NCBI GenBank assembly: GCA_963799845.1
Contig: CAWCYI010000004.1
Coordinates: 1,088,001 to 1,152,000, forward strand
DNA: 64,000 nucleotides
DNA from: an uncultured Nitrososphaerota archaeon
Lineage (GTDB): Archaea; Thermoproteota; Nitrososphaeria; Nitrososphaerales; CADDZS01
Direction: 5' to 3'
Shown here: piece by piece, positions 1 through 64,000 of the stretch
Layout of the letters: every line of letters begins with the position of its first letter
How positions within the stretch are numbered: the stretch's first letter is position 1
Program-made: the position numbers and the translations under genes
The notes under the pieces: model-generated
The model's input: only the letters and a program-made list of their open reading frames with translations
Told to the model about the DNA's origin: nothing
Databases searched by the model: none

Positions 1-1007
1 AAGTGCTTTGTGTTCTCCTACAGTTTCTAACTGCTACTACCCTATGACACATTCAGTCGATTTCAACGGAAGCTGGATAGAACGAAACGATTCGGGAACA
101 AACACGTCTGCGACGCTTCAGGATGAGTCCAGGCGTATACACTGTTGCCGGGGGTGACGAGTGGGGAGATCTCACGCTGTTGCATTTTGAGGTAAGCACG
201 ACATCGAACATTTTGGAAACCACGACAAATACTACAAACAGCTATCCACCTGGTTGTGACTCGCTGGGCTGCACTACAGTCGGCACCACGACGTCGAGCA
301 TTTGCTCGGTTTCGGCGGAGCCAACCGGTTTCTACCTCCATGTCATAGCGGATGGAACTTCTGATCCTATTCAGGGAGCAAGACTAAACGCGACGCTAGT
401 GAATGGATGCGGTTATCCTCCCGCCAGCCCGGATTATCAGATCATCACCACGAATTCGACTGGGTGGGCCTCGGTTTCTATTCCGCAGAATGCCTCAGGA
501 GCTTTCTCATTTATCTTCAACGTTCAGTTTCCCTCCGCTAATTTTTCAAAAACTTTTCAAGTAGGGTGGGCTCCGCAGCAGGGAACATTCGTAACGCTGA
601 GTTTGCCGTCGGGTGCCGTCAGCGTCAATTATCGCTTCCCTATCACCTGCAACGGCGTTTGCTACTATCTGGATATTTCTGAAGAAATTTCTGTCGTGCA
701 GCCGACTGGTGATTACATAATCCAGCTCTGGACAAACAATACCAATTCAGAGCCAACGATCTCAAACATTACGCTTCTAACACAACCTGCAAACCGAACC
801 CAGATCATCCAGTTTTACTTGCCGGTCGCAAGCTATGTATTTGTCAGTCCAACATTCACTCTGGTCCCGAACAGCAACGGCACGCTGTTTTACCTCACTT
901 CGGGTAATGGGACGAGGATCTCTACGACTATTGACACAACTAATAACCTGCTCTACACCAATGAAAAAGTCCACGGTTGGATCGAGATCAATTGCTTCAT
1001 AGCATGA
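1..1007 (+). CDS. 3' part of a secreted multidomain protein: end of GDEWG domain + prealbumin-like Cys module + C-terminal beta domain; begins before the window, frameshift near 120
   Basis: PGVYTVAGGDEWGDLTLLHFEV motif. Frame 2 from base 2 reads SALCSPTVSNCYYPMTHSVDFNGSW... and shifts into ORF 123..1007. GFYLHVIADGTSDPIQGA...TTNSTGWA module follows. Confidence 0.75.
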
Positions 1008-1062
1008 TCTAGACCTTCCGAGCCGCCACGGTACAGTTCACCTAGTATAATGAAGACAAGAT

Positions 1063-1308
1063 TCACAGGAGAAGAGCGCCAATAGAATGCGGACGATCCG
1101 GTAATAAGGGCAGAGATGGGTTGCAGGTCCAGGAGTAGGTACCGGCATATTTCGTTACGCCATAGTGAATCAGCTGACAGCTCAATGACTTGTAAATTGT
1201 GGTCGCTGTCCCTAGAGTTATGCTACCGACGTAAACAACGGAAGCTGCAAAGACAAAAGCTCCAACGAGCATGATGCCGATAGCAAGTACTATCCAACGA
1301 GTAGTCAT
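1063..1308 (-). CDS. small membrane protein with an extracellular Cys pair, possibly frameshifted or truncated
   Basis: N-terminal hydrophobic helix and two Cys. An alternative frame near the end gives a second hydrophobic stretch (NLVFIILG). Confidence 0.45.
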   Translation of the reverse strand: MTTRWIVLAIGIMLVGAFVFAASVVYVGSITLGTATTIYKSLSCQLIHYGVTKYAGTYSWTCNPSLPLLPDRPHSIGALLL

Positions 1309-1488
1309 CCTGTTTACTCAAGTGGGATCAAAGCCTATCCATACTTGAATCTTCTTTTCAGAACACTTCTCTCACCATTTGATTATGATTTTCATTCAGC
1401 TGAGAACCTCCAGTATAACAAAATTATGGCACCTAATGATCAGTAAATTCGACAGTCTCAAATAACGGTACAACACAACGATCTGGAC

Positions 1489-2010
1489 ATGTCCCGGAGA
1501 ACGCTGATGTGGGATGGCCTGGGTCTTCTTTCATTCATTTCCGGGTCGCTCTTGATCAGCAGTGCATCATCTCCGTCAATGTATGTCTCCCCGTACTGCG
1601 TCGGCGGGGAGTTGAATTTTTGCCCGGTGCTTTCGGAATTTAACTGGTCTCCCTGGTTTTTCGTCCTCGGAGTGCTCTTGGTATTTCTCGCCTACCCGGT
1701 TGCGCTCGCGGGATCTGACAAAAATCTCGATGAACCGCTCATTCTTAACCGAACCATTTCGGGAATCTCTTTCATGCTCACAGGTGCTGTGGTAACGATC
1801 CTCGGCGTGGAAAGCTTTCAGGAAGTCCAATTCATGGTAAATTGCCCAGTGAATTACTGTTCGACCGGCATATTCAGCCCGGTCTATCTCCTGAGCTGGA
1901 TTCAGATTTTCTTCGGTCTTTCTCTTGTAGCGGTCGGCGCCTTCCTTCTGGAATCAAGACGGTCCAAAAAGATGCTGATGCAGGAAACAGCTCAGCAAAT
2001 AACTGGTTGA
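1489..2010 (+). CDS. 4-TM membrane protein with two Cys-bridged loops
   Basis: Four hydrophobic segments; loops CVGGELNFC and CPVNYC. Confidence 0.7.
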   Translation: MSRRTLMWDGLGLLSFISGSLLISSASSPSMYVSPYCVGGELNFCPVLSEFNWSPWFFVLGVLLVFLAYPVALAGSDKNLDEPLILNRTISGISFMLTGAVVTILGVESFQEVQFMVNCPVNYCSTGIFSPVYLLSWIQIFFGLSLVAVGAFLLESRRSKKMLMQETAQQITG

Positions 2011-2048
2011 AAAGAATGATAACGTGATCTTTCTGTCGGTTGAACATA

Positions 2049-2456
2049 CTAACAGTCTATTGCCACATTTGATTGTTCCGAGGAAAGCGATAATCCATTA
2101 ACTGCCCATGCGAAGACATTGACAGTGTAGTTTCCATATGGCAGAGTTATGATCACGTATGTAGTTAGATTTTGTCCGCCAGATACAATGACACTAGAAG
2201 TGGAGACCTCGAGTGTTTGTCCAATTGAGTTGTGAAATACACCGAAGACGATTGCATTAAGCGAAATCGCCAAATTATTTGTAAGTGGAACTTCAATCGT
2301 TTGGTAGCCGAGCGGATAACACGATGCTGGTGATGGAACCGTGATTGGGTCCAAAAAATTTGCGCCAGTACTTGCCAAAATTGTAGTGTTCGATCCACCA
2401 ATCAGCAATATACCAACGATAATTAAATTCAACAATTTCATTTGAAGACAGTTCAT
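2049..2456 (-). CDS. secreted Ig-like protein resembling the C-terminal domain of thaumarchaeal S-layer-type proteins
   Basis: Signal peptide; VFHNSIGQT...YGNYTVNVFAW pattern. Family resemblance is from recall. Confidence 0.55.
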   Translation of the reverse strand: MNCLQMKLLNLIIVGILLIGGSNTTILASTGANFLDPITVPSPASCYPLGYQTIEVPLTNNLAISLNAIVFGVFHNSIGQTLEVSTSSVIVSGGQNLTTYVIITLPYGNYTVNVFAWAVNGLSLSSEQSNVAIDC

Positions 2457-2547
2457 ATCCCTTGTCTACCCATCAGCATGGGCTAGACGATCCTTTCGTA
2501 ATCATGTGCAATAAGCGTTCCTAAATCGAGAACGTGTAGTTTGATAC

Positions 2548-3861
2548 GTGGCTTCAAATATGGCCGATGAGCATGACTTGGTCATGAAATTGAAGAACGG
2601 GTTGGCGATCAGTCAAACCGCAACTATCATTGTGCTTGTCCTCATAATTGCAGGTGTTTCCGTCGGATTCGGATCCGGCTACGTTGAAGGTCAGCAAGGA
2701 AAGACGACGATAACAACTACAACTTCGCAGTATGAAGAGTCCCAGCAAACGATTATTTCGTTTCAGACGGCTACTACGACTGTTTCCAATTCGACCACGA
2801 TCTCCGAATACCTGGGTGCTGCTTCCACGACGGTAACTTCGACTCTATTCCAGACAAACGTAGTCAGCGAAAACGATTCGCTGTCGAATTTGGTGGTGGC
2901 CAACGTCACTGTTGACGGATTTCCAGACAGCATCGGAATCAACACGAATACCGATGTGGTGTACGTCGAGTACTCCTTCAATACGACGAACCTTGCAGTA
3001 ATCAATGGAAGTACAGATTCGTTGATCACGAGCATACCGCTGGGGTCGGCGACGCAGGCGACTCCCATAGTGAATCCGGATACAAACACGGTCTACATAG
3101 GAAACGTCATAATCAACGGAAGCACGAACGAGGTTTCCCAGTACTATAACCAGAGCTTGACCTTCGTCGCTGCCGACCCAAGCTCAAACGTAGTCTATGC
3201 GATGAACACGACGGGCTACGCTACAAACAGCACTACCACGATATTTGAGGTAAACGGCTCGAACAACAAGATCGTTAGCTCCGTCAGTTTTGAGGGAGAA
3301 CCCGCGGCTGGAGACAATCCAATCGCGATGAACGAGCAAACCGGAATACTCTACCTTGCGGTATGCACGAATGAATGCGGCTTTTTGGAACATTCTATCA
3401 TTGGAATCGGCCAGACCTCTTCCGGTCTCACGATTTTATCCCAGATTGCACTAGACCAGCTGGTGTTCAATATAGCAGTTGATCCTTCGACAAACATGAT
3501 CTTCGTCACTGCACTACAAAACCTGCTCATCGCTATCAACGGAACAACCGATCAGATTGTAGATGAGATTCCAATTACGGCGTACGCAAATGAACTCCGG
3601 GGAATCACAGTCGATCCTACCGGGAACGAAATTTTTCTGGCTGGTGGTCCCGACTGTCAAAGCTTTTCAGGCTGCGGAGCTAACACACTGTACGTAGTGA
3701 GCGAAGGAAATTACGGAATCTTTGCGATGTTCACGAGTCCCAATCCGTTCATCCTTCAATTTGACCCCGCGAATAATCAGACGTACGCCGTTTTCTATTT
3801 CTCTGATTTCGTGGCAGCGCTGAGGATACCACACTACAACGAGACGTTCCTGCTTCCGTAG
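2548..3861 (+). CDS. membrane-anchored YVTN/YncE-like beta-propeller protein
   Basis: TM helix, Thr-rich stalk, repeated blades (VNPDTNTVYIG, VDPSTNMIFVT, AVINGST). Start may be at 2560 or 2584. Confidence 0.85.
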   Translation: MASNMADEHDLVMKLKNGLAISQTATIIVLVLIIAGVSVGFGSGYVEGQQGKTTITTTTSQYEESQQTIISFQTATTTVSNSTTISEYLGAASTTVTSTLFQTNVVSENDSLSNLVVANVTVDGFPDSIGINTNTDVVYVEYSFNTTNLAVINGSTDSLITSIPLGSATQATPIVNPDTNTVYIGNVIINGSTNEVSQYYNQSLTFVAADPSSNVVYAMNTTGYATNSTTTIFEVNGSNNKIVSSVSFEGEPAAGDNPIAMNEQTGILYLAVCTNECGFLEHSIIGIGQTSSGLTILSQIALDQLVFNIAVDPSTNMIFVTALQNLLIAINGTTDQIVDEIPITAYANELRGITVDPTGNEIFLAGGPDCQSFSGCGANTLYVVSEGNYGIFAMFTSPNPFILQFDPANNQTYAVFYFSDFVAALRIPHYNETFLLP

Positions 3862-3876
3862 ATTCGTTATCACGAA

Positions 3877-4701
3877 TTAGTTCGTCTGATTTGTCGTTGG
3901 CGACGTAACGACAAAGTGCAATAGGACCATCTGTCCCCATTCGTCCCCGGCAGCAATCGTGTAGGCTCCATCGCTGAAGGGTGTCGAAGAGATGGTGATA
4001 TTTCCAGAATTTGACTCATACAAGCTCACGAATCCTGTTATCACATTGGAAGATGTCAATGCCGTATTGTATGTTATTCCTGAAGAATTCTCGAAAGCTC
4101 CGTAAGCTGCTGCCTGCGAACTGTTTGGCTGGAAGACGTAGTTTCGAAAGTCAAGATTGGGACAATATGAGGGTGAGCTGATACTGACATTCATCGGAAT
4201 CGAAGATGAAATGTTAGCTTGGGTATAGTAACCGCTGGAAACTAGGACAGATTCCCAAGCAGGGCAGGGGAAAAAATCTCCGGAGAAGTTTTGAAGGACT
4301 GGAATCGCCCAACCAGAAGCTCCGGTTACGTTGTTTATCCTCGACAATGTATTGAAAAGAGAGACGGAGATGTTGACCGCCTGACCGCTTTGAATTCTCG
4401 AGGAATTTATTGAAAGTTCAAGCTTCAACGCCAAGGATGAATTTGTAGTCTCGGCGAAAGTATCGTTGGCTGTTGAATCGGAAAGATTCTTGGTCGTAAT
4501 GTTGACCTTGACGGAACCGTTCGTGCGAGTTATCATAATGCTGGCTAGGACAGTGCCGATAAGAGCTACGGCAAAAAGAAATGCCACGAGCGAAATTATG
4601 GCAAAATGCGAGATTCTACCGCTTCTTGCGAATTTCAAAGGACTACTGCCACTTTTATGAAACACGAATGGATCCTCATTCTCATTGGAAGGACCTCTCA
4701 A
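3877..4701 (-). CDS. membrane-anchored GDEWG-domain protein
   Basis: TM helix; LKLELSINS...NNV...W...GYY...CP...YVFQP...AYTIAAGDEWGQMVLLHFVV. Confidence 0.8.
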   Translation of the reverse strand: MRGPSNENEDPFVFHKSGSSPLKFARSGRISHFAIISLVAFLFAVALIGTVLASIMITRTNGSVKVNITTKNLSDSTANDTFAETTNSSLALKLELSINSSRIQSGQAVNISVSLFNTLSRINNVTGASGWAIPVLQNFSGDFFPCPAWESVLVSSGYYTQANISSSIPMNVSISSPSYCPNLDFRNYVFQPNSSQAAAYGAFENSSGITYNTALTSSNVITGFVSLYESNSGNITISSTPFSDGAYTIAAGDEWGQMVLLHFVVTSPTTNQTN

Positions 4702-4832
4702 AGTTAGGTCAGAGGGCAGGCATCAATCGCAAAGCTCCTTATCTTCCATCTTGATTTTCACGCGGAGCCATCCTATAAAGTTCTAGTCCTCAGAACAATC
4801 AGATCTCATCCTCTTTACTTCCGGTCTAGATC

Positions 4833-5306
4833 TTACTCCGAAATGAGCGAGCCTGAAACTGACTCACCGTTAGCCAAGACAATCACGTAGTTCCAATCCT
4901 CTCCCGCCGTGATATTCACAGGAAATGCGGTTCTTGGATAATAGGTTAAGTTAGTTACTTTGCCAGAAGCGATTACATTGGCTGGAGAATGAACTGAGAA
5001 ATCAATCAGACTGGTCGAGTTTTCTCCGTCCTGCCATGTCGTTATTGTTATTCTCTCCTCCGTGACTGATAGCGAAGTTACATATGTTTCTGCTTCCGGA
5101 TTATTGAAAGATATCGAGAGGTTTGCTTTCGGTGGATTGGAGGACGACCCAGTGAGCCCATCGTAAAAGTTGGCCGATGAAAGGGTGAGCCCCGGATAAC
5201 TGGCATCGCAACCCAAACAGGTTTCCAAGGTTGCAAAGTACAGAGTTCCAGCTATCACTGTGACTGCCAGTGCGAGGATCAGGAGATTTCTTGCTTGGAA
5301 CTTCAA
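4833..5306 (-). CDS. archaeal pilin-like secreted protein
   Basis: N-terminal hydrophobic helix; C-terminal ITAGEDWNYVIVLANGESVSGSL resembles TACK pilin globular-domain tails; CxxC after the TM. Confidence 0.55.
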   Translation of the reverse strand: MKFQARNLLILALAVTVIAGTLYFATLETCLGCDASYPGLTLSSANFYDGLTGSSSNPPKANLSISFNNPEAETYVTSLSVTEERITITTWQDGENSTSLIDFSVHSPANVIASGKVTNLTYYPRTAFPVNITAGEDWNYVIVLANGESVSGSLISE

Positions 5307-5498
5307 TCGAGGAATACGATATTTCGTCTCACTAACGTTTTGGTCTTCTGGAGCACGAATCGTGTTTCGAGTTCTCGATCGTGTTCATTCTACGTACCCA
5401 TATGAGTTCCGAAGGAGCTAACCGAACCCGTTCTAACTCTTGAATTATTTGAGCTAAAGATTAGTCTCAAATATAACGGTCTCTAGCTATGCTGTAAC

Positions 5499-6041
5499 TT
5501 GCGGGACAAAGACACCAGATCAGCTATTTCGATCATCACCGGAGTTGCAGTTGTCGCTTTGGTTATACTTTCATCGGTTGCTGGATATCTGTTGAGCAGG
5601 TCGCAATTCTCCCAACAGACCACTACGGATGTAGTTTCGTCTGTATCCACTCAGACAATCATTCAGCTGAAAGAGACCACCATTACCACTGAGGAGACTA
5701 TTACTGAAGAGACGACATTGCCCTACAATCTAACATCGACTAGCCTCGTTAATTTGTTTACGATAACAGATGATCTAATTATCCAAGCTGTCGCGGGCTA
5801 TACGGTAACCATAAGCGGCAACTGCACTATCTATCCTGGCACAATCTCTGTAAGCAGCGTTTCGAACTACACGTCGATAATCTTGCCCACGAATGCCACC
5901 AGCAACCTTGCAACGATCACATACATTACGGACTATAACATCAGTGATGTTTCTACTACAATAACGTTAAACTCCGTTACAGTTTTGAACGGGTCAACAA
6001 TTACCACTATGAGCTTCTCCAGCTGCCCCAGCAGCGCTTAG
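5499..6041 (+). CDS. membrane-anchored Thr-rich protein with C-terminal Cys pair
   Basis: RSAIS followed by hydrophobic helix, Thr-rich stalk, two Cys. Confidence 0.7.
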   Translation: MRDKDTRSAISIITGVAVVALVILSSVAGYLLSRSQFSQQTTTDVVSSVSTQTIIQLKETTITTEETITEETTLPYNLTSTSLVNLFTITDDLIIQAVAGYTVTISGNCTIYPGTISVSSVSNYTSIILPTNATSNLATITYITDYNISDVSTTITLNSVTVLNGSTITTMSFSSCPSSA

Positions 6042-6158
6042 TACCTAGAAAGTTAACACTCAGTTGACAGGACACACCGATTGAAAGTAAAACTAGGATG
6101 CCTTTAATTCTCAACGAAACCTAAATAGAAGAGTACTGATTACGAACTCTCGCCTATT

Positions 6159-7055
6159 TTGGACCTACCAACTCATTTCTTCTTCGGAATCGCAGTGGCG
6201 CTTGTTTTCTTCGGGAGGCCAGAGGTGGCGCTTCTCGTCGGAGTAGGTGCACTCCTCCCGGATCTTGATAGAGAATACTGGTACGTGAAACCTCAGAAAT
6301 ATGCCGATGAACAGTATCACAGGGCCAGATTCCACAACGTTTTCGCCATTCTCGCTGCCTATCTCGTCAGTCCCTTCCTCTCCTTGGGAGTGTTCCTTCA
6401 CATGTTGCAGGATTCATTCACGACTGCAAAGGATCGGGGAGTAGAATGGTTCTATCCCCTGACCTGACTTGTCAAGAGAGGAATGTATGACGCCGACGGG
6501 AAAACACAGCCACAAGATCCCAGAGAACACGTTTACTTTTATCAGGAAGATCCGATAGGTATCATAGAACATGCCGACGTGGATCTAAGGGAAAACCATC
6601 CGGTACCATGGCGGAGAGTTTACGGGTTCGCCCAGAACAGCCACTTGCTTGACAGGGGATTCCTGTTCTGTTCGCTGGTTGTAATTTTGATCTGGTTTGC
6701 CGCTCCCATGACTTTTGCGAGATTCATGCTGTTTGGAAACTTTTTCCAGACAAACTGGCTCGTTTGGCTTCTCGGTTATCTTTCCGTCGTGGTTCTGTTC
6801 GCAGCCGGCGAAACTCAGCGTAGAGATGTCCCGGCAAAGCTTCCTCAATTAAAGCCAATCCAGCTTCCTCTTCTTATCGCTGGAATCATCTTGCTAGTAT
6901 CTTGGCTGGTGGTTTACGGCTCTCAGATTCTTAGTAATTTGATGAACATTTTCGCCGCTCCGCTGCCAATCGTTCTAGGCGTCATACTCGTCCCGATTAC
7001 CGCAGTCCTGGTCTTACTGTGGCAGATCAGAAAAGGCAAGACCACAGTTGTATGA
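6159..7055 (+). pseudogene. YdjM-like membrane metal-dependent hydrolase with an in-frame TGA at 6465-6467
   Basis: TH..., GALLPDLD, HRARFHN, HMLQD, G..WFYP motifs. ORF 6483..7055 continues in the same frame (YPLT*LVKRGMYD). Confidence 0.7.
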
Positions 7056-7305
7056 AAAAGCCACTTCGTATGAATCATAAATGCTTCGCTCGGGCCGGTG
7101 TCGCCCCAACCGGGAGTGTTTCTCGGTTCGATGTGCGATCAAAAGCGATCCCTCGACTGTTAATTGGGGATCCCACAAACTATCTGGAATAGAGCAAACT
7201 CAAAAACGAGTTTTCTCCAAGAATCCTAGGGCGATTTCTGTTTTCTGTAATCGATGTGAAACGATTATAATTCGTCTGAAACGAGTTAACGAAACAACGT
7301 GGTTT

Positions 7306-8085
7306 ATGATGAAAAACTTGAAGGTGTTCTTGAGCGTTTTACTATTCGGAGGGATGTTGTTACTTTTCACCGCGGAAACATTTCCTCTGACTACCGTCGC
7401 AGCATCAACGCAGTCTCCTCTGGCATCGACTCTCTATACCGGATACCAGGTGGTTGGTCCCTATACGACTTTGAGGGTCAAAGGTTCCTGGGTAGTCCCT
7501 ACTGCCAATTGCGCAGCAACGCCAAACTCTGTCTCGAATATCTCCGTGATCATCGACGGCATTAATGGCGAGGGCGACGCGATGGAGATTGGCACTTATC
7601 AGAACTGTGTCAACGGAGTTGCGGTCTACGGAGCCTTTGTGAATCTCTATCCCATGACTACATTCTACGGAAAGGGAGGCATCTCTAAGGTAGTCATTCA
7701 TCCCGGTGATATAGTTGAGGCCCAGGGCACCTGGAGACCTTCAACTCAAACGCCAGTAAACTGGAATACTAATTTCATCGATGAAACCACAAAAGTACAG
7801 GTAGATACAAACGCGCGCACAAGTTCTGGATTCAAGCCGGTCCTAGATTCCGGAGCAATAATTCTTAGTTCGGACGGTCATACTCTGACAGCTTTGAGTA
7901 CGATAGATTCGGGTCAACGTTACACGAAAGTTAATCCGTCTGATCTAACCGGACCGCAGCTGGCAAAGTCGACCTTCGGCGAAACTGGTGCCTTGGCTGG
8001 CTATACCCTCATCGCTTGGCAAATTCCTGGAACAACCTTGGGTCCATTGACAAACAGCGGATCCAGCTTCCAGATAACTGCGTAG
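7306..8085 (+). CDS. secreted peptidase G1 (A4, glutamic peptidase)-like protein, probably catalytically degenerate
   Basis: Signal peptide from ATG 7306; YTGY, VKGSWVVPTANC, IDG, EIGT, PGDIV motifs. Confidence 0.65.
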   Translation: MMKNLKVFLSVLLFGGMLLLFTAETFPLTTVAASTQSPLASTLYTGYQVVGPYTTLRVKGSWVVPTANCAATPNSVSNISVIIDGINGEGDAMEIGTYQNCVNGVAVYGAFVNLYPMTTFYGKGGISKVVIHPGDIVEAQGTWRPSTQTPVNWNTNFIDETTKVQVDTNARTSSGFKPVLDSGAIILSSDGHTLTALSTIDSGQRYTKVNPSDLTGPQLAKSTFGETGALAGYTLIAWQIPGTTLGPLTNSGSSFQITA

Positions 8086-8110
8086 TTCTCGGATAACTAC
8101 GCGGCTTTTT
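8080..8110 (+). terminator. hairpin plus T-tract after the G1-like gene
   Basis: GCGTAGTT-ctcggat-AACTACGC stem followed by a T run. Confidence 0.45.
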
Positions 8111-8229
8111 CTTAGTCCGGACACACTAATTCTCTTGTTTCGGAACGAAGGCGTATAGGATAGCGAATAGTAAATTATCTCAGGTTAGTTTTCCGATTCA
8201 AGTAATAGTCCGTGAATCGCATTCGTCGA

Positions 8230-9546
8230 TCAACCGGTTTCGCCTGAAGCATTTTGAGCAGGCACGGACTCGGCAATAAGTTGACCGTCTTCTTCTACGT
8301 GCTGTTCCTGTTTTTCCCCAACATGGCTCTTTGATTCTGACTCGATCTTCTCCAGAGAGCGGATGATTCGGTCAATTTCCTTCACCCCTTCAGAAACCGG
8401 CGCGGTGGCCTTTGTCCCCGGGGCTTCCTCGATCGGACCCGAACTTTTCATCATGCTTTCTTTCTTACCCTTTGGAGCAAAACGTTCAGCTCTAATCTTG
8501 GTCGGAATCTCTTCGGCGAAGTGTAGACTCAATGTTTTGCTGTTCTGATCATACTTCTCGCCCACCAGCATCATCTTGTTCCCGTTGCTGCTAGCTTCTT
8601 CCAGGAGGCCCGCCGCGAGGCCCTCGACAAACTGATTGCCGTACGCGAGGTCGCCCTCCAAAGTTGGCGGGTCTGATATTGTCACCGCCCCAAATCTTCC
8701 TTCCATCGCGCTTCGAAGCTCAAAGGTCCCCCATCCCGCGGACATGAGGAACGCCTGAGCGTTTTCAATAAGCGGACTACCCCTTATCTTGCCATAAATC
8801 TTCGCTCCAATCTTGAAGACCTTGGTGTTACATGTAGAGCAGGTCCCTTGCAAGGCATGCGTTCGGTTCGACAAAATGACCTGCCTCGGATTCTGGATCT
8901 TTCTCATCATTCGGCACTTCATGCAATAGGCCTCCTCGATCTTTTGATCAGAGCTAACTCCCTGACCGTAATAGTAGATCGAATACTCAGGTTCGTAATC
9001 CTGGTTCAAGAATTGGCCGAGTTCCCGTACTATTTGGTGAGCGTATTCCCGTCCCTCCTGATATAGGGCAGAGGTGCCTGTAGATCCTGTTTCTTTTGCT
9101 AGGCGCCTTCCCAGATTGATCAGCGTGCCAGAGTGCAGCGAAACTGCAGGACGTTTATTGTTGAAAGCGATTCCCGCCATTCTTCTTCCAAATAGTCGAC
9201 CATTAATTTCGCAGTACTCTGCCGACATTACAAATTTCATTGTATGCAGTCGAACCGCGAGCTCGACGGGCCCCAGGTCGGCGTTCTCAAGGTTGCAGCA
9301 TATAGAAAGAATGAACTTGTTTTCGGGCGCGTTTATGCTGCTATCAAGAGCCAGTAGCATCGCACCATTTTCGATGAACACGTTGATAATCTGATTCTGG
9401 GTATAGGGAACGTTTTTACCACAAATCAAAAATTCATAATCAAACATTTTTGCTGGAAATGAAAAGCCGATGCTCTTCGGATAGTGATCTGAGATCATCT
9501 TTTTTTCTTGCCCGGAGCTGAAAAGTTTCACAACTTCTTCAATCAC
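8230..9546 (-). CDS. ACT-like + V4R-like protein with an inserted DUF5679 zinc ribbon and an acidic tail
   Basis: LYQEGREY and AGWGTFE...FVEGLAAGLL V4R-like motifs are split by EAYCMKC...QGTCSTCNTKVFKIG. Confidence 0.7.
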   Translation of the reverse strand: MIEEVVKLFSSGQEKKMISDHYPKSIGFSFPAKMFDYEFLICGKNVPYTQNQIINVFIENGAMLLALDSSINAPENKFILSICCNLENADLGPVELAVRLHTMKFVMSAEYCEINGRLFGRRMAGIAFNNKRPAVSLHSGTLINLGRRLAKETGSTGTSALYQEGREYAHQIVRELGQFLNQDYEPEYSIYYYGQGVSSDQKIEEAYCMKCRMMRKIQNPRQVILSNRTHALQGTCSTCNTKVFKIGAKIYGKIRGSPLIENAQAFLMSAGWGTFELRSAMEGRFGAVTISDPPTLEGDLAYGNQFVEGLAAGLLEEASSNGNKMMLVGEKYDQNSKTLSLHFAEEIPTKIRAERFAPKGKKESMMKSSGPIEEAPGTKATAPVSEGVKEIDRIIRSLEKIESESKSHVGEKQEQHVEEDGQLIAESVPAQNASGETG

Positions 9547-9797
9547 ACGTAAGCTGGGCCAGATTAGGACTTTATGAATTGGGGATTAGTGACAGCGGGT
9601 TAGAATTAAGAGTACGAGTTACAACAAGATGATAGAGATCCTCCCTCGGTCTATTTTTGACAGGATCGTTATGTAAATAGGCATATTTTGTCATGAATTT
9701 CCCTTCCCTTCGCCTAATTTTAGTCGCTCATCAGTGCGATGCTATCCCAAGTTTTGCCGCGTCAATTGAGAACGCTATCGGGGGATCTTCTATAAAT

Positions 9798-10262
9798 TCA
9801 AGTATCTCTTGGTATTTGGCCACCCTCTACCCTTTCAATTTGTGAATAATTTTTTGTATGCGCTCTGTTATGAATTCTCATCCAGAAACTAATCACGCCA
9901 GCAAATAGAAGTAAAAGAAATCCAGCAACACCCAGATCGATACTCCAGAAATACAAAAAGGGGTTAAACCAGGCGATTGGGCTTATCCACACGGGCGGAC
10001 TCCTATGACAAGATAGAGGTACTGGTACTGCCGGGCATGAAACTACGTAGTCGCCCTTGAAATAAAGAATTGAGCAAAAAGTACCATATTGATTCGTAAG
10101 GCATGTGGTGACTGGTTGAACAGGAATGGCAAATGAAAAGAAAATTGACGATGACAGCAAGACCACGCCTGAAATTGATAGCGCCAGTAAAACCAGGATT
10201 TTTGATTTCAACTTATGACATGATTCAAGCTCGCTTGAATTTACGCATTTTTCATTTAGCAT
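9798..10262 (-). CDS. 2-TM membrane protein with a Cys-rich extracellular loop
   Basis: Two hydrophobic helices with four Cys between them. Confidence 0.65.
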   Translation of the reverse strand: MLNEKCVNSSELESCHKLKSKILVLLALSISGVVLLSSSIFFSFAIPVQPVTTCLTNQYGTFCSILYFKGDYVVSCPAVPVPLSCHRSPPVWISPIAWFNPFLYFWSIDLGVAGFLLLLFAGVISFWMRIHNRAHTKNYSQIERVEGGQIPRDT

Positions 10263-10289
10263 TCGAACAAACTAAATTATGATTAGAGC

Positions 10290-12071
10290 TCAAATCCAAA
10301 TGCCAGAAATGATGACGGTTACCGCCAGATGACAGTCTCGTCGGCCGGGCTGTGTCCGGAGTAATAAAACTCCACCTCGTAGTTTCCGAGATAAGAAAAA
10401 GTCATTCCTTTGTAGGTCTCCCCGAAAGTGTAGAGACTCTTCCAGAAGGAATGTGAACCGTTGATGTACGAGGCCGCAGAGATGCAACCGCGGGTGCCGT
10501 TCAGGTACTATGTTCGGGCACTCGACAAAGACATGCCAGTTTCCATCCGTTATTGGATATGCGCTCGAAACTCCAAACTGATAGAACGGAGCGTAGCCGA
10601 TAGGAGGATTGCCCGCTCCAAGCAAGCCGGCATCCCAGTAATGATTCTCTATCTTTGGCGGAGTGAAGCTGTCGTAGAGAATCCAGGGAGTCACGCTTCC
10701 GTTGCTCTCGTAGTGAATCCGGTAAAACCATTGAATGTCCTGGGAGTTAGTCCAGTTCATTTGAAGCTCAACCCAGTTTGACAGTGCTCCCGCGGGCAAG
10801 TCCGACGATCCAAGATGCAGCAGCTGCTGCCAGCTGTAGCCACCGCACGCCATGATGTAGTCGCATGCCCACCAAGCTCTTGCCAGGACCGCTTCGGTCC
10901 CGTTGCTGAACTCGATTACATCGGCACGATAGGCGAGATCCAATCCATCCTTACAGCAGTTGGGCGATTGATCTCCGACTCCGGCGGCGAGAAAATCGTT
11001 CGGGTACTCATTTTGCGAGATGGTGGTATTCCCTAGACTCACGTTGATTCCGACTGATTGCGATACCACTCTCGGTATCGCCAGATAACCCGCAGAGTAC
11101 ACAAACGTGTGGCCCACCTCCAGAGGAGAGAAAGCAGAATTGGAGACTCCGGAAAACCCGTTCATGACTGACAACTGATAACTCCCGGTGAAGAAGAGGC
11201 TCAAGAGTAAGACGATTGCCACAGCCATGGTTGCGGCAGTTATAATTCCGGGCGCCTTCCTAGCAAGTCCGTTAGAAGTCAAAACAGCTCGTCGCCTCTG
11301 AATTTCGAGAACAATTGCAGGAGCGCAAAATGCAGCGGCGAGCAGGAATATCGATACGATTGACGTTGGATAGTTAGTACAGTTCTCGCACGGAATCTCT
11401 ACGCCGAGACCGATCGCAAGGATCACGCCAGAAATGCCAGCGAAGAGCTTCGAAGCAACTCCGCTCATGGTTCCACGATCGAGAATCCACATCGAACCAG
11501 CTAGGCCGGCTGGTGCTCCAGCGAGAAACCACTGGAGATAATTTACCGGATAGTCCGCGCTCACGCCGGCAAATATGTGCATGACCGGAAAGAAACTTAG
11601 GGCAAAGCCAGTGAGTGCCGTTACGCCCAGTTGAAATGGCATGTCAATTGTAGATCGTTTCAGATTGCTCCATGTCTTCATAGAAGCGGAAGAGGTTATC
11701 ACCGCCAGGGAGGCAAACAGCAGAAAGTCTCTTAGGGGTCCGAGTCCGTCGGTTGAACTAATGTAACATTCCTTCATCGTGCACAGGGGTGCGACGTATA
11801 CTGTGACAGTAAATATCAACGACCCAAACAGCGGCGGAAGAATGACAGCCTTTGTGTTTCTGCCCACAACAAGGGCGGCCACGACTCCGGCAACGCAGAA
11901 CCATATGATGTCAAACCAGAACCTATCGACTGAAAAAGTGCCGAAAGTGGGGCTGGCTATTGCGTAATAGTGGTAGGTGAGCTTCTCGAAGACTATGGGT
12001 GGAATGGAAAGGATTACTGTTGCCAGTATTACTCGAAACAGCAGGTTCTTCTGGGTAACGACCTTGCACAT
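10290..12071 (-). CDS. multi-pass membrane protein with a C-terminal extracellular beta-sandwich domain; frameshifts near the 3' end
   Basis: About 9-10 TM segments, then a Cys/Trp-rich soluble domain. An alternative frame after CPNIV reads LNGTRGCISAASYINGSHSFWK. Confidence 0.7.
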   Translation of the reverse strand: MCKVVTQKNLLFRVILATVILSIPPIVFEKLTYHYYAIASPTFGTFSVDRFWFDIIWFCVAGVVAALVVGRNTKAVILPPLFGSLIFTVTVYVAPLCTMKECYISSTDGLGPLRDFLLFASLAVITSSASMKTWSNLKRSTIDMPFQLGVTALTGFALSFFPVMHIFAGVSADYPVNYLQWFLAGAPAGLAGSMWILDRGTMSGVASKLFAGISGVILAIGLGVEIPCENCTNYPTSIVSIFLLAAAFCAPAIVLEIQRRRAVLTSNGLARKAPGIITAATMAVAIVLLLSLFFTGSYQLSVMNGFSGVSNSAFSPLEVGHTFVYSAGYLAIPRVVSQSVGINVSLGNTTISQNEYPNDFLAAGVGDQSPNCCKDGLDLAYRADVIEFSNGTEAVLARAWWACDYIMACGGYSWQQLLHLGSSDLPAGALSNWVELQMNWTNSQDIQWFYRIHYESNGSVTPWILYDSFTPPKIENHYWDAGLLGAGNPPIGYAPFYQFGVSSAYPITDGNWHVFVECPNIVPERHPRLHLCGLVHQRFTFLLEESLHFRGDLQRNDFFLSRKLRGGVLLLRTQPGRRDCHLAVTVIISGIWI

Positions 12072-12074
12072 GTG

Positions 12075-12479
12075 TTACTCTCTCTCGAGCTGTTCGATCT
12101 TTCTCGCCAAGATGCCCCTGATCTCGAATTCGAGCTTCGAAACTATTTCGTATGTTTGATCGTCCAGCAGATGTCTCATCCGATCGAGCGCGATTCGGAT
12201 CACAGTCTGTTCCCTCCTTAGATCACTTGTCCTCGATCTCTTTCCTAGTAAAACCGTCGTTTCGTCCTTCGGCCTTTTGTCAGGTTGAGCATCCAGCCGC
12301 AATTTTCTCGATTCGTCTTCGTAATACGATCGTACAAGCGTGATACCGAATGCAATCATGCTATCATAAGTCAACGATTTCAAGTTCGCACTTGTTCGTC
12401 CTCGCAGACCCTTTTCCAAGTCTTTTGAGAGCCGGTCTAGTTCTTTTATGGTCTTGTTGGTAATTGGAATCTTGGGCAT
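12075..12479 (-). CDS. hypothetical cytoplasmic protein with a possible ribbon-helix-helix-like N-terminus
   Basis: MPKIPITNKTIKELDRL strand-helix pattern; stop lies 3 nt before the next ATG. Confidence 0.55.
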   Translation of the reverse strand: MPKIPITNKTIKELDRLSKDLEKGLRGRTSANLKSLTYDSMIAFGITLVRSYYEDESRKLRLDAQPDKRPKDETTVLLGKRSRTSDLRREQTVIRIALDRMRHLLDDQTYEIVSKLEFEIRGILARKIEQLERE

Positions 12480-12600
12480 ACTTTCTCACTGGCAATATTT
12501 CAACTAAAAGTGCTATGGCGGTCAAGGATCATCTTTTATCGGAGAGTCGTCAGAACCTTAATAGCAATCTATCAAGTTTTGAGTCTCGATTGGGCAAATC

Positions 12601-13452
12601 TTGGCAAGCGAAACTGAATACCATCGATTTCGCGCAGGGAAAGATATGGAGACAGAACGTCTCGAATTGCAGGCTAAATCCTTCCGTGATTCCATCCAAA
12701 AGCAAATATCGTTACTTGGAATCAAGAAGGACAGCAACGTTCTCGATGCTGGTTGTGGAACAGGATCATTTGCCAGAGCGATCGCACCTCTCGTTTCACC
12801 CACGAAAGTAAGAGCGATTGACATCGAACCTATCTTCATTGAAGAAGCAAAAAGACTCTCAAGAATAAATGGAATCCCAAACATCGAATTTGAAATAGGC
12901 GACATTCAAAACCTTGGATTTCCAGATAAGACATTCGATCTTTCATATACCAAGTTCGTGTTTTCTCACCTGACGAATCCGATGAAATCTATTTCCGAAT
13001 TGATCCGAGTCACCAGAAAGGGAGGAATTATCGCTTCAGTTGACGAAGGAGGTTTGTTCGTCCATCCTCCGACATCGCTTGACAAATTCTTCGCATTATT
13101 TGAAAAGATGGCGCAGTGGCGCAAAGTAGCGCAGGCGCCGAATATGCATTCTTCAGAAAACATTGGAAAAGAACTTTTTCGGCAATTTAGTTCCAGTGGA
13201 TTGTCCAACGTAACCGTTTATCCCATTCCAACTTACGCATCTTCTTCGGAAAATCCTGGCATATTGAACGATCTCACGACCGTTGCTAGGCAAATGATTG
13301 AGATTTACAAGGACGAGATAATCGCGAGAGGTTTCCTGACCAAAACGGAATACGTTGAAGGAGTGAACGAACTTGAAAAATGGCTGCGGAGACCCGATGC
13401 GTTTTGGCTGGTCCTCACAATAATGACTGTGGGGACCGTAACGGATCCTTGA
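12601..13452 (+). CDS. class I SAM-dependent methyltransferase
   Basis: VLDAGCGTG motif I, AIDIE, GDIQNL, FD, RVTRKGG. Confidence 0.9.
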   Translation: MASETEYHRFRAGKDMETERLELQAKSFRDSIQKQISLLGIKKDSNVLDAGCGTGSFARAIAPLVSPTKVRAIDIEPIFIEEAKRLSRINGIPNIEFEIGDIQNLGFPDKTFDLSYTKFVFSHLTNPMKSISELIRVTRKGGIIASVDEGGLFVHPPTSLDKFFALFEKMAQWRKVAQAPNMHSSENIGKELFRQFSSSGLSNVTVYPIPTYASSSENPGILNDLTTVARQMIEIYKDEIIARGFLTKTEYVEGVNELEKWLRRPDAFWLVLTIMTVGTVTDP

Positions 13453-13679
13453 AGTCGAAGGGTATTTTTCCATCCGAAGACAGAATTCGGGCTCTACCAA
13501 AAAACAGCTATTTAGTGAATGGAAAATTCGAGCACCGGGAGATTCCGTTTCAAATTATCAATGACTTGATCTGATACTTTACTTGGATTGATTCTGTCGG
13601 AAGCAAACACTCTCTGTTCTAATTCGAGAAACAATCTCAATGCTATGTAGGTTCAAATAATACAGCTACAAACATCTGT

Positions 13680-14519
13680 TTGGATAGATTTTTGCAATCA
13701 CGGCTCGCGGCACTCGTCGCCGCCATTATAGTACTTGCATTGGCGATAGGGGCAACTATGGGATACACTTTCTCCTCGCAAAGAACATCCACTGTAACTG
13801 ATACCGCGACTATAATAAGCTCGCAAACCTCTTCGGTAACCCCCATACAGTTAGATTCTACAACGGTTTCTCAGACGACCACTATTTACCAAACAGTCAC
13901 ACGAGTGGTAGCCGGTGCCGAAAATGAATGCGAATTTACCGAAACTTGCAGCGTTCAAAGTCCTCTGGGTCTCGAACTGTTGCTCTCGGTAAACTCGACT
14001 CAACTCAGTCCAAACAACAGCATTTCCCTGAACATTACCGAGGTCAACATTCTTTCGACCGCAAACAACGTATCATTTTCCAATGCGTGGGCGATTGAAG
14101 GATTGGAGCAAATGTGTGTTTTTGAACCCGCTACAGGTTTCGCAGTATTCAGTGGATACTTTGCACTGAACAATCTTTCTTCCGCAAAGCCACTCGATCT
14201 TTGGCCAATAGTTCCGGAGTGTCCCGCCTCGTTCATATTCAATGGGACAACGATTGTTGGGATTTTGCAAAATGTGACGAGTTATTCGTTCCTTCCAAGA
14301 AGTGATGTCGCAAATTATTCCGCGTATTATATCCCAGAATCTTCCAATAATTCCGCGCTTTTGTTTGGCAAGTTTTCAATGTCAATGAGCACAATAAGAA
14401 ATATCTTTACGAACAATTCCTCGGAACCCACACTTAACTCGGTCGCACCAGCCGTTTACACTCTTGCTGTTGGCGATGAGTGGGGTGATCTTGTCTTGCT
14501 TCACTTTTCAGTAACTTAA
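13680..14519 (+). CDS. membrane-anchored GDEWG-domain protein
   Basis: TM helix, Thr stalk, LELLLSVNS...VYTLAVGDEWGDLVLLHFSV. Confidence 0.8.
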   Translation: MDRFLQSRLAALVAAIIVLALAIGATMGYTFSSQRTSTVTDTATIISSQTSSVTPIQLDSTTVSQTTTIYQTVTRVVAGAENECEFTETCSVQSPLGLELLLSVNSTQLSPNNSISLNITEVNILSTANNVSFSNAWAIEGLEQMCVFEPATGFAVFSGYFALNNLSSAKPLDLWPIVPECPASFIFNGTTIVGILQNVTSYSFLPRSDVANYSAYYIPESSNNSALLFGKFSMSMSTIRNIFTNNSSEPTLNSVAPAVYTLAVGDEWGDLVLLHFSVT

Positions 14520-14563
14520 CCAACAGAGCCGTATTCATAAGTTTCTAAAACAAGTGAAGGCAA

Positions 14564-14824
14564 TTGGAACGTAGGATTCTGATTTTTATTATCTCAGTAA
14601 TTGCAATTATAATTGTCATCTCTCTATTTTTTACAACTTCTTACAACCCTGATAACATGCTAACCGAAACAGTCTGTAGCGAAGTTGCCACAACTGTTGT
14701 TGGCGCAACACACGTAATTTCCAATTCTACGGGAGAAACAAGTTACACAGTATCAATGACATTAACTTACACAACAATTTCCACTATGATATATCACGCA
14801 GGAACTATGCCCTTATGTCCCTAG
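14564..14824 (+). CDS. small membrane-anchored Thr-rich protein with a Cys pair
   Basis: TM helix; C...C enclosing a Thr-rich segment. Confidence 0.55.
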   Translation: MERRILIFIISVIAIIIVISLFFTTSYNPDNMLTETVCSEVATTVVGATHVISNSTGETSYTVSMTLTYTTISTMIYHAGTMPLCP

Positions 14825-14877
14825 AATAACTGGCTTCTTACCCATCCTAACCTTAACGCACCTAACTTCCTAGATTG

Positions 14878-15390
14878 TTAATGTCTGTTTCTTTCAACTA
14901 GCTCCTGTTGTTGGCTGTGACTTTCACGTTGTAGTCTAATGCCGCCGATAGTGTACAGGACTATAGCGGCGGCAACCACCAGCAGCCCAATATCGGGAAC
15001 AGGAGCATAACAAGTGGAACCACAATCCAATTGCGAAAAGAAACTCAAGAATCCAAGCAAAAGAACGATATCGAGTATCATCACCGAGCCTGCCGCAATG
15101 GTTAGTCGACGTGAGTCCCATCGTTTGAAAATGACTACTACGCCCATGAGTAGCCCAACGACGTACAGAAATCCTGTGAAAATATTGTAATACAAAATAT
15201 TGAATCCGGGGCCAGCAATTATTGCTCCCGCGGAATAATACGTCGCTGAACCGTTGTAAGGCGTTGGAAGATAGAAAACCGGAATGAAAAGTCCTACAGC
15301 GACTAAGATAAGGAGAAACAAATAGGTAATTCTCTCTCTTGATAAGTCAAAGGTAGATCTGCGGATCCCAAATTTTTCCTTGTTCTGCAT
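14878..15390 (-). CDS. 4-TM membrane protein with a CGSTC loop
   Basis: Four hydrophobic segments. Confidence 0.7.
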   Translation of the reverse strand: MQNKEKFGIRRSTFDLSRERITYLFLLILVAVGLFIPVFYLPTPYNGSATYYSAGAIIAGPGFNILYYNIFTGFLYVVGLLMGVVVIFKRWDSRRLTIAAGSVMILDIVLLLGFLSFFSQLDCGSTCYAPVPDIGLLVVAAAIVLYTIGGIRLQRESHSQQQELVERNRH

Positions 15391-15412
15391 GGTTACACAC
15401 TCTTAGATCTTT

Positions 15413-16519
15413 TCAACCAGCATACTGAAACAAAAACTGCTGCTCCGAATATACTGTCCCGTTGTGTTCGTAGCCAATGAAAATAGCATAATTTCCTGGA
15501 CTGAGATGATCCGTATTGGCAGTCAACTCAATGCTACAAAACTGCCACGGAGAGTTTATAGAATCGTGCAGAGTTGAGGCTGTCTCGTTTGCTGTGATGT
15601 ATGGCGAGCTGGTGTTAACATAGAAACTCCCTGGCAATAGAGCAGTAATATTTCCAATGTGAATCGAGTAATTCACCCCGATCGAGGGATTGGAATGAGA
15701 CGTCGATCCGCCTGTTGAATTTAGAGCGCTATATGTATCATTTGCAGGACCTGCAATTGAAGGATAGGCGATGCCCAACCCCGTTACACCAATGATACTC
15801 TCGCCCATGTTCTGGTCGGATGTGGTACAACCATAGTTCGATGAGAGACTGGGAGAATTGAGAAACTGCCGAAAGTTATCTCCTCCTATTTGGGATGGGG
15901 AAAATCCAATGGCCAGAGGAAATAGACTCGGGCAGAAAAGTGGTGTTTCCAGCAGATAGAAACCGTCAACTGAATCATTGGATCTTATTGTGTAGGAAAC
16001 GACTGCGCTTGATTCATAAGAATTTAGTACAAAGTGGCTCCGGCTCGCAGTAACACCGACCGCCTGAGCTTGCAAAAGATAGGACGCGTTCCCATTTTCC
16101 AAAGTCACGGAAGATGAAGATGAAGACTCATTTTGCGGTTGAGCAAGCCAAACGGCAGGATTAATTGATTGCGAAAATGGTGTCGCCGTTTCTGGCTCCG
16201 CATAATAAATTACACACAATGTCGCGGATGAGCTAGCATTCATCAATAAGACAGTGAACTTTGCCTCTTGCGAGAAATTATTGCTTGGAAAGGGAGTCGG
16301 AGGATACGCGGTAGTACAACCTCCCGTGCCGGCATTATTCACCGGTGAGATCCAAGGTGTGTGTGGTGCAGTCCCATAAAACGGAGCATAAACGAACCCC
16401 TGCCCTACACCGAAAATGATTACAAATGACAACATAATTGCAAGCATCAGTAGTACCCTAAAGCCAGTCAGCATAAGGTTGGTTGTGCACTGTACAAGCA
16501 AAAATTGCGTGGGAGCCAC
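15413..16519 (-). CDS. secreted Cys-containing multidomain protein of unknown function
   Basis: Signal/TM helix, many NxS/T sequons, FCPSLFPLAIG motif. Start is probably downstream of 16519. Confidence 0.7.
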   Translation of the reverse strand: MAPTQFLLVQCTTNLMLTGFRVLLMLAIMLSFVIIFGVGQGFVYAPFYGTAPHTPWISPVNNAGTGGCTTAYPPTPFPSNNFSQEAKFTVLLMNASSSATLCVIYYAEPETATPFSQSINPAVWLAQPQNESSSSSSVTLENGNASYLLQAQAVGVTASRSHFVLNSYESSAVVSYTIRSNDSVDGFYLLETPLFCPSLFPLAIGFSPSQIGGDNFRQFLNSPSLSSNYGCTTSDQNMGESIIGVTGLGIAYPSIAGPANDTYSALNSTGGSTSHSNPSIGVNYSIHIGNITALLPGSFYVNTSSPYITANETASTLHDSINSPWQFCSIELTANTDHLSPGNYAIFIGYEHNGTVYSEQQFLFQYAG

Positions 16520-16792
16520 TTAAATTCTTGCTACCATAAAATGGACGTGGAATACATCTAGACTGCCGATTGGCAGTCCATCTGCCCCTAGGAGACTGCG
16601 CGCTTAATGCTAGAACTTTGCAACTCGACCGAGCCTTTTGGAGAAGTTAAGCTGCAAGAGGAAATGATTTCGTGAATTGCTTTGTCGAATTGCGCGATGC
16701 ATCTGCTCTGGTGATCAAAGCAGAAATTCTATACTAAAACATGAAATATCTCGTGACTGTATGAAATAGGTTTGCGGTAGCGAGATGCAAAA

Positions 16793-18572
16793 GTGACAGC
16801 CGTTAGGAACAAGTTTGTGATCGCAATAGTCGCTGCAATAATTGTTATCTCGGCTGTTGTGAGTGCTTATCTCATCTCGGGAACCTCGACCACGCTTGCA
16901 GTGCAAACCACAGGCGTGACTACAAATACAACATCATCTGCTGTCGAAACAACAGTTGCTGAGACCAGGAATTCTACCTTGGACTTGGAACTTTCTCTCT
17001 CGATCAATTCCACAACTGTTGAAACAGGCCAGGCGATCAATATCTCCCTCTCGTTGCAGAATACATTGCCCCGAATTAACAACGTATCCGCCGAATGGAT
17101 TTGGGCATTTCCATCCCTGCTCAATTTTTCATATTCCATCTTGCCTTGCCCCAGATGGGATACCTTCCGAGTCTTCAACGGCTATTATTCGAAGAATAAC
17201 ATTTCAAGCGCCGCGCCTCTCTATCTCTAGCCGATAGCCGAAGGTTATCCCTTGTGTCCAAACTGGAATTTTAGCAACTATCTCTTCCAGCCTTCCAGCA
17301 GTACGGTGAACGTGAGTAACACTTCCCCTTCGAATTATGATAATTCATTCAGCACGGCAGAAAGCCACTCGCTAGCCGGCTATTACTTCCCGAATCAGGG
17401 TACACCGGGCTCAAACGAGTTTCCTCCCGCCACACCTTTTCCAGTCGGTGTCTTCACTATAGCTGCAGGAGATGAGTGGGGGCAACTCACGATCCTTCAC
17501 TTTAATGTAATGCAGGGCTCAAAGACAAATCAGACCGCTAGCTTCTCCACATGCCAGGCTGTCGGCAGAGTTAATTCTACGATATCGACCGGAGGAAACA
17601 CAATCGGCGGGCCGATCGCATACGATTCACACGACAACGAGATTTACGCGGCTGGCACGAGTTTCAACTACCAAGGACCCGGACAGTCAAATTCGGTTTA
17701 TGCAATCAATCCTTCGACTAATTCTTCAACTGCCGCGATCGCGGTTGGCAGCGAACCGACAGACATTGCTTTCGATCCGAACAACAACAATTTGTACGTC
17801 ACAAACTTTGGTTCAAATTCAGTTTCAGTAATTAGCGACGCTACGAACAAGATAATCGGAAACATTTCTGTCGGAGCAGGCCCGATCAGGATAACGTACC
17901 GATCCCTACAACAAGGAGCTCTACATCTCAAACCGCATTTCGGGCACGGTTTCCGTGATCAACGCAACAACAGATATGGTCGCATCAAACATCGTAGTAA
18001 GCGGTTCTCCATTCGAGATAGTCTATGACTCGTTCAATCACGATCTCTATGTCACCGATGGTGCGTCCGGAAACGTCACGATTATTGATAGCAGCTCAAA
18101 CAAAGTCGTGGGAGGTTTTTCTCTTGGACAGGGTTCGGGAATGATTGCATACGATTCTGCAAATAACTACATGTACTTTTTCCCGCAAGACTCGCAAGTG
18201 CTCTACATTATCAACGGTTCCAATAATCAGGTTGTCGGAAATGTAAGCGGGATATATGATTTGAATGCGATCGCTTACAACCCTTCGAATGATGACATCT
18301 ACGCCGCCGGGAATGCAACAGACGGATTTCTCTATATAATATCTGGCAGCTCCACTAACAGTAGCGAAATCGTTTCTTCGGTCTACGGGCAAGGCTGGGT
18401 GCCTGTCGATTTCGTGTACGTAAACGGTTCGATGTATCTTGGCACGAATTATGGAAACGCGATTTACGTTTTGACTACAGAGGGAACGAGCACAACATGT
18501 ACCAACTCTAACTCTACAGTGACTTACATAGGATCCATCGTGACTATGATTATTACAACTTCAGACGGTTGA
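16793..18572 (+). pseudogene. GDEWG domain + YVTN beta-propeller fusion, interrupted by an in-frame TAG (17228-17230) and a +1 frameshift (~17900)
   Basis: ORFs 16793..17230 and 17252.. share a frame (PLYL*PIAEGYPLCP); FTIAAGDEWG motif; LYVTNFGSNSVSVI blades continue in ORF 17955..18572. Confidence 0.8.
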
Positions 18573-18749
18573 ATTTACCAACCTATTCAATCATGAATTC
18601 ACTCTTTTCACGCAATCTAATCCTCATTCGAGCAGTTAGCCCTAATATTTGAAACTATACAGTAACAAAACAGTTTTCAGAGAAGGAAAAGGAATGGTCT
18701 TGGGTACTGTTCTAAAGACTAGAACCTTATAGGATGCCATCATTTGTAG

Positions 18750-19292
18750 TTGTTTGTCATGAATAAACTGGTTGTTGTCACGGGCGCTGTTGGAATAATC
18801 GCATTGATTATTGGTGTTGCAATAGGCACTCAAATTCCGATCAGATCCACGTTTCCAATAGTGAGCATCACTGCAACTTCAACCCTGACGGTTACGACAT
18901 CTTGCAGCACTACATTCAACAGCATCGCCTGCTTTACAATTAGCGGGAGTTCTACAGGAGAAAGTTCCTGTCAGTTCATTACCGATGCAGGTCTGTTCTT
19001 CATTCGAGTCCTGAATGATTCCGGCGCTCCGGTGGAGGGGGCCTCCATCTCGGCGAATTACAACGAACCATTTTGTCCTGGCATGACCGTGTACACATCA
19101 ACACGAAGCCCACTTATTACGAATGCGAGCGGCTGGGCAGTTGACGATTGGAGTTTAATTGGGAACTATACCTACTACATCAACAACGATTTCAATCATC
19201 CGGTTAATGTCTTCCTGACATACAACATGTCAACATATGTCAGCGTAAGAATTCCATCGTACAACATCACGACCCTCTACGAACCGGATTGA
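18750..19292 (+). CDS. membrane-anchored prealbumin-like (carboxypeptidase-regulatory-like) Cys module protein
   Basis: FIRVLNDSGAPVEGASI...TNASGWA. Confidence 0.7.
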   Translation: MFVMNKLVVVTGAVGIIALIIGVAIGTQIPIRSTFPIVSITATSTLTVTTSCSTTFNSIACFTISGSSTGESSCQFITDAGLFFIRVLNDSGAPVEGASISANYNEPFCPGMTVYTSTRSPLITNASGWAVDDWSLIGNYTYYINNDFNHPVNVFLTYNMSTYVSVRIPSYNITTLYEPD

Positions 19293-19389
19293 AAGAGCTA
19301 TCCAAGAACAGCCTGTTCTGCACCTGCTTTGGTGTAGTAAAAAAAGTAGCACTAAATACCAATGACATGCTTACCTACTCAGCGGGAAC

Positions 19390-20547
19390 ATGGCAGTATA
19401 TGGGAAAACGATCATTGCCTCAGGAATCGCAATAGTAGTTGCCTTGTCAGTTGTTTTGGGCTTTTACTTCATTCAGCCACAACTAGCGAGTCAGGGCGCA
19501 ACATCGACGACCAAGACTACCTCTGTGAATGTCAACGGGACCAATCAGTACTCTAACCTACCAAAGATTTCAAGCGCTGTAAATTCAAACTTAGGCCTGG
19601 AAATGTACGTTTCGTTGAATTCCACACTTGTTAATCCAGGTGAGAGTATGCTTGTGAACATCACCGAAATCAATACACTTTCCAGACAGAGTAACGTGTC
19701 CTCAGCTGGGGATTGGCCTATCAAGGGGCTCACTCTTAGCGCGTGCGGATCGCTAGGTTATCCAGTAGGGGCAGAAATCTTTCAGGGATACTACGATTCT
19801 TCCAATATCTCATCTGCAAATGCTCTGAGCCTCTTCGCCTCAGGCATCTACTCGTGTCCCGCGATCTTTAACGTGGAGTACTTTGTCTTTCAGCCGATGA
19901 GCGACAACGGTACGATCTTCGCAGACAACGGGAACGGCAGCGGTGTCCCGTGTTGTAACGCCATTCCCGGACAGCCATATCCAATCACAGGAATATTGAA
20001 TGTCGGAGGTTACTGGGACAGTCAAAACAAAGAACACAACCTAATCCCAGGAGTCTACACGGTCGCAGCGGGAGACGAGTGGGGAGACATTGTACTGCTG
20101 CATTTCATCGTAACCACGTCAGTCATCTCGGAGGCAACGACAGTTTTCGGTTCCGTTTCGGTGAGTGGTTCGAGCGCTCTTTCAACATGTACTCAACTCG
20201 AGACTGCCCCACTATTCCTGACAATAAAGGCAGCTTCAACTGGAGACCCAATAAATTCTGTTCCGATTACTGTCCAAAAGTTGACTCCTCAAAATCTTTG
20301 CGAAGACAATGGCAACGCTGGCTCCAACAGTTCTGATCTCGGCACAATGGAGACAGATGTAAACGGGACAATTGAATTGCAATGCTGCAGCGGTGATGAA
20401 TTCTTGTTCAACATAACCTATTCTGGAACTAGCTATTACTTCAATGCCATTTCCGAAGGAGCTGAAAGTGCCGAGTGCATTACTTTGTTCCTTCCAACTT
20501 TGGAAACAACTACAACGTACTCCCCACAGTTTCAGTATGAGTGCTAA
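19390..20547 (+). CDS. membrane-anchored GDEWG domain + prealbumin-like Cys module protein
   Basis: PGVYTVAAGDEWGDIVLLHFIV, then LFLTIKAASTGDPINSV...TDVNGTI. Confidence 0.85.
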   Translation: MAVYGKTIIASGIAIVVALSVVLGFYFIQPQLASQGATSTTKTTSVNVNGTNQYSNLPKISSAVNSNLGLEMYVSLNSTLVNPGESMLVNITEINTLSRQSNVSSAGDWPIKGLTLSACGSLGYPVGAEIFQGYYDSSNISSANALSLFASGIYSCPAIFNVEYFVFQPMSDNGTIFADNGNGSGVPCCNAIPGQPYPITGILNVGGYWDSQNKEHNLIPGVYTVAAGDEWGDIVLLHFIVTTSVISEATTVFGSVSVSGSSALSTCTQLETAPLFLTIKAASTGDPINSVPITVQKLTPQNLCEDNGNAGSNSSDLGTMETDVNGTIELQCCSGDEFLFNITYSGTSYYFNAISEGAESAECITLFLPTLETTTTYSPQFQYEC

Positions 20548-21407
20548 TGCAGGAAAAAAAGAAGGGAGAGATTTTGGAAGGGTCTTTTGCACGGCCAGTT
20601 CGGCGAAATAAAGCACTTGGTAACGTCACCAAGATCCTCTTCGTGGTAGCGATAATTCTTGTGTTATCAATTAGCTTGTTCATCGGCTATGAAATTGGTT
20701 TGCAAAATGTTCAGACCACAACGCAATCTGTAACCGAAGTGAGCACACAGACCGTCTTTGCCGTTCCCAGTACCCAAACAATCACGACGACAGCGAGCTT
20801 ACTTGTGTTCAATTCATCGAGCTATACATTCCCCGTGAATTGCTGCCTAACGCTACCCGATGCCTTTCTTTTAGGAAACTATTCCTTTAGTACTCTTCTG
20901 TACGCACCACCACCGGGTACAACCAGAAATGGTACTGTGATTACTCAGGCTGGCGGTGTTCTTCTTATTATCGAAATCTCGTCGGGTCAGACGACGGAAA
21001 ATGTTTCATTTAGTTGGGCAGGAACCTTCAGTGAGACTCTGCCTTTTCCGAATAACGCAACAGCTTTCTATGGAGCAGTGCGATTGGTATGGTTTACTAA
21101 TGGCACTTCTGCCCAAGCGCAGGATCTCTATTTGGGAATCTATACGGGCAACTCTCAAATTTTGTCGAATGCGGAAGATTGCACGGTTGCAGAATATACT
21201 ATAGCTCATCTTGCAATGATTCACAACGAAACATCAACTACGATAACGAATTTCACCTCGACGACTTTCGCTCATACAACATCGTTCTACACTACTGCAA
21301 ACTACAGTACCTCCGTAGGCTATGCCTCATCAACAACAACAAGCCCATTAACGCAAACAGGTGAATTCTATTGGACCGTAACGGCATGCCAGTTTGTAAG
21401 TCCCTAG
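20541..21407 (+). CDS. membrane-anchored Thr-rich secreted protein
   Basis: TM helix, Thr stalk, C-terminal Cys pair; start overlaps the upstream stop. Confidence 0.75.
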   Translation: MLMQEKKKGEILEGSFARPVRRNKALGNVTKILFVVAIILVLSISLFIGYEIGLQNVQTTTQSVTEVSTQTVFAVPSTQTITTTASLLVFNSSSYTFPVNCCLTLPDAFLLGNYSFSTLLYAPPPGTTRNGTVITQAGGVLLIIEISSGQTTENVSFSWAGTFSETLPFPNNATAFYGAVRLVWFTNGTSAQAQDLYLGIYTGNSQILSNAEDCTVAEYTIAHLAMIHNETSTTITNFTSTTFAHTTSFYTTANYSTSVGYASSTTTSPLTQTGEFYWTVTACQFVSP

Positions 21408-21928
21408 ATGCAGATGTACCGGATTTATCTGTGCTCTAAGACTTTGCTTGACACTTTCAATTTGCAATCCAAAATAAATCAGTCATGAAGGAATATCTGA
21501 AATTCTAAGAAGTCCTGATTTCGAAATTAACGGTAAGAAATTCCGTTTTAAATTACCGGAAGAATTAAACCAGATACTTTGGTTAACCAGATTGTGTCGA
21601 TTCAGTAAAGATTTAGGAACGATTTTGCAAATTAAGTAAATAGGTAGCTCAACATCCTCATCTTTGACAAAATCATGCAGAAAATCGAAGACGGAAAAGA
21701 ACAACCACGATTGATGGTGGAAAGATCGATTAGGCATAACGAGATTCTAATGGTAACAACGCCGAAAGGATCGAAGTCAGTTTCGCTTTCTGATATTGGA
21801 CTCGGAGACTCGTTCGTCGAAGACGCCTTGAGGGTTCACCTCATTCACTCACTCAAGAAGAAATGGTAGACGGAGTGCACTCTTTATCATCAATTCGCCG
21901 CGCTATTATGGTGAACAATAAGTAAATT

Positions 21929-22210
21929 ATGGAAGTAAGTAAGAAGAAGCTAGCCGTACCGCTTCTCAAAGCGCTGTGGATTTACACTCTGATACTCTGG
22001 ATGTATATTGTGGCTGATATGTTTGTATTTCCCCAGTATCAATATGACCCCATTTCTCGCTTTGTCCCCATTCCACAAAACCTCATTGCCGTAACTGCCT
22101 TTCCTGTTTCCTTCTTAGCTTTCGCTGTTTGGGAATACCTTCGAAATCTGCCAGACTCTACGTCTAATTCAAACAAATCTGAACTAGAAAACAGGCAGTC
22201 TCAGAAATAA
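21929..22210 (+). CDS. small 2-TM membrane protein
   Basis: Two hydrophobic helices. Confidence 0.6.
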   Translation: MEVSKKKLAVPLLKALWIYTLILWMYIVADMFVFPQYQYDPISRFVPIPQNLIAVTAFPVSFLAFAVWEYLRNLPDSTSNSNKSELENRQSQK

Positions 22211-22524
22211 GAACGAAATAACCCGCTAGAATATTCCTATGTATCAGTGGCAATTGTAGTGACTTTGTAATTACATTCGAAGGACTTTATCGCTGGGGCA
22301 CTCTTTTCTCAAAGATAAGGAAAATATTGGATCAGCTGGTACCAAAATTGTCCTAAATTTGATGGAACAAAAAGAGGGAGAATTAAGATTCTCTGCGTTC
22401 CCTTCAGCGAGGATAATAACCTCTGTACTTCGCCATTCTACTTGAGACGTGACTCCCAGGATTGATGATCGTCTGCATTGTTTATTTGTAACATGGTGAA
22501 AGTAAATGAAGAAAGGTAGTTGCA

Positions 22525-23320
22525 ATGTCGAAAGTTAGAGTGAATGATATTGACATTTACTACGAAGTGCGCGGCGAAGGTTTTCCGTTAGTGATGATTC
22601 AAGGATTAGGCGCCAACTTGGACCAGTGGGACCCGCGCATGGTCCGAGAACTTTCCAAGAGATTCAAGACGGTCACGTTCGACAACAGGGGGGCCGGACG
22701 CACCGACGTATCTGACAGAAAATATACCATCAGACTGTTTGCCGATGACACAGCGGGTCTGATGGATGGCTTGGGGATTTCCAGGGCTCACGTGCTTGGG
22801 CTTTCAATGGGTGGAATGATAGCCCAGGAGCTGACGCTCAACTACCCCCAGAAAGTCGAAAAGCTTGTCCTCTGTTCAACTAACTGCGGAGGCAGATTAT
22901 CAATTCGGCCATCTAACAGTGTGATAGGAAATCTCTTGGTGGACAGAAGCGCTTTGTCCCAAAAGGAAATAGAACAAATGGTAGTTCAAATAACTTTGAC
23001 TGAAGATTTCGCCAAGAAGAACCCCGACTTGGTAAAGGAAATGATGCAACGTGGCCTCAAGGCTCCGATTTCGCCGGAAGCCTTCAGTCGGCAAATGATT
23101 GCAATCTCAGGATTCGACACCCACGACAGACTATCCCAGATTAAGGCGCCCACTCTGATATTCAGCTGGCAAGAAGGATATTCTCGTTCCTCCTGGGAAC
23201 AGTTCAATATTGGCCGAAGCCATTCCCAATGCTAAGCTTGTCTATCTTGAAAGGTCGGCCCACATTCTTACAGAAGATATGGATGAAGTAATCAACTCTG
23301 TAACAGGTTTCCTTGGCTAA
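22525..23320 (+). CDS. alpha/beta hydrolase (PcaD-like), frameshift near 23163
   Basis: FDNRGAGRT and GLSMGG nucleophile elbow; the shifted frame supplies GKKDILVPP...SAH. Confidence 0.9.
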
Positions 23321-23329
23321 CCTTTCCAC

Positions 23330-23790
23330 TATCGAGAATCCTGCGTAGCATATAGTAACGACTACAGAAAATTCGTCAACCACAACCATATTCATCACAC
23401 AAGTACTGACAATTGTCACAAACGCTTCCTCGACTTCTTCCGTATGCACTGATACTGGCGGTATTGGTTGTCCTCATTTCTTCAATCAGACATTCGTCGT
23501 ATCTGTAGACTACAGCGGGCCTTGGGGGATTATCCTATCAAGGCTGACTGGGTGACGATATATTAGTGCCTCCAATCGTAGCCGACAATTTCTTCGGTCA
23601 TGGTTCAACAAGTGAGTCTATCACCGTAACTGGAGCGGACACTTACGGAATCACAGCGTGCGACGAAGCAAGGAAACTTGACGCATCGAACTCAGTCCTA
23701 GTTTTGACGCTTCAGGCATCGAACGATGTTAATCAGACTGCTGTTCCCTACGGCACAACCAAAACCTGTTTGACGTACGCAATAATATGA
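23330..23790 (+). pseudogene. 5'-truncated remnant of a Thr-rich secreted protein
   Basis: Thr stalk and CTDTGGIGCP, frameshift in a G run near 23528, in-frame TGA at 23545, then ORF 23566..23790; no signal or TM part. Confidence 0.55.
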
Positions 23791-23843
23791 TACTTATCAA
23801 ACCTTCAATATCTTGAAATCCCGAATTTTAAGTCAGCTCGATA

Positions 23844-24215
23844 TTATTCCTGCGACTTCATTGAAAAGAGCGAGATCTTCACGTCTTTAGAAATTTCCAC
23901 CCGGCTGCTCTTTGGATGCTTTATCATCAACTTCGAAACTTCCTGGAGGTTGTTCGTGTTGTAGTGTATCTCGATCTTCTCACGCAAAACGAGGATCGTA
24001 TTTTCGTCGGATACGAACATCGGTCTGTTTCTCCTCCCGGCAAAAAGAAGTCTGGCCCTGTCACTCGAAAATAATGCGATCTTGCTATTCTTCGGAATCT
24101 GCAAGGACTGCAACGCATAGTCCCCCTTTGGAATTTGGATGTTCGCGAAATCTTCGGAAGCTTTCGCACTTGATTCAGTTATCGTTTGTTGGAGCCAGAT
24201 CGTAATATCCTGCAA
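23844..24215 (-). CDS. hypothetical protein
   Basis: TTG start about 25 nt after a TATA-like box; corresponds to the 3' part of ORF 23844..24545. Confidence 0.55.
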   Translation of the reverse strand: MQDITIWLQQTITESSAKASEDFANIQIPKGDYALQSLQIPKNSKIALFSSDRARLLFAGRRNRPMFVSDENTILVLREKIEIHYNTNNLQEVSKLMIKHPKSSRVEISKDVKISLFSMKSQE

Positions 24216-24279
24216 AGCGGGAAATTGCTTTACGGCAAGGGATATAATATTGATCTGTGACCGTAAGTGATGATCTGAT

Positions 24280-24702
24280 TTGGTATTCATATTGGATGAA
24301 GGCAGCGAGTTCGATGCTCCGGTCGAGAAGATCTGGCGGTTCATGTCTACTCCGGGAGACCACCACAAACACGCGAGCATGACGAACAGGAAGTTTGAAA
24401 TGGATGGAAAAAGCACGGTCCTTTCTTTTGAAGTTGAAGGCCCGGGGGGTGCGAAGACACTGGTCAAGATCAGGAGTACCCCGCTCGTTCCAGTCGGACG
24501 GATGCTGGAGTATCTCGAAGGGCCGCTCGCTGGTTCAAAGGTCATGTCATATTATATTCCGAAGGATCAAAGAACTGGAATAACTCTCGTGGGCGAATAT
24601 GTCTCAAAAGTGATTCCGGAGGGCCAGCTAAAGACGGTCGTCATGAATCAGTTAGAGCAGTCGTTCAAAGAAGACACCGAGAACCTGAAGAACTTCAAGT
24701 AG
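24280..24702 (+). CDS. SRPBCC-like protein
   Basis: FDAPVEKIW N-terminal motif, C-terminal helix, about 140 aa. Confidence 0.7.
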   Translation: MVFILDEGSEFDAPVEKIWRFMSTPGDHHKHASMTNRKFEMDGKSTVLSFEVEGPGGAKTLVKIRSTPLVPVGRMLEYLEGPLAGSKVMSYYIPKDQRTGITLVGEYVSKVIPEGQLKTVVMNQLEQSFKEDTENLKNFK

Positions 24703-24778
24703 ACCGTCTCAGAATTAAATCTGGCTCCCATCTCCCTGGGAGCCGGTGAAGCTTTTTTGTAGGATTGAAATGAGTTAT

Positions 24779-25414
24779 CTATCTGGATCTAACATCCTCT
24801 AATTTTTCTGTACTGGCCAGCGCCATTGTCTTCATCTTTCCGGTGAGGATAGAAAAAGAAAGTATGATTACAAATGCGGCAGACGCAGCTGAAGTGGTTA
24901 CTTCCTGAATTGCCACTCCCTGCCACGGCCACCTAGCGACCCACATTATGCAACAAAAGACTCCTAGGATTAATGCGAGGGCACCAGTTTTCGGAGTACC
25001 CATAGGAAACGAGACGTAGCTATAGAGGAAAAGGGACAGTGCAGTGAAGAAGAAGAAAATTATTGATACAATCAAATGGATGTCGCCGAAACTCTCATTG
25101 AAAATCCCAATTGTAGAAAGATCTATCGCGGATATCGTCAGTGGTATTCCCCATATCAGGTACTCCCACGAGAATCTGAAATCTCTCAAAAGCAGGAGGA
25201 CAAATGCAAGAGTCAGCAGCCCAGAAATTATCAGGCCTCCGTCGAAAACTGCTGCAGAACCGCTTGTAATGTTTCGTTGAGCTGAAGTATTTCCAAGATC
25301 GCTCAGTGCGTTGTTGAGCCAGCTGAACCAGGGAGATACAAGGATGGCGATTATGATCGACGAGTAAGCAATGACACCGGCCAAAATCCCTAGGAGCGGA
25401 TAACGCTTTGCCAT
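24779..25414 (-). CDS. DUF998-family membrane protein
   Basis: PWFSWLNNALSDLG, GIFNE...IH. Confidence 0.8.
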   Translation of the reverse strand: MAKRYPLLGILAGVIAYSSIIIAILVSPWFSWLNNALSDLGNTSAQRNITSGSAAVFDGGLIISGLLTLAFVLLLLRDFRFSWEYLIWGIPLTISAIDLSTIGIFNESFGDIHLIVSIIFFFFTALSLFLYSYVSFPMGTPKTGALALILGVFCCIMWVARWPWQGVAIQEVTTSAASAAFVIILSFSILTGKMKTMALASTEKLEDVRSR

Positions 25415-25522
25415 TTATGCTATCTCGTTTTGAACTAACGAACGTGAGCAAGAATTCAATAATAAAATTGCCTAACTGGATTCCGAAGGCAATAATAGCA
25501 CAGACCAAGAAAAGGCGCATCA

Positions 25523-26455
25523 TTGCAAGCCCGCCGGACTGCACTTCTGGGTACTTTATTCGGTACCTCATTCTGGGGGCTTTCCGGAACGGCGTCGCAG
25601 GCTCTTTTCCAGCTGTATCACTTCCCCGTCCTGGGTCTCGCGTTCATCCGGATGGCGGTTTCCGGTCTCCTGCTTCTCGTCGTTCTCCGACCGGCGCTGC
25701 CCGAGTCCAGGATCATCGGCAAACTCATTGCCATCGCGATCTTTGGGTTCGTGGGAACTCAGGTTTCGTACCTCGCCGCGATCCAGTATTCAAACGCCCC
25801 GACCGCAACCTTACTCCAGTTCCTCTTTCTCCCGATGGTCGCGGGTTACGAAGCGCTCACGGGGGCGCTTCGCTGGTCATCCAGGTGGACCGCCATCCTA
25901 GTTTTTGCCGGAGTTGGAACGCTGCTTCTGATCGGCATTTTTTCCGGGGGCGGCTTCAAGGTCTTGATAACACCGATCGGGCTCATCTCAGGGCTGCTCG
26001 CCGCGGTAACCGCAGCCTACTACTCGCTTGCGTCGCGTAAAATCATCAGGGAGCGGGGCTCGTGGTGGCTCCTTACATGGGGATTTATCATAGGCGGTAT
26101 CGTTACATTCCCGCTGGGAATTTTTTCTCTTGCAAACTATACTTTTCCAACAGCTTCACTGTTAGCGGTATTCGGCCTCGTCCTGTTTGTGATAATCTTC
26201 GGAACGATACTCTCGTTCGGGCTGTACCTGTCGGGACTGCGGCGGCTCCCCGCGACCGAGATTGGCGTGGTAGCTTCTTTAGAGCCGATAGCTGCTTCAC
26301 TCGCAGCATATGTGTTCCTTGGCGTCAGGCTGGATCTCATTCAATACTTAGGCGGTGCCATAATTTTATTCGCGGTAATTCTGACGGCGTCGCGTCCGGC
26401 GCAGATCAACCAAACCGGCGAGAGAAAACTTCCTGACCAGGAAAAGGCTGGATGA
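25523..26455 (+). CDS. EamA/DMT transporter
   Basis: Ten TMs; WGLSG and LEPIAA motifs. Confidence 0.9.
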   Translation: MQARRTALLGTLFGTSFWGLSGTASQALFQLYHFPVLGLAFIRMAVSGLLLLVVLRPALPESRIIGKLIAIAIFGFVGTQVSYLAAIQYSNAPTATLLQFLFLPMVAGYEALTGALRWSSRWTAILVFAGVGTLLLIGIFSGGGFKVLITPIGLISGLLAAVTAAYYSLASRKIIRERGSWWLLTWGFIIGGIVTFPLGIFSLANYTFPTASLLAVFGLVLFVIIFGTILSFGLYLSGLRRLPATEIGVVASLEPIAASLAAYVFLGVRLDLIQYLGGAIILFAVILTASRPAQINQTGERKLPDQEKAG

Positions 26456-26456
26456 C

Positions 26457-27146
26457 TCAGCCCAGCAAAAGATGGGTGTTGAAAAACAGTATCGTCTTCT
26501 CCCACGCGTCCTTCGCGGCCTCCGGTCTGTACCCCTGCTTGTTAGTCTCGTTCGCGAATGCGTGTGGAGCCCCCTCGTAGAGCAAAAGTTGAGCATTCTT
26601 GCCAAGTGTCTTCAGCGTCAGCTCCAGCTGGCGCGCCTGATCTGGCTTTACGGAATGATCCTGATCGCCGTAAATTAGCAGGAGCGGCACAGAGATATTC
26701 GCGAGCTGTTCATCGCTCGGAAGTCTGCTCGCGTAGTAAATTACACCGGCGGAAGCATCCTTCGATTCACACATGTAGTTGAACGCGTGGGTCCCTCCAA
26801 AGCAATAACCCGTAATGCCGACCCGAGACAGGTCAAGCGCCTTCAGATACACTGCCGTACTGTCGATCATTTTCTTAGAGTTTTGAGTCGTTATGCTCAT
26901 CGACAGTTTTCGGGCTTCGTCGGGGTTGCTCGCCGACACCCCCGCGTAAAGATCTGGGGCAATCGCAACATAGCCCTGCTCGGCATATTTATCGGCGATT
27001 CCCTTGACGTGTGGGACGAGCCCCCACCACTCGTGAATTATGATGACCCCAGGCGTCTTGTTACTAACGTTGGCAGGCTTGTTGACGTAAGCTGGAACCT
27101 TGCCGTCCTGCGAATCAATCATAATCATGCTGCCTTGCAGAGACAT
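26457..27146 (-). CDS. dienelactone hydrolase family protein
   Basis: HEWWGL, GYCFGG, HAFAN. Confidence 0.92.
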   Translation of the reverse strand: MSLQGSMIMIDSQDGKVPAYVNKPANVSNKTPGVIIIHEWWGLVPHVKGIADKYAEQGYVAIAPDLYAGVSASNPDEARKLSMSITTQNSKKMIDSTAVYLKALDLSRVGITGYCFGGTHAFNYMCESKDASAGVIYYASRLPSDEQLANISVPLLLIYGDQDHSVKPDQARQLELTLKTLGKNAQLLLYEGAPHAFANETNKQGYRPEAAKDAWEKTILFFNTHLLLG

Positions 27147-27202
27147 GACGCAGGCCGTCCTTTGCTCATTATTTCAGATTGTCGCAAACACTGGCTAAGC
27201 AG

Positions 27203-27506
27203 CTACTCCATGGAGACTCTGACGATGCTGATTAGACCGATCGTCTCGACCAGGTTGATGACGGTCATGTATGGAGATGCGGCGTTGACTATCGCGACCG
27301 CTGGACCCAAGCTGTAAAGCTGGTACCAGAATATGATGATGGCGATATTTTGCACCAAGAAAAACAGTGCAAAAAATATCAAGCCTATCGTGAACGGCGA
27401 TCTGATCTTCCTGAAGCTCGACGAATAGAGTACGATAAGAATTATGATCAACACCGTGTTAGCTGAGGGCGAAAACCGCGGCCGCGTACAACCAGATATC
27501 CGTCAT
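27203..27506 (-). CDS. small 3-TM protein downstream of the wHTH regulator (frameshift near 27465)
   Basis: ATG at 27506; hydrophobic helices; FTIGLIFFA...QN motif. Confidence 0.65.
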
Positions 27507-27515
27507 TATCTATAT

Positions 27516-27833
27516 TCACTTTGTCTCCTTTGATGTCTTATCTACTTTAGCCCAAATCTCCTCTAAGATCGAATATTCGGCTTCCATGTACGGTGAGAGA
27601 AAATACACCGCGCCGTAAGAGCCCTTTTGAGAAGATACGATGAGACCGTTCTGCTCCAGGATCTTGATGTGGTGCTGCACTGTCTTGTAGTCGAGTTTTA
27701 GGTCGGTCGACAGTTTGTTCGCGTTTACAGGCGTAGCCTTGAGATATCGCAGAATTAGGAGCCGGTTTAAGGCGCCCCGGGTTCCGGCGAGAAGATAATA
27801 GAGCAGTCTTCGAAATGCTGGATCTCCGGGCAC
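27516..27833 (-). CDS. archaeal winged-helix (ArsR-like) transcriptional regulator
   Basis: LLAGTRG...R, NANKLSTDLKLDYKTVQHHIKIL, YGAVYFLS. Confidence 0.88.
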   Translation of the reverse strand: MPGDPAFRRLLYYLLAGTRGALNRLLILRYLKATPVNANKLSTDLKLDYKTVQHHIKILEQNGLIVSSQKGSYGAVYFLSPYMEAEYSILEEIWAKVDKTSKETK

Positions 27834-28188
27834 TGTAGGAACCTACCATTAACCTTAGATCGATGTTTAGGCTGGATTCCGTGTTCGTTTTTCGCCCGAT
27901 AATAACTGTTCTGTACACTTTGTGAATCTGCTCATTGAGTTCGACTTGGCTGAAGACCAGCTGGCTAACCCGAGGGCTGATCAAGACGAGTTCCAAACCC
28001 TCGGAAATCACTAATGGAGTCTCTCGCCATGTTTCATTAAGCCGGTTTTGTCGTCATGATATTTAGAAGAATGCCCAAATCGAACCCAAATTTGAGCAGA
28101 GGTACTGATTTGAAATCATATCAAGATTCGATGTTTGTAATTCATTGAATCATAACTTTATAGTTTGAAAACAGAGCGAAAAAGAACA

Positions 28189-29038
28189 ATGTCTTTTGTC
28201 GTCCAACCGTTCACTGAGAGGGACATGGAAGCGGCGGATGTCGTGCTCAGATCGGCGTTCAAAACTTCGTACGGACGAAAGGACTATATGAGGCGCTACT
28301 TGCAGACTCTTCCCAGTCGTGCGTTTGTCGCAAAAAAGGATGATGAAATAGTCGGTTTCGGAGCTACAATGGATTTCGGCCGCTTTGCGTACATCGGACT
28401 GATGGGCGTCGACCCTAAGGTTCAGCGACAGGGGGTCGGCGGGATGATACTGGAAAACATCATGGATTGGCTTGAGGCTCGCAATTGTCCCACGTTTTGC
28501 TTGACGCCAGCCCTTACGGGGCCCCCCTTTACGAAAAATATGGGTTCGCGGATTCCGACCTGACCCTAGTCTTCCAGCAAAGCAGGACGAAAGAACAGCC
28601 GAAAGGTGAACATGCTCTAAATTACCATCTGACCCAAGGAGAATTTCCGAAACTGGTCTCATTCGATTCGCCGCATTTCGGGGCTGATCGATCCCAGCTT
28701 CTTCACTCATATTTTGAGGACGATCCGATCCGGTTCTTGGTGTCGCGTGATGCGAATGGGCTAATCGACGGCTTTCTGGTTGCACAGCCTCGGGTCATCG
28801 GGCCATGGGTCGTGAGCAATTCCGATGCTGCAGAAGAGCTACTGGTCAGCGCTCTAAGATTTTCCTTCGAAGATTGCCCGACGGTATTCGTTTCTGCGTC
28901 GAACAAAGAGCTCTCGAATTGCTTTCCCGTTACGGGTTCGAGAAACTGCGAACTCAGCGTCACATGTTCAAAGGCAAGCCAATTCATCGCGATCGTCATA
29001 GTTCGATCTACGGACAGGCCACTCTGGGCTTCGGCTAG
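28189..29038 (+). CDS. GNAT acetyltransferase (YitH-like), two frameshifts
   Basis: VDPKVQRQGVG, LDASPYGAPLYEKYGF, FGADRS, IGPW, GQATLGFG spread over three frames. Confidence 0.85.
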
Positions 29039-29456
29039 GTTATGCCGGCGCCTCGGATCCAATCAGATTATACAATCCACGCAGGTCTTCCTCTCCACGC
29101 TGTTCTTTTTCCTGTACCTGCAGACCTTTTCTGTTTTCCAAGGCTATCGTTTTACCTTCATTGATTTATTATGCCAATTTTGACCTGTTCTACACGGGGG
29201 GGGCAATTCTGCGTACCGAAGAGTTCAGTTCAAGCTCTTCGGCGAGATTTCATTTGTTATTGTTTGATATTCAAAGTGAACTCAAAAGTAAACGTCTCGC
29301 GTCAGCCTGTAAATCCGGTCCTAAGTCTCGTGGTACTCAAATCTACTTTGATTAGACCTGTTGGGGCGGTCGAAATTCTCGACAGAAGAATAGGGAGGAT
29401 CTCTAGCTCTCGCGATTCAATCTAAACGGAAACTGGGATTTTTGCGTGATAGCATC

Positions 29457-30519
29457 CTAATGTTTGGAATAGTAATCGGCCACTGCTCTAAACGACTCCT
29501 TCGGCTCCCAGGTCATATCCGGATAAGTCGTGCCATGCCTTCCGTCATCATAATATTTCACTAGGCTCGAGCTCGCTATGTCGAGATCGAATCTGGGATT
29601 GTCATTATAGGGGGTTATTTCAGAAATGAATTGGAATATGAAGGCACCATCAACACCCACTTCGTCGAGTGCGGAGAGATTTTCTATCAGTTTGCGTGCC
29701 TGCCAACCTTCATCACGAATGTGATCGACATTCAGGTGCGGTCGTACAAATCGACCCACAAATGGTACCTGATGCAAGAACTGCGATTTGTGGTCGACGA
29801 TATCCCCGCCCAATCCCGCCGAGCTCAAAAATCCTTCTGAGCCGAGACCTCCTTGACACGTCCCATAACCGAACTCGGTTATTTCGACCGGCTTGTTGTG
29901 TATGAAAGACGGTTTTAGAAGTTCAATGTACTTGTCCTCAATGCGGGTGATTCGATAGTGATCAACTCCAACAAAATCGAAAAGACTCCAATCGACTGCT
30001 TCCCAGACGAGTGAACGCGTAAGTAAGCTTGCCGTGAAAGACTCCTCTAACTGCCGCGGCGGCCTTAGCCAAGAAGGCATTCAGCGGCTTGTTGTGTTCC
30101 CCGGCCATCACGCTTGCCCGCAGATTCTTGTTGGCAATCCTTGCCGCGAAGTTTCTACCTTCGACGATTCCTCGCATGAAGAGAGTCAACTCTGAGCCTA
30201 CGCTCAAGACCAACTGGTCCGGCCACCGCTGACGCAATGTCTCCGCGGATGCAGCGGCTCTCATGATGTAATTCAGCGTCTCTTCCTGACCCTTGTCCCA
30301 CATCTCAGGCGAAAGCCAAACTTCCAGCCCTTGCTTTAATGCATCCTCGGTAGCTATCATCAGCCTTTCAATGTCGAGGCCGCAGATCCTAATGGCATTG
30401 CAATGAAGGTCGTTCTTGATGATCTCTAGTTCGCGGTGAACTACTTTTGGATCAAAGCCAGGTCTCCAATTAAATCCCATTACTCGGCCCACGTCGTAGC
30501 TGACCCCTTTTCGTATCAT
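29457..30519 (-). CDS. TIM-barrel glycoside-hydrolase-like protein of a bacterial-type family, frameshift near 30015
   Basis: GVSYDVG, ELEIIKNDLHCNAIRI, VGSEL, KPVEITEFG, WEPKESF. Confidence 0.7.
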
Positions 30520-30531
30520 CGATGTCTGTCC

Positions 30532-31140
30532 TTACTGGGAGTCTGGCTTCAGAATCCTCAGTATGATCCGATCATCAGGAAAGTTCTGATTGGAAGTCTT
30601 TGGATCGCCCAAATTGATTCTCTTTACCAATCCATCAATGCAGGCAATTAGAGCGGTTAACAGCTGGTCAGGATCATCTTTTGCAACCTGACCGGAAGTC
30701 TGCCCTTCGACAATGAGCTGTCGCATTGTGTCGAGAATGATTCTGCCGTTTTTGCGAACGAGTTTGCGGAGCTCCTCGGGCATCTTTTCGTCTGCCAGAA
30801 CTTGGTAGAGGAATTGATAGAACTCCGGGTGCTCTCGTCTGTCCTTCAATAAGTATGAAACCAGGACTGTCAGACGCTCGCCTGGTGTGCCTTGAATTTC
30901 CTTAATGCGGGCAGCTGGTCCACCCCCCGATTGTGCGGACCGCTTCACCAGTGTGGTCAGGATCTCTTCCCTACTTGCAAAGTATCGATACGCCAGACCC
31001 TGACTGACCCCTGCTTCGACAGCCACATCGGCCATCGTTGCACTGCTACCTTTTCGTCCAAAGACGATTCTAGCTGAATCGAGAATCTTCTTCTCTGTTT
31101 CTTCTCGAATTCTTTGATTGGACTCTTTGGAACGCGGCAT
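30532..31140 (-). CDS. TetR/AcrR regulator
   Basis: TMADVAVEAGVSQGLAYRYFASREE HTH. Confidence 0.92.
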   Translation of the reverse strand: MPRSKESNQRIREETEKKILDSARIVFGRKGSSATMADVAVEAGVSQGLAYRYFASREEILTTLVKRSAQSGGGPAARIKEIQGTPGERLTVLVSYLLKDRREHPEFYQFLYQVLADEKMPEELRKLVRKNGRIILDTMRQLIVEGQTSGQVAKDDPDQLLTALIACIDGLVKRINLGDPKTSNQNFPDDRIILRILKPDSQ

Positions 31141-31156
31141 TTCGGATCAGATTATT

Positions 31157-31179
31157 AATGAATGAACGAATTATTCATT
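31157..31179. promoter_or_regulatory. candidate TetR operator
   Basis: AATGAAT-N9-ATTCATT inverted repeat abutting the TTTAAA box upstream of tetR. Confidence 0.5.
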
Positions 31180-31283
31180 TAAAGATGTCCCACATTTCGT
31201 TCCCAATTAAAAGTAGCACGCTGTCAGACATTGAAAAACTGATAAAGTTCGATTAAAGCCAAGAAACATGGACTGATTTTCGG

Positions 31284-31565
31284 ATGTTTGTCAACATGGC
31301 TACCGTTAAACCACTTCCAGGCAGGGAAAGGGAGCTCGCGGACAGAATGCGCGCTTTTGCAGAAGCTATCAAGAACCAGCCGGGAATAATCGGAGTGCAC
31401 GTGCTTTCCGAAAAAGGCACTAATGCACTTGTGGGCATATCAATGTGGACTGACGAAGAGTCTTTCAATAATGCCATGACGGCTGTGAGTGTCCCGGCTC
31501 ACTCGCCACAAGCAGACTCTTTGCGTTCAGATCCTCCACTCGTACGACAATTCATTGAGATTTAG
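31284..31565 (+). CDS. antibiotic biosynthesis monooxygenase (ABM) domain protein
   Basis: PGRERE, QPG, SMWTDEESF. Confidence 0.85.
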   Translation: MFVNMATVKPLPGRERELADRMRAFAEAIKNQPGIIGVHVLSEKGTNALVGISMWTDEESFNNAMTAVSVPAHSPQADSLRSDPPLVRQFIEI

Positions 31566-31579
31566 GAAATCGATTCCGC

Positions 31580-31723
31580 CTAACCGGAACCAATTCTGAA
31601 TATTTTAGTCCCGCAGACTGGACAAACGCCCTGCATCGCAGGCTTTCCATTTTTCATGGTAACTTTCTTCGGATCCTTCATCTCTCTTTTAGCTTTGCAT
31701 TTTACACAATAAGCTTCAACCAT
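31580..31723 (-). CDS. stand-alone DUF5679 zinc-ribbon protein, 47 aa (absent from the ORF track)
   Basis: Translated by hand: MVEAYCVKCKAKREMKDPKKVTMKNGKPAMQGVCPVCGTKIFRIGSG*. Confidence 0.88.
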   Translation of the reverse strand: MVEAYCVKCKAKREMKDPKKVTMKNGKPAMQGVCPVCGTKIFRIGSG

Positions 31724-31939
31724 TTTACTTCGAACGGGGCATCCGACTGAATTGGTATAACAGTCTTACGCGTGGGGACTTAAAAAGTGCAGATAAATAG
31801 ATTCTGTAGTGGGCTCCCTTCTTGAAAAGTCGTTGAATCCGATCAGATAGTTAATTTAGTACAACATGTTCTTTTTGAAAATCCGACTTCCTAATTTGCA
31901 AATTCTTTGGAGAAATCTTTCCGTAGCATGCTCTGTAAG

Positions 31940-33000
31940 TCCTGCATGATTTCTAGATGATTGTAAAAGTAGGACGGTCTTATCGCTTCCAGATGAGTCG
32001 TGATAAAGATTGGATCCGAACGTGAGATTTTATCTTACCGGGATGTGTTCTCATGAATCTTGATCTCGACATCGGTCAAGTTCTTTCTGACAGCGAGCCA
32101 ATCCTTTAGACAGACAATGGCGTCATGATCAAGGAAGATATAGAATCTTCGATTTTGCGATTTCGGGCGGACAAGATCGATCCAAACCGGCGTACGGTTC
32201 TCATCCCATATCAAATAGTTGGCTGTGCCAAAGTGGGTCGCCAACTGCGAAAAGGCCAGATGATTGAAGACGTTGACCGTGGTCGAATCATCCAAGAAAC
32301 CTTGCGTCTGAACCATGACAATCGCTCTCCAGAGTGGAGTCGCCTTTGAACATGTGCGGCTTTCTTAACGAGAGCGAGCATATTGATCGCTTCTTCTGCC
32401 TGTCTGTCAATGTCGGGAATAGCGAGCGAACTTGAATTGGAAATTTGAGTGGAGAAGAAGGCAGCTCGCAATCGTTGTGGAGATAGAAGGATCTAATCGT
32501 GTTGTAGCGTTTTTGCTTCGATGATCCGAGCAAATCCGCAGAAAGCGAATTTGTGTATGCCTTAAGAAGCGTGAATGTGTGTCGCGAGTTGTCTTCGGTT
32601 TGCATCTAGGGCATTTTGAATCGGTTCTTCTGGATCTTTGACTCCGTACTTTTCCGCAAGTAGATTACAAAATCATAGAGAGTGTAAAGTGCAGCTTTCC
32701 TCCCGGGCCCTGCCTTTAGTTCAGAGAGCCATCGTTGTACGGAGGGAAAACGCGTCAGCGAATCTACATCGAGTTTCTTGTTTCCCCGAAGCCAAGCGTG
32801 GCGAACCGCGCCACAAACCTTCGCAAGCTCATAGAGAGTAGTTTCGCACGTTTTTCGAGAATAGCCGGTTTTTAGCGCCGCCTCGTTGATAGTCAGGGGT
32901 TCAAAGGCGTTCTGGAGAGCCAGAAGGATCGCGTCGACAATGATGTGCCTTTCTTTCAGATGTTCGTTGAGCTTCTCGACAGGGGGGTCGGCGATGTACT
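31940..33000 (-). pseudogene. degraded tyrosine recombinase/integrase with an N-terminal wHTH
   Basis: FPSVQRWL, IRSFYLHNDCELP, RPKSQ...FYIFLDHDAIVCLKDWL, DPIFIT pieces across several frames and stops; catalytic C-terminus not seen. Confidence 0.65.
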
Positions 33001-33146
33001 GCCAGACTATGCTTTCCACGTTGAGAACGGATAATGCATTCCAAATAAATAATGTGTAGTGGTAGCCCGGCTCAGCATCTGGAGATAATGTTCGATTCTG
33101 CTGCGAGTTGCTCTGAAGAGATAACCTGGGATAATATAGCAACTAA

Positions 33147-33701
33147 TCAGTCCGCATCTGGAAAACCAATTTTCTTCAGCAAAGCCCGAAACCTCGGTTC
33201 GGAACGCAAATTGTCGAATGTAAAGTCGTCATTAATTGAAATCAAGTATCCAGAATGTTCTTCGTAGGCACTCTCCAGCCATTCGAGAGCCTTATCGATC
33301 TCACCCAGATTCGCGTAGATCCCTGCGATAACGGTTGCAGCACGAGGTTCTTTACTCGTTTGCCGCATGTTAAGCAACTCTGACAGGAGATCTCGTGCCT
33401 CTTTCACCCGACCTGCCTTTACGTACGCATATGCAAGGTCGTTCTTAACTCCAAGGTTACTCCCTTTGGAAATTTCATTCGCTTTCTTGATTTCAGAAAT
33501 TCCAAGCTCGAAAACTCCTTTTCGCACATAACACAGACCTAGATTGCAGCGAGCATTAGTTGCATCTGGAGTAATCTCGAGCGCGGCGTTGAAGTATGGA
33601 ATGGCATCATCATATTTCCCTGGCTTTGCTAGCATGTCTTTCATATGAACTATGTCAAACCGATTCTTGTACAGCTTGTCTCTATTCTTCACACGCCCCA
33701 T
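33147..33701 (-). CDS. TPR protein resembling the C-terminal end of cyclase/kinase-TPR receptors; probably a fragment
   Basis: TPR consensus; ALEWLESAYEE...FDNLRSEPRFRALLKKIG tail. Confidence 0.7.
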   Translation of the reverse strand: MGRVKNRDKLYKNRFDIVHMKDMLAKPGKYDDAIPYFNAALEITPDATNARCNLGLCYVRKGVFELGISEIKKANEISKGSNLGVKNDLAYAYVKAGRVKEARDLLSELLNMRQTSKEPRAATVIAGIYANLGEIDKALEWLESAYEEHSGYLISINDDFTFDNLRSEPRFRALLKKIGFPDAD

Positions 33702-34203
33702 TCTCCAAGCTGATAATGAACGCCAAGAAGCATGTCGAACGCCCGGCCAGTCGCTAGAGCGCTACTGCTTATTCCTGTGGAGAAAGTCTGGCTTTCTAAC
33801 GGGCCCCTTGTAGTGCTCGTTTCGCGGGCAGTGCGGGCCGCACTTCTCGTTGAACGGATGGTTGTGCCCCTTCACTTCCTTCTCTTCGTTTTGTTTACGG
33901 TAGGATGCCAATCTCTGGGCAGAGATGTAGGCTAGACCCGCATCTAATAAGTGCTACCGATGGTTTGCTCTTTCAGATAGATTTCCAGAAAGCCATAAAG
34001 TACTCCCTTGATTGAAGCGCGCTTCTTCTTTACCTGCTTCCATGTTTAATCTCGCATACGCCCATCTGGCATTTGCATAGGCAGTCGATCTTGATTTCAC
34101 GAGAATCGGCACAAGGATGTAGGATAATTACGAAAGCAAATCGAGAGTGACTTATGAAGATTTGTTCCTTCTAGCTTGGATCTCTTAGGTTATTACGAAC
34201 CAT

Positions 34204-34270
34204 CCAAGCAATCCAATGATATTGGTGGGAAGTGATGAATGAAGAAGATTCACGGCTTGCTCTAAGTTTG
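34204..34270 (+). repeat. imperfect direct repeat, copy 1
   Basis: Core GATGAATGAAGAAGATTCACgGCTtGCTCTAAgTTTG is 34/37 identical to copy 2; upstream CCAAGC-ATCCAA also shared. Confidence 0.8.
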
Positions 34271-34493
34271 CTTCGTTTAAAGTCAAATCTGGAAAAGCAA
34301 CCTAAATAGAATCGGTAGGTCGAGCGCTCGATAACTAACGATGTAGGCTTGTTTTACGGACAGGTGGTTACAGGATTTGAATACCCCGGAGAGATCTGGA
34401 AAATGTAAGTCGCCTGATTGAATACCTATAGCATTACAGCTGGAAATCTAGCGGAATAAACTATTTTTACTAATACAATGCTTACAGCAAGGT

Positions 34494-34736
34494 ATGCCTG
34501 AAGCAGTTAATGTTCGCTGTTACAAGTGTCGGAAAAATGTAGCCGTACAACCTCCTGACGAAGATCACCTTTATCACACGTTTGACAAGAAATTCGTAGA
34601 GGGGGAAAAAGATCTCAAGATCTCCCAATTTAATCATGGCGCTTGTGGATTTAGCGGGGAGCTGTATTGGTACGATATTGGCTCGCCTCTTTTAGTTGAA
34701 CCAAATATCTACAATGACCCGACATCCAAATTTTAA
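34494..34736 (+). CDS. small putative zinc-binding protein
   Basis: CYKC and HGAC motifs; TATA-like box upstream. Confidence 0.6.
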   Translation: MPEAVNVRCYKCRKNVAVQPPDEDHLYHTFDKKFVEGEKDLKISQFNHGACGFSGELYWYDIGSPLLVEPNIYNDPTSKF

Positions 34737-34842
34737 CAGCATCAATTTCCATCCCTGATCGCTGCTCACAACTGGAGACTTGGATTTTCGCTCAAATATC
34801 AGTCGTTACTTGAGCCATCAGTCCAATTTGAGAGAAACTCAA

Positions 34843-35196
34843 ATGACTAAGACAAAGAAAGTTTCAGGGACTGATTTTGAAAATCATGTTTACAATAGTA
34901 TTCGAAAATATTATCCATTATGGAGAGGCTGGGAAATTGATGAACAGCACTCCATGAGGAATCGTTGGCGCATTGATTTTCTCGTTTCAAAAGGGAAGCG
35001 CAGGATAGTTATTGATGCTAAAGATAAGTCGCGTCTTTCGTATTTAGACATCGACCAGATCTTAGACTATAAACGTTCTAAGCGGGCTGAAACTGCGATA
35101 ATCTATACAGCGAATGATATAGAAGTTTCAGATAGCATAAAAGAATATGCGGAGTCTAGAAATGTCTTATTACAATGGACTCAGTGGCGTGCTTAA
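34843..35196 (+). CDS. stand-alone PD-(D/E)xK restriction-endonuclease-like (Mrr_cat-like) protein
   Basis: GTDFENHV...RIDFLV...IVIDAK...IDQILDY; ATG at 34843. Confidence 0.8.
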   Translation: MTKTKKVSGTDFENHVYNSIRKYYPLWRGWEIDEQHSMRNRWRIDFLVSKGKRRIVIDAKDKSRLSYLDIDQILDYKRSKRAETAIIYTANDIEVSDSIKEYAESRNVLLQWTQWRA

Positions 35197-35229
35197 CTTA
35201 CAGAAACAAGAGATTAGAGACAGATTGGT

Positions 35230-36393
35230 ATGAGGAACAAAGGAAATTACGTCTTCACTTCTGAATCAGTTGCTGAAGGTCATCCTGACAAAGTTGCGGA
35301 TCAGATTTCAGATAGCATCTTGGATGCCATATTGGAAAAGGATCCAAAAGCGAGAGTTGACGCCGAAACTCTGGTGATGCAAGGAAATGTCATAGTCACG
35401 GGCCAGATAACTACCGACACATATGTATCAGTACCTGCGATTGTTAGGCAGACTCTGAAAGAAATAGGTCTTGACAATGCGAAAGATGGATTGGACTGGG
35501 AAACCTGCGGGATACTTGTTTCAATAACCGAGCAAGCTCCTGACATTGCGATGGGAGTAAACGAAACACCAATACATGAGCAGGGCGCCGGGGATCAAGG
35601 AATGGTTTTCGGCTACGCAACAAATGAAACCCAAGAATTGATGCCGCTACCGATAGTGCTTGCCCACAAGCTCGTCAGAAGGCTTGCCGAGTGCAGAAAA
35701 GATGGAATCCTGCCCTACCTGAGAGCTGATGGCAAGTCACAAGTCTCGGTCGAATACGAGGACGGGAAACCTAAGAGAGTCGCAGCGGTGGTAATTGCTG
35801 CTCAACACAGCGAGAAAGTGGAGTCAGATAAAGTAAGAAAGGATGTCATAGACATGGTAGTGAGAAAGGTCATTCCGTCCGATCTGCTTGATGAAAAGAC
35901 AAAGTATATTGTGAATGGAACCGGCAGATTCGTCACAGGTGGGACGCTTGCCGACTCAGGTCTCACGGGCCGGAAAATAATCGTTGATACGTACGGAGGA
36001 GTTGGAAGTCATGGTGGCGGATGTTTCTCGGGAAAAGATCCCTCGAAGGTCGATAGGTCGGGGGCATACATGGCAAGATACATCGCCAAGAATGTGGTGG
36101 CTGCCGGACTTGCGGATCAGTGTGAGATACAGATCTCGTATGCCATAGGTGTGGCAGAGCCCGTTTCCGTGTTGGTAGATACTCATGGCACTGGAAGGAT
36201 CTCCGATGAAGAAATCCTTGAACTCATCAAGAAGAACTTTGACATGAGACCTAAGGCTATAATAAATCATCTCAAACTACTAAGACCAATATACAGGAAG
36301 ACGGCAGCATTCGGACACTTTGGAAGAGACGACCCTGACTTTACCTGGGAAAAGACCGACATGGTTGAGACTCTTAGAAGTGCGCATGGATGA
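35230..36393 (+). CDS. metK: S-adenosylmethionine synthetase, bacterial/eukaryotic type
   Basis: [49 protein letters not shown]. Confidence 0.97.
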
Positions 36394-36625
36394 TGAAGGC
36401 CACTCATTTAGACAAGCTTCAATAAAATAAATCGAGAAAATTGAGATTCCGCAACCTGCAAAGGGTTGTCATCATTAATGGTGCCCTAAACAAAAGTAAA
36501 AGAAAATAAATAAAAGTAATTGTAGCTGCTTAACTACGGGCAAAAATGCCTACAATCCCTGCGTATTGATCTGATCGGATTCAAATTTAGTATAAAAGAT
36601 AAGGAGTTACGCAGCTACTATCACC

Positions 36626-37370
36626 TTAGCCAGGCAAATCCTCTGTACCAATACCTTTGTAAAGATATTCCATCTTCGCTGGCGTAATATCCTGTCGCCA
36701 AACGCGTTCTTTAGTTATTTCTGAATACGTTAAATGAAGAATATTAGCAAAGACCGCTGGAATTCTTGGTTCGTAATTCCTGGCTTCTTCCCATAATTTG
36801 TATCTATTGTACAAATCCACGAACCAAATCGTATGATTTGGCCCGGTCTCATATTCATCTTCACGAATCATTTCTTCGATGAACGAGTAGACGACATTGT
36901 CACGATTACGCCTATCCGTTATCCCATCAGAATATGTAAATCCAAATTCCATCATATTTCGAAGGGCGTATAGCGATGCAAGAATCAGTCCTTTGAATTC
37001 ATCATCATTCGCTAGTAATCGTTCACTAAAGCCTTGAACTCTCCGAAAACGATTTGGATAATTTGTGGCGCAAATCTTGTCCCAGATAGAATCTGATGGA
37101 TCGTCGATTTTCGGGGCTGTGTTGCAAGCGAAGAAAAGTTTGCCTTTGTAAACCCACTGAATTGGATCAGGAATGTTTTTGATTTCTGTTGAAATAGTGC
37201 TGTTTCCAACTAGTTGTTTTAGAATCTCGACATGTTCGATTAAATGTTTAGGTTTTTCGTCTGCAATGTTTGCAATCTTTCCGCGTAATGCGTGCAGCAT
37301 GAACTTTCTTCAGTCATTGCACGTAATCCAAGACTAGTATAATTCCCGCTCGGCCCAATACTTTCAGAGA
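36626..37370 (-). pseudogene. C-terminal fragment of a D5/P4-like SF3 primase-helicase
   Basis: LRGKIANIADE (Walker B), LKQLVG, KLFFACN (motif C), C-terminal LYNRYKLW; Walker A and primase domain missing. Confidence 0.75.
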
Positions 37371-37572
37371 TGTTTGTATAGGACATTGTACAAACTTGAG
37401 ATTTAGAGAAATAACATCAGAAGTATCTACTTGTTGTCTCTAATTCATGTCGATTTTTCAAATGGGTTTTTAGCAATTAAACGACGACACTCCATGTTTC
37501 TTCCAGGTAAATTTCAACTATAGTTTTTTTCCCTTGCTGGTTTAAATAAATATACTTTCTATAGCGAATTGC

Positions 37573-38322
37573 ATGAGCCAGATTCCGACATCAACCGAAG
37601 AAACAAAATCATCATCGATTGTGGAGCTTCGACAGTATACTTTGTATCCGGGAAAGCGTGATACTTTGATTGATCTTTTCGAAGGAGATTTGCTCGATCC
37701 ACAGGAAGAAATGGGTGCAGAATTAATCGGTCAGTTTCGCGACCTCGAAAATCCAAACCGATTCGTTTGGTTGAGAGGCTTCCCTGATATGCCGACTCGC
37801 GGCAGAACTCTTGAAGAATTCTACAATGGCTTGATTTGGAAAGCGCACCGAGAAAAAGCCAATGCCACTATGGAGGACTCCGACAATGTCTTTCTTTTGC
37901 GTACAGCTTGGCCCGGATCAGGGTTCTTTCTTCGACGTCGAGTAGCTGTTGAGACCGGTCATTCGAAGACGAGTCTTGTAACCGCAACCATCTGCCATTT
38001 TGAATCAATGCCGAATGATAACTTTCTTGAATTCTTCAGGGAGTCTCTTAGACCGGTGTTAGCACGTAGCGGTGCTCCGTCTCTAGCTGCTTTTGTTAGT
38101 GAATCCAGTCCAAACAACTACCCCAGATTGCCAGTTAGAGAAGGCGAAAATGTGTTCGTATGGTTCACTCTCTTTACAAGCAGAAAGTCCTACGACGATT
38201 ATCTTCAGGCATTGATAAAAGCTACCGACTGGCCCAATCTTCAAAAGGAATTACAGAAGTTTTTGAATAGGCCCCCACAGACACTCAGGCTTTTACCGAC
38301 TCCCAGGTCGAAACTAAGTTAA
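37573..38322 (+). CDS. NIPSNAP family protein
   Basis: VELRQYTLYPGKRD, FVWLRGF, ANATMEDSDNV. Confidence 0.9.
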   Translation: MSQIPTSTEETKSSSIVELRQYTLYPGKRDTLIDLFEGDLLDPQEEMGAELIGQFRDLENPNRFVWLRGFPDMPTRGRTLEEFYNGLIWKAHREKANATMEDSDNVFLLRTAWPGSGFFLRRRVAVETGHSKTSLVTATICHFESMPNDNFLEFFRESLRPVLARSGAPSLAAFVSESSPNNYPRLPVREGENVFVWFTLFTSRKSYDDYLQALIKATDWPNLQKELQKFLNRPPQTLRLLPTPRSKLS

Positions 38323-38329
38323 TTGTTCT

Positions 38330-38495
38330 AAGACGCCGGTTGGACAACAAACACATATTGGGGAATGCGTGATCTATCTAATTGAAACCGCCGACAAATA
38401 CAGAAGTTCCTGCAAAGACTTGTCCGAAGCAGCAAGATCAAACCCACTTCAAATGTTCTTGAAGTAGGCTGTGGGACTCGTTGCCTTTCACTTTA
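38330..38495 (+). pseudogene. N-terminal remnant of a class I methyltransferase
   Basis: Hand translation ...SN*NRRQIQKFLQRLVRSSKIKPTSNVLEVGCGT, cut off where the convergent gene ends. Confidence 0.55.
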
Positions 38496-39234
38496 GCTGT
38501 TGGCGTATGAATCCCCACACCTCCAACTCGGGCGGACGATGAGGGAAAGAGTCCCTGCGTGATTCCCAGTCGTATAACTCCCTTATACAATCCAGCACCT
38601 CGTCCTCTGTTCCCAGTATCTTGAAGGACTCTGACTCGCCATATTCCGAACGGACAAAGTTCTTACCGTCGAAATAGATGGAGGTTCCACCTTCATGGTG
38701 CACCGTTCGGAAGGACATTCCATTCCGAAGCTCACTCAGAATCTTCTGCTTGAGTGCCTCAACAGGTGCCGGGTCCTCTTTCTCGCTCGCTCGTCTCGCT
38801 TCTTTGTCCACCGCTTCGTGAACCCGTTGGTCGTACAGTTCCGGGGATGAAGCTTCAGTGAGGTCTAGGGTCGGAGCAGTCTGAAGATTGTGAATCCAAT
38901 AACCGAATGCCTTGTCAGCGTAGCTAAGGAACTCGGCCTCAGTGTACCAAGTGCGTGTAACCCATGCTGTGACATGGAACGAGTACCAGTTCCCCTTTGG
39001 AAGAGCCGTCTCGAAGCGGAGTTGAACCTTGCGGCCAATGAATGGCGGATTATCAGAACCGGAATAGGTTAGCTGTGCGGTCGGTGTCGCGTCGCCCGCC
39101 AAGAGTAGACCTATAGTTTTCTCTATCTCAAACTTCACTTCAAAAGGATCACTTGAGCTCCAGAAGTATATCGAGTAGTCCTGGGTCCAATTCTCTCTCC
39201 CATTTTTGATCGGTTTCGCGGCCATGTTGTGCAT
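38488..39234 (-). CDS. hypothetical protein
   Basis: 248-aa ORF with globular composition and no recognised motif. Confidence 0.65.
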   Translation of the reverse strand: MHNMAAKPIKNGRENWTQDYSIYFWSSSDPFEVKFEIEKTIGLLLAGDATPTAQLTYSGSDNPPFIGRKVQLRFETALPKGNWYSFHVTAWVTRTWYTEAEFLSYADKAFGYWIHNLQTAPTLDLTEASSPELYDQRVHEAVDKEARRASEKEDPAPVEALKQKILSELRNGMSFRTVHHEGGTSIYFDGKNFVRSEYGESESFKILGTEDEVLDCIRELYDWESRRDSFPHRPPELEVWGFIRQQLK

Positions 39235-39584
39235 TACGTCTAATCTGAGAAACGAAATTAGCTTGAGCTTTTTCTCTCGCGTTCTTCAACGTTGCGTTTC
39301 CATTTCAATCATCGTCTCTATGTCTTCAACTTCGGATTCCTTCGGTAATCGATTGATCTGTTTGGATGCCTGTGTATCCGTCTATGTGACACAGTTCGAA
39401 GTTTTATTCATTTTACTTGGCGTCTTGGTTTACTATCTGCACATGATGCATCTATACAATAAATGCTGGAGCGGCTTCGATAATGAGGAATAAAGCTTTC
39501 CGGCATTCTGGGGCACCTAATATTCACAGAAGTATCACACCAGATTCTAATGCATGGACGCTATAACAGAACTTTCCTAGCTAC

Positions 39585-39649
39585 CCAAGCTATCCAACAA
39601 TAGGCGGGATACGATGAATGAAGAAGATTCACCGCTCGCTCTAAATTTG
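39585..39649 (+). repeat. imperfect direct repeat, copy 2
   Basis: GATGAATGAAGAAGATTCACcGCTcGCTCTAAaTTTG. Confidence 0.8.
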
Positions 39650-39731
39650 TTCTAGACAATGCATCATACAACAAAATTAGTCAGACGAACGAGTGAATCA
39701 TTTTTATACTACTTATTCGACGTTTTCAAAC

Positions 39732-40205
39732 ATGCCAACAGTTGAAAAGACGGTCGAAATTTCAGCCCCTCTAGAATCTGTCTGGAAGATAGCCTCTGAC
39801 TCTGCAAACCTAGTGAAGCTTTATCCAGACGCAATAACGATTGAGGCAGACCCTCCCGGTTTTGCTTCGGTCGGCCAGAAGGGACACATGGTCACAAAGA
39901 TAGGCGGAAGAAAAACCGACGTGTTCTACGAATGCACGGAGATAATAGAGAACAAAAAGGCGTCGTTCACTCAGAGGCCAGGTGGGTTGTTCAGTTCGTT
40001 TCTGATAACGTCAAGCTTCGAACAGACGAAGAAAGGCAAAACGTTAGCCACTCAGAAACTTGATTACGAACTCTCCATGGGATACCTCGGAAAAGTTCTC
40101 AATAAGCTTGTGGTAGATAGGTCTATCAGGAAAAATGTTAATGCGTTTCTCGTAAATCTGAAGGAGATATCTGAACTAAAGGATGTTCCAACCAAGAAGA
40201 GTTAG
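39732..40205 (+). CDS. SRPBCC/polyketide-cyclase-like protein
   Basis: VEISAPLESVW; C-terminal FLVNLKEISE. Confidence 0.85.
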   Translation: MPTVEKTVEISAPLESVWKIASDSANLVKLYPDAITIEADPPGFASVGQKGHMVTKIGGRKTDVFYECTEIIENKKASFTQRPGGLFSSFLITSSFEQTKKGKTLATQKLDYELSMGYLGKVLNKLVVDRSIRKNVNAFLVNLKEISELKDVPTKKS

Positions 40206-40234
40206 GGCATTCTCTTTAGTCCGTTTCTAAACCT

Positions 40235-40540
40235 TTATTCCTTCAACCCGATCAGACCGTGAGTGTACTTTCTGCACTTCGGGATATCCCTCAAGCTTCT
40301 TGAAATGGTCGAAAGACTACCGATGTTATCCAGTTTTTCAGACACGTCTTTTCCATCCGTTCTCAAAACGATGTGTAGAGTCTCGTGGCACAGTATCGTT
40401 ACGAATATTTCCGGTAGCAGCCGTGTGAGTCGTTTCCATTTTGTACTACCGCATATTTGAATCACTCCACTTTCATCAGCGACGACGTTTGGGACATCAA
40501 CGAACCCCCAATTAACAATCCGAACTCTGTCGCAAGACAA
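40235..40540 (-). CDS. minimal HExxH zincin-like protein
   Basis: TILCHETLHIVL. Confidence 0.55.
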   Translation of the reverse strand: MSCDRVRIVNWGFVDVPNVVADESGVIQICGSTKWKRLTRLLPEIFVTILCHETLHIVLRTDGKDVSEKLDNIGSLSTISRSLRDIPKCRKYTHGLIGLKE

Positions 40541-40792
40541 AAAGTGTGATCTTGAGCCACACCTGAGTTCATTTCATAAGGCGCTTATGAAGCCGGACTA
40601 TAGATTCGAGCTTGAGTGTCTTTGTATTCAAGGGGAATAATCTAGTTGGGTTTCATGTAAAGATATGTTGCAGGGGCTAAGTAATGTCCCATTTCCGGCC
40701 CGCATTATTCGAGCATAACATCATATTTCGGTGCAGAAAGCCTCAGGTTAACTCAAAAATTCATGCAGAGTCGGGTTAAATCGCTTGGGGGT

Positions 40793-41173
40793 TCACCACC
40801 GGAAAACATATCCGCGGCGTCTCAACTCATGATCGAGTTCGTCCTTTCGCCCTCGCACAAGTTTGGCTGCATGAAGTAAATCACTCTCCATCCAGCTCCT
40901 TAATTCTACGGGGGTCAACATCTCGTTGTAGATGGGGGCTGACATTGCTGACTTGTCCAAAAACTCGTCCAATTTTCGTCCAGTACTATCCGATCGGGTT
41001 TTTGACTCCACAAATTCTGTCAGAGCCAGGCGAAATACACTAGTTACATTACAACCCTCTTTCCGCGCTATGGAAACAAGAGCGTCAAAAATTGGCTCGT
41101 CGACCTGCCTAAAACTAACGGGGAATGTAAATGTCGGCTGTGGTGCCACGAAATAACTTCCACCTGATTTCAA
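40793..41173 (-). CDS. ribbon-helix-helix (CopG-like) protein
   Basis: FPVSF...FDALVSIARKEGCNVTSVFRLALTEFV. Confidence 0.7.
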   Translation of the reverse strand: MKSGGSYFVAPQPTFTFPVSFRQVDEPIFDALVSIARKEGCNVTSVFRLALTEFVESKTRSDSTGRKLDEFLDKSAMSAPIYNEMLTPVELRSWMESDLLHAAKLVRGRKDELDHELRRRGYVFRW

Positions 41174-41253
41174 TCAATCAACTTTTTTGCGACACATCAT
41201 GCACTGCGCACACTGACATTGGGGATGACCGCAGGAGCAGAAAACTATTCTCG

Positions 41254-41773
41254 TCAAACTTTACCCTCGTTAACACCGGAGTCAGGAAGATCCTCGAAAT
41301 CTACTTCTATGGCATGGTGCTCGCTGTACGTCGCTCGCCAGCTGGCGCCTTCCTTTCGGGCTCTTTCAATACCAGACTCTGTGATCTTCCATACGCCGAC
41401 CTCGCAGGCCTCGCCGACCGGGAACACTTGTCTTTTCATGACCAACGATTTTTTCGAAAATTTCAGTACGGTGTCGAGTGCGTTTTTTCTCGATTTTTCG
41501 TAGACTACTTCCTTGTCCTCCGTCCTTCAGCTCGCTGAACCATTTTCCGTTCCTAAGTTCGTATAACACTGATTTGGTGGACATTTTGCCATCGGGTGAA
41601 CTTGAAAGCAGGAGAAGTATCGGGATCTCAGACGAACTCCTGGCAGGCAGCCTTGCGATAACGCCCCTCTCGATAATCCTCTTTCTTTTTTTCGTGCGCA
41701 CGCGTGTGCTCACAGATACGGTTTCACTGACATTTCGAAGGTCAATCTCTTGAATTATTGAATTCCCATTCAT
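41254..41773 (-). CDS. Mrr_N-like winged-helix protein, frameshift near 41520
   Basis: EIPILLLL...VLYEL, then in the shifted frame LKFSKKSLVMK...GVWKITESG. Confidence 0.65.
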
Positions 41774-41961
41774 TTTGTTAGAGTCAGGCGACACGCACAC
41801 CTTCGCTAACTAATAGCCGAAGCCGTCTGGGGCGACAGACCGCATTGTCTGAATTTGCAACATTGACCATGATCATGATCATTCCGTTGACCCTAGTAAC
41901 CAGCGGTGAGTCCCCACAGAATAAAGCGCACAACCCTTTTTGCACTTGTGGCGAGCTTTGA

Positions 41962-42177
41962 TTACATATCAGATTCATAAAATCTTCGCTCTAGCTGACG
42001 AAAATACGCATCGTCAAGAGGCCTGCTGCGGAGAAGGCTTGCCGCTCTTCCACCGAGCGGAAGTAGAGTTAATCGATTCCACATGCCTGGTTCTATTTCG
42101 TTGAGGACTTCCAACATTTTATTTGAAATTAGGATGTTTTCGTTACTATAACCATAGTGGATAGAAAGATTTTGCAC
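41962..42177 (-). CDS. small hypothetical protein
   Basis: 71-aa ORF at the head of the minus-strand cluster. Confidence 0.35.
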   Translation of the reverse strand: MQNLSIHYGYSNENILISNKMLEVLNEIEPGMWNRLTLLPLGGRAASLLRSRPLDDAYFRQLERRFYESDM

Positions 42178-42214
42178 AAAACATAACTACTACTATCATA
42201 ATAGTAGCTCCGCA

Positions 42215-43340
42215 ATGATCTATCTCAAAAGTCAAATCGATAATAATGAGAATACAAGTCGGAGAAGCACGCGAGCCAAACTGGCAACGGCCACTTTGAT
42301 CGTGGTCGGTTCTCTTCTAGTCTTATCGGCATTCTTGGCGCTTTCGGTCACAGTCAGCGCTGCAACTTCGGCTCCTTCCTCAGGTTTCAATCAGGACGGC
42401 AACGTGCTGATAACGGACCAGTTCAACAACAGGGTGATTGAGGTAAATTCGCTCACAAAGCACATTGTCTGGAGCTTCGGTTCAGGTAATCCAAATCTCT
42501 GCAACCCGGGTCCAGGCTCGATTATCGGATCAAATGATGCTGAGAGGGTCGGAAACGGGATAACCCTTCTCTCCGGCACCGGCATCCCTTCTGGAGTAGC
42601 TGGTACGACTGCCTGTGTCGATAACCGGGTCATCGCAGTAGATCAAAACGGGAATATCGTCTGGCAATACGGACAGGCGGGCAAGACCGGCTCCGGTCCC
42701 AACCTTCTGAACGTTCCGGTCTTCGAAATCCAGCTCCCCAACCACGACATCCTGATTACCGATCAGGGAAACAACAGAATCATCGAAGTTAATCTGCAAA
42801 AGCAGATTGTCTGGTCTTATGGTCCAACCTCAGGCCCGGGTGCTCTAAACTCTCCGAACAGTGCAGAGCTCCTTTCGAATGGACACATACTCATCGCTGA
42901 TGAAAACAACAACCGGGTCATCGAGATCACTCGGTCAGGTCACATAGTCTGGGAATACAGCCAGGGGCTGTCAATCGCCGCGTTTGCGAGCAGACTGCCT
43001 AACGGAAACACTCTGATCACTGATTCCGGACACTCTAGGATCATTGAAGTAACTCCTTCGAAACAGATCGTCTTCCAGTACTTTACCAATACTTCACCGA
43101 AAAGTAACTCAAACCCATCACCGAGTAACGCCGTAAGGCTCGCGAACGGAAATACTATGATCGCAGATCAGTTCAACAGCAGAGTAATCGAAATCAACTC
43201 ACAGAAGCAGATCGTCTTCCAGTACGGCATGACGAACGTTATCGGGAGTGGATTCAACCAGTCTGTTTGACCCATACACCGGATTCGTGATCGGAGACTA
43301 TACCGGACAGACACCACCGCCGGCAAACTTCTTTCCCTAA
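42215..43340 (+). CDS. secreted beta-propeller repeat protein (arylsulfotransferase/PQQ-like blades), frameshift near 43262
   Basis: Repeated LI(T/A)DxxNxRVIEV...IVW/FxY blades; shifted tail LFDPYTGFVIGDYTGQTPPP. Confidence 0.8.
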
Positions 43341-43466
43341 ATAACATCAAATCGGGTGGGAGCGTCTTGTAGTTTCTCAGCTCCCACCCGCATATTTTTT
43401 CACAAATCACTTCTTACCGCTGAATTAATTTACCCGCGATGCAGTCACTGCAAACCAGAAAGCCCT

Positions 43467-44213
43467 ATGCTGATTGAAGAGATCACGTCCGACAGAGCAT
43501 CAAAGATAATTGGCAAGATTGACACGCTCGTGTTGCCGGTGGGAACCCTTGAAGCTCACGGCCCGCACTGCAGTGTTGCTTCCGACATCATAGTACCGGT
43601 GAAACTGGCTCACGAAGTCGAAAAGCTCGCAGGCGATCGAATCTATGTCGCCCCGATAATTCCATATGGTCACACGTGGCACCTGAAAGATTTTCCAGGA
43701 TCGCATGATGTATCAGGGGAAGTTCTTTCCGAGTACGTTTATCAAGTTCTCAGGGGATTCCTTCCGTGGAAAATCAAGTATGTGATAATAATCAACGGCC
43801 ACGGAGGAAACGATAAAGCTCTCGGCCTGGCGGCGGAAAAAGCTGCGTCGCTTGGGATGAAGACCGTAATCCTCGACTGGTGGTCCGGCGCCTTCCTCGA
43901 GGCCCTGGAGAAAGTCGTTCCAGATTTCGATGGCCATGGAGGGGAGGGAGAGACCTCGCTCGTTTGGAACGTCGGAGACAAATACGTTGACGCTTCGATC
44001 ATTCCGAAGGAAGATAACCTACCGGCGAAGGCGAAGGGCATCGTGACATTGTCCAACGTCTATGATCCGGCCTTTACAAAGGCGCACTACCCGAAAGCAT
44101 ACGCAGGCCGGCCGTCGAGAGCTTCAGCGGAGAAAGGGCGGCTACTGAACGAAAGGGCGGCGGAGCTCATAGTGGAATTGATCGACCAGTTTAGAGCAGG
44201 TGAGCTTGCGTAA
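43467..44213 (+). CDS. creatininase family amidohydrolase
   Basis: PVGTLEAHGPH, INGHGGN, HGGEGETS. Confidence 0.93.
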   Translation: MLIEEITSDRASKIIGKIDTLVLPVGTLEAHGPHCSVASDIIVPVKLAHEVEKLAGDRIYVAPIIPYGHTWHLKDFPGSHDVSGEVLSEYVYQVLRGFLPWKIKYVIIINGHGGNDKALGLAAEKAASLGMKTVILDWWSGAFLEALEKVVPDFDGHGGEGETSLVWNVGDKYVDASIIPKEDNLPAKAKGIVTLSNVYDPAFTKAHYPKAYAGRPSRASAEKGRLLNERAAELIVELIDQFRAGELA

Positions 44214-44645
44214 TGTTAGGAGAAGTTGAAGTCATCGATGCTACCCTCGTTCGACCTATAGGTAGTATGAAAGAAAGAAGTTATTTTTCTTATTCAAGGA
44301 ATGTGAACTAGTAATTAAACACGGCAAAAAGAGGAGGACTCCTCTCTTTCAAGCTGATTAAGCCTTCTCGGCTGAATCATGCAGCGAGACGATGCGAAAT
44401 GTACGTATGTATATGCCCTAATAGATTCTTTTTCTCTGCGAATATATGTGGGCAGAATCAAAAGTGATGCAGTAAGACGTCTCTGTGCAAGTGAATCGCG
44501 ATATCGGACCGAGAAAAAGAAATCAGGCAATTGTCTGCTTTGAGGAATAAACTCTCCATTCATTTTTGGAGCGATTCAAGCGAAAAGACTATGAAAAAGC
44601 AGACGTTTTTTGGTTTGCATCCCTCTCAAATTTTTAACCTATCTT

Positions 44646-46025
44646 TTATTGCGTGCTGTCGGAATCCATCTTCCCCTTGAACGCGTAGATTGCTTCAGCC
44701 CTCTTCGGTTCGGTTAACCGCAGGAGGATAGACGCAATTATAGTGGTCACCAAGACTGAGATTCCGATCAGAGAGAAAAATGACTGATCTATGATGCCCA
44801 GACTGAGGGCAAATTGACCTATGATCAAGGAGAACTCTCCCCTTGGAATGAACCATGCTCCGAAAGTAGAAGGAGAGTCAAGCGTTCCGTCGAGGGTAAA
44901 AGTTCCCCGCTTTGCTTCGCGATTCATCTTGAGTCTCAGATTTCTGTTTGCAAAGTTCAATATCTTTCCGATCGAAAATCCGCCGAAGAATTTGCCTAGC
45001 ACGAGGAGAGTAAGAGCCAGTATAATCGGAAGTCCGATTGCGAGGGCCGGTGTCGGATCGATTAACCCTCCCATTGATACAAAAAACAAAACCAAGAAAA
45101 GATCCTTGATGGGAGCGATTCTCCGGGAGAGAAACTTGGACTGCTTCCCGCGAAGGGTGAGACCCACAATGAAAGCCCCCGTTCCGGGTGAGTAACCTAA
45201 CTCTGCGGCAATGACTGCGAAAACGAAAGCAAGACCCAATCCAAATAGAAATGGGATCTCCTCGAACTCATCGTCAAAGTAACTCAGGTAGTTGATTATC
45301 TTTGGAGCTACGAAGTGAGTAACAGCGTAGCCCAGTCCAACTAGAGCGAGACCTCCCGTTATCGCCTCTATTCCGGCGACAAGCCCCCTCGAGGAGGCAC
45401 TATTACCGATGACGTAATATGGAAACGTTCCGATGTTGGAAGAGGTTAGGGCGGAAAGCGCAATGAGGAAGACAACAGCAAACATGTCCTCAACTACGAG
45501 TAGCCCGATCAAAAAGCCAGACTCTGGACTTCTCAAAATCTTTCTTGAGAGGAATATCTTCCCGACGATCGCTGTGCTAGTAAAACTGGCACTCATTGAA
45601 AAAATGATTGTATCCAAAAAATTGAATCCGAGGAGGTAAGAGGCGAAATATCCGAAGAGAAAGGCTACTGCAACTTCAAGAGCGGTCAAAGAAATTATCG
45701 CCCAAGACATTCTCCTAAGATCGCTGGGATCGAGTTCAAGACCTATTACAAAGAGCAACAGTACAACCCCAATTTCCGAGAGCTGATTTAGCACCAGTGG
45801 ATCCTTTACCCAACCTAGCACATACGGCCCGACCAAGACTCCTGCGAGAATCTGACCTGCCACGATCGAAAGTTTCAATCTAGCAAATAGCACGCTAAAA
45901 ATGAGGGCAAAAATGGCAAGTATCGCGATATCCAGCAAAAATCCTGCTTGAGATGATGTCGTCGTAGAGGATGTAACCGACGACTCAATAACGTGTCTTA
46001 ATGTCTGGACTACTGGAAAGGTCAC
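44646..46025 (-). CDS. CPA2 cation:proton antiporter
   Basis: LLFVIGLE, TSTAIV, VEDM, GAF..G, PRGEFS. Confidence 0.92.
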   Translation of the reverse strand: MTFPVVQTLRHVIESSVTSSTTTSSQAGFLLDIAILAIFALIFSVLFARLKLSIVAGQILAGVLVGPYVLGWVKDPLVLNQLSEIGVVLLLFVIGLELDPSDLRRMSWAIISLTALEVAVAFLFGYFASYLLGFNFLDTIIFSMSASFTSTAIVGKIFLSRKILRSPESGFLIGLLVVEDMFAVVFLIALSALTSSNIGTFPYYVIGNSASSRGLVAGIEAITGGLALVGLGYAVTHFVAPKIINYLSYFDDEFEEIPFLFGLGLAFVFAVIAAELGYSPGTGAFIVGLTLRGKQSKFLSRRIAPIKDLFLVLFFVSMGGLIDPTPALAIGLPIILALTLLVLGKFFGGFSIGKILNFANRNLRLKMNREAKRGTFTLDGTLDSPSTFGAWFIPRGEFSLIIGQFALSLGIIDQSFFSLIGISVLVTTIIASILLRLTEPKRAEAIYAFKGKMDSDSTQ

Positions 46026-46187
46026 TCTGGGATGTCGTTAGAAACTCGACTATCGTTTATTGTTTTTGCAAGTCTTCTCTATTTGAAAAATTGAGACGGA
46101 TAGGACCCAAGTGTGAAACAACATTTCATTCTGACGCATCCACAAAACAAATGCCGTTGGGTGTAGCCCAGAATCAAGATGTTGATA

Positions 46188-47183
46188 TCAGACTGAAATA
46201 GGCGTAGGGACGACTTCAGTCATCTTACTATCCGAAAGCCTCTGATACTGATAAGAATAAGACTCCTTCGTCGTAGCCCCACCCACTCGGCCGTGTTTAT
46301 CGAGAGCAATCAGAGCCATGATCACGGTAATTTCCTCGTCGCGCCTAAGCATATTCCTCAGGGTGGTCTCGCAGGCTTCCGTCGGGCTGTAACCCTCCGC
46401 CAAAAGGTCGCACACGGTTCTGGTAAGCCCGTGCCTGATTGCTATTTCGCCGAGTCCGGTCGAGGAGCTAGCCCCAACTGGGGTGGCGTAAGTACCCGCG
46501 CCTATTACGGAAGAGTCGGAGACTCGGCCTGGAAGTCTCAAAGCCCAACCGCTTGTCGATGTCCCGGCTACGATTGTTCCCGACGAGTCTAGACAAAGAG
46601 TACCTACAGTACCCAACTCCTTGATCTGACCGGCCTCCATCATCATCTCGACGCCCTTTCCGAGTGGAACCAAGTTAGTGTCGTAACCCAGACCCTTGTG
46701 AATCTCCTCGATCTTGCTTTGGTCCTTCATTGCGACAGCGAGCTTTTCACGAAGTTCTTTCCACTTCTCGCGAGCTTTTTCGGTTACAGGTTGGTACTCC
46801 GGGAAACCTGCTGCCCGCGCAAAACGTGTGGCGCCATCTCCGCAGAGCATGACGTGAGGGCAAATCTCCATCACCTTCCTTGCAATGGAAATTGGGTTTT
46901 GGGTTATCGTGAGGCAGCTCACCGCACCACAGCGATAGACGTTACCGACCATGATGCTCGCATCAAGCTCGCCAACACCTTCGATGTTGGGAATGCCTCC
47001 GGTTCCGACGCTTTCTACGAGAGGATCGTCTTCTACTGCTCTAATACCAAACTCGACTGCATCCAGCGCGGAACCAGTCTGCTTCAGCTTCGCAATGCCT
47101 GAAGGTACCGCACTTCTCCCGTGGCGCCAGTTCGAAATAATGATTGGCTCCGGCAATTCTAGATTTTCTGTCCAGCTGTACAT
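46188..47183 (-). CDS. type 2 asparaginase / isoaspartyl peptidase (Ntn hydrolase)
   Basis: ALDAVE, ELDASIM, GTVG, TSTSG, GRVSDS. Confidence 0.92.
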   Translation of the reverse strand: MYSWTENLELPEPIIISNWRHGRSAVPSGIAKLKQTGSALDAVEFGIRAVEDDPLVESVGTGGIPNIEGVGELDASIMVGNVYRCGAVSCLTITQNPISIARKVMEICPHVMLCGDGATRFARAAGFPEYQPVTEKAREKWKELREKLAVAMKDQSKIEEIHKGLGYDTNLVPLGKGVEMMMEAGQIKELGTVGTLCLDSSGTIVAGTSTSGWALRLPGRVSDSSVIGAGTYATPVGASSSTGLGEIAIRHGLTRTVCDLLAEGYSPTEACETTLRNMLRRDEEITVIMALIALDKHGRVGGATTKESYSYQYQRLSDSKMTEVVPTPISV

Positions 47184-47270
47184 TTACCGTTCTGTATGCA
47201 TTACTGAAAAAGGGTTAATTGTGGCCCATTCAGTACGAGTTCATATGCCCTAAGGCCCTTCGAAGTGCTT

Positions 47271-48723
47271 TCAAATCAGAATCAGGTTTGATTCTGTCCA
47301 TGTCTGGAGCATTGCCTGCTCGAGAATCTTCGGCGCCTTAAAACCCCTGGTCAGCATTCCCCATTCACACGCTCTCTTGAAGGCTGCATCATCCACGAAC
47401 TTCTCCAAAATCATCCTCAGCTCGTCGTACTGGGACACTTTTACTAACAGATTCTCCTGAAACCAACATCATCGACAATCCAGTTAAAGTCGCTAGAAAG
47501 TCGCTGGGTTCCAATTCAGCAGAATTACCGATCTTTATGCTCGAAGGCATAAAGCCCCTCTTTCCGATGAATGTAGATACTTTTTCAGCGGCGGATAGGA
47601 GGTTTCTGAGAGATACGTTTGTGGAATTTGCTTTTGACTTGATGCGTGACATCGGTCCGAGAGGTTCACTCATTGCGGTCCTTTTAGGAATCTTTCCAGT
47701 CCTTGAATATGCTGCAACGAAATTCACCAAGGCGCAAAAAACTTGGGCAGGAGAGATGTATTCGTCTCCCAGCTTCAAGTAAGATATTTTGTTTGAGTTG
47801 CAGAGCCTGCTCGCAATCTTCCTGATTTCTGGTGTACCCAATACCATATCCAACTTGCGCCGATAGATTCTGTGCGCGCCGGTAGCAGAAATGAATTGAA
47901 CATCGTTGAACGAAGACCCGAACTTTATCAGACTCTCAAAATCCTGGAGGGCGCGTTCCTTGACATCGGTCGGTTGCTCCTCCGGCAAAGCGTATTTCCC
48001 CTTAGGGGTGTTTTTCCCATTTGCAAAATTCAGCGCGTCCCAGTTTACCTTGTTAATGCCCGTGTGCGGATGCCACAGAATGCTGATGGCTCCTCCTTTT
48101 CCCTTCAGCCGTTCATGGATATTTTCAAATCTCTTTTTCAGCTTCGCGTTTCCGTCCGGGCTCTCGAAAGTGCGATCGAAACGCACCAAATTCTTGTCAT
48201 TGTTGTTGAGGCTCAACGCCCCGCAGTACCAGTAAGGACTATCATCAATGTTCACAACATCAGTCGCGTCCAAGTAGACACTGATTCCGACTTTCCTCAT
48301 GAAGGGGTAGTAGTGCGGTGCCCACTGTGAACCGGCATGTCCGAAGCAGGTGGGCACGTGTCCAAACGTGTTCTTCAGCTCCTGAAGACCGCGTCGTTCT
48401 CTTTTCTCGATCTCTTCAGCTCCTTTCAGGACATCCATGTCGGCGATGTACTCGAAGACGACGGGATGTCTACTGTGCGTGTCGGTGTGGTATCCGACAT
48501 CGCAGTAATCTTTAATCCCAGAAATTACGTCCTGACGCTTCTGCTCTTTCATGAAGCGAACTTTTTCAGCTACCAACTTGGTAGTTACAGGAACTTTGTA
48601 TCTCCTGAGGATCTCAATCGCCTGAAGCGGAACATTGTTCGTTTCGGGAGTAACGTAATCTTCCACGTCAAACCAGACATAAGCGTAGATTTTGCTACCG
48701 CCGCCATCAGGATTTGTCTTCAT
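47271..48723 (-). CDS. polysaccharide deacetylase (NodB/CE4)-like protein, frameshift near 47420
   Basis: WFDVEDY, GYHTDTHSRHP, WHP; shifted tail FKAPKILEQAMLQTWT. Confidence 0.7.
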
Positions 48724-48865
48724 CAGGCGATGGGCGAACTCGCGCGACTATTAAGAGTTGCATGACTTCTTTAAAACGCCTAACCTTTCCGCCGAGATTA
48801 GGTCGAAATTCCAACAACACCATTCAAAAATAATTTCTACAAGATCTTTTGTGAATAAGAATTAA

Positions 48866-49971
48866 ATGCGAAATGAAAGGCCGAGAGTCAGAGATATTGG
48901 GCTGACCCCGGGGACGCTATCGCCCGGACAATTCAATTCTATCACCGACATAAAGGGTGTAAGGATCGGTCATGAGACCCTCATTCTTGGAGATGATGTT
49001 AGAACCGGAGTGACTGCTGTCTTGCCACATGAAGGGAACTTGTTTCAAGAAAAGGTTCCGGCGGCAATCTTTGTCGAGAATGGATTTGGAAAGCTGGCTG
49101 GTTCAACTCAGGTAAATGAATTGGGAGAGTTAGAGACTCCGATTTTGCTAACAAATACGCTCTGTGTTCCACGAGTCGCTGATGCTCTCATCGATTATAT
49201 GCTATCTATACCCGGAAATGAGGAAGTCATCTCTATCAATCCCGTCGTAGCTGAGACTAATGACGGCTTCTTGAACGATATTCGAAATAAGCGCGTGGGG
49301 AGGGACGAAGTATTCCGCTCATTGCAAACGCAACGACCGGAGCTGTTGATGAGGGATGCGTCGGTGCGGGAACCGGGACACGGGCTCTTGGATTCAAAGG
49401 AGGAATTGGGACTTCTTCGAGATTGCTTTCTGAAGATCTTAGCGGGTACAGTGTCGGCGTCATGGTTCAGACAAATTACGAGGGCCTCCTAACCGTCAAT
49501 GGAGCACCCGTGGGAAAAGAGTTGAACGAGTCTTACGACAAAGATAAGCTTCGATCGGGAGGATTTTTTGATCAAAATAATTATAGTCAGAAATTTGGTT
49601 CGGTTGTAGTCGTCATAGCGACCGATGCCCCCGTAGGGTATAGAAACTTGCGCAGGGCTGCAGTTCGTTCGGCTCTTGGACTTGCTCGGACTGGTTTTGT
49701 TTCTCAAAATCAAAGCGGCGACTATTTCATTGCCTTCAGTACAGCCGTAGAATCGCGCCTGGAGTTTTCTCCGAAAAAATCGCGAGCGCCTGAAGAGCTG
49801 CGAAACGATGCCATGAATCCATTGTTTTTAGGTGTCATCGAGGCTACGGAGGAAGCGGTCTACAACTCGCTTTTTCGTGCAACTACAATGAAAGGGAGGA
49901 ACGGAAGGGTGGTGGAGGCATTGCCCATCGAACCGACAAGAGAAATTCTTCGGAAACATAATGCGATTTAG
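48866..49971 (+). CDS. DmpA/S58 aminopeptidase, frameshift near 49320
   Basis: NSITDI, RTGVT, NGFGKLAGSTQV, EGCVGAGTG, GSVVVVIATDAP, SGDY. Confidence 0.9.
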
Positions 49972-50045
49972 GAATCGATTCGCTGCGATCAACAGCAGTC
50001 TGACGGAGTTTTAGACTAGATCATGATCGCACGGAAAGTTTAAGG

Positions 50046-50061
50046 GACCGAAAGTTCGGTC
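50046..50061. promoter_or_regulatory. candidate operator palindrome
   Basis: GACCGAA-ag-TTCGGTC directly after a TTTAAG box, upstream of the amidohydrolase. Confidence 0.45.
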
Positions 50062-50082
50062 GCGAAAGTCACTGAGCATAAT

Positions 50083-51372
50083 TTGACGAAACAAGTACAG
50101 TCCGAACCGCTCCTCTCCAGTTCCGGAACCGCTTATGTCATACGCGCTGGCAGTCTGATCGATCCAGAAACTGGAACCTCTAAGACCAATCAGTCCATTT
50201 CAGTGAAAGACGGAAGGATTGTAGAAATCGGTGCCAGCGTAGCTCCTCTGGACGCAGCAGAAACGATCGACCTTTCTGAATTCTCAGTATTGCCTGGGTT
50301 GGTAGATGCGCACAATCACCTGGCGCTAACGTACAAGAAGTTTCCTGAAAATTTCACTTATTATTACACTTACATCCAGGACTCGACCGCGCTCCGGGCG
50401 ATCCAGGCGGTTTCCAACGGAATGCAGATGCTGTCCTATGGGTTCACGGTCGTCCGCGATCTTGGCAATAACGCGCTCTATGCCGATTCCGCCCTGAGAA
50501 TCGCGATAGAACAGGGCTGGGTTCCCGGGCCGACGATCATAAATTCCGGGATCATCATTGGAGGAACAGGAGGACAGTTTCATCCCACACCTGAAATGGT
50601 AAGAGAACACAACATCGTTTATCCCGAATATCTTGAGGCTGACACGCCTGACGAGATCATAAAGGCAGTCCGGCAGAACGTACTCTTCGGAGCGAAGGTG
50701 ATCAAGATCATGGTCGATTCCCAGCCTTATCCATATACCGTGGAGGACATGAAGCTGTTCATTCGGGAAGCCGCAAATGCAGGTGGATTAAAGGTTGCAG
50801 GTCATGTCCAGACGGAAGAAGGGGCGCGCCGCGCGATTGAAGCAGGAATCTGGTCTATCGAACACGACGTTGCTCTCAACGATGAACTCCATAAGCTCAT
50901 GGCGCAGAAAGGGATCTGGCGGGTTGGGACTGAGACCCCGTATACCGAATACAGCGGCACGCAGGAGGAGTTCGATCGTAGAGTCACCCGCCTGAAGAAT
51001 GCCTATTCAAATGGCGTGAAGATGGCCTTCTCAACCGATGCAGACTACTACGTGCCGGGCATGACTCGAGGGCAGGTTGTCATTGATTTCCTGAAGACCT
51101 GGAAGGCCGCCGATATACCAGCGAAGGATATTCTGAAGATATTGACTATCAACGGCTACAAGGTTTCTGAGATTTACGACAAGCGCGGACCCATCAAGCC
51201 TGGCCTTCCCGCTGATATCATTGCGGTGAAAGAAGATCCGCTAGAAGATATTGACGCATTGCGGAAGGTTTCATTTGTAATGAAGGACGGGTTAGTGTTC
51301 AAGCGTGACGGAATCATGACGCCAGAAAAGTTCCTGCATGGTGGCCCGGTGAATGGTTGGTCGATTCGTTAG
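50083..51372 (+). CDS. metal-dependent amidohydrolase (Xaa-Pro dipeptidase-like)
   Basis: LPGLVDAHNH, GFTVVRDLG, SIEH, STDA. Confidence 0.92.
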   Translation: MTKQVQSEPLLSSSGTAYVIRAGSLIDPETGTSKTNQSISVKDGRIVEIGASVAPLDAAETIDLSEFSVLPGLVDAHNHLALTYKKFPENFTYYYTYIQDSTALRAIQAVSNGMQMLSYGFTVVRDLGNNALYADSALRIAIEQGWVPGPTIINSGIIIGGTGGQFHPTPEMVREHNIVYPEYLEADTPDEIIKAVRQNVLFGAKVIKIMVDSQPYPYTVEDMKLFIREAANAGGLKVAGHVQTEEGARRAIEAGIWSIEHDVALNDELHKLMAQKGIWRVGTETPYTEYSGTQEEFDRRVTRLKNAYSNGVKMAFSTDADYYVPGMTRGQVVIDFLKTWKAADIPAKDILKILTINGYKVSEIYDKRGPIKPGLPADIIAVKEDPLEDIDALRKVSFVMKDGLVFKRDGIMTPEKFLHGGPVNGWSIR

Positions 51373-51497
51373 CTAGAAGGACAAAAATGCGCGAACCACT
51401 CTGCATATTCTGAAAACAAAATTCGGTTGAATTGTGTCGTCTTCACAATTTACTATCGGGGATACTCTTCGCAAAAATCCTCGATTCCGTTTCTCTC

Positions 51498-52694
51498 CTA
51501 GTTATTTGGAGTGTATATTCGTCCCATCTTCAGGACATGTTGTATGTTATTTGGAGCGAGTGTTTCGATATTCTCCATGGGATTTCCCTTAACAACGACC
51601 AAGTTTGCTTCTCGCCCCTTCTGAATTCTTCCGCTGTTGCTAAGGCCGATGCAATCCGCCGCCGTTTCCGTTGCTGCGGTTAACGCTTCCCTGTTTCCGA
51701 AATATTTTGCCATGTTGACAACTTCAAGATAATTTTGCCCGTGCATCTCGTTCTCCGCACCAATGAAATCAGAACCACATGCAATCTTGATGCCAGCTTC
51801 CTTGGCAAGCTCCATGTCTTTCGTAAGGTGCCTTTTGATGAGGACCTCGCGATCTTTGTTAGCGCTCGGTTTTGCCATTAGGAACGGACTCAAGGTCGGC
51901 ACGTAAAATATTCCCTTTTTCTTGATCTGCGCCGCAATCTCTGAAGTCAGACCGATTCCGTGTTCGATCGAGTCGACCCCGGCCTCTATCGCATTCGTAA
52001 GGGCGGCTTCCCCGTACGCGTGAGCTGTGACCTTTACTCTTGCACCATGTGCCTCGTCCACGATTGCTTTCAATTCCTCTACTGTGAGTTGAACTCTCGG
52101 TGTGCCTCCTTGTGCAAAGCTTCCCGATGCGTAAACCTTGATCACTTCGGCGCCGTCCCTCAAACACAATCTCACGGCCTTCCGGCACTCCCATGGTCCA
52201 TCGCAGTAGTACGAGTAGGAGAGCCTTTGCGCGATATCAAGCGGCAAATTCTTGGGATCGTCATCACCTCCAGTTTGGGCAAGCGACTTTGCTGCCGGAA
52301 TTATCCTGGGCCCCTCGACCACTCCTTCGTTTACCACTCTTGCGAGGAAAGTTCCTACCTTGCTCCCGAGATCCCTTACCGTGGTGAAGCCGGCGTAGAG
52401 TAGCCTCCGCAAATGGTCAACACTTCTAAGAGCTACCAACGCGTCAGGGGTTGTCACCCACTCCATTAGGTCGTATCTCGTCGAACCAAAAAAGTGAACA
52501 TGTGAATCGATGAGGCCTGGGAGGATGGTGAATCCCTCTCCAGAAATCGTCTTGCTCGTATCTTTAGGTACCTGAACGTCTGAGGATTTCCCGCAATCAG
52601 AAATTAACCCGGTCGACTCGTCCAAGACGACAATTCCATCGTCGAAAAATTCTCTCCCATCAAAAACCGATCCCCTGATCACGATGCTGGTCAT
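51498..52694 (-). CDS. metal-dependent amidohydrolase (Xaa-Pro dipeptidase-like)
   Basis: LPGLIDSHVH, GFTTVRDLG, AHAYG, SIEHG, GSD. Confidence 0.93.
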   Translation of the reverse strand: MTSIVIRGSVFDGREFFDDGIVVLDESTGLISDCGKSSDVQVPKDTSKTISGEGFTILPGLIDSHVHFFGSTRYDLMEWVTTPDALVALRSVDHLRRLLYAGFTTVRDLGSKVGTFLARVVNEGVVEGPRIIPAAKSLAQTGGDDDPKNLPLDIAQRLSYSYYCDGPWECRKAVRLCLRDGAEVIKVYASGSFAQGGTPRVQLTVEELKAIVDEAHGARVKVTAHAYGEAALTNAIEAGVDSIEHGIGLTSEIAAQIKKKGIFYVPTLSPFLMAKPSANKDREVLIKRHLTKDMELAKEAGIKIACGSDFIGAENEMHGQNYLEVVNMAKYFGNREALTAATETAADCIGLSNSGRIQKGREANLVVVKGNPMENIETLAPNNIQHVLKMGRIYTPNN

Positions 52695-52777
52695 ATTTCG
52701 CCGGTTTAGAACTGAGAAGAAATAACTGTTTTCCCTTAATTCCTATCTGGCCGAGGAGAGATTCTCCGACGAACAGT

Positions 52778-53618
52778 CTAAACTGATACCCACTTTATCC
52801 TAGAGTCTTTAGCCATTAATCGTCCCAGTTGCATGTGTGCAGGAATCAGCAGTGCATCCTCTTGCAGAGCAGATTTTGTCAACGAATCTTTGCTTCGAAG
52901 GTTTGTCTCAAAATCCGCCCAGCTCGCCATTGCTGAGGGGTTTTCCACTTCGACGAAATCGTGGAAGAGATCGCCTAAACAGTAGACTGTTTCTCCGCCT
53001 GAATTAAGTCTCACTATCTGATGGCCCGGAGTCTCGCCCGGCGCGGGGACAATTGCGATTTCCGGGAATAGTTCTATTTTCCCGCTAGTGACGTGCAAAA
53101 CGCCAGCATCGCGAAGAACGCCCAGACTGTTGCTGACTTCGGAACTGGGATTTTTCAATGACTCCTGCGTTTCCGCTCGATCCCAGTCAGCTCGATTCAA
53201 GAAATATGTTGCATTCGGGAAGGATGGTTGGAATAATTCTTCAGCATTTTTTCTAGTCACGCCGGCGTAGTGATCAAAGTGGGCGTGTGTTATCACGACG
53301 TGAGTGACATTCGATAGTGAAATCCCTGAACTTTCAAGCTGATCGAAAATTCCTGGAGGAGGAATATAGTCAGGAGGCGAGAATTCGGAACCTAGTGGCG
53401 AAGACAGCAAATAGTCGTTCGGATCCACAATGATTGAAGCTTTTCCGGGCAAAGATATGTGAACTGTCAGGCTAGGAAAAAGCCTCGTCGTCTTGACGAA
53501 TTCATCGTCAGCTCGAATCCCAGCGACTCTGAACGTTCATGATATCGGCGAGCCGAATTGCTAGCTCGCCGTTGTTGAATATCGATACTATTGCGCTGCC
53601 TACTGGGACCTTCTTCAA
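52778..53618 (-). CDS. metallo-beta-lactamase fold hydrolase, frameshift near 53520
   Basis: THAHFDH, PGETPGH, GDLFH; TTG start at 53618. Confidence 0.85.
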
Positions 53619-53952
53619 ACTATTTCCTCATCGCTTTGAAATAGTTATTTCCATTCTTGGACATAACTAGTTGTCTCATGAACTCGCCTAGAAATCTCTG
53701 CGCCAATAGAGGAATAGACGGATACGTTTGCGGGTAAGCCAACACCGAAGCATCCTTGTCGCATCTTTCATTCTTCCAAATCAAATGAAAATCTCAAAGA
53801 TATTTTTAGATCTCTATGTTTTGAATCCTACCCTAATTCTTGGCTAATTTTCGAAAGCGTCGTAAATCTGTGGATTTGAAAAATTTTCTGAATTTTTTCA
53901 TGGATTCTCTTAAATTCGATTAGCGAAAATCCCGTTCGCAAAGTGCTTCTCG

Positions 53953-54882
53953 ATGGGATCATTTGATGGTAACCGAGGCCGATTCGTGTTTCTCGGCTAT
54001 TTTGCTGCCATCGGCGCGGCACTTCTTGGAGGACTTTTGCCGAGTGTTTCCAAACCACTCCTCGTCCTCGTAAATCCACTGTTATTCACGACAATAGTTA
54101 CCTTTGCCCCCGCGATTCTCTTCACTCCTGTCTCGATCCAGTCCAAGGAAAACAAGCATATTCGCAGACAGGGCTACGCGATCCTCGCCGCAAGCGCGGT
54201 AGCGAGTGGACTTGTAGCACCTTACATCTACTTTGTTGGGCTCGAGCAGAGCACTGCCTCAGACGCAGCTCTCTTGGCGAACGGGGAGATGGTTTTCACT
54301 GTACTTATCGCCACGTTATTCTTCGGAGAAAGGTTGAGCCGGAGGGGATTCTTTGCGCTGACTCTCCTTGGTATCGGGATCGTTGCAGTGATCACGGATC
54401 TGAATTTCTCTTCCTCTCTGAGTTTTACTGCCCCTGGTCACATCCTAATCCTCGTCGCTACGTTTCTCTGGGGCGTTGACAACAACGTTACTAGCGCGAT
54501 AACCGAGAGGGTAAACGTCGCGAGAATAATTCAGATAAAATCTATCATTTCAGGAGCGGGACTTTTTCTGATCGCCTTCCTGCTGCATGATCTTGTAGTT
54601 AAGAATCCACCAGACCTGATCTACGTCTTCATCCTTGGCGTCTTCGTCTTCAGTGGCTCGGCGTTTTTGAGCATCCAGAGTCTGAAGCGTCTAGGGGCTA
54701 TCACGACCACCATCGTTTTCCCCATTACTTCCGTCTTCGGTCTGATTTTCGCCTACATCTTACTAGGAGAGAATATCACTTTCGTCCAAATAGGTTCCGT
54801 GATCATAATCCTACTAGGAATATACTTACTGACGCGTAAAGGCAGCGTAATCCGCGAAGGAATCAACCTGGAGCAGTACTAG
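53953..54882 (+). CDS. EamA/DMT transporter
   Basis: Ten TMs; GERL, WGVDNN. Confidence 0.9.
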   Translation: MGSFDGNRGRFVFLGYFAAIGAALLGGLLPSVSKPLLVLVNPLLFTTIVTFAPAILFTPVSIQSKENKHIRRQGYAILAASAVASGLVAPYIYFVGLEQSTASDAALLANGEMVFTVLIATLFFGERLSRRGFFALTLLGIGIVAVITDLNFSSSLSFTAPGHILILVATFLWGVDNNVTSAITERVNVARIIQIKSIISGAGLFLIAFLLHDLVVKNPPDLIYVFILGVFVFSGSAFLSIQSLKRLGAITTTIVFPITSVFGLIFAYILLGENITFVQIGSVIIILLGIYLLTRKGSVIREGINLEQY

Positions 54883-55883
54883 CCAGTCTTTTCAGCAAAG
54901 TGACAGGAGACAAATTGTCCGGGGGAAATTTCCCTCAGCTCCGGAATCTGTTCTGAACAGATCTTCTCCGCGTAAGGACACCTCGGGTGGAACTTGCATC
55001 CACTCGGTGGATTGATCGAGCTAGGCACCTCCCCCCGTATCTCAGTGCTTAACAGATTTCTCTTCCAGGGATTTGGAACCGGCGCGGAAGAGATCAACGT
55101 AATGGTGTAAGGATGTCTCGGCTTCGAGATTACAGCGGCGGAGGGCCCGTATTCAACAACGTTGCCCGCATACATCACTACGAGCATATCGGAAAGGTAC
55201 TCCGCGACCGAAATGTTGTGAGTGATGATAATATAAGTCAGGTTGAAATTCTTCTGCAAATCCAGTAAGAGGTTCAGTATCTGCGCCTGCACCGACGCAT
55301 CAAGAGCGCTCGTTGGCTCGTCGAGAATTACGAGTTTAGGTTGGGGTGCAATCGCTCGCGCAATCGCAACACGTTGCTTTTGACCCCCACTCAAGTGAGA
55401 AGGAATCCTGTCCGCGTGTTCCGAAGTTAATCCCACTGCCGTGAGGCTCGACATTACCAGGGAGTTGATCTGGCTTTCGTCACGCCCCAGTAGACCTTTG
55501 CACGGTTCGGCAACTGAATCGCGCACCTTCAGCCTCGGATCCAATGACGAGTCCGGATCCTGGAAGACCATCTGCATCTCCCTGTAGAGCTTCTTGTAGT
55601 TGACCTTCCCCTTCGTGATATTTTGCCCGTCAAAAATAATCTCACCAGCAGTTGGAGGAGAAAGAAGAGTGAGAGCCCTTGCAAGCGTAGTCTTACCGCA
55701 ACCGGACTCACCTAGTATCGCGACTGTCTTACCTCGGGGTACTTTGATCGACACATCATCAACTGCTTTCACGAATCTTTTTCCGCCTCGAGAAAACGGA
55801 TTGAACCCACGACGAATCGGGTAGTATTTCTTCAGCCCGGTCGTGACGAGGATGTTGCCGTCGAGTTCCTGACTATTCTCCAT
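54879..55883 (-). CDS. Opp/Dpp ABC transporter ATPase (OppF-like)
   Basis: GESGCGKT, LSGGQKQR, DEPT, HPYT, Cys tail. Confidence 0.95.
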   Translation of the reverse strand: MENSQELDGNILVTTGLKKYYPIRRGFNPFSRGGKRFVKAVDDVSIKVPRGKTVAILGESGCGKTTLARALTLLSPPTAGEIIFDGQNITKGKVNYKKLYREMQMVFQDPDSSLDPRLKVRDSVAEPCKGLLGRDESQINSLVMSSLTAVGLTSEHADRIPSHLSGGQKQRVAIARAIAPQPKLVILDEPTSALDASVQAQILNLLLDLQKNFNLTYIIITHNISVAEYLSDMLVVMYAGNVVEYGPSAAVISKPRHPYTITLISSAPVPNPWKRNLLSTEIRGEVPSSINPPSGCKFHPRCPYAEKICSEQIPELREISPGQFVSCHFAEKTG

Positions 55884-56958
55884 ATAGAAAACATGCCACC
55901 TTGTGGTTCGGCTTTACTTCAATCAGCCTCGGTTTCTTGGAAGTACAAATGTTCATGACGTTGGCGCACCTAGAAGCGTACCTGCATCCGACCTGCTCTT
56001 CTGCCAGATTAGGGACGGAACCAGGAATCGGCTTAAGCCGCGCCTTGTCCTTTGATCCCGACGGAATGCAAGAAAGCAACCCCTTGCTGTAGGGGTGCAT
56101 AGGTTCTGAAAACATATCGTAGACGCCGGCATCTTCCACAATGTCGCCTGCGTACATCACGATAACTCGGTCGGCAACCTGGCTTGCGACGGCGAGATCG
56201 TGTGTAATCAGCAAAATACTAGTGTTGACTTCGTCCATCAGCACCTTCATCAATTTCAAGACCTGAGCCTGGGTTGTGACATCAAGCGCTGTCGTCGGCT
56301 CATCCGCGATGAGCAATGCGGGCTTTTGAGCGAGAGCCATTGCGATCATCACCCTCTGGCGCATGCCGCCGGATAATTCAAACGGATATCTATCGATGAC
56401 TTGCTCCGGATCAGCAATACGAACTCTCTTCAACGCATCGAGAGTCTCTTCCCTGAGGAGCCTTGCAAGACCACCACGTCGAATCCGCGGAATCCTAGAG
56501 GGAATTTCAGGAGAATTCACCTTGTAGACCTTTTGCATAACGTTGGTCTCCGGATCAATCTCCTTACCTCCCTTGCGCTCCTCGCGCACAACAATGGCCT
56601 CGGCTATCTGGTCTCCGACCTTGTAAACAGGATTCAAGCTCGTAAGTGGTTCTTGGAAAATCATTGCGATCTCCGTTCCCCTGTATTGTCGCCGCTCGTT
56701 TTCTTTCAGGGAAATCAGATTGACAGACTTGTAGTTAATCGATCCAGTTTCTACCTTGGCGGGAGGGATCGCAAGAAGCCCAATAATTGAAAGAGCGAGT
56801 GTGGATTTGCCGCAACCTGATTCGCCGACTATAGCAACGAAAGTATTTCTCTTGATCACGATTGTCGTGTTGTCCAGAGCAAGGAGCCTTGTTTTCTTTG
56901 AATGGTAGGCAATAGTGAGATCAGAAATCGTAAGCAAATTGTCGCTGTTGTTTTCCAT
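55873..56958 (-). CDS. Opp/Dpp ABC transporter ATPase (OppD-like)
   Basis: GESGCGKS, LSGGMRQR, DEPTTALDV. Confidence 0.95.
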   Translation of the reverse strand: MENNSDNLLTISDLTIAYHSKKTRLLALDNTTIVIKRNTFVAIVGESGCGKSTLALSIIGLLAIPPAKVETGSINYKSVNLISLKENERRQYRGTEIAMIFQEPLTSLNPVYKVGDQIAEAIVVREERKGGKEIDPETNVMQKVYKVNSPEIPSRIPRIRRGGLARLLREETLDALKRVRIADPEQVIDRYPFELSGGMRQRVMIAMALAQKPALLIADEPTTALDVTTQAQVLKLMKVLMDEVNTSILLITHDLAVASQVADRVIVMYAGDIVEDAGVYDMFSEPMHPYSKGLLSCIPSGSKDKARLKPIPGSVPNLAEEQVGCRYASRCANVMNICTSKKPRLIEVKPNHKVACFLYGE

Positions 56959-56967
56959 GATGGACTT

Positions 56968-57886
56968 TCAGAAAGCCTCCAAGGTGTCTCTGAGCCCATC
57001 ACCGAGGAGGCTGAAACCGATCACTCCCAGAGCTGATGATCAGCCCAGGAAAGAACGGAAGCCACGGAGACGAGAGCATGTAGTCTTGGTACGAGCTAAC
57101 CATCTCGCCCCAATCCGGCAGCGGAGGTCTGACCGCAAGTCCGAGATAGCTCAATCCCGCGTACACTAAGATGACCGTACCAACGTCAAGCGAAGCATAA
57201 ACAATCAGAGTGAGAGTTATGTTGGGTAGAGCGTGCCCCAGAATAATTTTTGACCTCCCAGAACCGGACAGCCTGGCCGCTTCGATGTAGTTCTGGTGCG
57301 CAATCTTGAGAGCCTCTCCCCTTGCCAACCTTGCATACGGGGGCCACCAGATTATCATGAGCGCTATGGTCATGTTTGTAATTCCAGGACCGAGTGCTAT
57401 GCCGATCGCCATTGCAAGGACGAGCGCAGGAATTGCGAAGAACACATCGGTCACCCTCATCAGCGCTTCATCGAGAAGGCCGCCATTGAACGCGGCATAA
57501 CTCCCGATTATCGCCCCGACGAACAGTGAAAACGCAATGACGACCAGACTGACTGAAAAGTCGTTTGGAGTCGCCGTAACAATTCTGCTGAACACATCAC
57601 GCCCTAATTGATCTGTTCCCATAATGTGGGCGAGCGAAGGCGGCGCGAGTGTTGGTCCGACATCCTGCTTCAACGGATTGTAGGGAGTAATTTGAATGTG
57701 TAAAATGCTCGCCACGAACACTGCAACCGAAGTCAGAGCAAACACCGCGACAATAGACGCCCCGATGAGTGCTCCCTTGTTAGATCTTATTGAGCCCAGC
57801 GCTGCACGGACTCTATCGGCCGAAAGATTCGAGCTTGGATTTGACGGACTAAGATCATCATCGTCTGACTTTGCGCCTGACAGCAT
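56968..57886 (-). CDS. Opp/Dpp ABC permease (OppC-like), frameshift near 57033
   Basis: GTDQLGRD, YIEAARLSG, PDWG; shifted tail LLGDGLRD. Confidence 0.92.
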
Positions 57887-57892
57887 ATGGGT

Positions 57893-58916
57893 CTAACCTA
57901 ATCTGATCTGCGGGTCTACAATAACATAGAGAATGTCGGCCGTAAGGTTTGACAAAATGATGATGATCGCAAAAACTATCGTAGTTGCAAGTATCCCGGG
58001 GTAGTCTTGAGCGATGAGAGCTGTGAAAACATACTGACCCATTCCCGGGTAGGAGAAGATGTTTTCTACGAATATCGTCCCAGTAATCAACCAAGTGACT
58101 ATTAGAGATGACAGAGTAATTACGGAGATCATTGCATTCCTGAGACCGTGCTTGAAGAAAACGGTCCTTTCTTTCAATCCCTTTGCCCTCAGCTGTCCTG
58201 ACGTAATTTGCCCGCATGACATCGAGCATCGAGCTTCGCAATATTCTGACTACGACACCAAAAGTACCGAGCGCCAGCGCCATACCGGGTAAAATTACAT
58301 GTTCGAAAGAGCTTGCCAGATAAGCCCACTTACCCTCAATTAAGGCATCGAGCATAGGGATATCGGTAATTATTCTTGGGGCTTGAAGAGTTGGATCCAC
58401 TGCTCCACCGCTCGGCAGAAGATGAAATTCGAAAGTAAACACGATGAGAAGGATTAGAGCAATGAAAAATGACGGGGAAGAAATCCCGGCGAGATAAAAC
58501 GCCCTAATGCTCTTATCCGCCGCGGTGTGGTGATATCTTGCTGCAACTACGCCCAAAAGCACTCCTAATACTATGCTAACAATTATCGCGAAAACTGCTA
58601 TCTGAAGCGTGTACGGAAGCGTCTGGGCGATTACGGTCGTTACCGGAACAAAGCCCCTCGAAGGCGAGAAACCGAAATTGCCCTGAAGCAACCCAGTTAT
58701 GTAGTAGTAATACTGAACCCAGAGAGGGTCGGTAAGATGATATTTAATTGCGTACGCCTTTGCGAGCGCCGGGTGCAAACTGGCTGACTTGCCGAGCCAG
58801 GCAACAATCGGATCGCCGCCGAGACTGTGGGACAAAATGAAAGTAATCGTGATTACTCCTATAAGTACAAAGATAGCGAGAAAGAGCCTTCGAAGTATGA
58901 AGCTCACAGTATTCAA
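57893..58916 (-). CDS. Opp/Dpp ABC permease (OppB-like), frameshift near 58190
   Basis: QYYYY...G, RSSML, AKGL, ENIFSYPGMG, DPQIR. Confidence 0.92.
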
Positions 58917-59090
58917 AAAGTAGGTTCCAACTCCGTTCCACGCGGCGCGCTATTTCAATTTTGTTGCAATTTTACCATTGGCGATTCCTCCCACAAATCG
59001 AATAGCCAAAGGATTAGCCAAAGCACATCTTAATAAGCAATATCGACATTCGAGCCTTTTTCAGTCCAAATGTTTTCCAGTACGCTCTAA

Positions 59091-59834
59091 TTATGATTGA
59101 ATTAACTTTTTGACGTATTGAAAACCCTCTAGAACAACCGGGCCAGGATCTTCCCCCTGCAGTGCCTCGATTTCGAGCATGAGCTGTCCGGAGTATCCGA
59201 CGTCCTTCAGCTTGTTCACAACGGACTGGAGATCTATGATTCCACGGCCGACATTGACAAAGTCCCTCGTAAAACGGACCTCCTTCATTGGAATTTTAGC
59301 CCTGAGATCTTTGAGGTGGACGAGCGTGATTCTATCTTGATACTCATCGATCGTCTTCTCGATATCAACTCCTGCTGCCACACCGTGTGCAGTATCCAGG
59401 CACAGCGTGAGTTCCCTGATCTTGTCCATAGCTTGCTTCAGTTCAGAAGGTGTCTGGAAAGATGAGCCGAGCTCGTTGTGCAGGGAGGCGGTCACCCCGT
59501 TTTCGCTCGCCGTCTCTGCGAATCGCCTAACCTTATCAAGAGCGACTTTCCTATCGTCAGCCTTAACTGAAAACCAGATTAATGGAGTTGCTGACGCCTT
59601 CGCCCACTGTATTCTCGTCAACGCACCCGGGGAATAGGTTCCGCCGTTTTCGAGATGGGCTTCGTTTACTAGAGCTGGAACGAGTCCCGGTTTTTTCTTC
59701 AGAGCGGGCGGAAGTATCCCATATTCAAGTCCCACTCCTTCAAATCCGATCTTTCCTATTTCCGCGAGAACTTTGGAAAGTTGTTTCGGAGTTTGTAGTC
59801 GGCCCCACGGGAACGTGGTAATTGATAGTTTCAA
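59091..59834 (-). CDS. sugar phosphate isomerase/epimerase (IolE-like TIM barrel)
   Basis: GFEGVG, HNE, DTAH, HLKD, GYSG..LE; TTG start at 59834. Confidence 0.85.
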   Translation of the reverse strand: MKLSITTFPWGRLQTPKQLSKVLAEIGKIGFEGVGLEYGILPPALKKKPGLVPALVNEAHLENGGTYSPGALTRIQWAKASATPLIWFSVKADDRKVALDKVRRFAETASENGVTASLHNELGSSFQTPSELKQAMDKIRELTLCLDTAHGVAAGVDIEKTIDEYQDRITLVHLKDLRAKIPMKEVRFTRDFVNVGRGIIDLQSVVNKLKDVGYSGQLMLEIEALQGEDPGPVVLEGFQYVKKLIQS

Positions 59835-59887
59835 TTCTGAAGACCCGCCTTCTGTGCCAAGTGAGTTAGGCGGGAGGTCTTCCCCGC

Positions 59888-61930
59888 TTAACCACTCGTT
59901 ACAAACTGGACTGTGTTGAAGATTGCCGTCGAGCTCTGACCAGTGTATACCGGATCGAGCAGCATGCTCTTTACAACACTCTGTTTCCACACGATCGAAC
60001 CAGCCCCGAAGACCAGCTTCAATGTTCCCAAGTACATGTACGGTGCGTCATGATACACCTGCGCCTGGGCAGCGGTGCAAGCCGCGACCAGCGTTGAGTT
60101 GCTAGAGCCGTTAGTCCAATCGTTGACACAAGTTTGAGCTACGGGGTTCGAGTAGAGCGCCCAGTTGTTGGAAGATGTTTGGTTGTTTACGAACAGTAGC
60201 CAAGCATCCGCCGGATCTGGAGCAGCTGGTGCAAACGTTCCAGTTCCGAACCAAGAGAGCTGCGCGATGGTTTGATTGGTTACAGCTCCAGCAGCGTAGG
60301 AACTTGCACCCGCAATGTATGGCAACGCGTATTCTGCCGGCTCTGTGACTTCAATGTTGATGTTCATACCTATCTGGGCGAGATCCGCTTGAACGATTTC
60401 GGCTGTAGACTCACAATAGCTGCAACCCGCGACAACCCTGAACTCCATCGTTGGCAATTTTGCAGCGTTTATGCTTGCATTCTTCAGTATCTGCTCAGCA
60501 AGGGTTACGTTATACTGGTACGGAGGAAGATTGCCCAGGTCGTAATACTGCGACTGTGCGGGGTACTCTGGACCAACCATAGGATTTAGCCCTCCAAAGA
60601 ATACCGAGTCCGATATGTCTGTGTAGTTCACAGCGTGCACAATCGCTTCTCTGACAGCGGTAATGTTTGTTGGATACCTCAGCGTGTTCATGTCAATTCC
60701 AACAAAGAGCATTGAACTGGCGGGCATCGTAAAATACGAGTACTCGTTCGGACTGTTTTCTACAAGCGGCCAGTTTTGTGCTTGGATCGCTGCTACCTGT
60801 GCGGCTCCAGAACTCAAGTCGGCATATCTTGTTACGTCATCCTGAACAAATTTTACGACAACGTTCTTGGCGTGTCCGGGATCTAGGTATGGGTTTGCTT
60901 GAATCTGAGCTGCACTAAGGCTATCTCCCCAGTAAGTCGGATTCTGCTGGAACGAAACGTATGCGTCCTCGGAAACTCCGGTCACCACATAAGGACCTGT
61001 TCCGGGGATTGGGTGCTGGTTGAAATATCCGTTGTACTGCGTCGGAGTTCCAAAACCTCCGTGCTCAAGGAGCCACTGCGTGTCGAAAATTAAACCTGTG
61101 TAGACGGGGAACAGATTCACAAACCACTGGAAAGAAGTTTGTAAGTGGAACACGATAGTATTCGGACCTGTTACATAGATTGGCCAGGATGTGTTTTCCA
61201 TGATTGAAAGGAGTTGCTGGTTTGGATTAATCAGACCACTCTGGTTCATTAGTGCAATTGTTGCCGGACCAAAGTCTGCCGTTGACATGTTAAACACGTT
61301 GTACGAAAGCATCCAAGAAGAGGCGTTGTCTGAAAGATAGTAAAAGCCGTACATTTCCCCCCAGACTTGGTAAGAATTTAGAGGGTTACCGTCGGAGAAA
61401 TTGACTTGTCGAAGGTTGAAAGTGTAGGTTCTTCCATCCGGTGAAACGGTCCAGTTCTGTGCAAGCATGGGTTCAACCTGGACGGAGCCCTGGTTGTAAA
61501 GAGCTGAGCCATTAACATCCACGAGCGATTGATAAACTGTGTAAGTCAGCCAGTTCGGGTAGGGGATTTCACCTATAGCATACAGCTGATTTAGATCGCT
61601 ACCAGCAGGCCAGAATGTGTCGTCGATTGTGAGCGTCTGCCTAAATGGCTGGCCGGTGGAAGTCGATGTTGAACTAGAACTGGATGAAGCACTAACACTT
61701 GATGACGAGCTGCTACTGGAACTGATTGAGGAGCTGGGACTGGAGGACGTCGCAGTTGAAGACGAACTGGAACTAGTGCTTGAAGTTGACGTGGTCGAAG
61801 TTGTAGTCGAACTAGTCGCCAGATAAACTCCGGCAACACCGACAATGACTATAATCACCACAATAGCAACGATCGCAATCGTTCTCGAGATTGCCTCTGC
61901 TTTTCTGACAAAACGGACTTTAGATACCAA
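59888..61930 (-). CDS. family 5 ABC substrate-binding protein with an N-terminal anchor and a Ser-rich linker
   Basis: PMLAQNWTVSPDGRTYTFNLR, GTGPY, VREAIVHAVN. Confidence 0.92.
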   Translation of the reverse strand: MVSKVRFVRKAEAISRTIAIVAIVVIIVIVGVAGVYLATSSTTTSTTSTSSTSSSSSSTATSSSPSSSISSSSSSSSSVSASSSSSSTSTSTGQPFRQTLTIDDTFWPAGSDLNQLYAIGEIPYPNWLTYTVYQSLVDVNGSALYNQGSVQVEPMLAQNWTVSPDGRTYTFNLRQVNFSDGNPLNSYQVWGEMYGFYYLSDNASSWMLSYNVFNMSTADFGPATIALMNQSGLINPNQQLLSIMENTSWPIYVTGPNTIVFHLQTSFQWFVNLFPVYTGLIFDTQWLLEHGGFGTPTQYNGYFNQHPIPGTGPYVVTGVSEDAYVSFQQNPTYWGDSLSAAQIQANPYLDPGHAKNVVVKFVQDDVTRYADLSSGAAQVAAIQAQNWPLVENSPNEYSYFTMPASSMLFVGIDMNTLRYPTNITAVREAIVHAVNYTDISDSVFFGGLNPMVGPEYPAQSQYYDLGNLPPYQYNVTLAEQILKNASINAAKLPTMEFRVVAGCSYCESTAEIVQADLAQIGMNINIEVTEPAEYALPYIAGASSYAAGAVTNQTIAQLSWFGTGTFAPAAPDPADAWLLFVNNQTSSNNWALYSNPVAQTCVNDWTNGSSNSTLVAACTAAQAQVYHDAPYMYLGTLKLVFGAGSIVWKQSVVKSMLLDPVYTGQSSTAIFNTVQFVTSG

Positions 61931-62013
61931 GGTAGATCTTTAGCGAACATCGGATAGAGCGTATTTATGCCATTTGCCAGTCCGGAGAATTCCGCACTTG
62001 GTAACAAAACGTC

Positions 62014-63043
62014 TTATCCGGGAACTGAAACCGGAGCCCTTCTTTTCATGGATTCATCCGCGGCGAAGCCGATCTCGATTGCCGCCTTTCCGTCCCGGGC
62101 TGTTACTCTTGTCGGTCGGTTCTCGATGATGCAGTTGACAAAGTCCTCTACCTCGTCATGGTAGGCCTGTCCGAAGCGTTCGGTGTACGAAGCGGGGTAT
62201 TCCCCGTGGTGACCCGATTCATCGAGAATAGTGGTCGCATATCTCTCACCGATTCCGACAAATGCCGCCCCCTTCATGCCAATTACTTCAGCCTGGACAT
62301 CGTAGCCGTAAACAGCATACGCGCAGGAGTCAATGTGCGCCATCCCGCCGCCCTTCAGACTCAGAGTGACCACCACGTGGTCAGGTACGCCAGAAGGATC
62401 TAACTCCTTGTGGTAGACCAGTATCTCGCCATCCGCGTAGACTTTTGTGACTTCTGTTCCCGACAGCCATCTGATAACGTCAAAGTCGTGGCTGCAAGTG
62501 TCTGCCATGATGCCGCCGCTCTTTGCAAAGTCGAGGTAGTAGTTCGGCGAAAGACCGGGTGGATCGCGAGTATGAGAAGACATCATCAGTATCTTTCCGA
62601 TCTTCCCCTCTTTGACCGCTCTTTCGGCGCGACGAAAAGAGTGGTCAAACCTGCGCTGGTAACCCACCTGTATCTTGATCCCTGCCCTGTCCGATTCGCG
62701 GATGATCTCGTCGGCGTCCTTGGATGAAAGGGTCATGGGTTTCTCTACGAAGACGTGCTTCCCTGCTTTTGCGGCTTTTACGATCATGTCCTTCTTGAGA
62801 TAGGGGGGAACTGCAATCACGACTGCTTCGACGTTTTTGTCATCGATCAGACCGGAAAAGTCCGAGTAAACAGTATCGACATTCAAGCTCAGCTGCAACT
62901 TTGCGAGCCGGCTCAACGAAAGCGTCAGCTACTGCAGCGAGCCTTGCCCGTGGGATTTTGAGCGCCAAGTTTTCAGCATGAGTACGGCCCATTGCACCTA
63001 CGCCGACGAGGCCGACGCCGACCTTTCTTTTTGTGTCCGACAA
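62014..63043 (-). CDS. Gfo/Idh/MocA oxidoreductase (inositol 2-dehydrogenase-like), frameshift near 62905
   Basis: GVGAMGRTHA, VFVEKP, GYQRRFD, SGGIMADTCSHDFD. Confidence 0.9.
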
Positions 63044-63217
63044 TTAGGATCTATAACCTACGAAAATTTTCGTTCACGTATTAAGGATACCACAGGCGAT
63101 CGTTTCTGGGATAGGAAAACTTCATTCAAAATAGCGCCGTTAAAACTCGCGATATCTTAAAGGGAAACTGAAGATGGAACAAGATCGAACTCAACGTTTC
63201 AAGCTGATGTTAGCTCA

Positions 63218-63272
63218 GAAGAGCTGAGAAACGAGCTGTTTCAATTGAACAGAGCTTGAACGTCAGCTCTTC
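63218..63272. other. imperfect long hairpin in an intergenic region
   Basis: GAAGAGCTGA / TCAGCTCTTC 10-bp perfect stem with additional inner pairing. Confidence 0.5.
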
Positions 63273-63403
63273 AAACAAAAAGTACGTGCGGTTGCGAACG
63301 GCAGAATTTTTTCTATATAAGGATCAATGAAATCTAGTATTAAAAGCGCCTGAGAAAGGACAGAGTGCTTTCTGATCCAGCTTATTCTGCGCGTGGTACT
63401 AGT

Positions 63404-63880
63404 CTACATCTTTGAAAAATCAGCCAGCAAGTCGGGCTCCAGTACTCGCAATAGATCCTCAGATCTGATTTTGACGCTCTTTGTCAGCATGCCGATGTTG
63501 AAATTCACGTACTCATTTTCGAGGACTGAGTTATCCAAAAAAGTCTCAATGCCGAATAGACGCCCTAATGGGTGCACGGAACCCGGCTCGCATCTTGTCG
63601 CAGCAAGAACTTCGTCCCTTGTCGCAAAGCGGAAATGTTTTGTTTTTGCGAGAGATTCAAGTTTTGGGAAATCGATCCGACGATCTGCTGCGATATCTGC
63701 GAGAAGATAGTTACCTCCGTCCTTAGATCGAACGAGCATTGCCTTCACTCCGGTCTTGAGCTCAACGTTTCGAACCTTGGAAGCTTCTTCGGAAGTGTAG
63801 ACTGGCTGGTGTTCGAAAAGAATGTACTCGACTCCTTTCGACTTGAACAACTCTAGCAGGGCCGTCGTTTCCTGTTCCAT
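63404..63880 (-). CDS. YbaK/ProX aminoacyl-tRNA editing protein
   Basis: HQPVYT, VKAMLV, PGSVHPLG, FNIG. Confidence 0.9.
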   Translation of the reverse strand: MEQETTALLELFKSKGVEYILFEHQPVYTSEEASKVRNVELKTGVKAMLVRSKDGGNYLLADIAADRRIDFPKLESLAKTKHFRFATRDEVLAATRCEPGSVHPLGRLFGIETFLDNSVLENEYVNFNIGMLTKSVKIRSEDLLRVLEPDLLADFSKM

Positions 63881-63884
63881 ATTT

Positions 63885-64000
63885 TCACTTCAATTTCAGA
63901 AGCACTGAAGCATTCTCGCCGAGAATTTTTGCTTTTTCCATATCACTAATCCCCAGCTTCTTCACCCTGTTTACTGCGTTTTCCATGTCGCTGATCTGGT
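63885..64000 (-). CDS. C-terminus of a probable amidohydrolase_2 family protein (runs off the window)
   Basis: Hand translation ...LGISDMEKAKILGENASVLLKLK*. Confidence 0.6.
   Translation of the reverse strand, partial: QISDMENAVNRVKKLGISDMEKAKILGENASVLLKLK

Follow-up and report, generated by a model that had tools for sequence, protein, structure and literature searches.

GDEWG motifs in a Nitrososphaerota genome and the probable uncatalogued family of extracytoplasmic beta-sandwich domains that they mark

Introduction

Which protein domain is it that closes with the motif GDEWG in five genes of an uncultured Nitrososphaerota archaeon, how is it held at the cell, and what might it do there? 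The genes lie in a stretch of 64,000 nucleotides (contig CAWCYI010000004.1, positions 1,088,001 to 1,152,000), referred to here as the window. We consider that the motifs quite probably mark a so far uncatalogued family of beta-sandwich domains that are about 180 residues long and located outside the cytoplasm, and we weigh below several explanations for its function.

Results

The motif GGNGAYGARTGGGG was found five times in the window, at 153(+), 3935-3948(-), 14472(+), 17468(+) and 20071(+), while the mean number of matches to the GDEWG-coding pattern in 100 dinucleotide-preserving shuffles of the window was 0.00. All five matches are positioned within open reading frames whose domain closes with (Y/F)T(V/I/L)xxGDEWGxxxxLHFxV (Table 1), and the five genes described in an earlier, sequence-only reading of this DNA are thus upheld. 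The domain follows a scaffold of about 180 residues, marked by LxLxLS, N(T/I)L, NNVS, a Trp, a Cys, GYY..NISSA, a second Cys-Pro and Y.FQP.S. Ten copies from the same genome are alike in it at pairwise identities of 25-47% (a single pair reaches 64%), as expected of the shared scaffold that had been proposed, and 19 columns are invariant among the eight intact copies.

Table 1. Copies of the GDEWG domain in the window and their parts.
Feature	Position	Strand	Description
Copy 1, 3' part	1..1007	+	Gene start ~1.05 kb upstream of the window; defective as it stands
Copy 1 domain, first frame	2-127	+	Domain continued
Copy 1 GDEWG hairpin and LHFEV	129-194	+	Next frame, after a +1 frameshift near 125-130
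Copy 1 C-terminal extension	195-1004	+	Stop at 1005-1007
Copy 2	3877..4701	-	Intact; hydrophobic anchor, Ser/Thr/Asn-rich stalk; GDEWG domain 3907-4446; profile E = 1.2e-67
Copy 3	13680..14519	+	Intact; anchor, Thr-rich stalk; GDEWG domain 13953-14513; profile E = 2.2e-59
Copy 4	16793..18572	+	Anchor, Thr-rich stalk; GDEWG domain ~16970-17509; profile E = 1.1e-47; 1 TAG inside
Copy 5	19390..20547	+	Intact; anchor, stalk; GDEWG domain 19579-20112 (modelled); profile E = 1.2e-68
Copy 5 C-terminal Cys-rich module	20113-20544	+	~144 aa

Four copies lie complete in the window, as had been read from the sequence, with the qualification that copy 4 is interrupted by a stop codon; copy 1 begins upstream and is frameshifted. 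The profile matches of copy 1 fall into two pieces (window -340..85 and 48-194), and its frameshift is present in short-read contigs as well (X1 record 1, 1-1709, 0 differences; X3 record 17, 116-418); a plain pseudogene is a simpler reading of this gene than a programmed frameshift. The TAG codon of copy 4, in frame at 17228-17230 inside the domain, was confirmed by reads (X1 record 8, 15799-18159, 0 other letters). We rejected a pyrrolysine reading of this codon: the best match to PylS (TIGR02367) in the genome reached 19.7 bits against a cut-off of 178, and TAG terminates 600 of the 1,749 long ORFs (34%). The apparent frameshift of copy 4 at 17899, on the other hand, is an assembly error, since the extra base is absent from X1 and X2. 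The C-terminal region of this copy contains repeats of the beta-propeller type (NHL at 20.0 bits, with a cut-off of 20, and propeller families below threshold). The defects of copies 1 and 4 are directly observed; a third defective locus of the genome is C4:2119755-2120427. The start codon of copy 2 is uncertain, in that the TTG at 4701 includes the anchor and the later-starting database gene call (P0011, a 219-aa form) does not. Copy 3 stops one residue past LHFSV and has L082 as its sister in the tree, and a weak similarity (E = 0.025) links the Cys-rich module of copy 5 with the C-terminal module of the C4:2068k gene.

The family is not limited to the window. Fifteen profile matches, representing 13 loci, were found in the genome, and a profile search recovered 1,646 cluster representatives at E <= 1e-3, 1,256 at <= 1e-10 and 267 at <= 1e-30; at 50% identity the family thus comprises no fewer than 1,646 clusters. 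Related loci were searched with an 8-row alignment. The proteins are small, typically 210-240 aa, contain the domain alone or in pairs, and occur also as tandem copies. The absence of a named family, already suspected from the sequence, was confirmed: none of 70 members was matched in Pfam apart from four single spurious matches (E 0.005-0.009), no NCBIfam model matches the domain, and none of 16 close database relatives has an entry in its Pfam column, these proteins being called 'hypothetical protein' wherever a source names them. A literature search on 'GDEWG' returned nothing on such a domain, and a family of this description is absent from the main text, as far as accessible, of the Gagatemarchaeaceae paper (PMC10640624) and of the Nitrosotalea papers (PMC4836417, PMC5767755). 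The Nitrosotalea-specific 'exported proteins of unknown function' in supplements to such papers may include the two genes of N. devanaterra. The new family is real and of an ordinary kind, and its fold is ordinary too.

Holders of the family are soil Nitrososphaerota, Bathyarchaeia, Methanomethylicia-type archaea and peat Dehalococcoidia, by their record titles mostly peat, bog, fen and soil MAGs. Copies are present in the autotroph and acidophile Nitrosotalea as well, with two genes in N. devanaterra; in the family to which Nitrosotalea belongs, two of the 43 sampled genomes have copies and none was found in the other 41. To call the domain archaeal is too narrow, given that bacterial versions of lipoprotein type exist; the members from Chloroflexota form essentially one clade, nested in the tree. 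The description 'lineage-expanded' holds insofar as copies are most numerous in this genome (13 loci versus 0-7 matches in 40 relatives). Its paralogues, however, are dispersed over a tree that includes other archaeal phyla and Chloroflexota, and most duplications are therefore old, as are the paralogues themselves, for which orthologues exist elsewhere.

How the domain is attached to the cell can be read from the N-termini. The four copies with a start in the window have, on direct reading, a hydrophobic anchor and a Thr/Ser-rich stretch, in accord with the earlier view of extracellular proteins anchored at the N-terminus, mostly via a Thr-rich stalk. Of the 55 archaeal members whose N-terminus is complete, 54 have a hydrophobic stretch of 19 residues and none has an h-region with [GAS]-Cys directly after it; the latter arrangement occurs in 27 of the 29 bacterial members with a complete N-terminus, so that the Chloroflexota members are predicted to use a lipoprotein-type signal. 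The region before the domain, anchor included, has a median length of 64 aa in archaea and 57 aa in bacteria. With regard to class III signal peptides, inspection by eye revealed no consistent [KR]-[GA] cleavage motif in the N-termini, and no pilus gene or other neighbour recurred across 80 loci.

The copies of this genome contain 2.1-5.5 N-glycosylation sequons per 100 aa and 2-4% Lys plus Arg, versus 0-0.9 sequons and 10-13% Lys plus Arg in five cytoplasmic controls. At profile positions 14, 39 and 76, sequons are found in 78, 59 and 79% of 63 archaeal domains versus 31, 19 and 53% of 32 bacterial ones. The high sequon density, the three conserved sequon positions of the archaeal members, the very low Lys and Arg content and the patchy distribution that includes an acidophile would suit a passive glycoprotein coat, i.e., a scaffold that shows N-glycans near the membrane and lowers the access of protons or organic acids in acid habitats; glycosylation of the cell surface is one way in which N. 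devanaterra has been suggested to adapt to acid (accessible part of PMC4836417). Yet the bacterial members, largely without sequons, have kept the conserved loops and the hairpin, a mere scaffold would need neither these loops nor the invariant D-E-W, and the link to habitat is drawn from record titles only. We therefore regard a passive coat as improbable.

An AF2 model of the copy 5 domain is an all-beta sandwich (pLDDT 95.3, pTM 0.88), in keeping with the beta-sandwich that had been envisaged. Two Cys residues are invariant in 70 of 70 sequences and, judged from this conservation, probably form one disulfide (C56-C93 in copy-5 numbering); of the earlier claim of disulfide stabilisation, the Cys pair is thus observed and the bond itself suggested by its invariance. 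The best solved match among 48,161 chains was the peptidase inhibitor IPI (3isy; Z 7.6, 108 of 117 residues aligned, rmsd 3.2). None of these chains reached Z >= 8, models that lack a clear match by Foldseek typically have best values of Z 7-8, and a Z of 7.6 is within reach of unrelated sandwiches. Alpha2-macroglobulin MG domains came next (Z 6.2-7.3, 84-88 residues aligned), and the best PDB matches by Foldseek were GH3 C-terminal domains (E 2.5e-4, TM only 0.32-0.39 over the query). In the ESM Atlas, the nearest named neighbours of member P0157 were BsuPI clusters (score 0.88, 178 and 173 shared features; TM 0.50/0.66 over 126 residues), and BsuPI appeared at 0.77 for copy 3.

The nearly invariant residues N20, G85 and Y87 of BsuPI match in order the nearly invariant N32, G158 and Y160 of the GDEWG domain, and hhalign places the N32 region in the same register as BsuPI, with only the first strands aligned. 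The hhalign probabilities were 2% over 34 columns with a 4-sequence profile, and 13% and 20% over 30 and 25 columns with a 16-sequence profile. The Pfam model BsuPI (PF12690, gathering score 22.9 bits) had no match in the genome and did not appear in the hmmscan results for the window copies (E <= 1) or for the 70 members (E <= 0.01). Models thus suggest the Ig-like BsuPI/IPI peptidase-inhibitor domain as the nearest known fold, at the level of fold and language model only; the HMM and profile-profile comparisons demonstrated no membership of BsuPI. An arrestin, the best profile match among sequences of solved structures (E = 0.064), was taken as chance, and a cupredoxin or metallochaperone was dropped because no ligand motif was seen by eye. 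A homodimer prediction for the copy-5 domain scored 0.00 and is uninformative either way.

Where does the family vary? Loops around a conserved core had been expected to be the variable parts, an expectation that failed: mean column entropy is 2.15 in strands versus 2.22 outside (p = 0.66), variation and indels cluster within a single segment (residues ~110-157), and loops contain many of the most-conserved residues. Among 97 candidate ORFs, there was only one orthologue at >= 60% identity, L006 and L076 being counted as one pair because their values coincide (84.3% identity, over one and the same span). This one usable pair is under purifying selection (dN/dS ~0.12; dN 0.089, dS 0.765). The suggestion of a polymorphic adhesin, receptor or decoy under diversifying selection, for instance against viruses, could draw on the hypervariable segment, the tandem copies and a multi-copy state with gene decay at the three defective loci. 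It found no support in the dN/dS value, the sole one measurable, and the age of the paralogues, their orthologues elsewhere and the lack of any match at E <= 0.001 among viral structures (BFVD) also argue against it, so that we consider it very unlikely.

There is no conserved gene neighbour across the 80 loci, where antisense ORFs make up the two largest clusters outside the family, and the only Pfam families fused to the domain in a set of 74 long members are Big_2, He_PIG, CarboxypepD_reg, CarbopepD_reg_2, Big-like and DUF7347/HTH_20, with one protein each. As neither a catalytic partner domain nor a conserved operon partner is present, we read the GDEWG domain as a putative non-enzymatic, membrane-tethered binding module of the cell envelope.

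Two kinds of ligand deserve attention. A lectin-like adhesin for plant, peat or envelope glycans, with a predicted site of W46, Y72, D166, E167, W168, N32 and N76, would be consistent with the position of conserved Trp, Tyr, Asp, Glu and Asn residues largely outside strands, with fusions solely to other surface modules, with the mainly peat and soil origin of the holders (by record title), and with Foldseek hits to accessory domains of glycoside hydrolases. We nevertheless consider it improbable, because no carbohydrate-binding family was matched, the short stalks would leave most members beneath the S-layer, and an autotroph has copies too. Alternatively, a surface-tethered peptidase inhibitor or shield, in which each paralogue is directed against a different extracellular peptidase, own or foreign, would protect an envelope consisting solely of an S-layer in acid soils rich in peptidases. 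BsuPI/IPI and the MG domains, as the named neighbours closest in fold and features, point in this direction, as do the conserved loops when compared with the conserved loop wedge proposed for IPI (accessible part of PMC3901451), a homologue of Peptidase_A4 (G1) at 7081-8085 in the same gene island (23.6 bits, cut-off 22.3), and a serpin-like ORF, so identified by sequence reading, directly upstream of a family gene in one of the 80 loci (L020). Since homology to BsuPI was not demonstrated (no HMM match; hhalign at most 20%), the MG and IPI matches are generically Ig-like, and no peptidase neighbour recurs across the 80 loci, an inhibitor is in our view possible but rather unlikely.

Discussion

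Several known systems help to place the family. With BsuPI/IPI (PF12690, 3isy), the GDEWG domain shares the Ig-like sandwich as predicted by its model, an opening strand, a G-x-x-(I/V)-x-(I/V) strand followed by the invariant Asn, and a late P-G-x-Y strand. It differs in its length of ~180 versus ~100 residues, in the invariant Cys pair and GDEWG hairpin, and in that IPI's conserved S-x-Q-x-(Y/F)-D-F and W-R-W-S strands have no evident counterpart. The accessible part of the IPI report describes a possible lipoprotein or surface protein thought to act through its protruding loop wedge, with exported homologues that have signal peptides, lipid or TM anchors or cell-surface domains, a further likeness to the GDEWG proteins; its authors themselves question the inhibitor role (PMC3901451). 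The MG domains of alpha2-macroglobulins and complement C3/C5 are alike at the fold level only: they form long arrays with a thioester domain and have no sequence match to the GDEWG domain. Bacterial alpha2-macroglobulins are membrane-tethered envelope defence proteins. GH3 C-terminal domains, RbmA and T9SS C-terminal domains, which are generic accessory domains of the Ig-like/FnIII kind, are non-catalytic sandwiches of exported proteins (VIA Z 6-7), but the low TM values and the lack of a sequence relation set them apart. Hairpins like G-x-Y-T-V...D-x-x-G occur in other Ig-like domains too, and this one may be conserved for folding alone.

Archaeal surface glycoproteins have glycosylated, Thr-rich membrane-proximal stalks. 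The GDEWG proteins resemble these, e.g., the haloarchaeal S-layer glycoprotein, in the Thr/Ser-rich linker between anchor and ectodomain and in their sequon density; they differ from the latter in the N-terminal rather than C-terminal anchor and in their small size, and are not lattice-forming as far as known.

We propose that the domain would be tethered to the outside of the cytoplasmic membrane. In archaea, the tether would consist of a hydrophobic N-terminal anchor that stays uncleaved and a Thr/Ser-rich stalk whose many sequons may be glycosylated; in Chloroflexota, of the lipoprotein-type signal and a Thr/Pro linker. The fold would be an Ig-like (E-set) sandwich as in BsuPI/IPI, with ~70 residues added by insertions, and would present a common contact site built from the conserved loop residues, whose clustering in space is assumed (N32/L34/N39, W46, G70-Y72, N76, F104-P106-S108, the Y-T-x-x-x-G-D-E-W-G hairpin and H175). 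The hypervariable segment, different between old paralogues, would set the specificity of each. With IPI as a model, the candidate partner that can be named most concretely would be an extracellular peptidase whose activity is reversibly blocked; that the partner is instead a glycan or part of the envelope has about the same likelihood.

Taken further, the family might be a habitat-linked envelope adaptation of S-layer-only cells in acid soil and peat, in which tethered BsuPI-like binders with paralogue-specific segments neutralise extracellular peptidases or attacking proteins, and which originated in archaea of the Nitrososphaerota type before a single transfer to peat Dehalococcoidia, with exchange of the TM for a lipid anchor and decay of N-glycan sites; we offer this as a speculative picture that is probably not correct. 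A large domain family absent from curated libraries provides a handle for annotating hundreds of 'hypothetical' surface proteins, and a transfer from archaea to Chloroflexota with anchor swap and sequon loss would amount to a natural experiment in refitting envelope proteins between domains of life. If the link to acid habitats and the binding of peptidases are true, the family would matter for understanding envelope protection in uncultured archaea of acid soils.

A GDEWG-bearing domain recurs across the genome and has no family name

A degenerate G-D-E-W-G pattern matched the 64-kb window five times (at 153, 3935-3948 on the reverse strand, 14472, 17468 and 20071), against a mean of 0.00 matches in 100 shuffles. 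Every match ends an ORF segment of the form (Y/F)T(V/I/L)xxGDEWGxxxxLHFxV, and the copies have a domain of about 180 residues in common, in agreement with the five paralogous genes reported by the sequence-only reading. When the 10 motif-bearing copies from the window's own genome were aligned, pairwise identities of 25-47% were obtained, with one pair at 64%; 19 columns are invariant among the eight intact own-genome copies. In a 70-sequence alignment including outside relatives, both cysteines are invariant and about 20 other positions are at least 90% conserved. The copy-number check proposed earlier, made with a profile built from the eight intact domains, recovered 15 matches in the 4.6-Mb genome, equivalent to 13 loci, and further copies in relatives. 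The motif reads GDEWG at 10 of these loci and ADEWG at two, and the loci are clustered: two genes at 652-654 kb of contig C4, the window set, and three genes at 2066-2069 kb of C4.

Pfam contained no credible match to the domain at E <= 1 (0 of 70 members matched, save four single hits at E 0.005-0.009), and NCBIfam contained none, so that the earlier statement that no named family covers this domain holds. No Pfam domain was found in 16 close database relatives, and such relatives are called 'hypothetical protein' wherever the source gives a name. Searched against 1.84 billion representatives, a profile retrieved 1,646 proteins at E <= 1e-3, 1,256 at <= 1e-10 and 267 at <= 1e-30. Their commonest form comprises 210-240 amino acids, with an anchor, a short linker and the C-terminal domain; some members have two domains. 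In the two-domain proteins L061 3668-5050 and L087 3758-5059, and also in loci L018 and L048, two different family clades are joined, and in the tree the first domains of L061 and L087 group with each other, as do their second domains; there is a hint here, at the sequence level, that distinct paralogue types might work in pairs.

Two defective genes among the window's five

For an assembly check, short-read contigs (records) from four soil-metagenome runs of one study were compared over window positions 1-19000. Base 17899, and likewise base 10504 in an unrelated ORF, is absent from the contigs of runs X1 and X2, and because both runs omit these extra bases they are assembly indel errors. The copy-4 TAG was confirmed by X1 record 8, which covers 15799-18159 with no other letters, and the copy-1 frameshift by X1 record 1, which runs over 1-1709 and another 202 upstream bases with 0 differences; the latter is also contained in X3 record 17 (116-418). 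Since no PylS over the cut-off was found in the genome and TAG terminates 600 of its 1,749 long ORFs, the TAG of copy 4 is a stop. Copies 1 and 4 are defective, and copies 2, 3 and 5 are intact. Base 10504 lies within ORF 10290-12071 (-), the listed 3' end of which is probably wrong on account of this extra base. The own-genome copy L002 3481-4407 (C4:2066480-2067406) covers profile positions 26-182 only, and its listed form lacks an anchor; truncation or another assembly indel may account for this.

Features of the window and of contig C4 (anchored, with an N-terminal hydrophobic stretch)
Feature	Position	Strand	Remarks
Copy 1	begins ~1.05 kb upstream of window		+1 frameshift near window 125-130
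Copy 4			in-frame TAG at 17228-17230; apparent frameshift near 17899
Peptidase_A4 (glutamic peptidase G1) match	window 7081-8085	+	anchored protein; 23.6 bits vs cut-off 22.3; inside surface-protein gene island
Anchored Thr/Ser/Asn-rich ORF	2049-2456	-
Anchored Thr/Ser/Asn-rich ORF	2548-3861
Anchored Thr/Ser/Asn-rich ORF	4833-5306	-
Anchored Thr/Ser/Asn-rich ORF	5499-6041
Anchored Thr/Ser/Asn-rich ORF	15413-16519	-
Anchored Thr/Ser/Asn-rich ORF	18750-19292
Anchored Thr/Ser/Asn-rich ORF	20541-21407
Broken family locus	C4:2119755-2120427		TGA and TAG interruptions

The predicted fold comes closest to a bacterial proteinase inhibitor

AlphaFold2, supplied with a 70-row alignment, returned an all-beta model (pLDDT 95.3, pTM 0.88), which supports the beta-sandwich foreseen in the sequence-only reading. 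Foldseek hits in the PDB were limited to accessory domains at the C-terminus of GH3 enzymes (best E 2.5e-4, query TM 0.32-0.39); a sequence profile gave no match in the PDB, and the search of a viral structure library gave none either. In an exhaustive structure alignment against 48,161 chains, none of which reached Z >= 8, the top chain was the Bacillus subtilis intracellular proteinase inhibitor (IPI; PDB 3isy; Z 7.6, rmsd 3.2, 108 of 117 residues), followed by alpha2-macroglobulin MG domains and by numerous Ig/FnIII domains. The nearest named neighbours of a family member in the ESM Atlas were clusters of BsuPI (Pfam PF12690; feature score 0.88, 178 and 173 shared features), with a TM of 0.50/0.66 over 126 residues between the Atlas structures, and copy 3 has a BsuPI neighbour at 0.77. 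The nearly invariant N20, G85 and Y87 of BsuPI correspond to N32, G158 and Y160 of the family, and the order of these hallmarks agrees. We conclude that the domain would adopt an IPI-type Ig-like sandwich with about 70 additional residues. A distant relationship is probable, although direct tests of membership fail or give low probability: the Pfam BsuPI model had 0 matches in the own genome, and hhalign against BsuPI yielded probabilities of 2% and, in further comparisons, 13-20%, over the first strands only.

Old paralogues with one hypervariable segment

The suggestion of a conserved core with variable loops was not borne out, since column entropy is alike in model strands (2.15, n=80) and in the remainder (2.22, n=98; p = 0.66), and 13 of the 24 best-conserved positions fall outside the strands. 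The most conserved block is the C-terminal hairpin (mean entropy 0.79), and the most variable part comprises residues ~110-157 (block means 2.2-3.3), where one block has residues in 22% of sequences and a second one carries a mean insertion of 6.7 residues. What emerges is a group of conserved loops alongside a single hypervariable segment.

The tree scatters the ten own copies over several distinct places (7 changes, 3 of them forced by starred branches), and some have orthologues elsewhere (the copy on contig C6 with L076, copy 3 with L082). Among 97 candidate ORFs, the sole orthologue pair of at least 60% identity had a dN of 0.089 and a dS of 0.765. With this ratio of 0.12, from one pair only, rapid diversification found no support; the sequences rather suggest a picture of old paralogues that evolve under purifying selection, with a degree of recent decay, for which a single pair is thin evidence.

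Anchoring, predicted glycosylation and a possible role

Of the 55 archaeal members whose N-terminus is complete, 54 show a strong hydrophobic stretch of 19 residues and none a lipoprotein-type Cys; 27 of 29 bacterial members have an h-region, then [GAS]-Cys, and a Thr/Pro-rich linker. Own-genome family proteins contain 2.1-5.5 N-x-S/T sequons per 100 residues, most of them exceeding their own shuffles, versus 0-0.9 in five cytoplasmic window proteins, and their K+R content is 2-4% versus 10-13% in cytoplasmic controls. Sequons occupy profile positions 14, 39 and 76 in 78, 59 and 79% of 63 archaeal domains and in 31, 19 and 53% of 32 bacterial domains, where position 14 is mostly Asp. From these sequences the proteins are predicted to be glycosylated.

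Beyond the five family genes, most ORFs of window 1-21400 combine an N-terminal hydrophobic stretch with Thr/Ser/Asn-rich sequence and have no Pfam match, and from its sequence the region has the look of an envelope-glycoprotein island. In its midst lies an ORF of 438 aa (8230-9546, -) with no evident anchor and a DUF5679 match (E = 1.3e-8). The remainder of the window carries ordinary metabolic genes (35230-36393 and 50083-61930), among them those for a bacterial/eukaryotic-type S-adenosylmethionine synthetase, two amidohydrolases, and an Opp-type peptide ABC transporter with its binding protein.

Among 74 long members there are no enzymatic fusions; the only fused modules are Ig-like or CarboxypepD_reg-type, in one protein each, and one DUF7347/HTH_20, while Atlas clusters add He_PIG and rhodanese fusions from Chloroflexota. 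A second module recurs behind the domain in copy 1 (window 195-1004) and in L002 5990-6406 (C4:2068989-2069405; BLASTP E = 5e-6, 29% over 112 aa), with weak similarity in copy 5 (E = 0.025). By eye, the opening strands of this module are similar to CarboxypepD_reg-type domains; Pfam finds CarboxypepD_reg in 1 of the 74 long members. No neighbour gene recurs across 80 loci (the best 80 of 163 relatives), and the family gene of Nitrosotalea devanaterra lies amid housekeeping-type ORFs, as read by eye from their translations.

The best reading is that the domain would be a non-enzymatic binding module near the membrane, either under the S-layer zone or inside it, with the conserved loops and the GDEWG hairpin as the predicted common contact site and the variable segment as the putative paralogue-specific part. 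The most concrete candidate for a partner is, by analogy with IPI, a peptidase: the IPI authors propose that a conserved loop wedge reversibly blocks subtilisin (PMC3901451), and the Peptidase_A4 homologue of the window offers weak context. Glycan binding, or a passive glycoprotein coat, is comparably likely.

Distribution points to probable transfer from archaea to Chloroflexota

The window's genome contains archaeal SSU rRNA, and its order, which also includes N. devanaterra, is Nitrososphaerales. Among 41 relatives, one unpublished genome (G001) included, 13 hold the domain: 10 of 12 in its own family, 2 of 2 in one other family, and 0 of 26 genomes in the remaining 18 families. In an even sample of the phylum it occurs in 6 of 301 genomes, the window's own counted. 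Scanning one genome per prokaryotic species with the pattern yielded 163 relatives. Judged by record title, the best 80 of these include 34 with Nitrososphaerota isolate labels (among them Nitrosotalea, Conexivisphaerales and Gagatemarchaeum), 7 unplaced archaea, 3 Bathyarchaeota, 1 Methanomethyliaceae, 12 Chloroflexota, 1 Fibrobacterota and 1 Acidobacteriota. Many record titles, our sole source on habitat, name peat, bog or fen projects.

Five 'bacterial' holder genomes all possess bacterial ribosomal protein L20 and none possesses archaeal L21e; in one of them (G339), L20 and the family gene share a contig. In an even sample of the phylum of this bacterium, 1 of 301 genomes has the domain, namely the seed genome. 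A quick, unrooted maximum-likelihood tree of 105 domains unites 31 of the 32 bacterial rows in one group amid archaeal rows, with weak support (SH-aLRT 81), and the bacterial/archaeal split needs 2 changes versus 27.6 in shuffles. Between the Acidobacteriota row and one Chloroflexota row there is little or no difference (L022, L023; branch lengths 0 and 0.004), and this copy probably reflects mis-binning rather than transfer. The simplest reading of the sequences is that one or two transfers took place from archaea to Chloroflexota. Collectively, the sequences define a real domain family, sizeable and without a name but structurally ordinary, whose interesting side is its cross-domain distribution together with the swap of its anchor.
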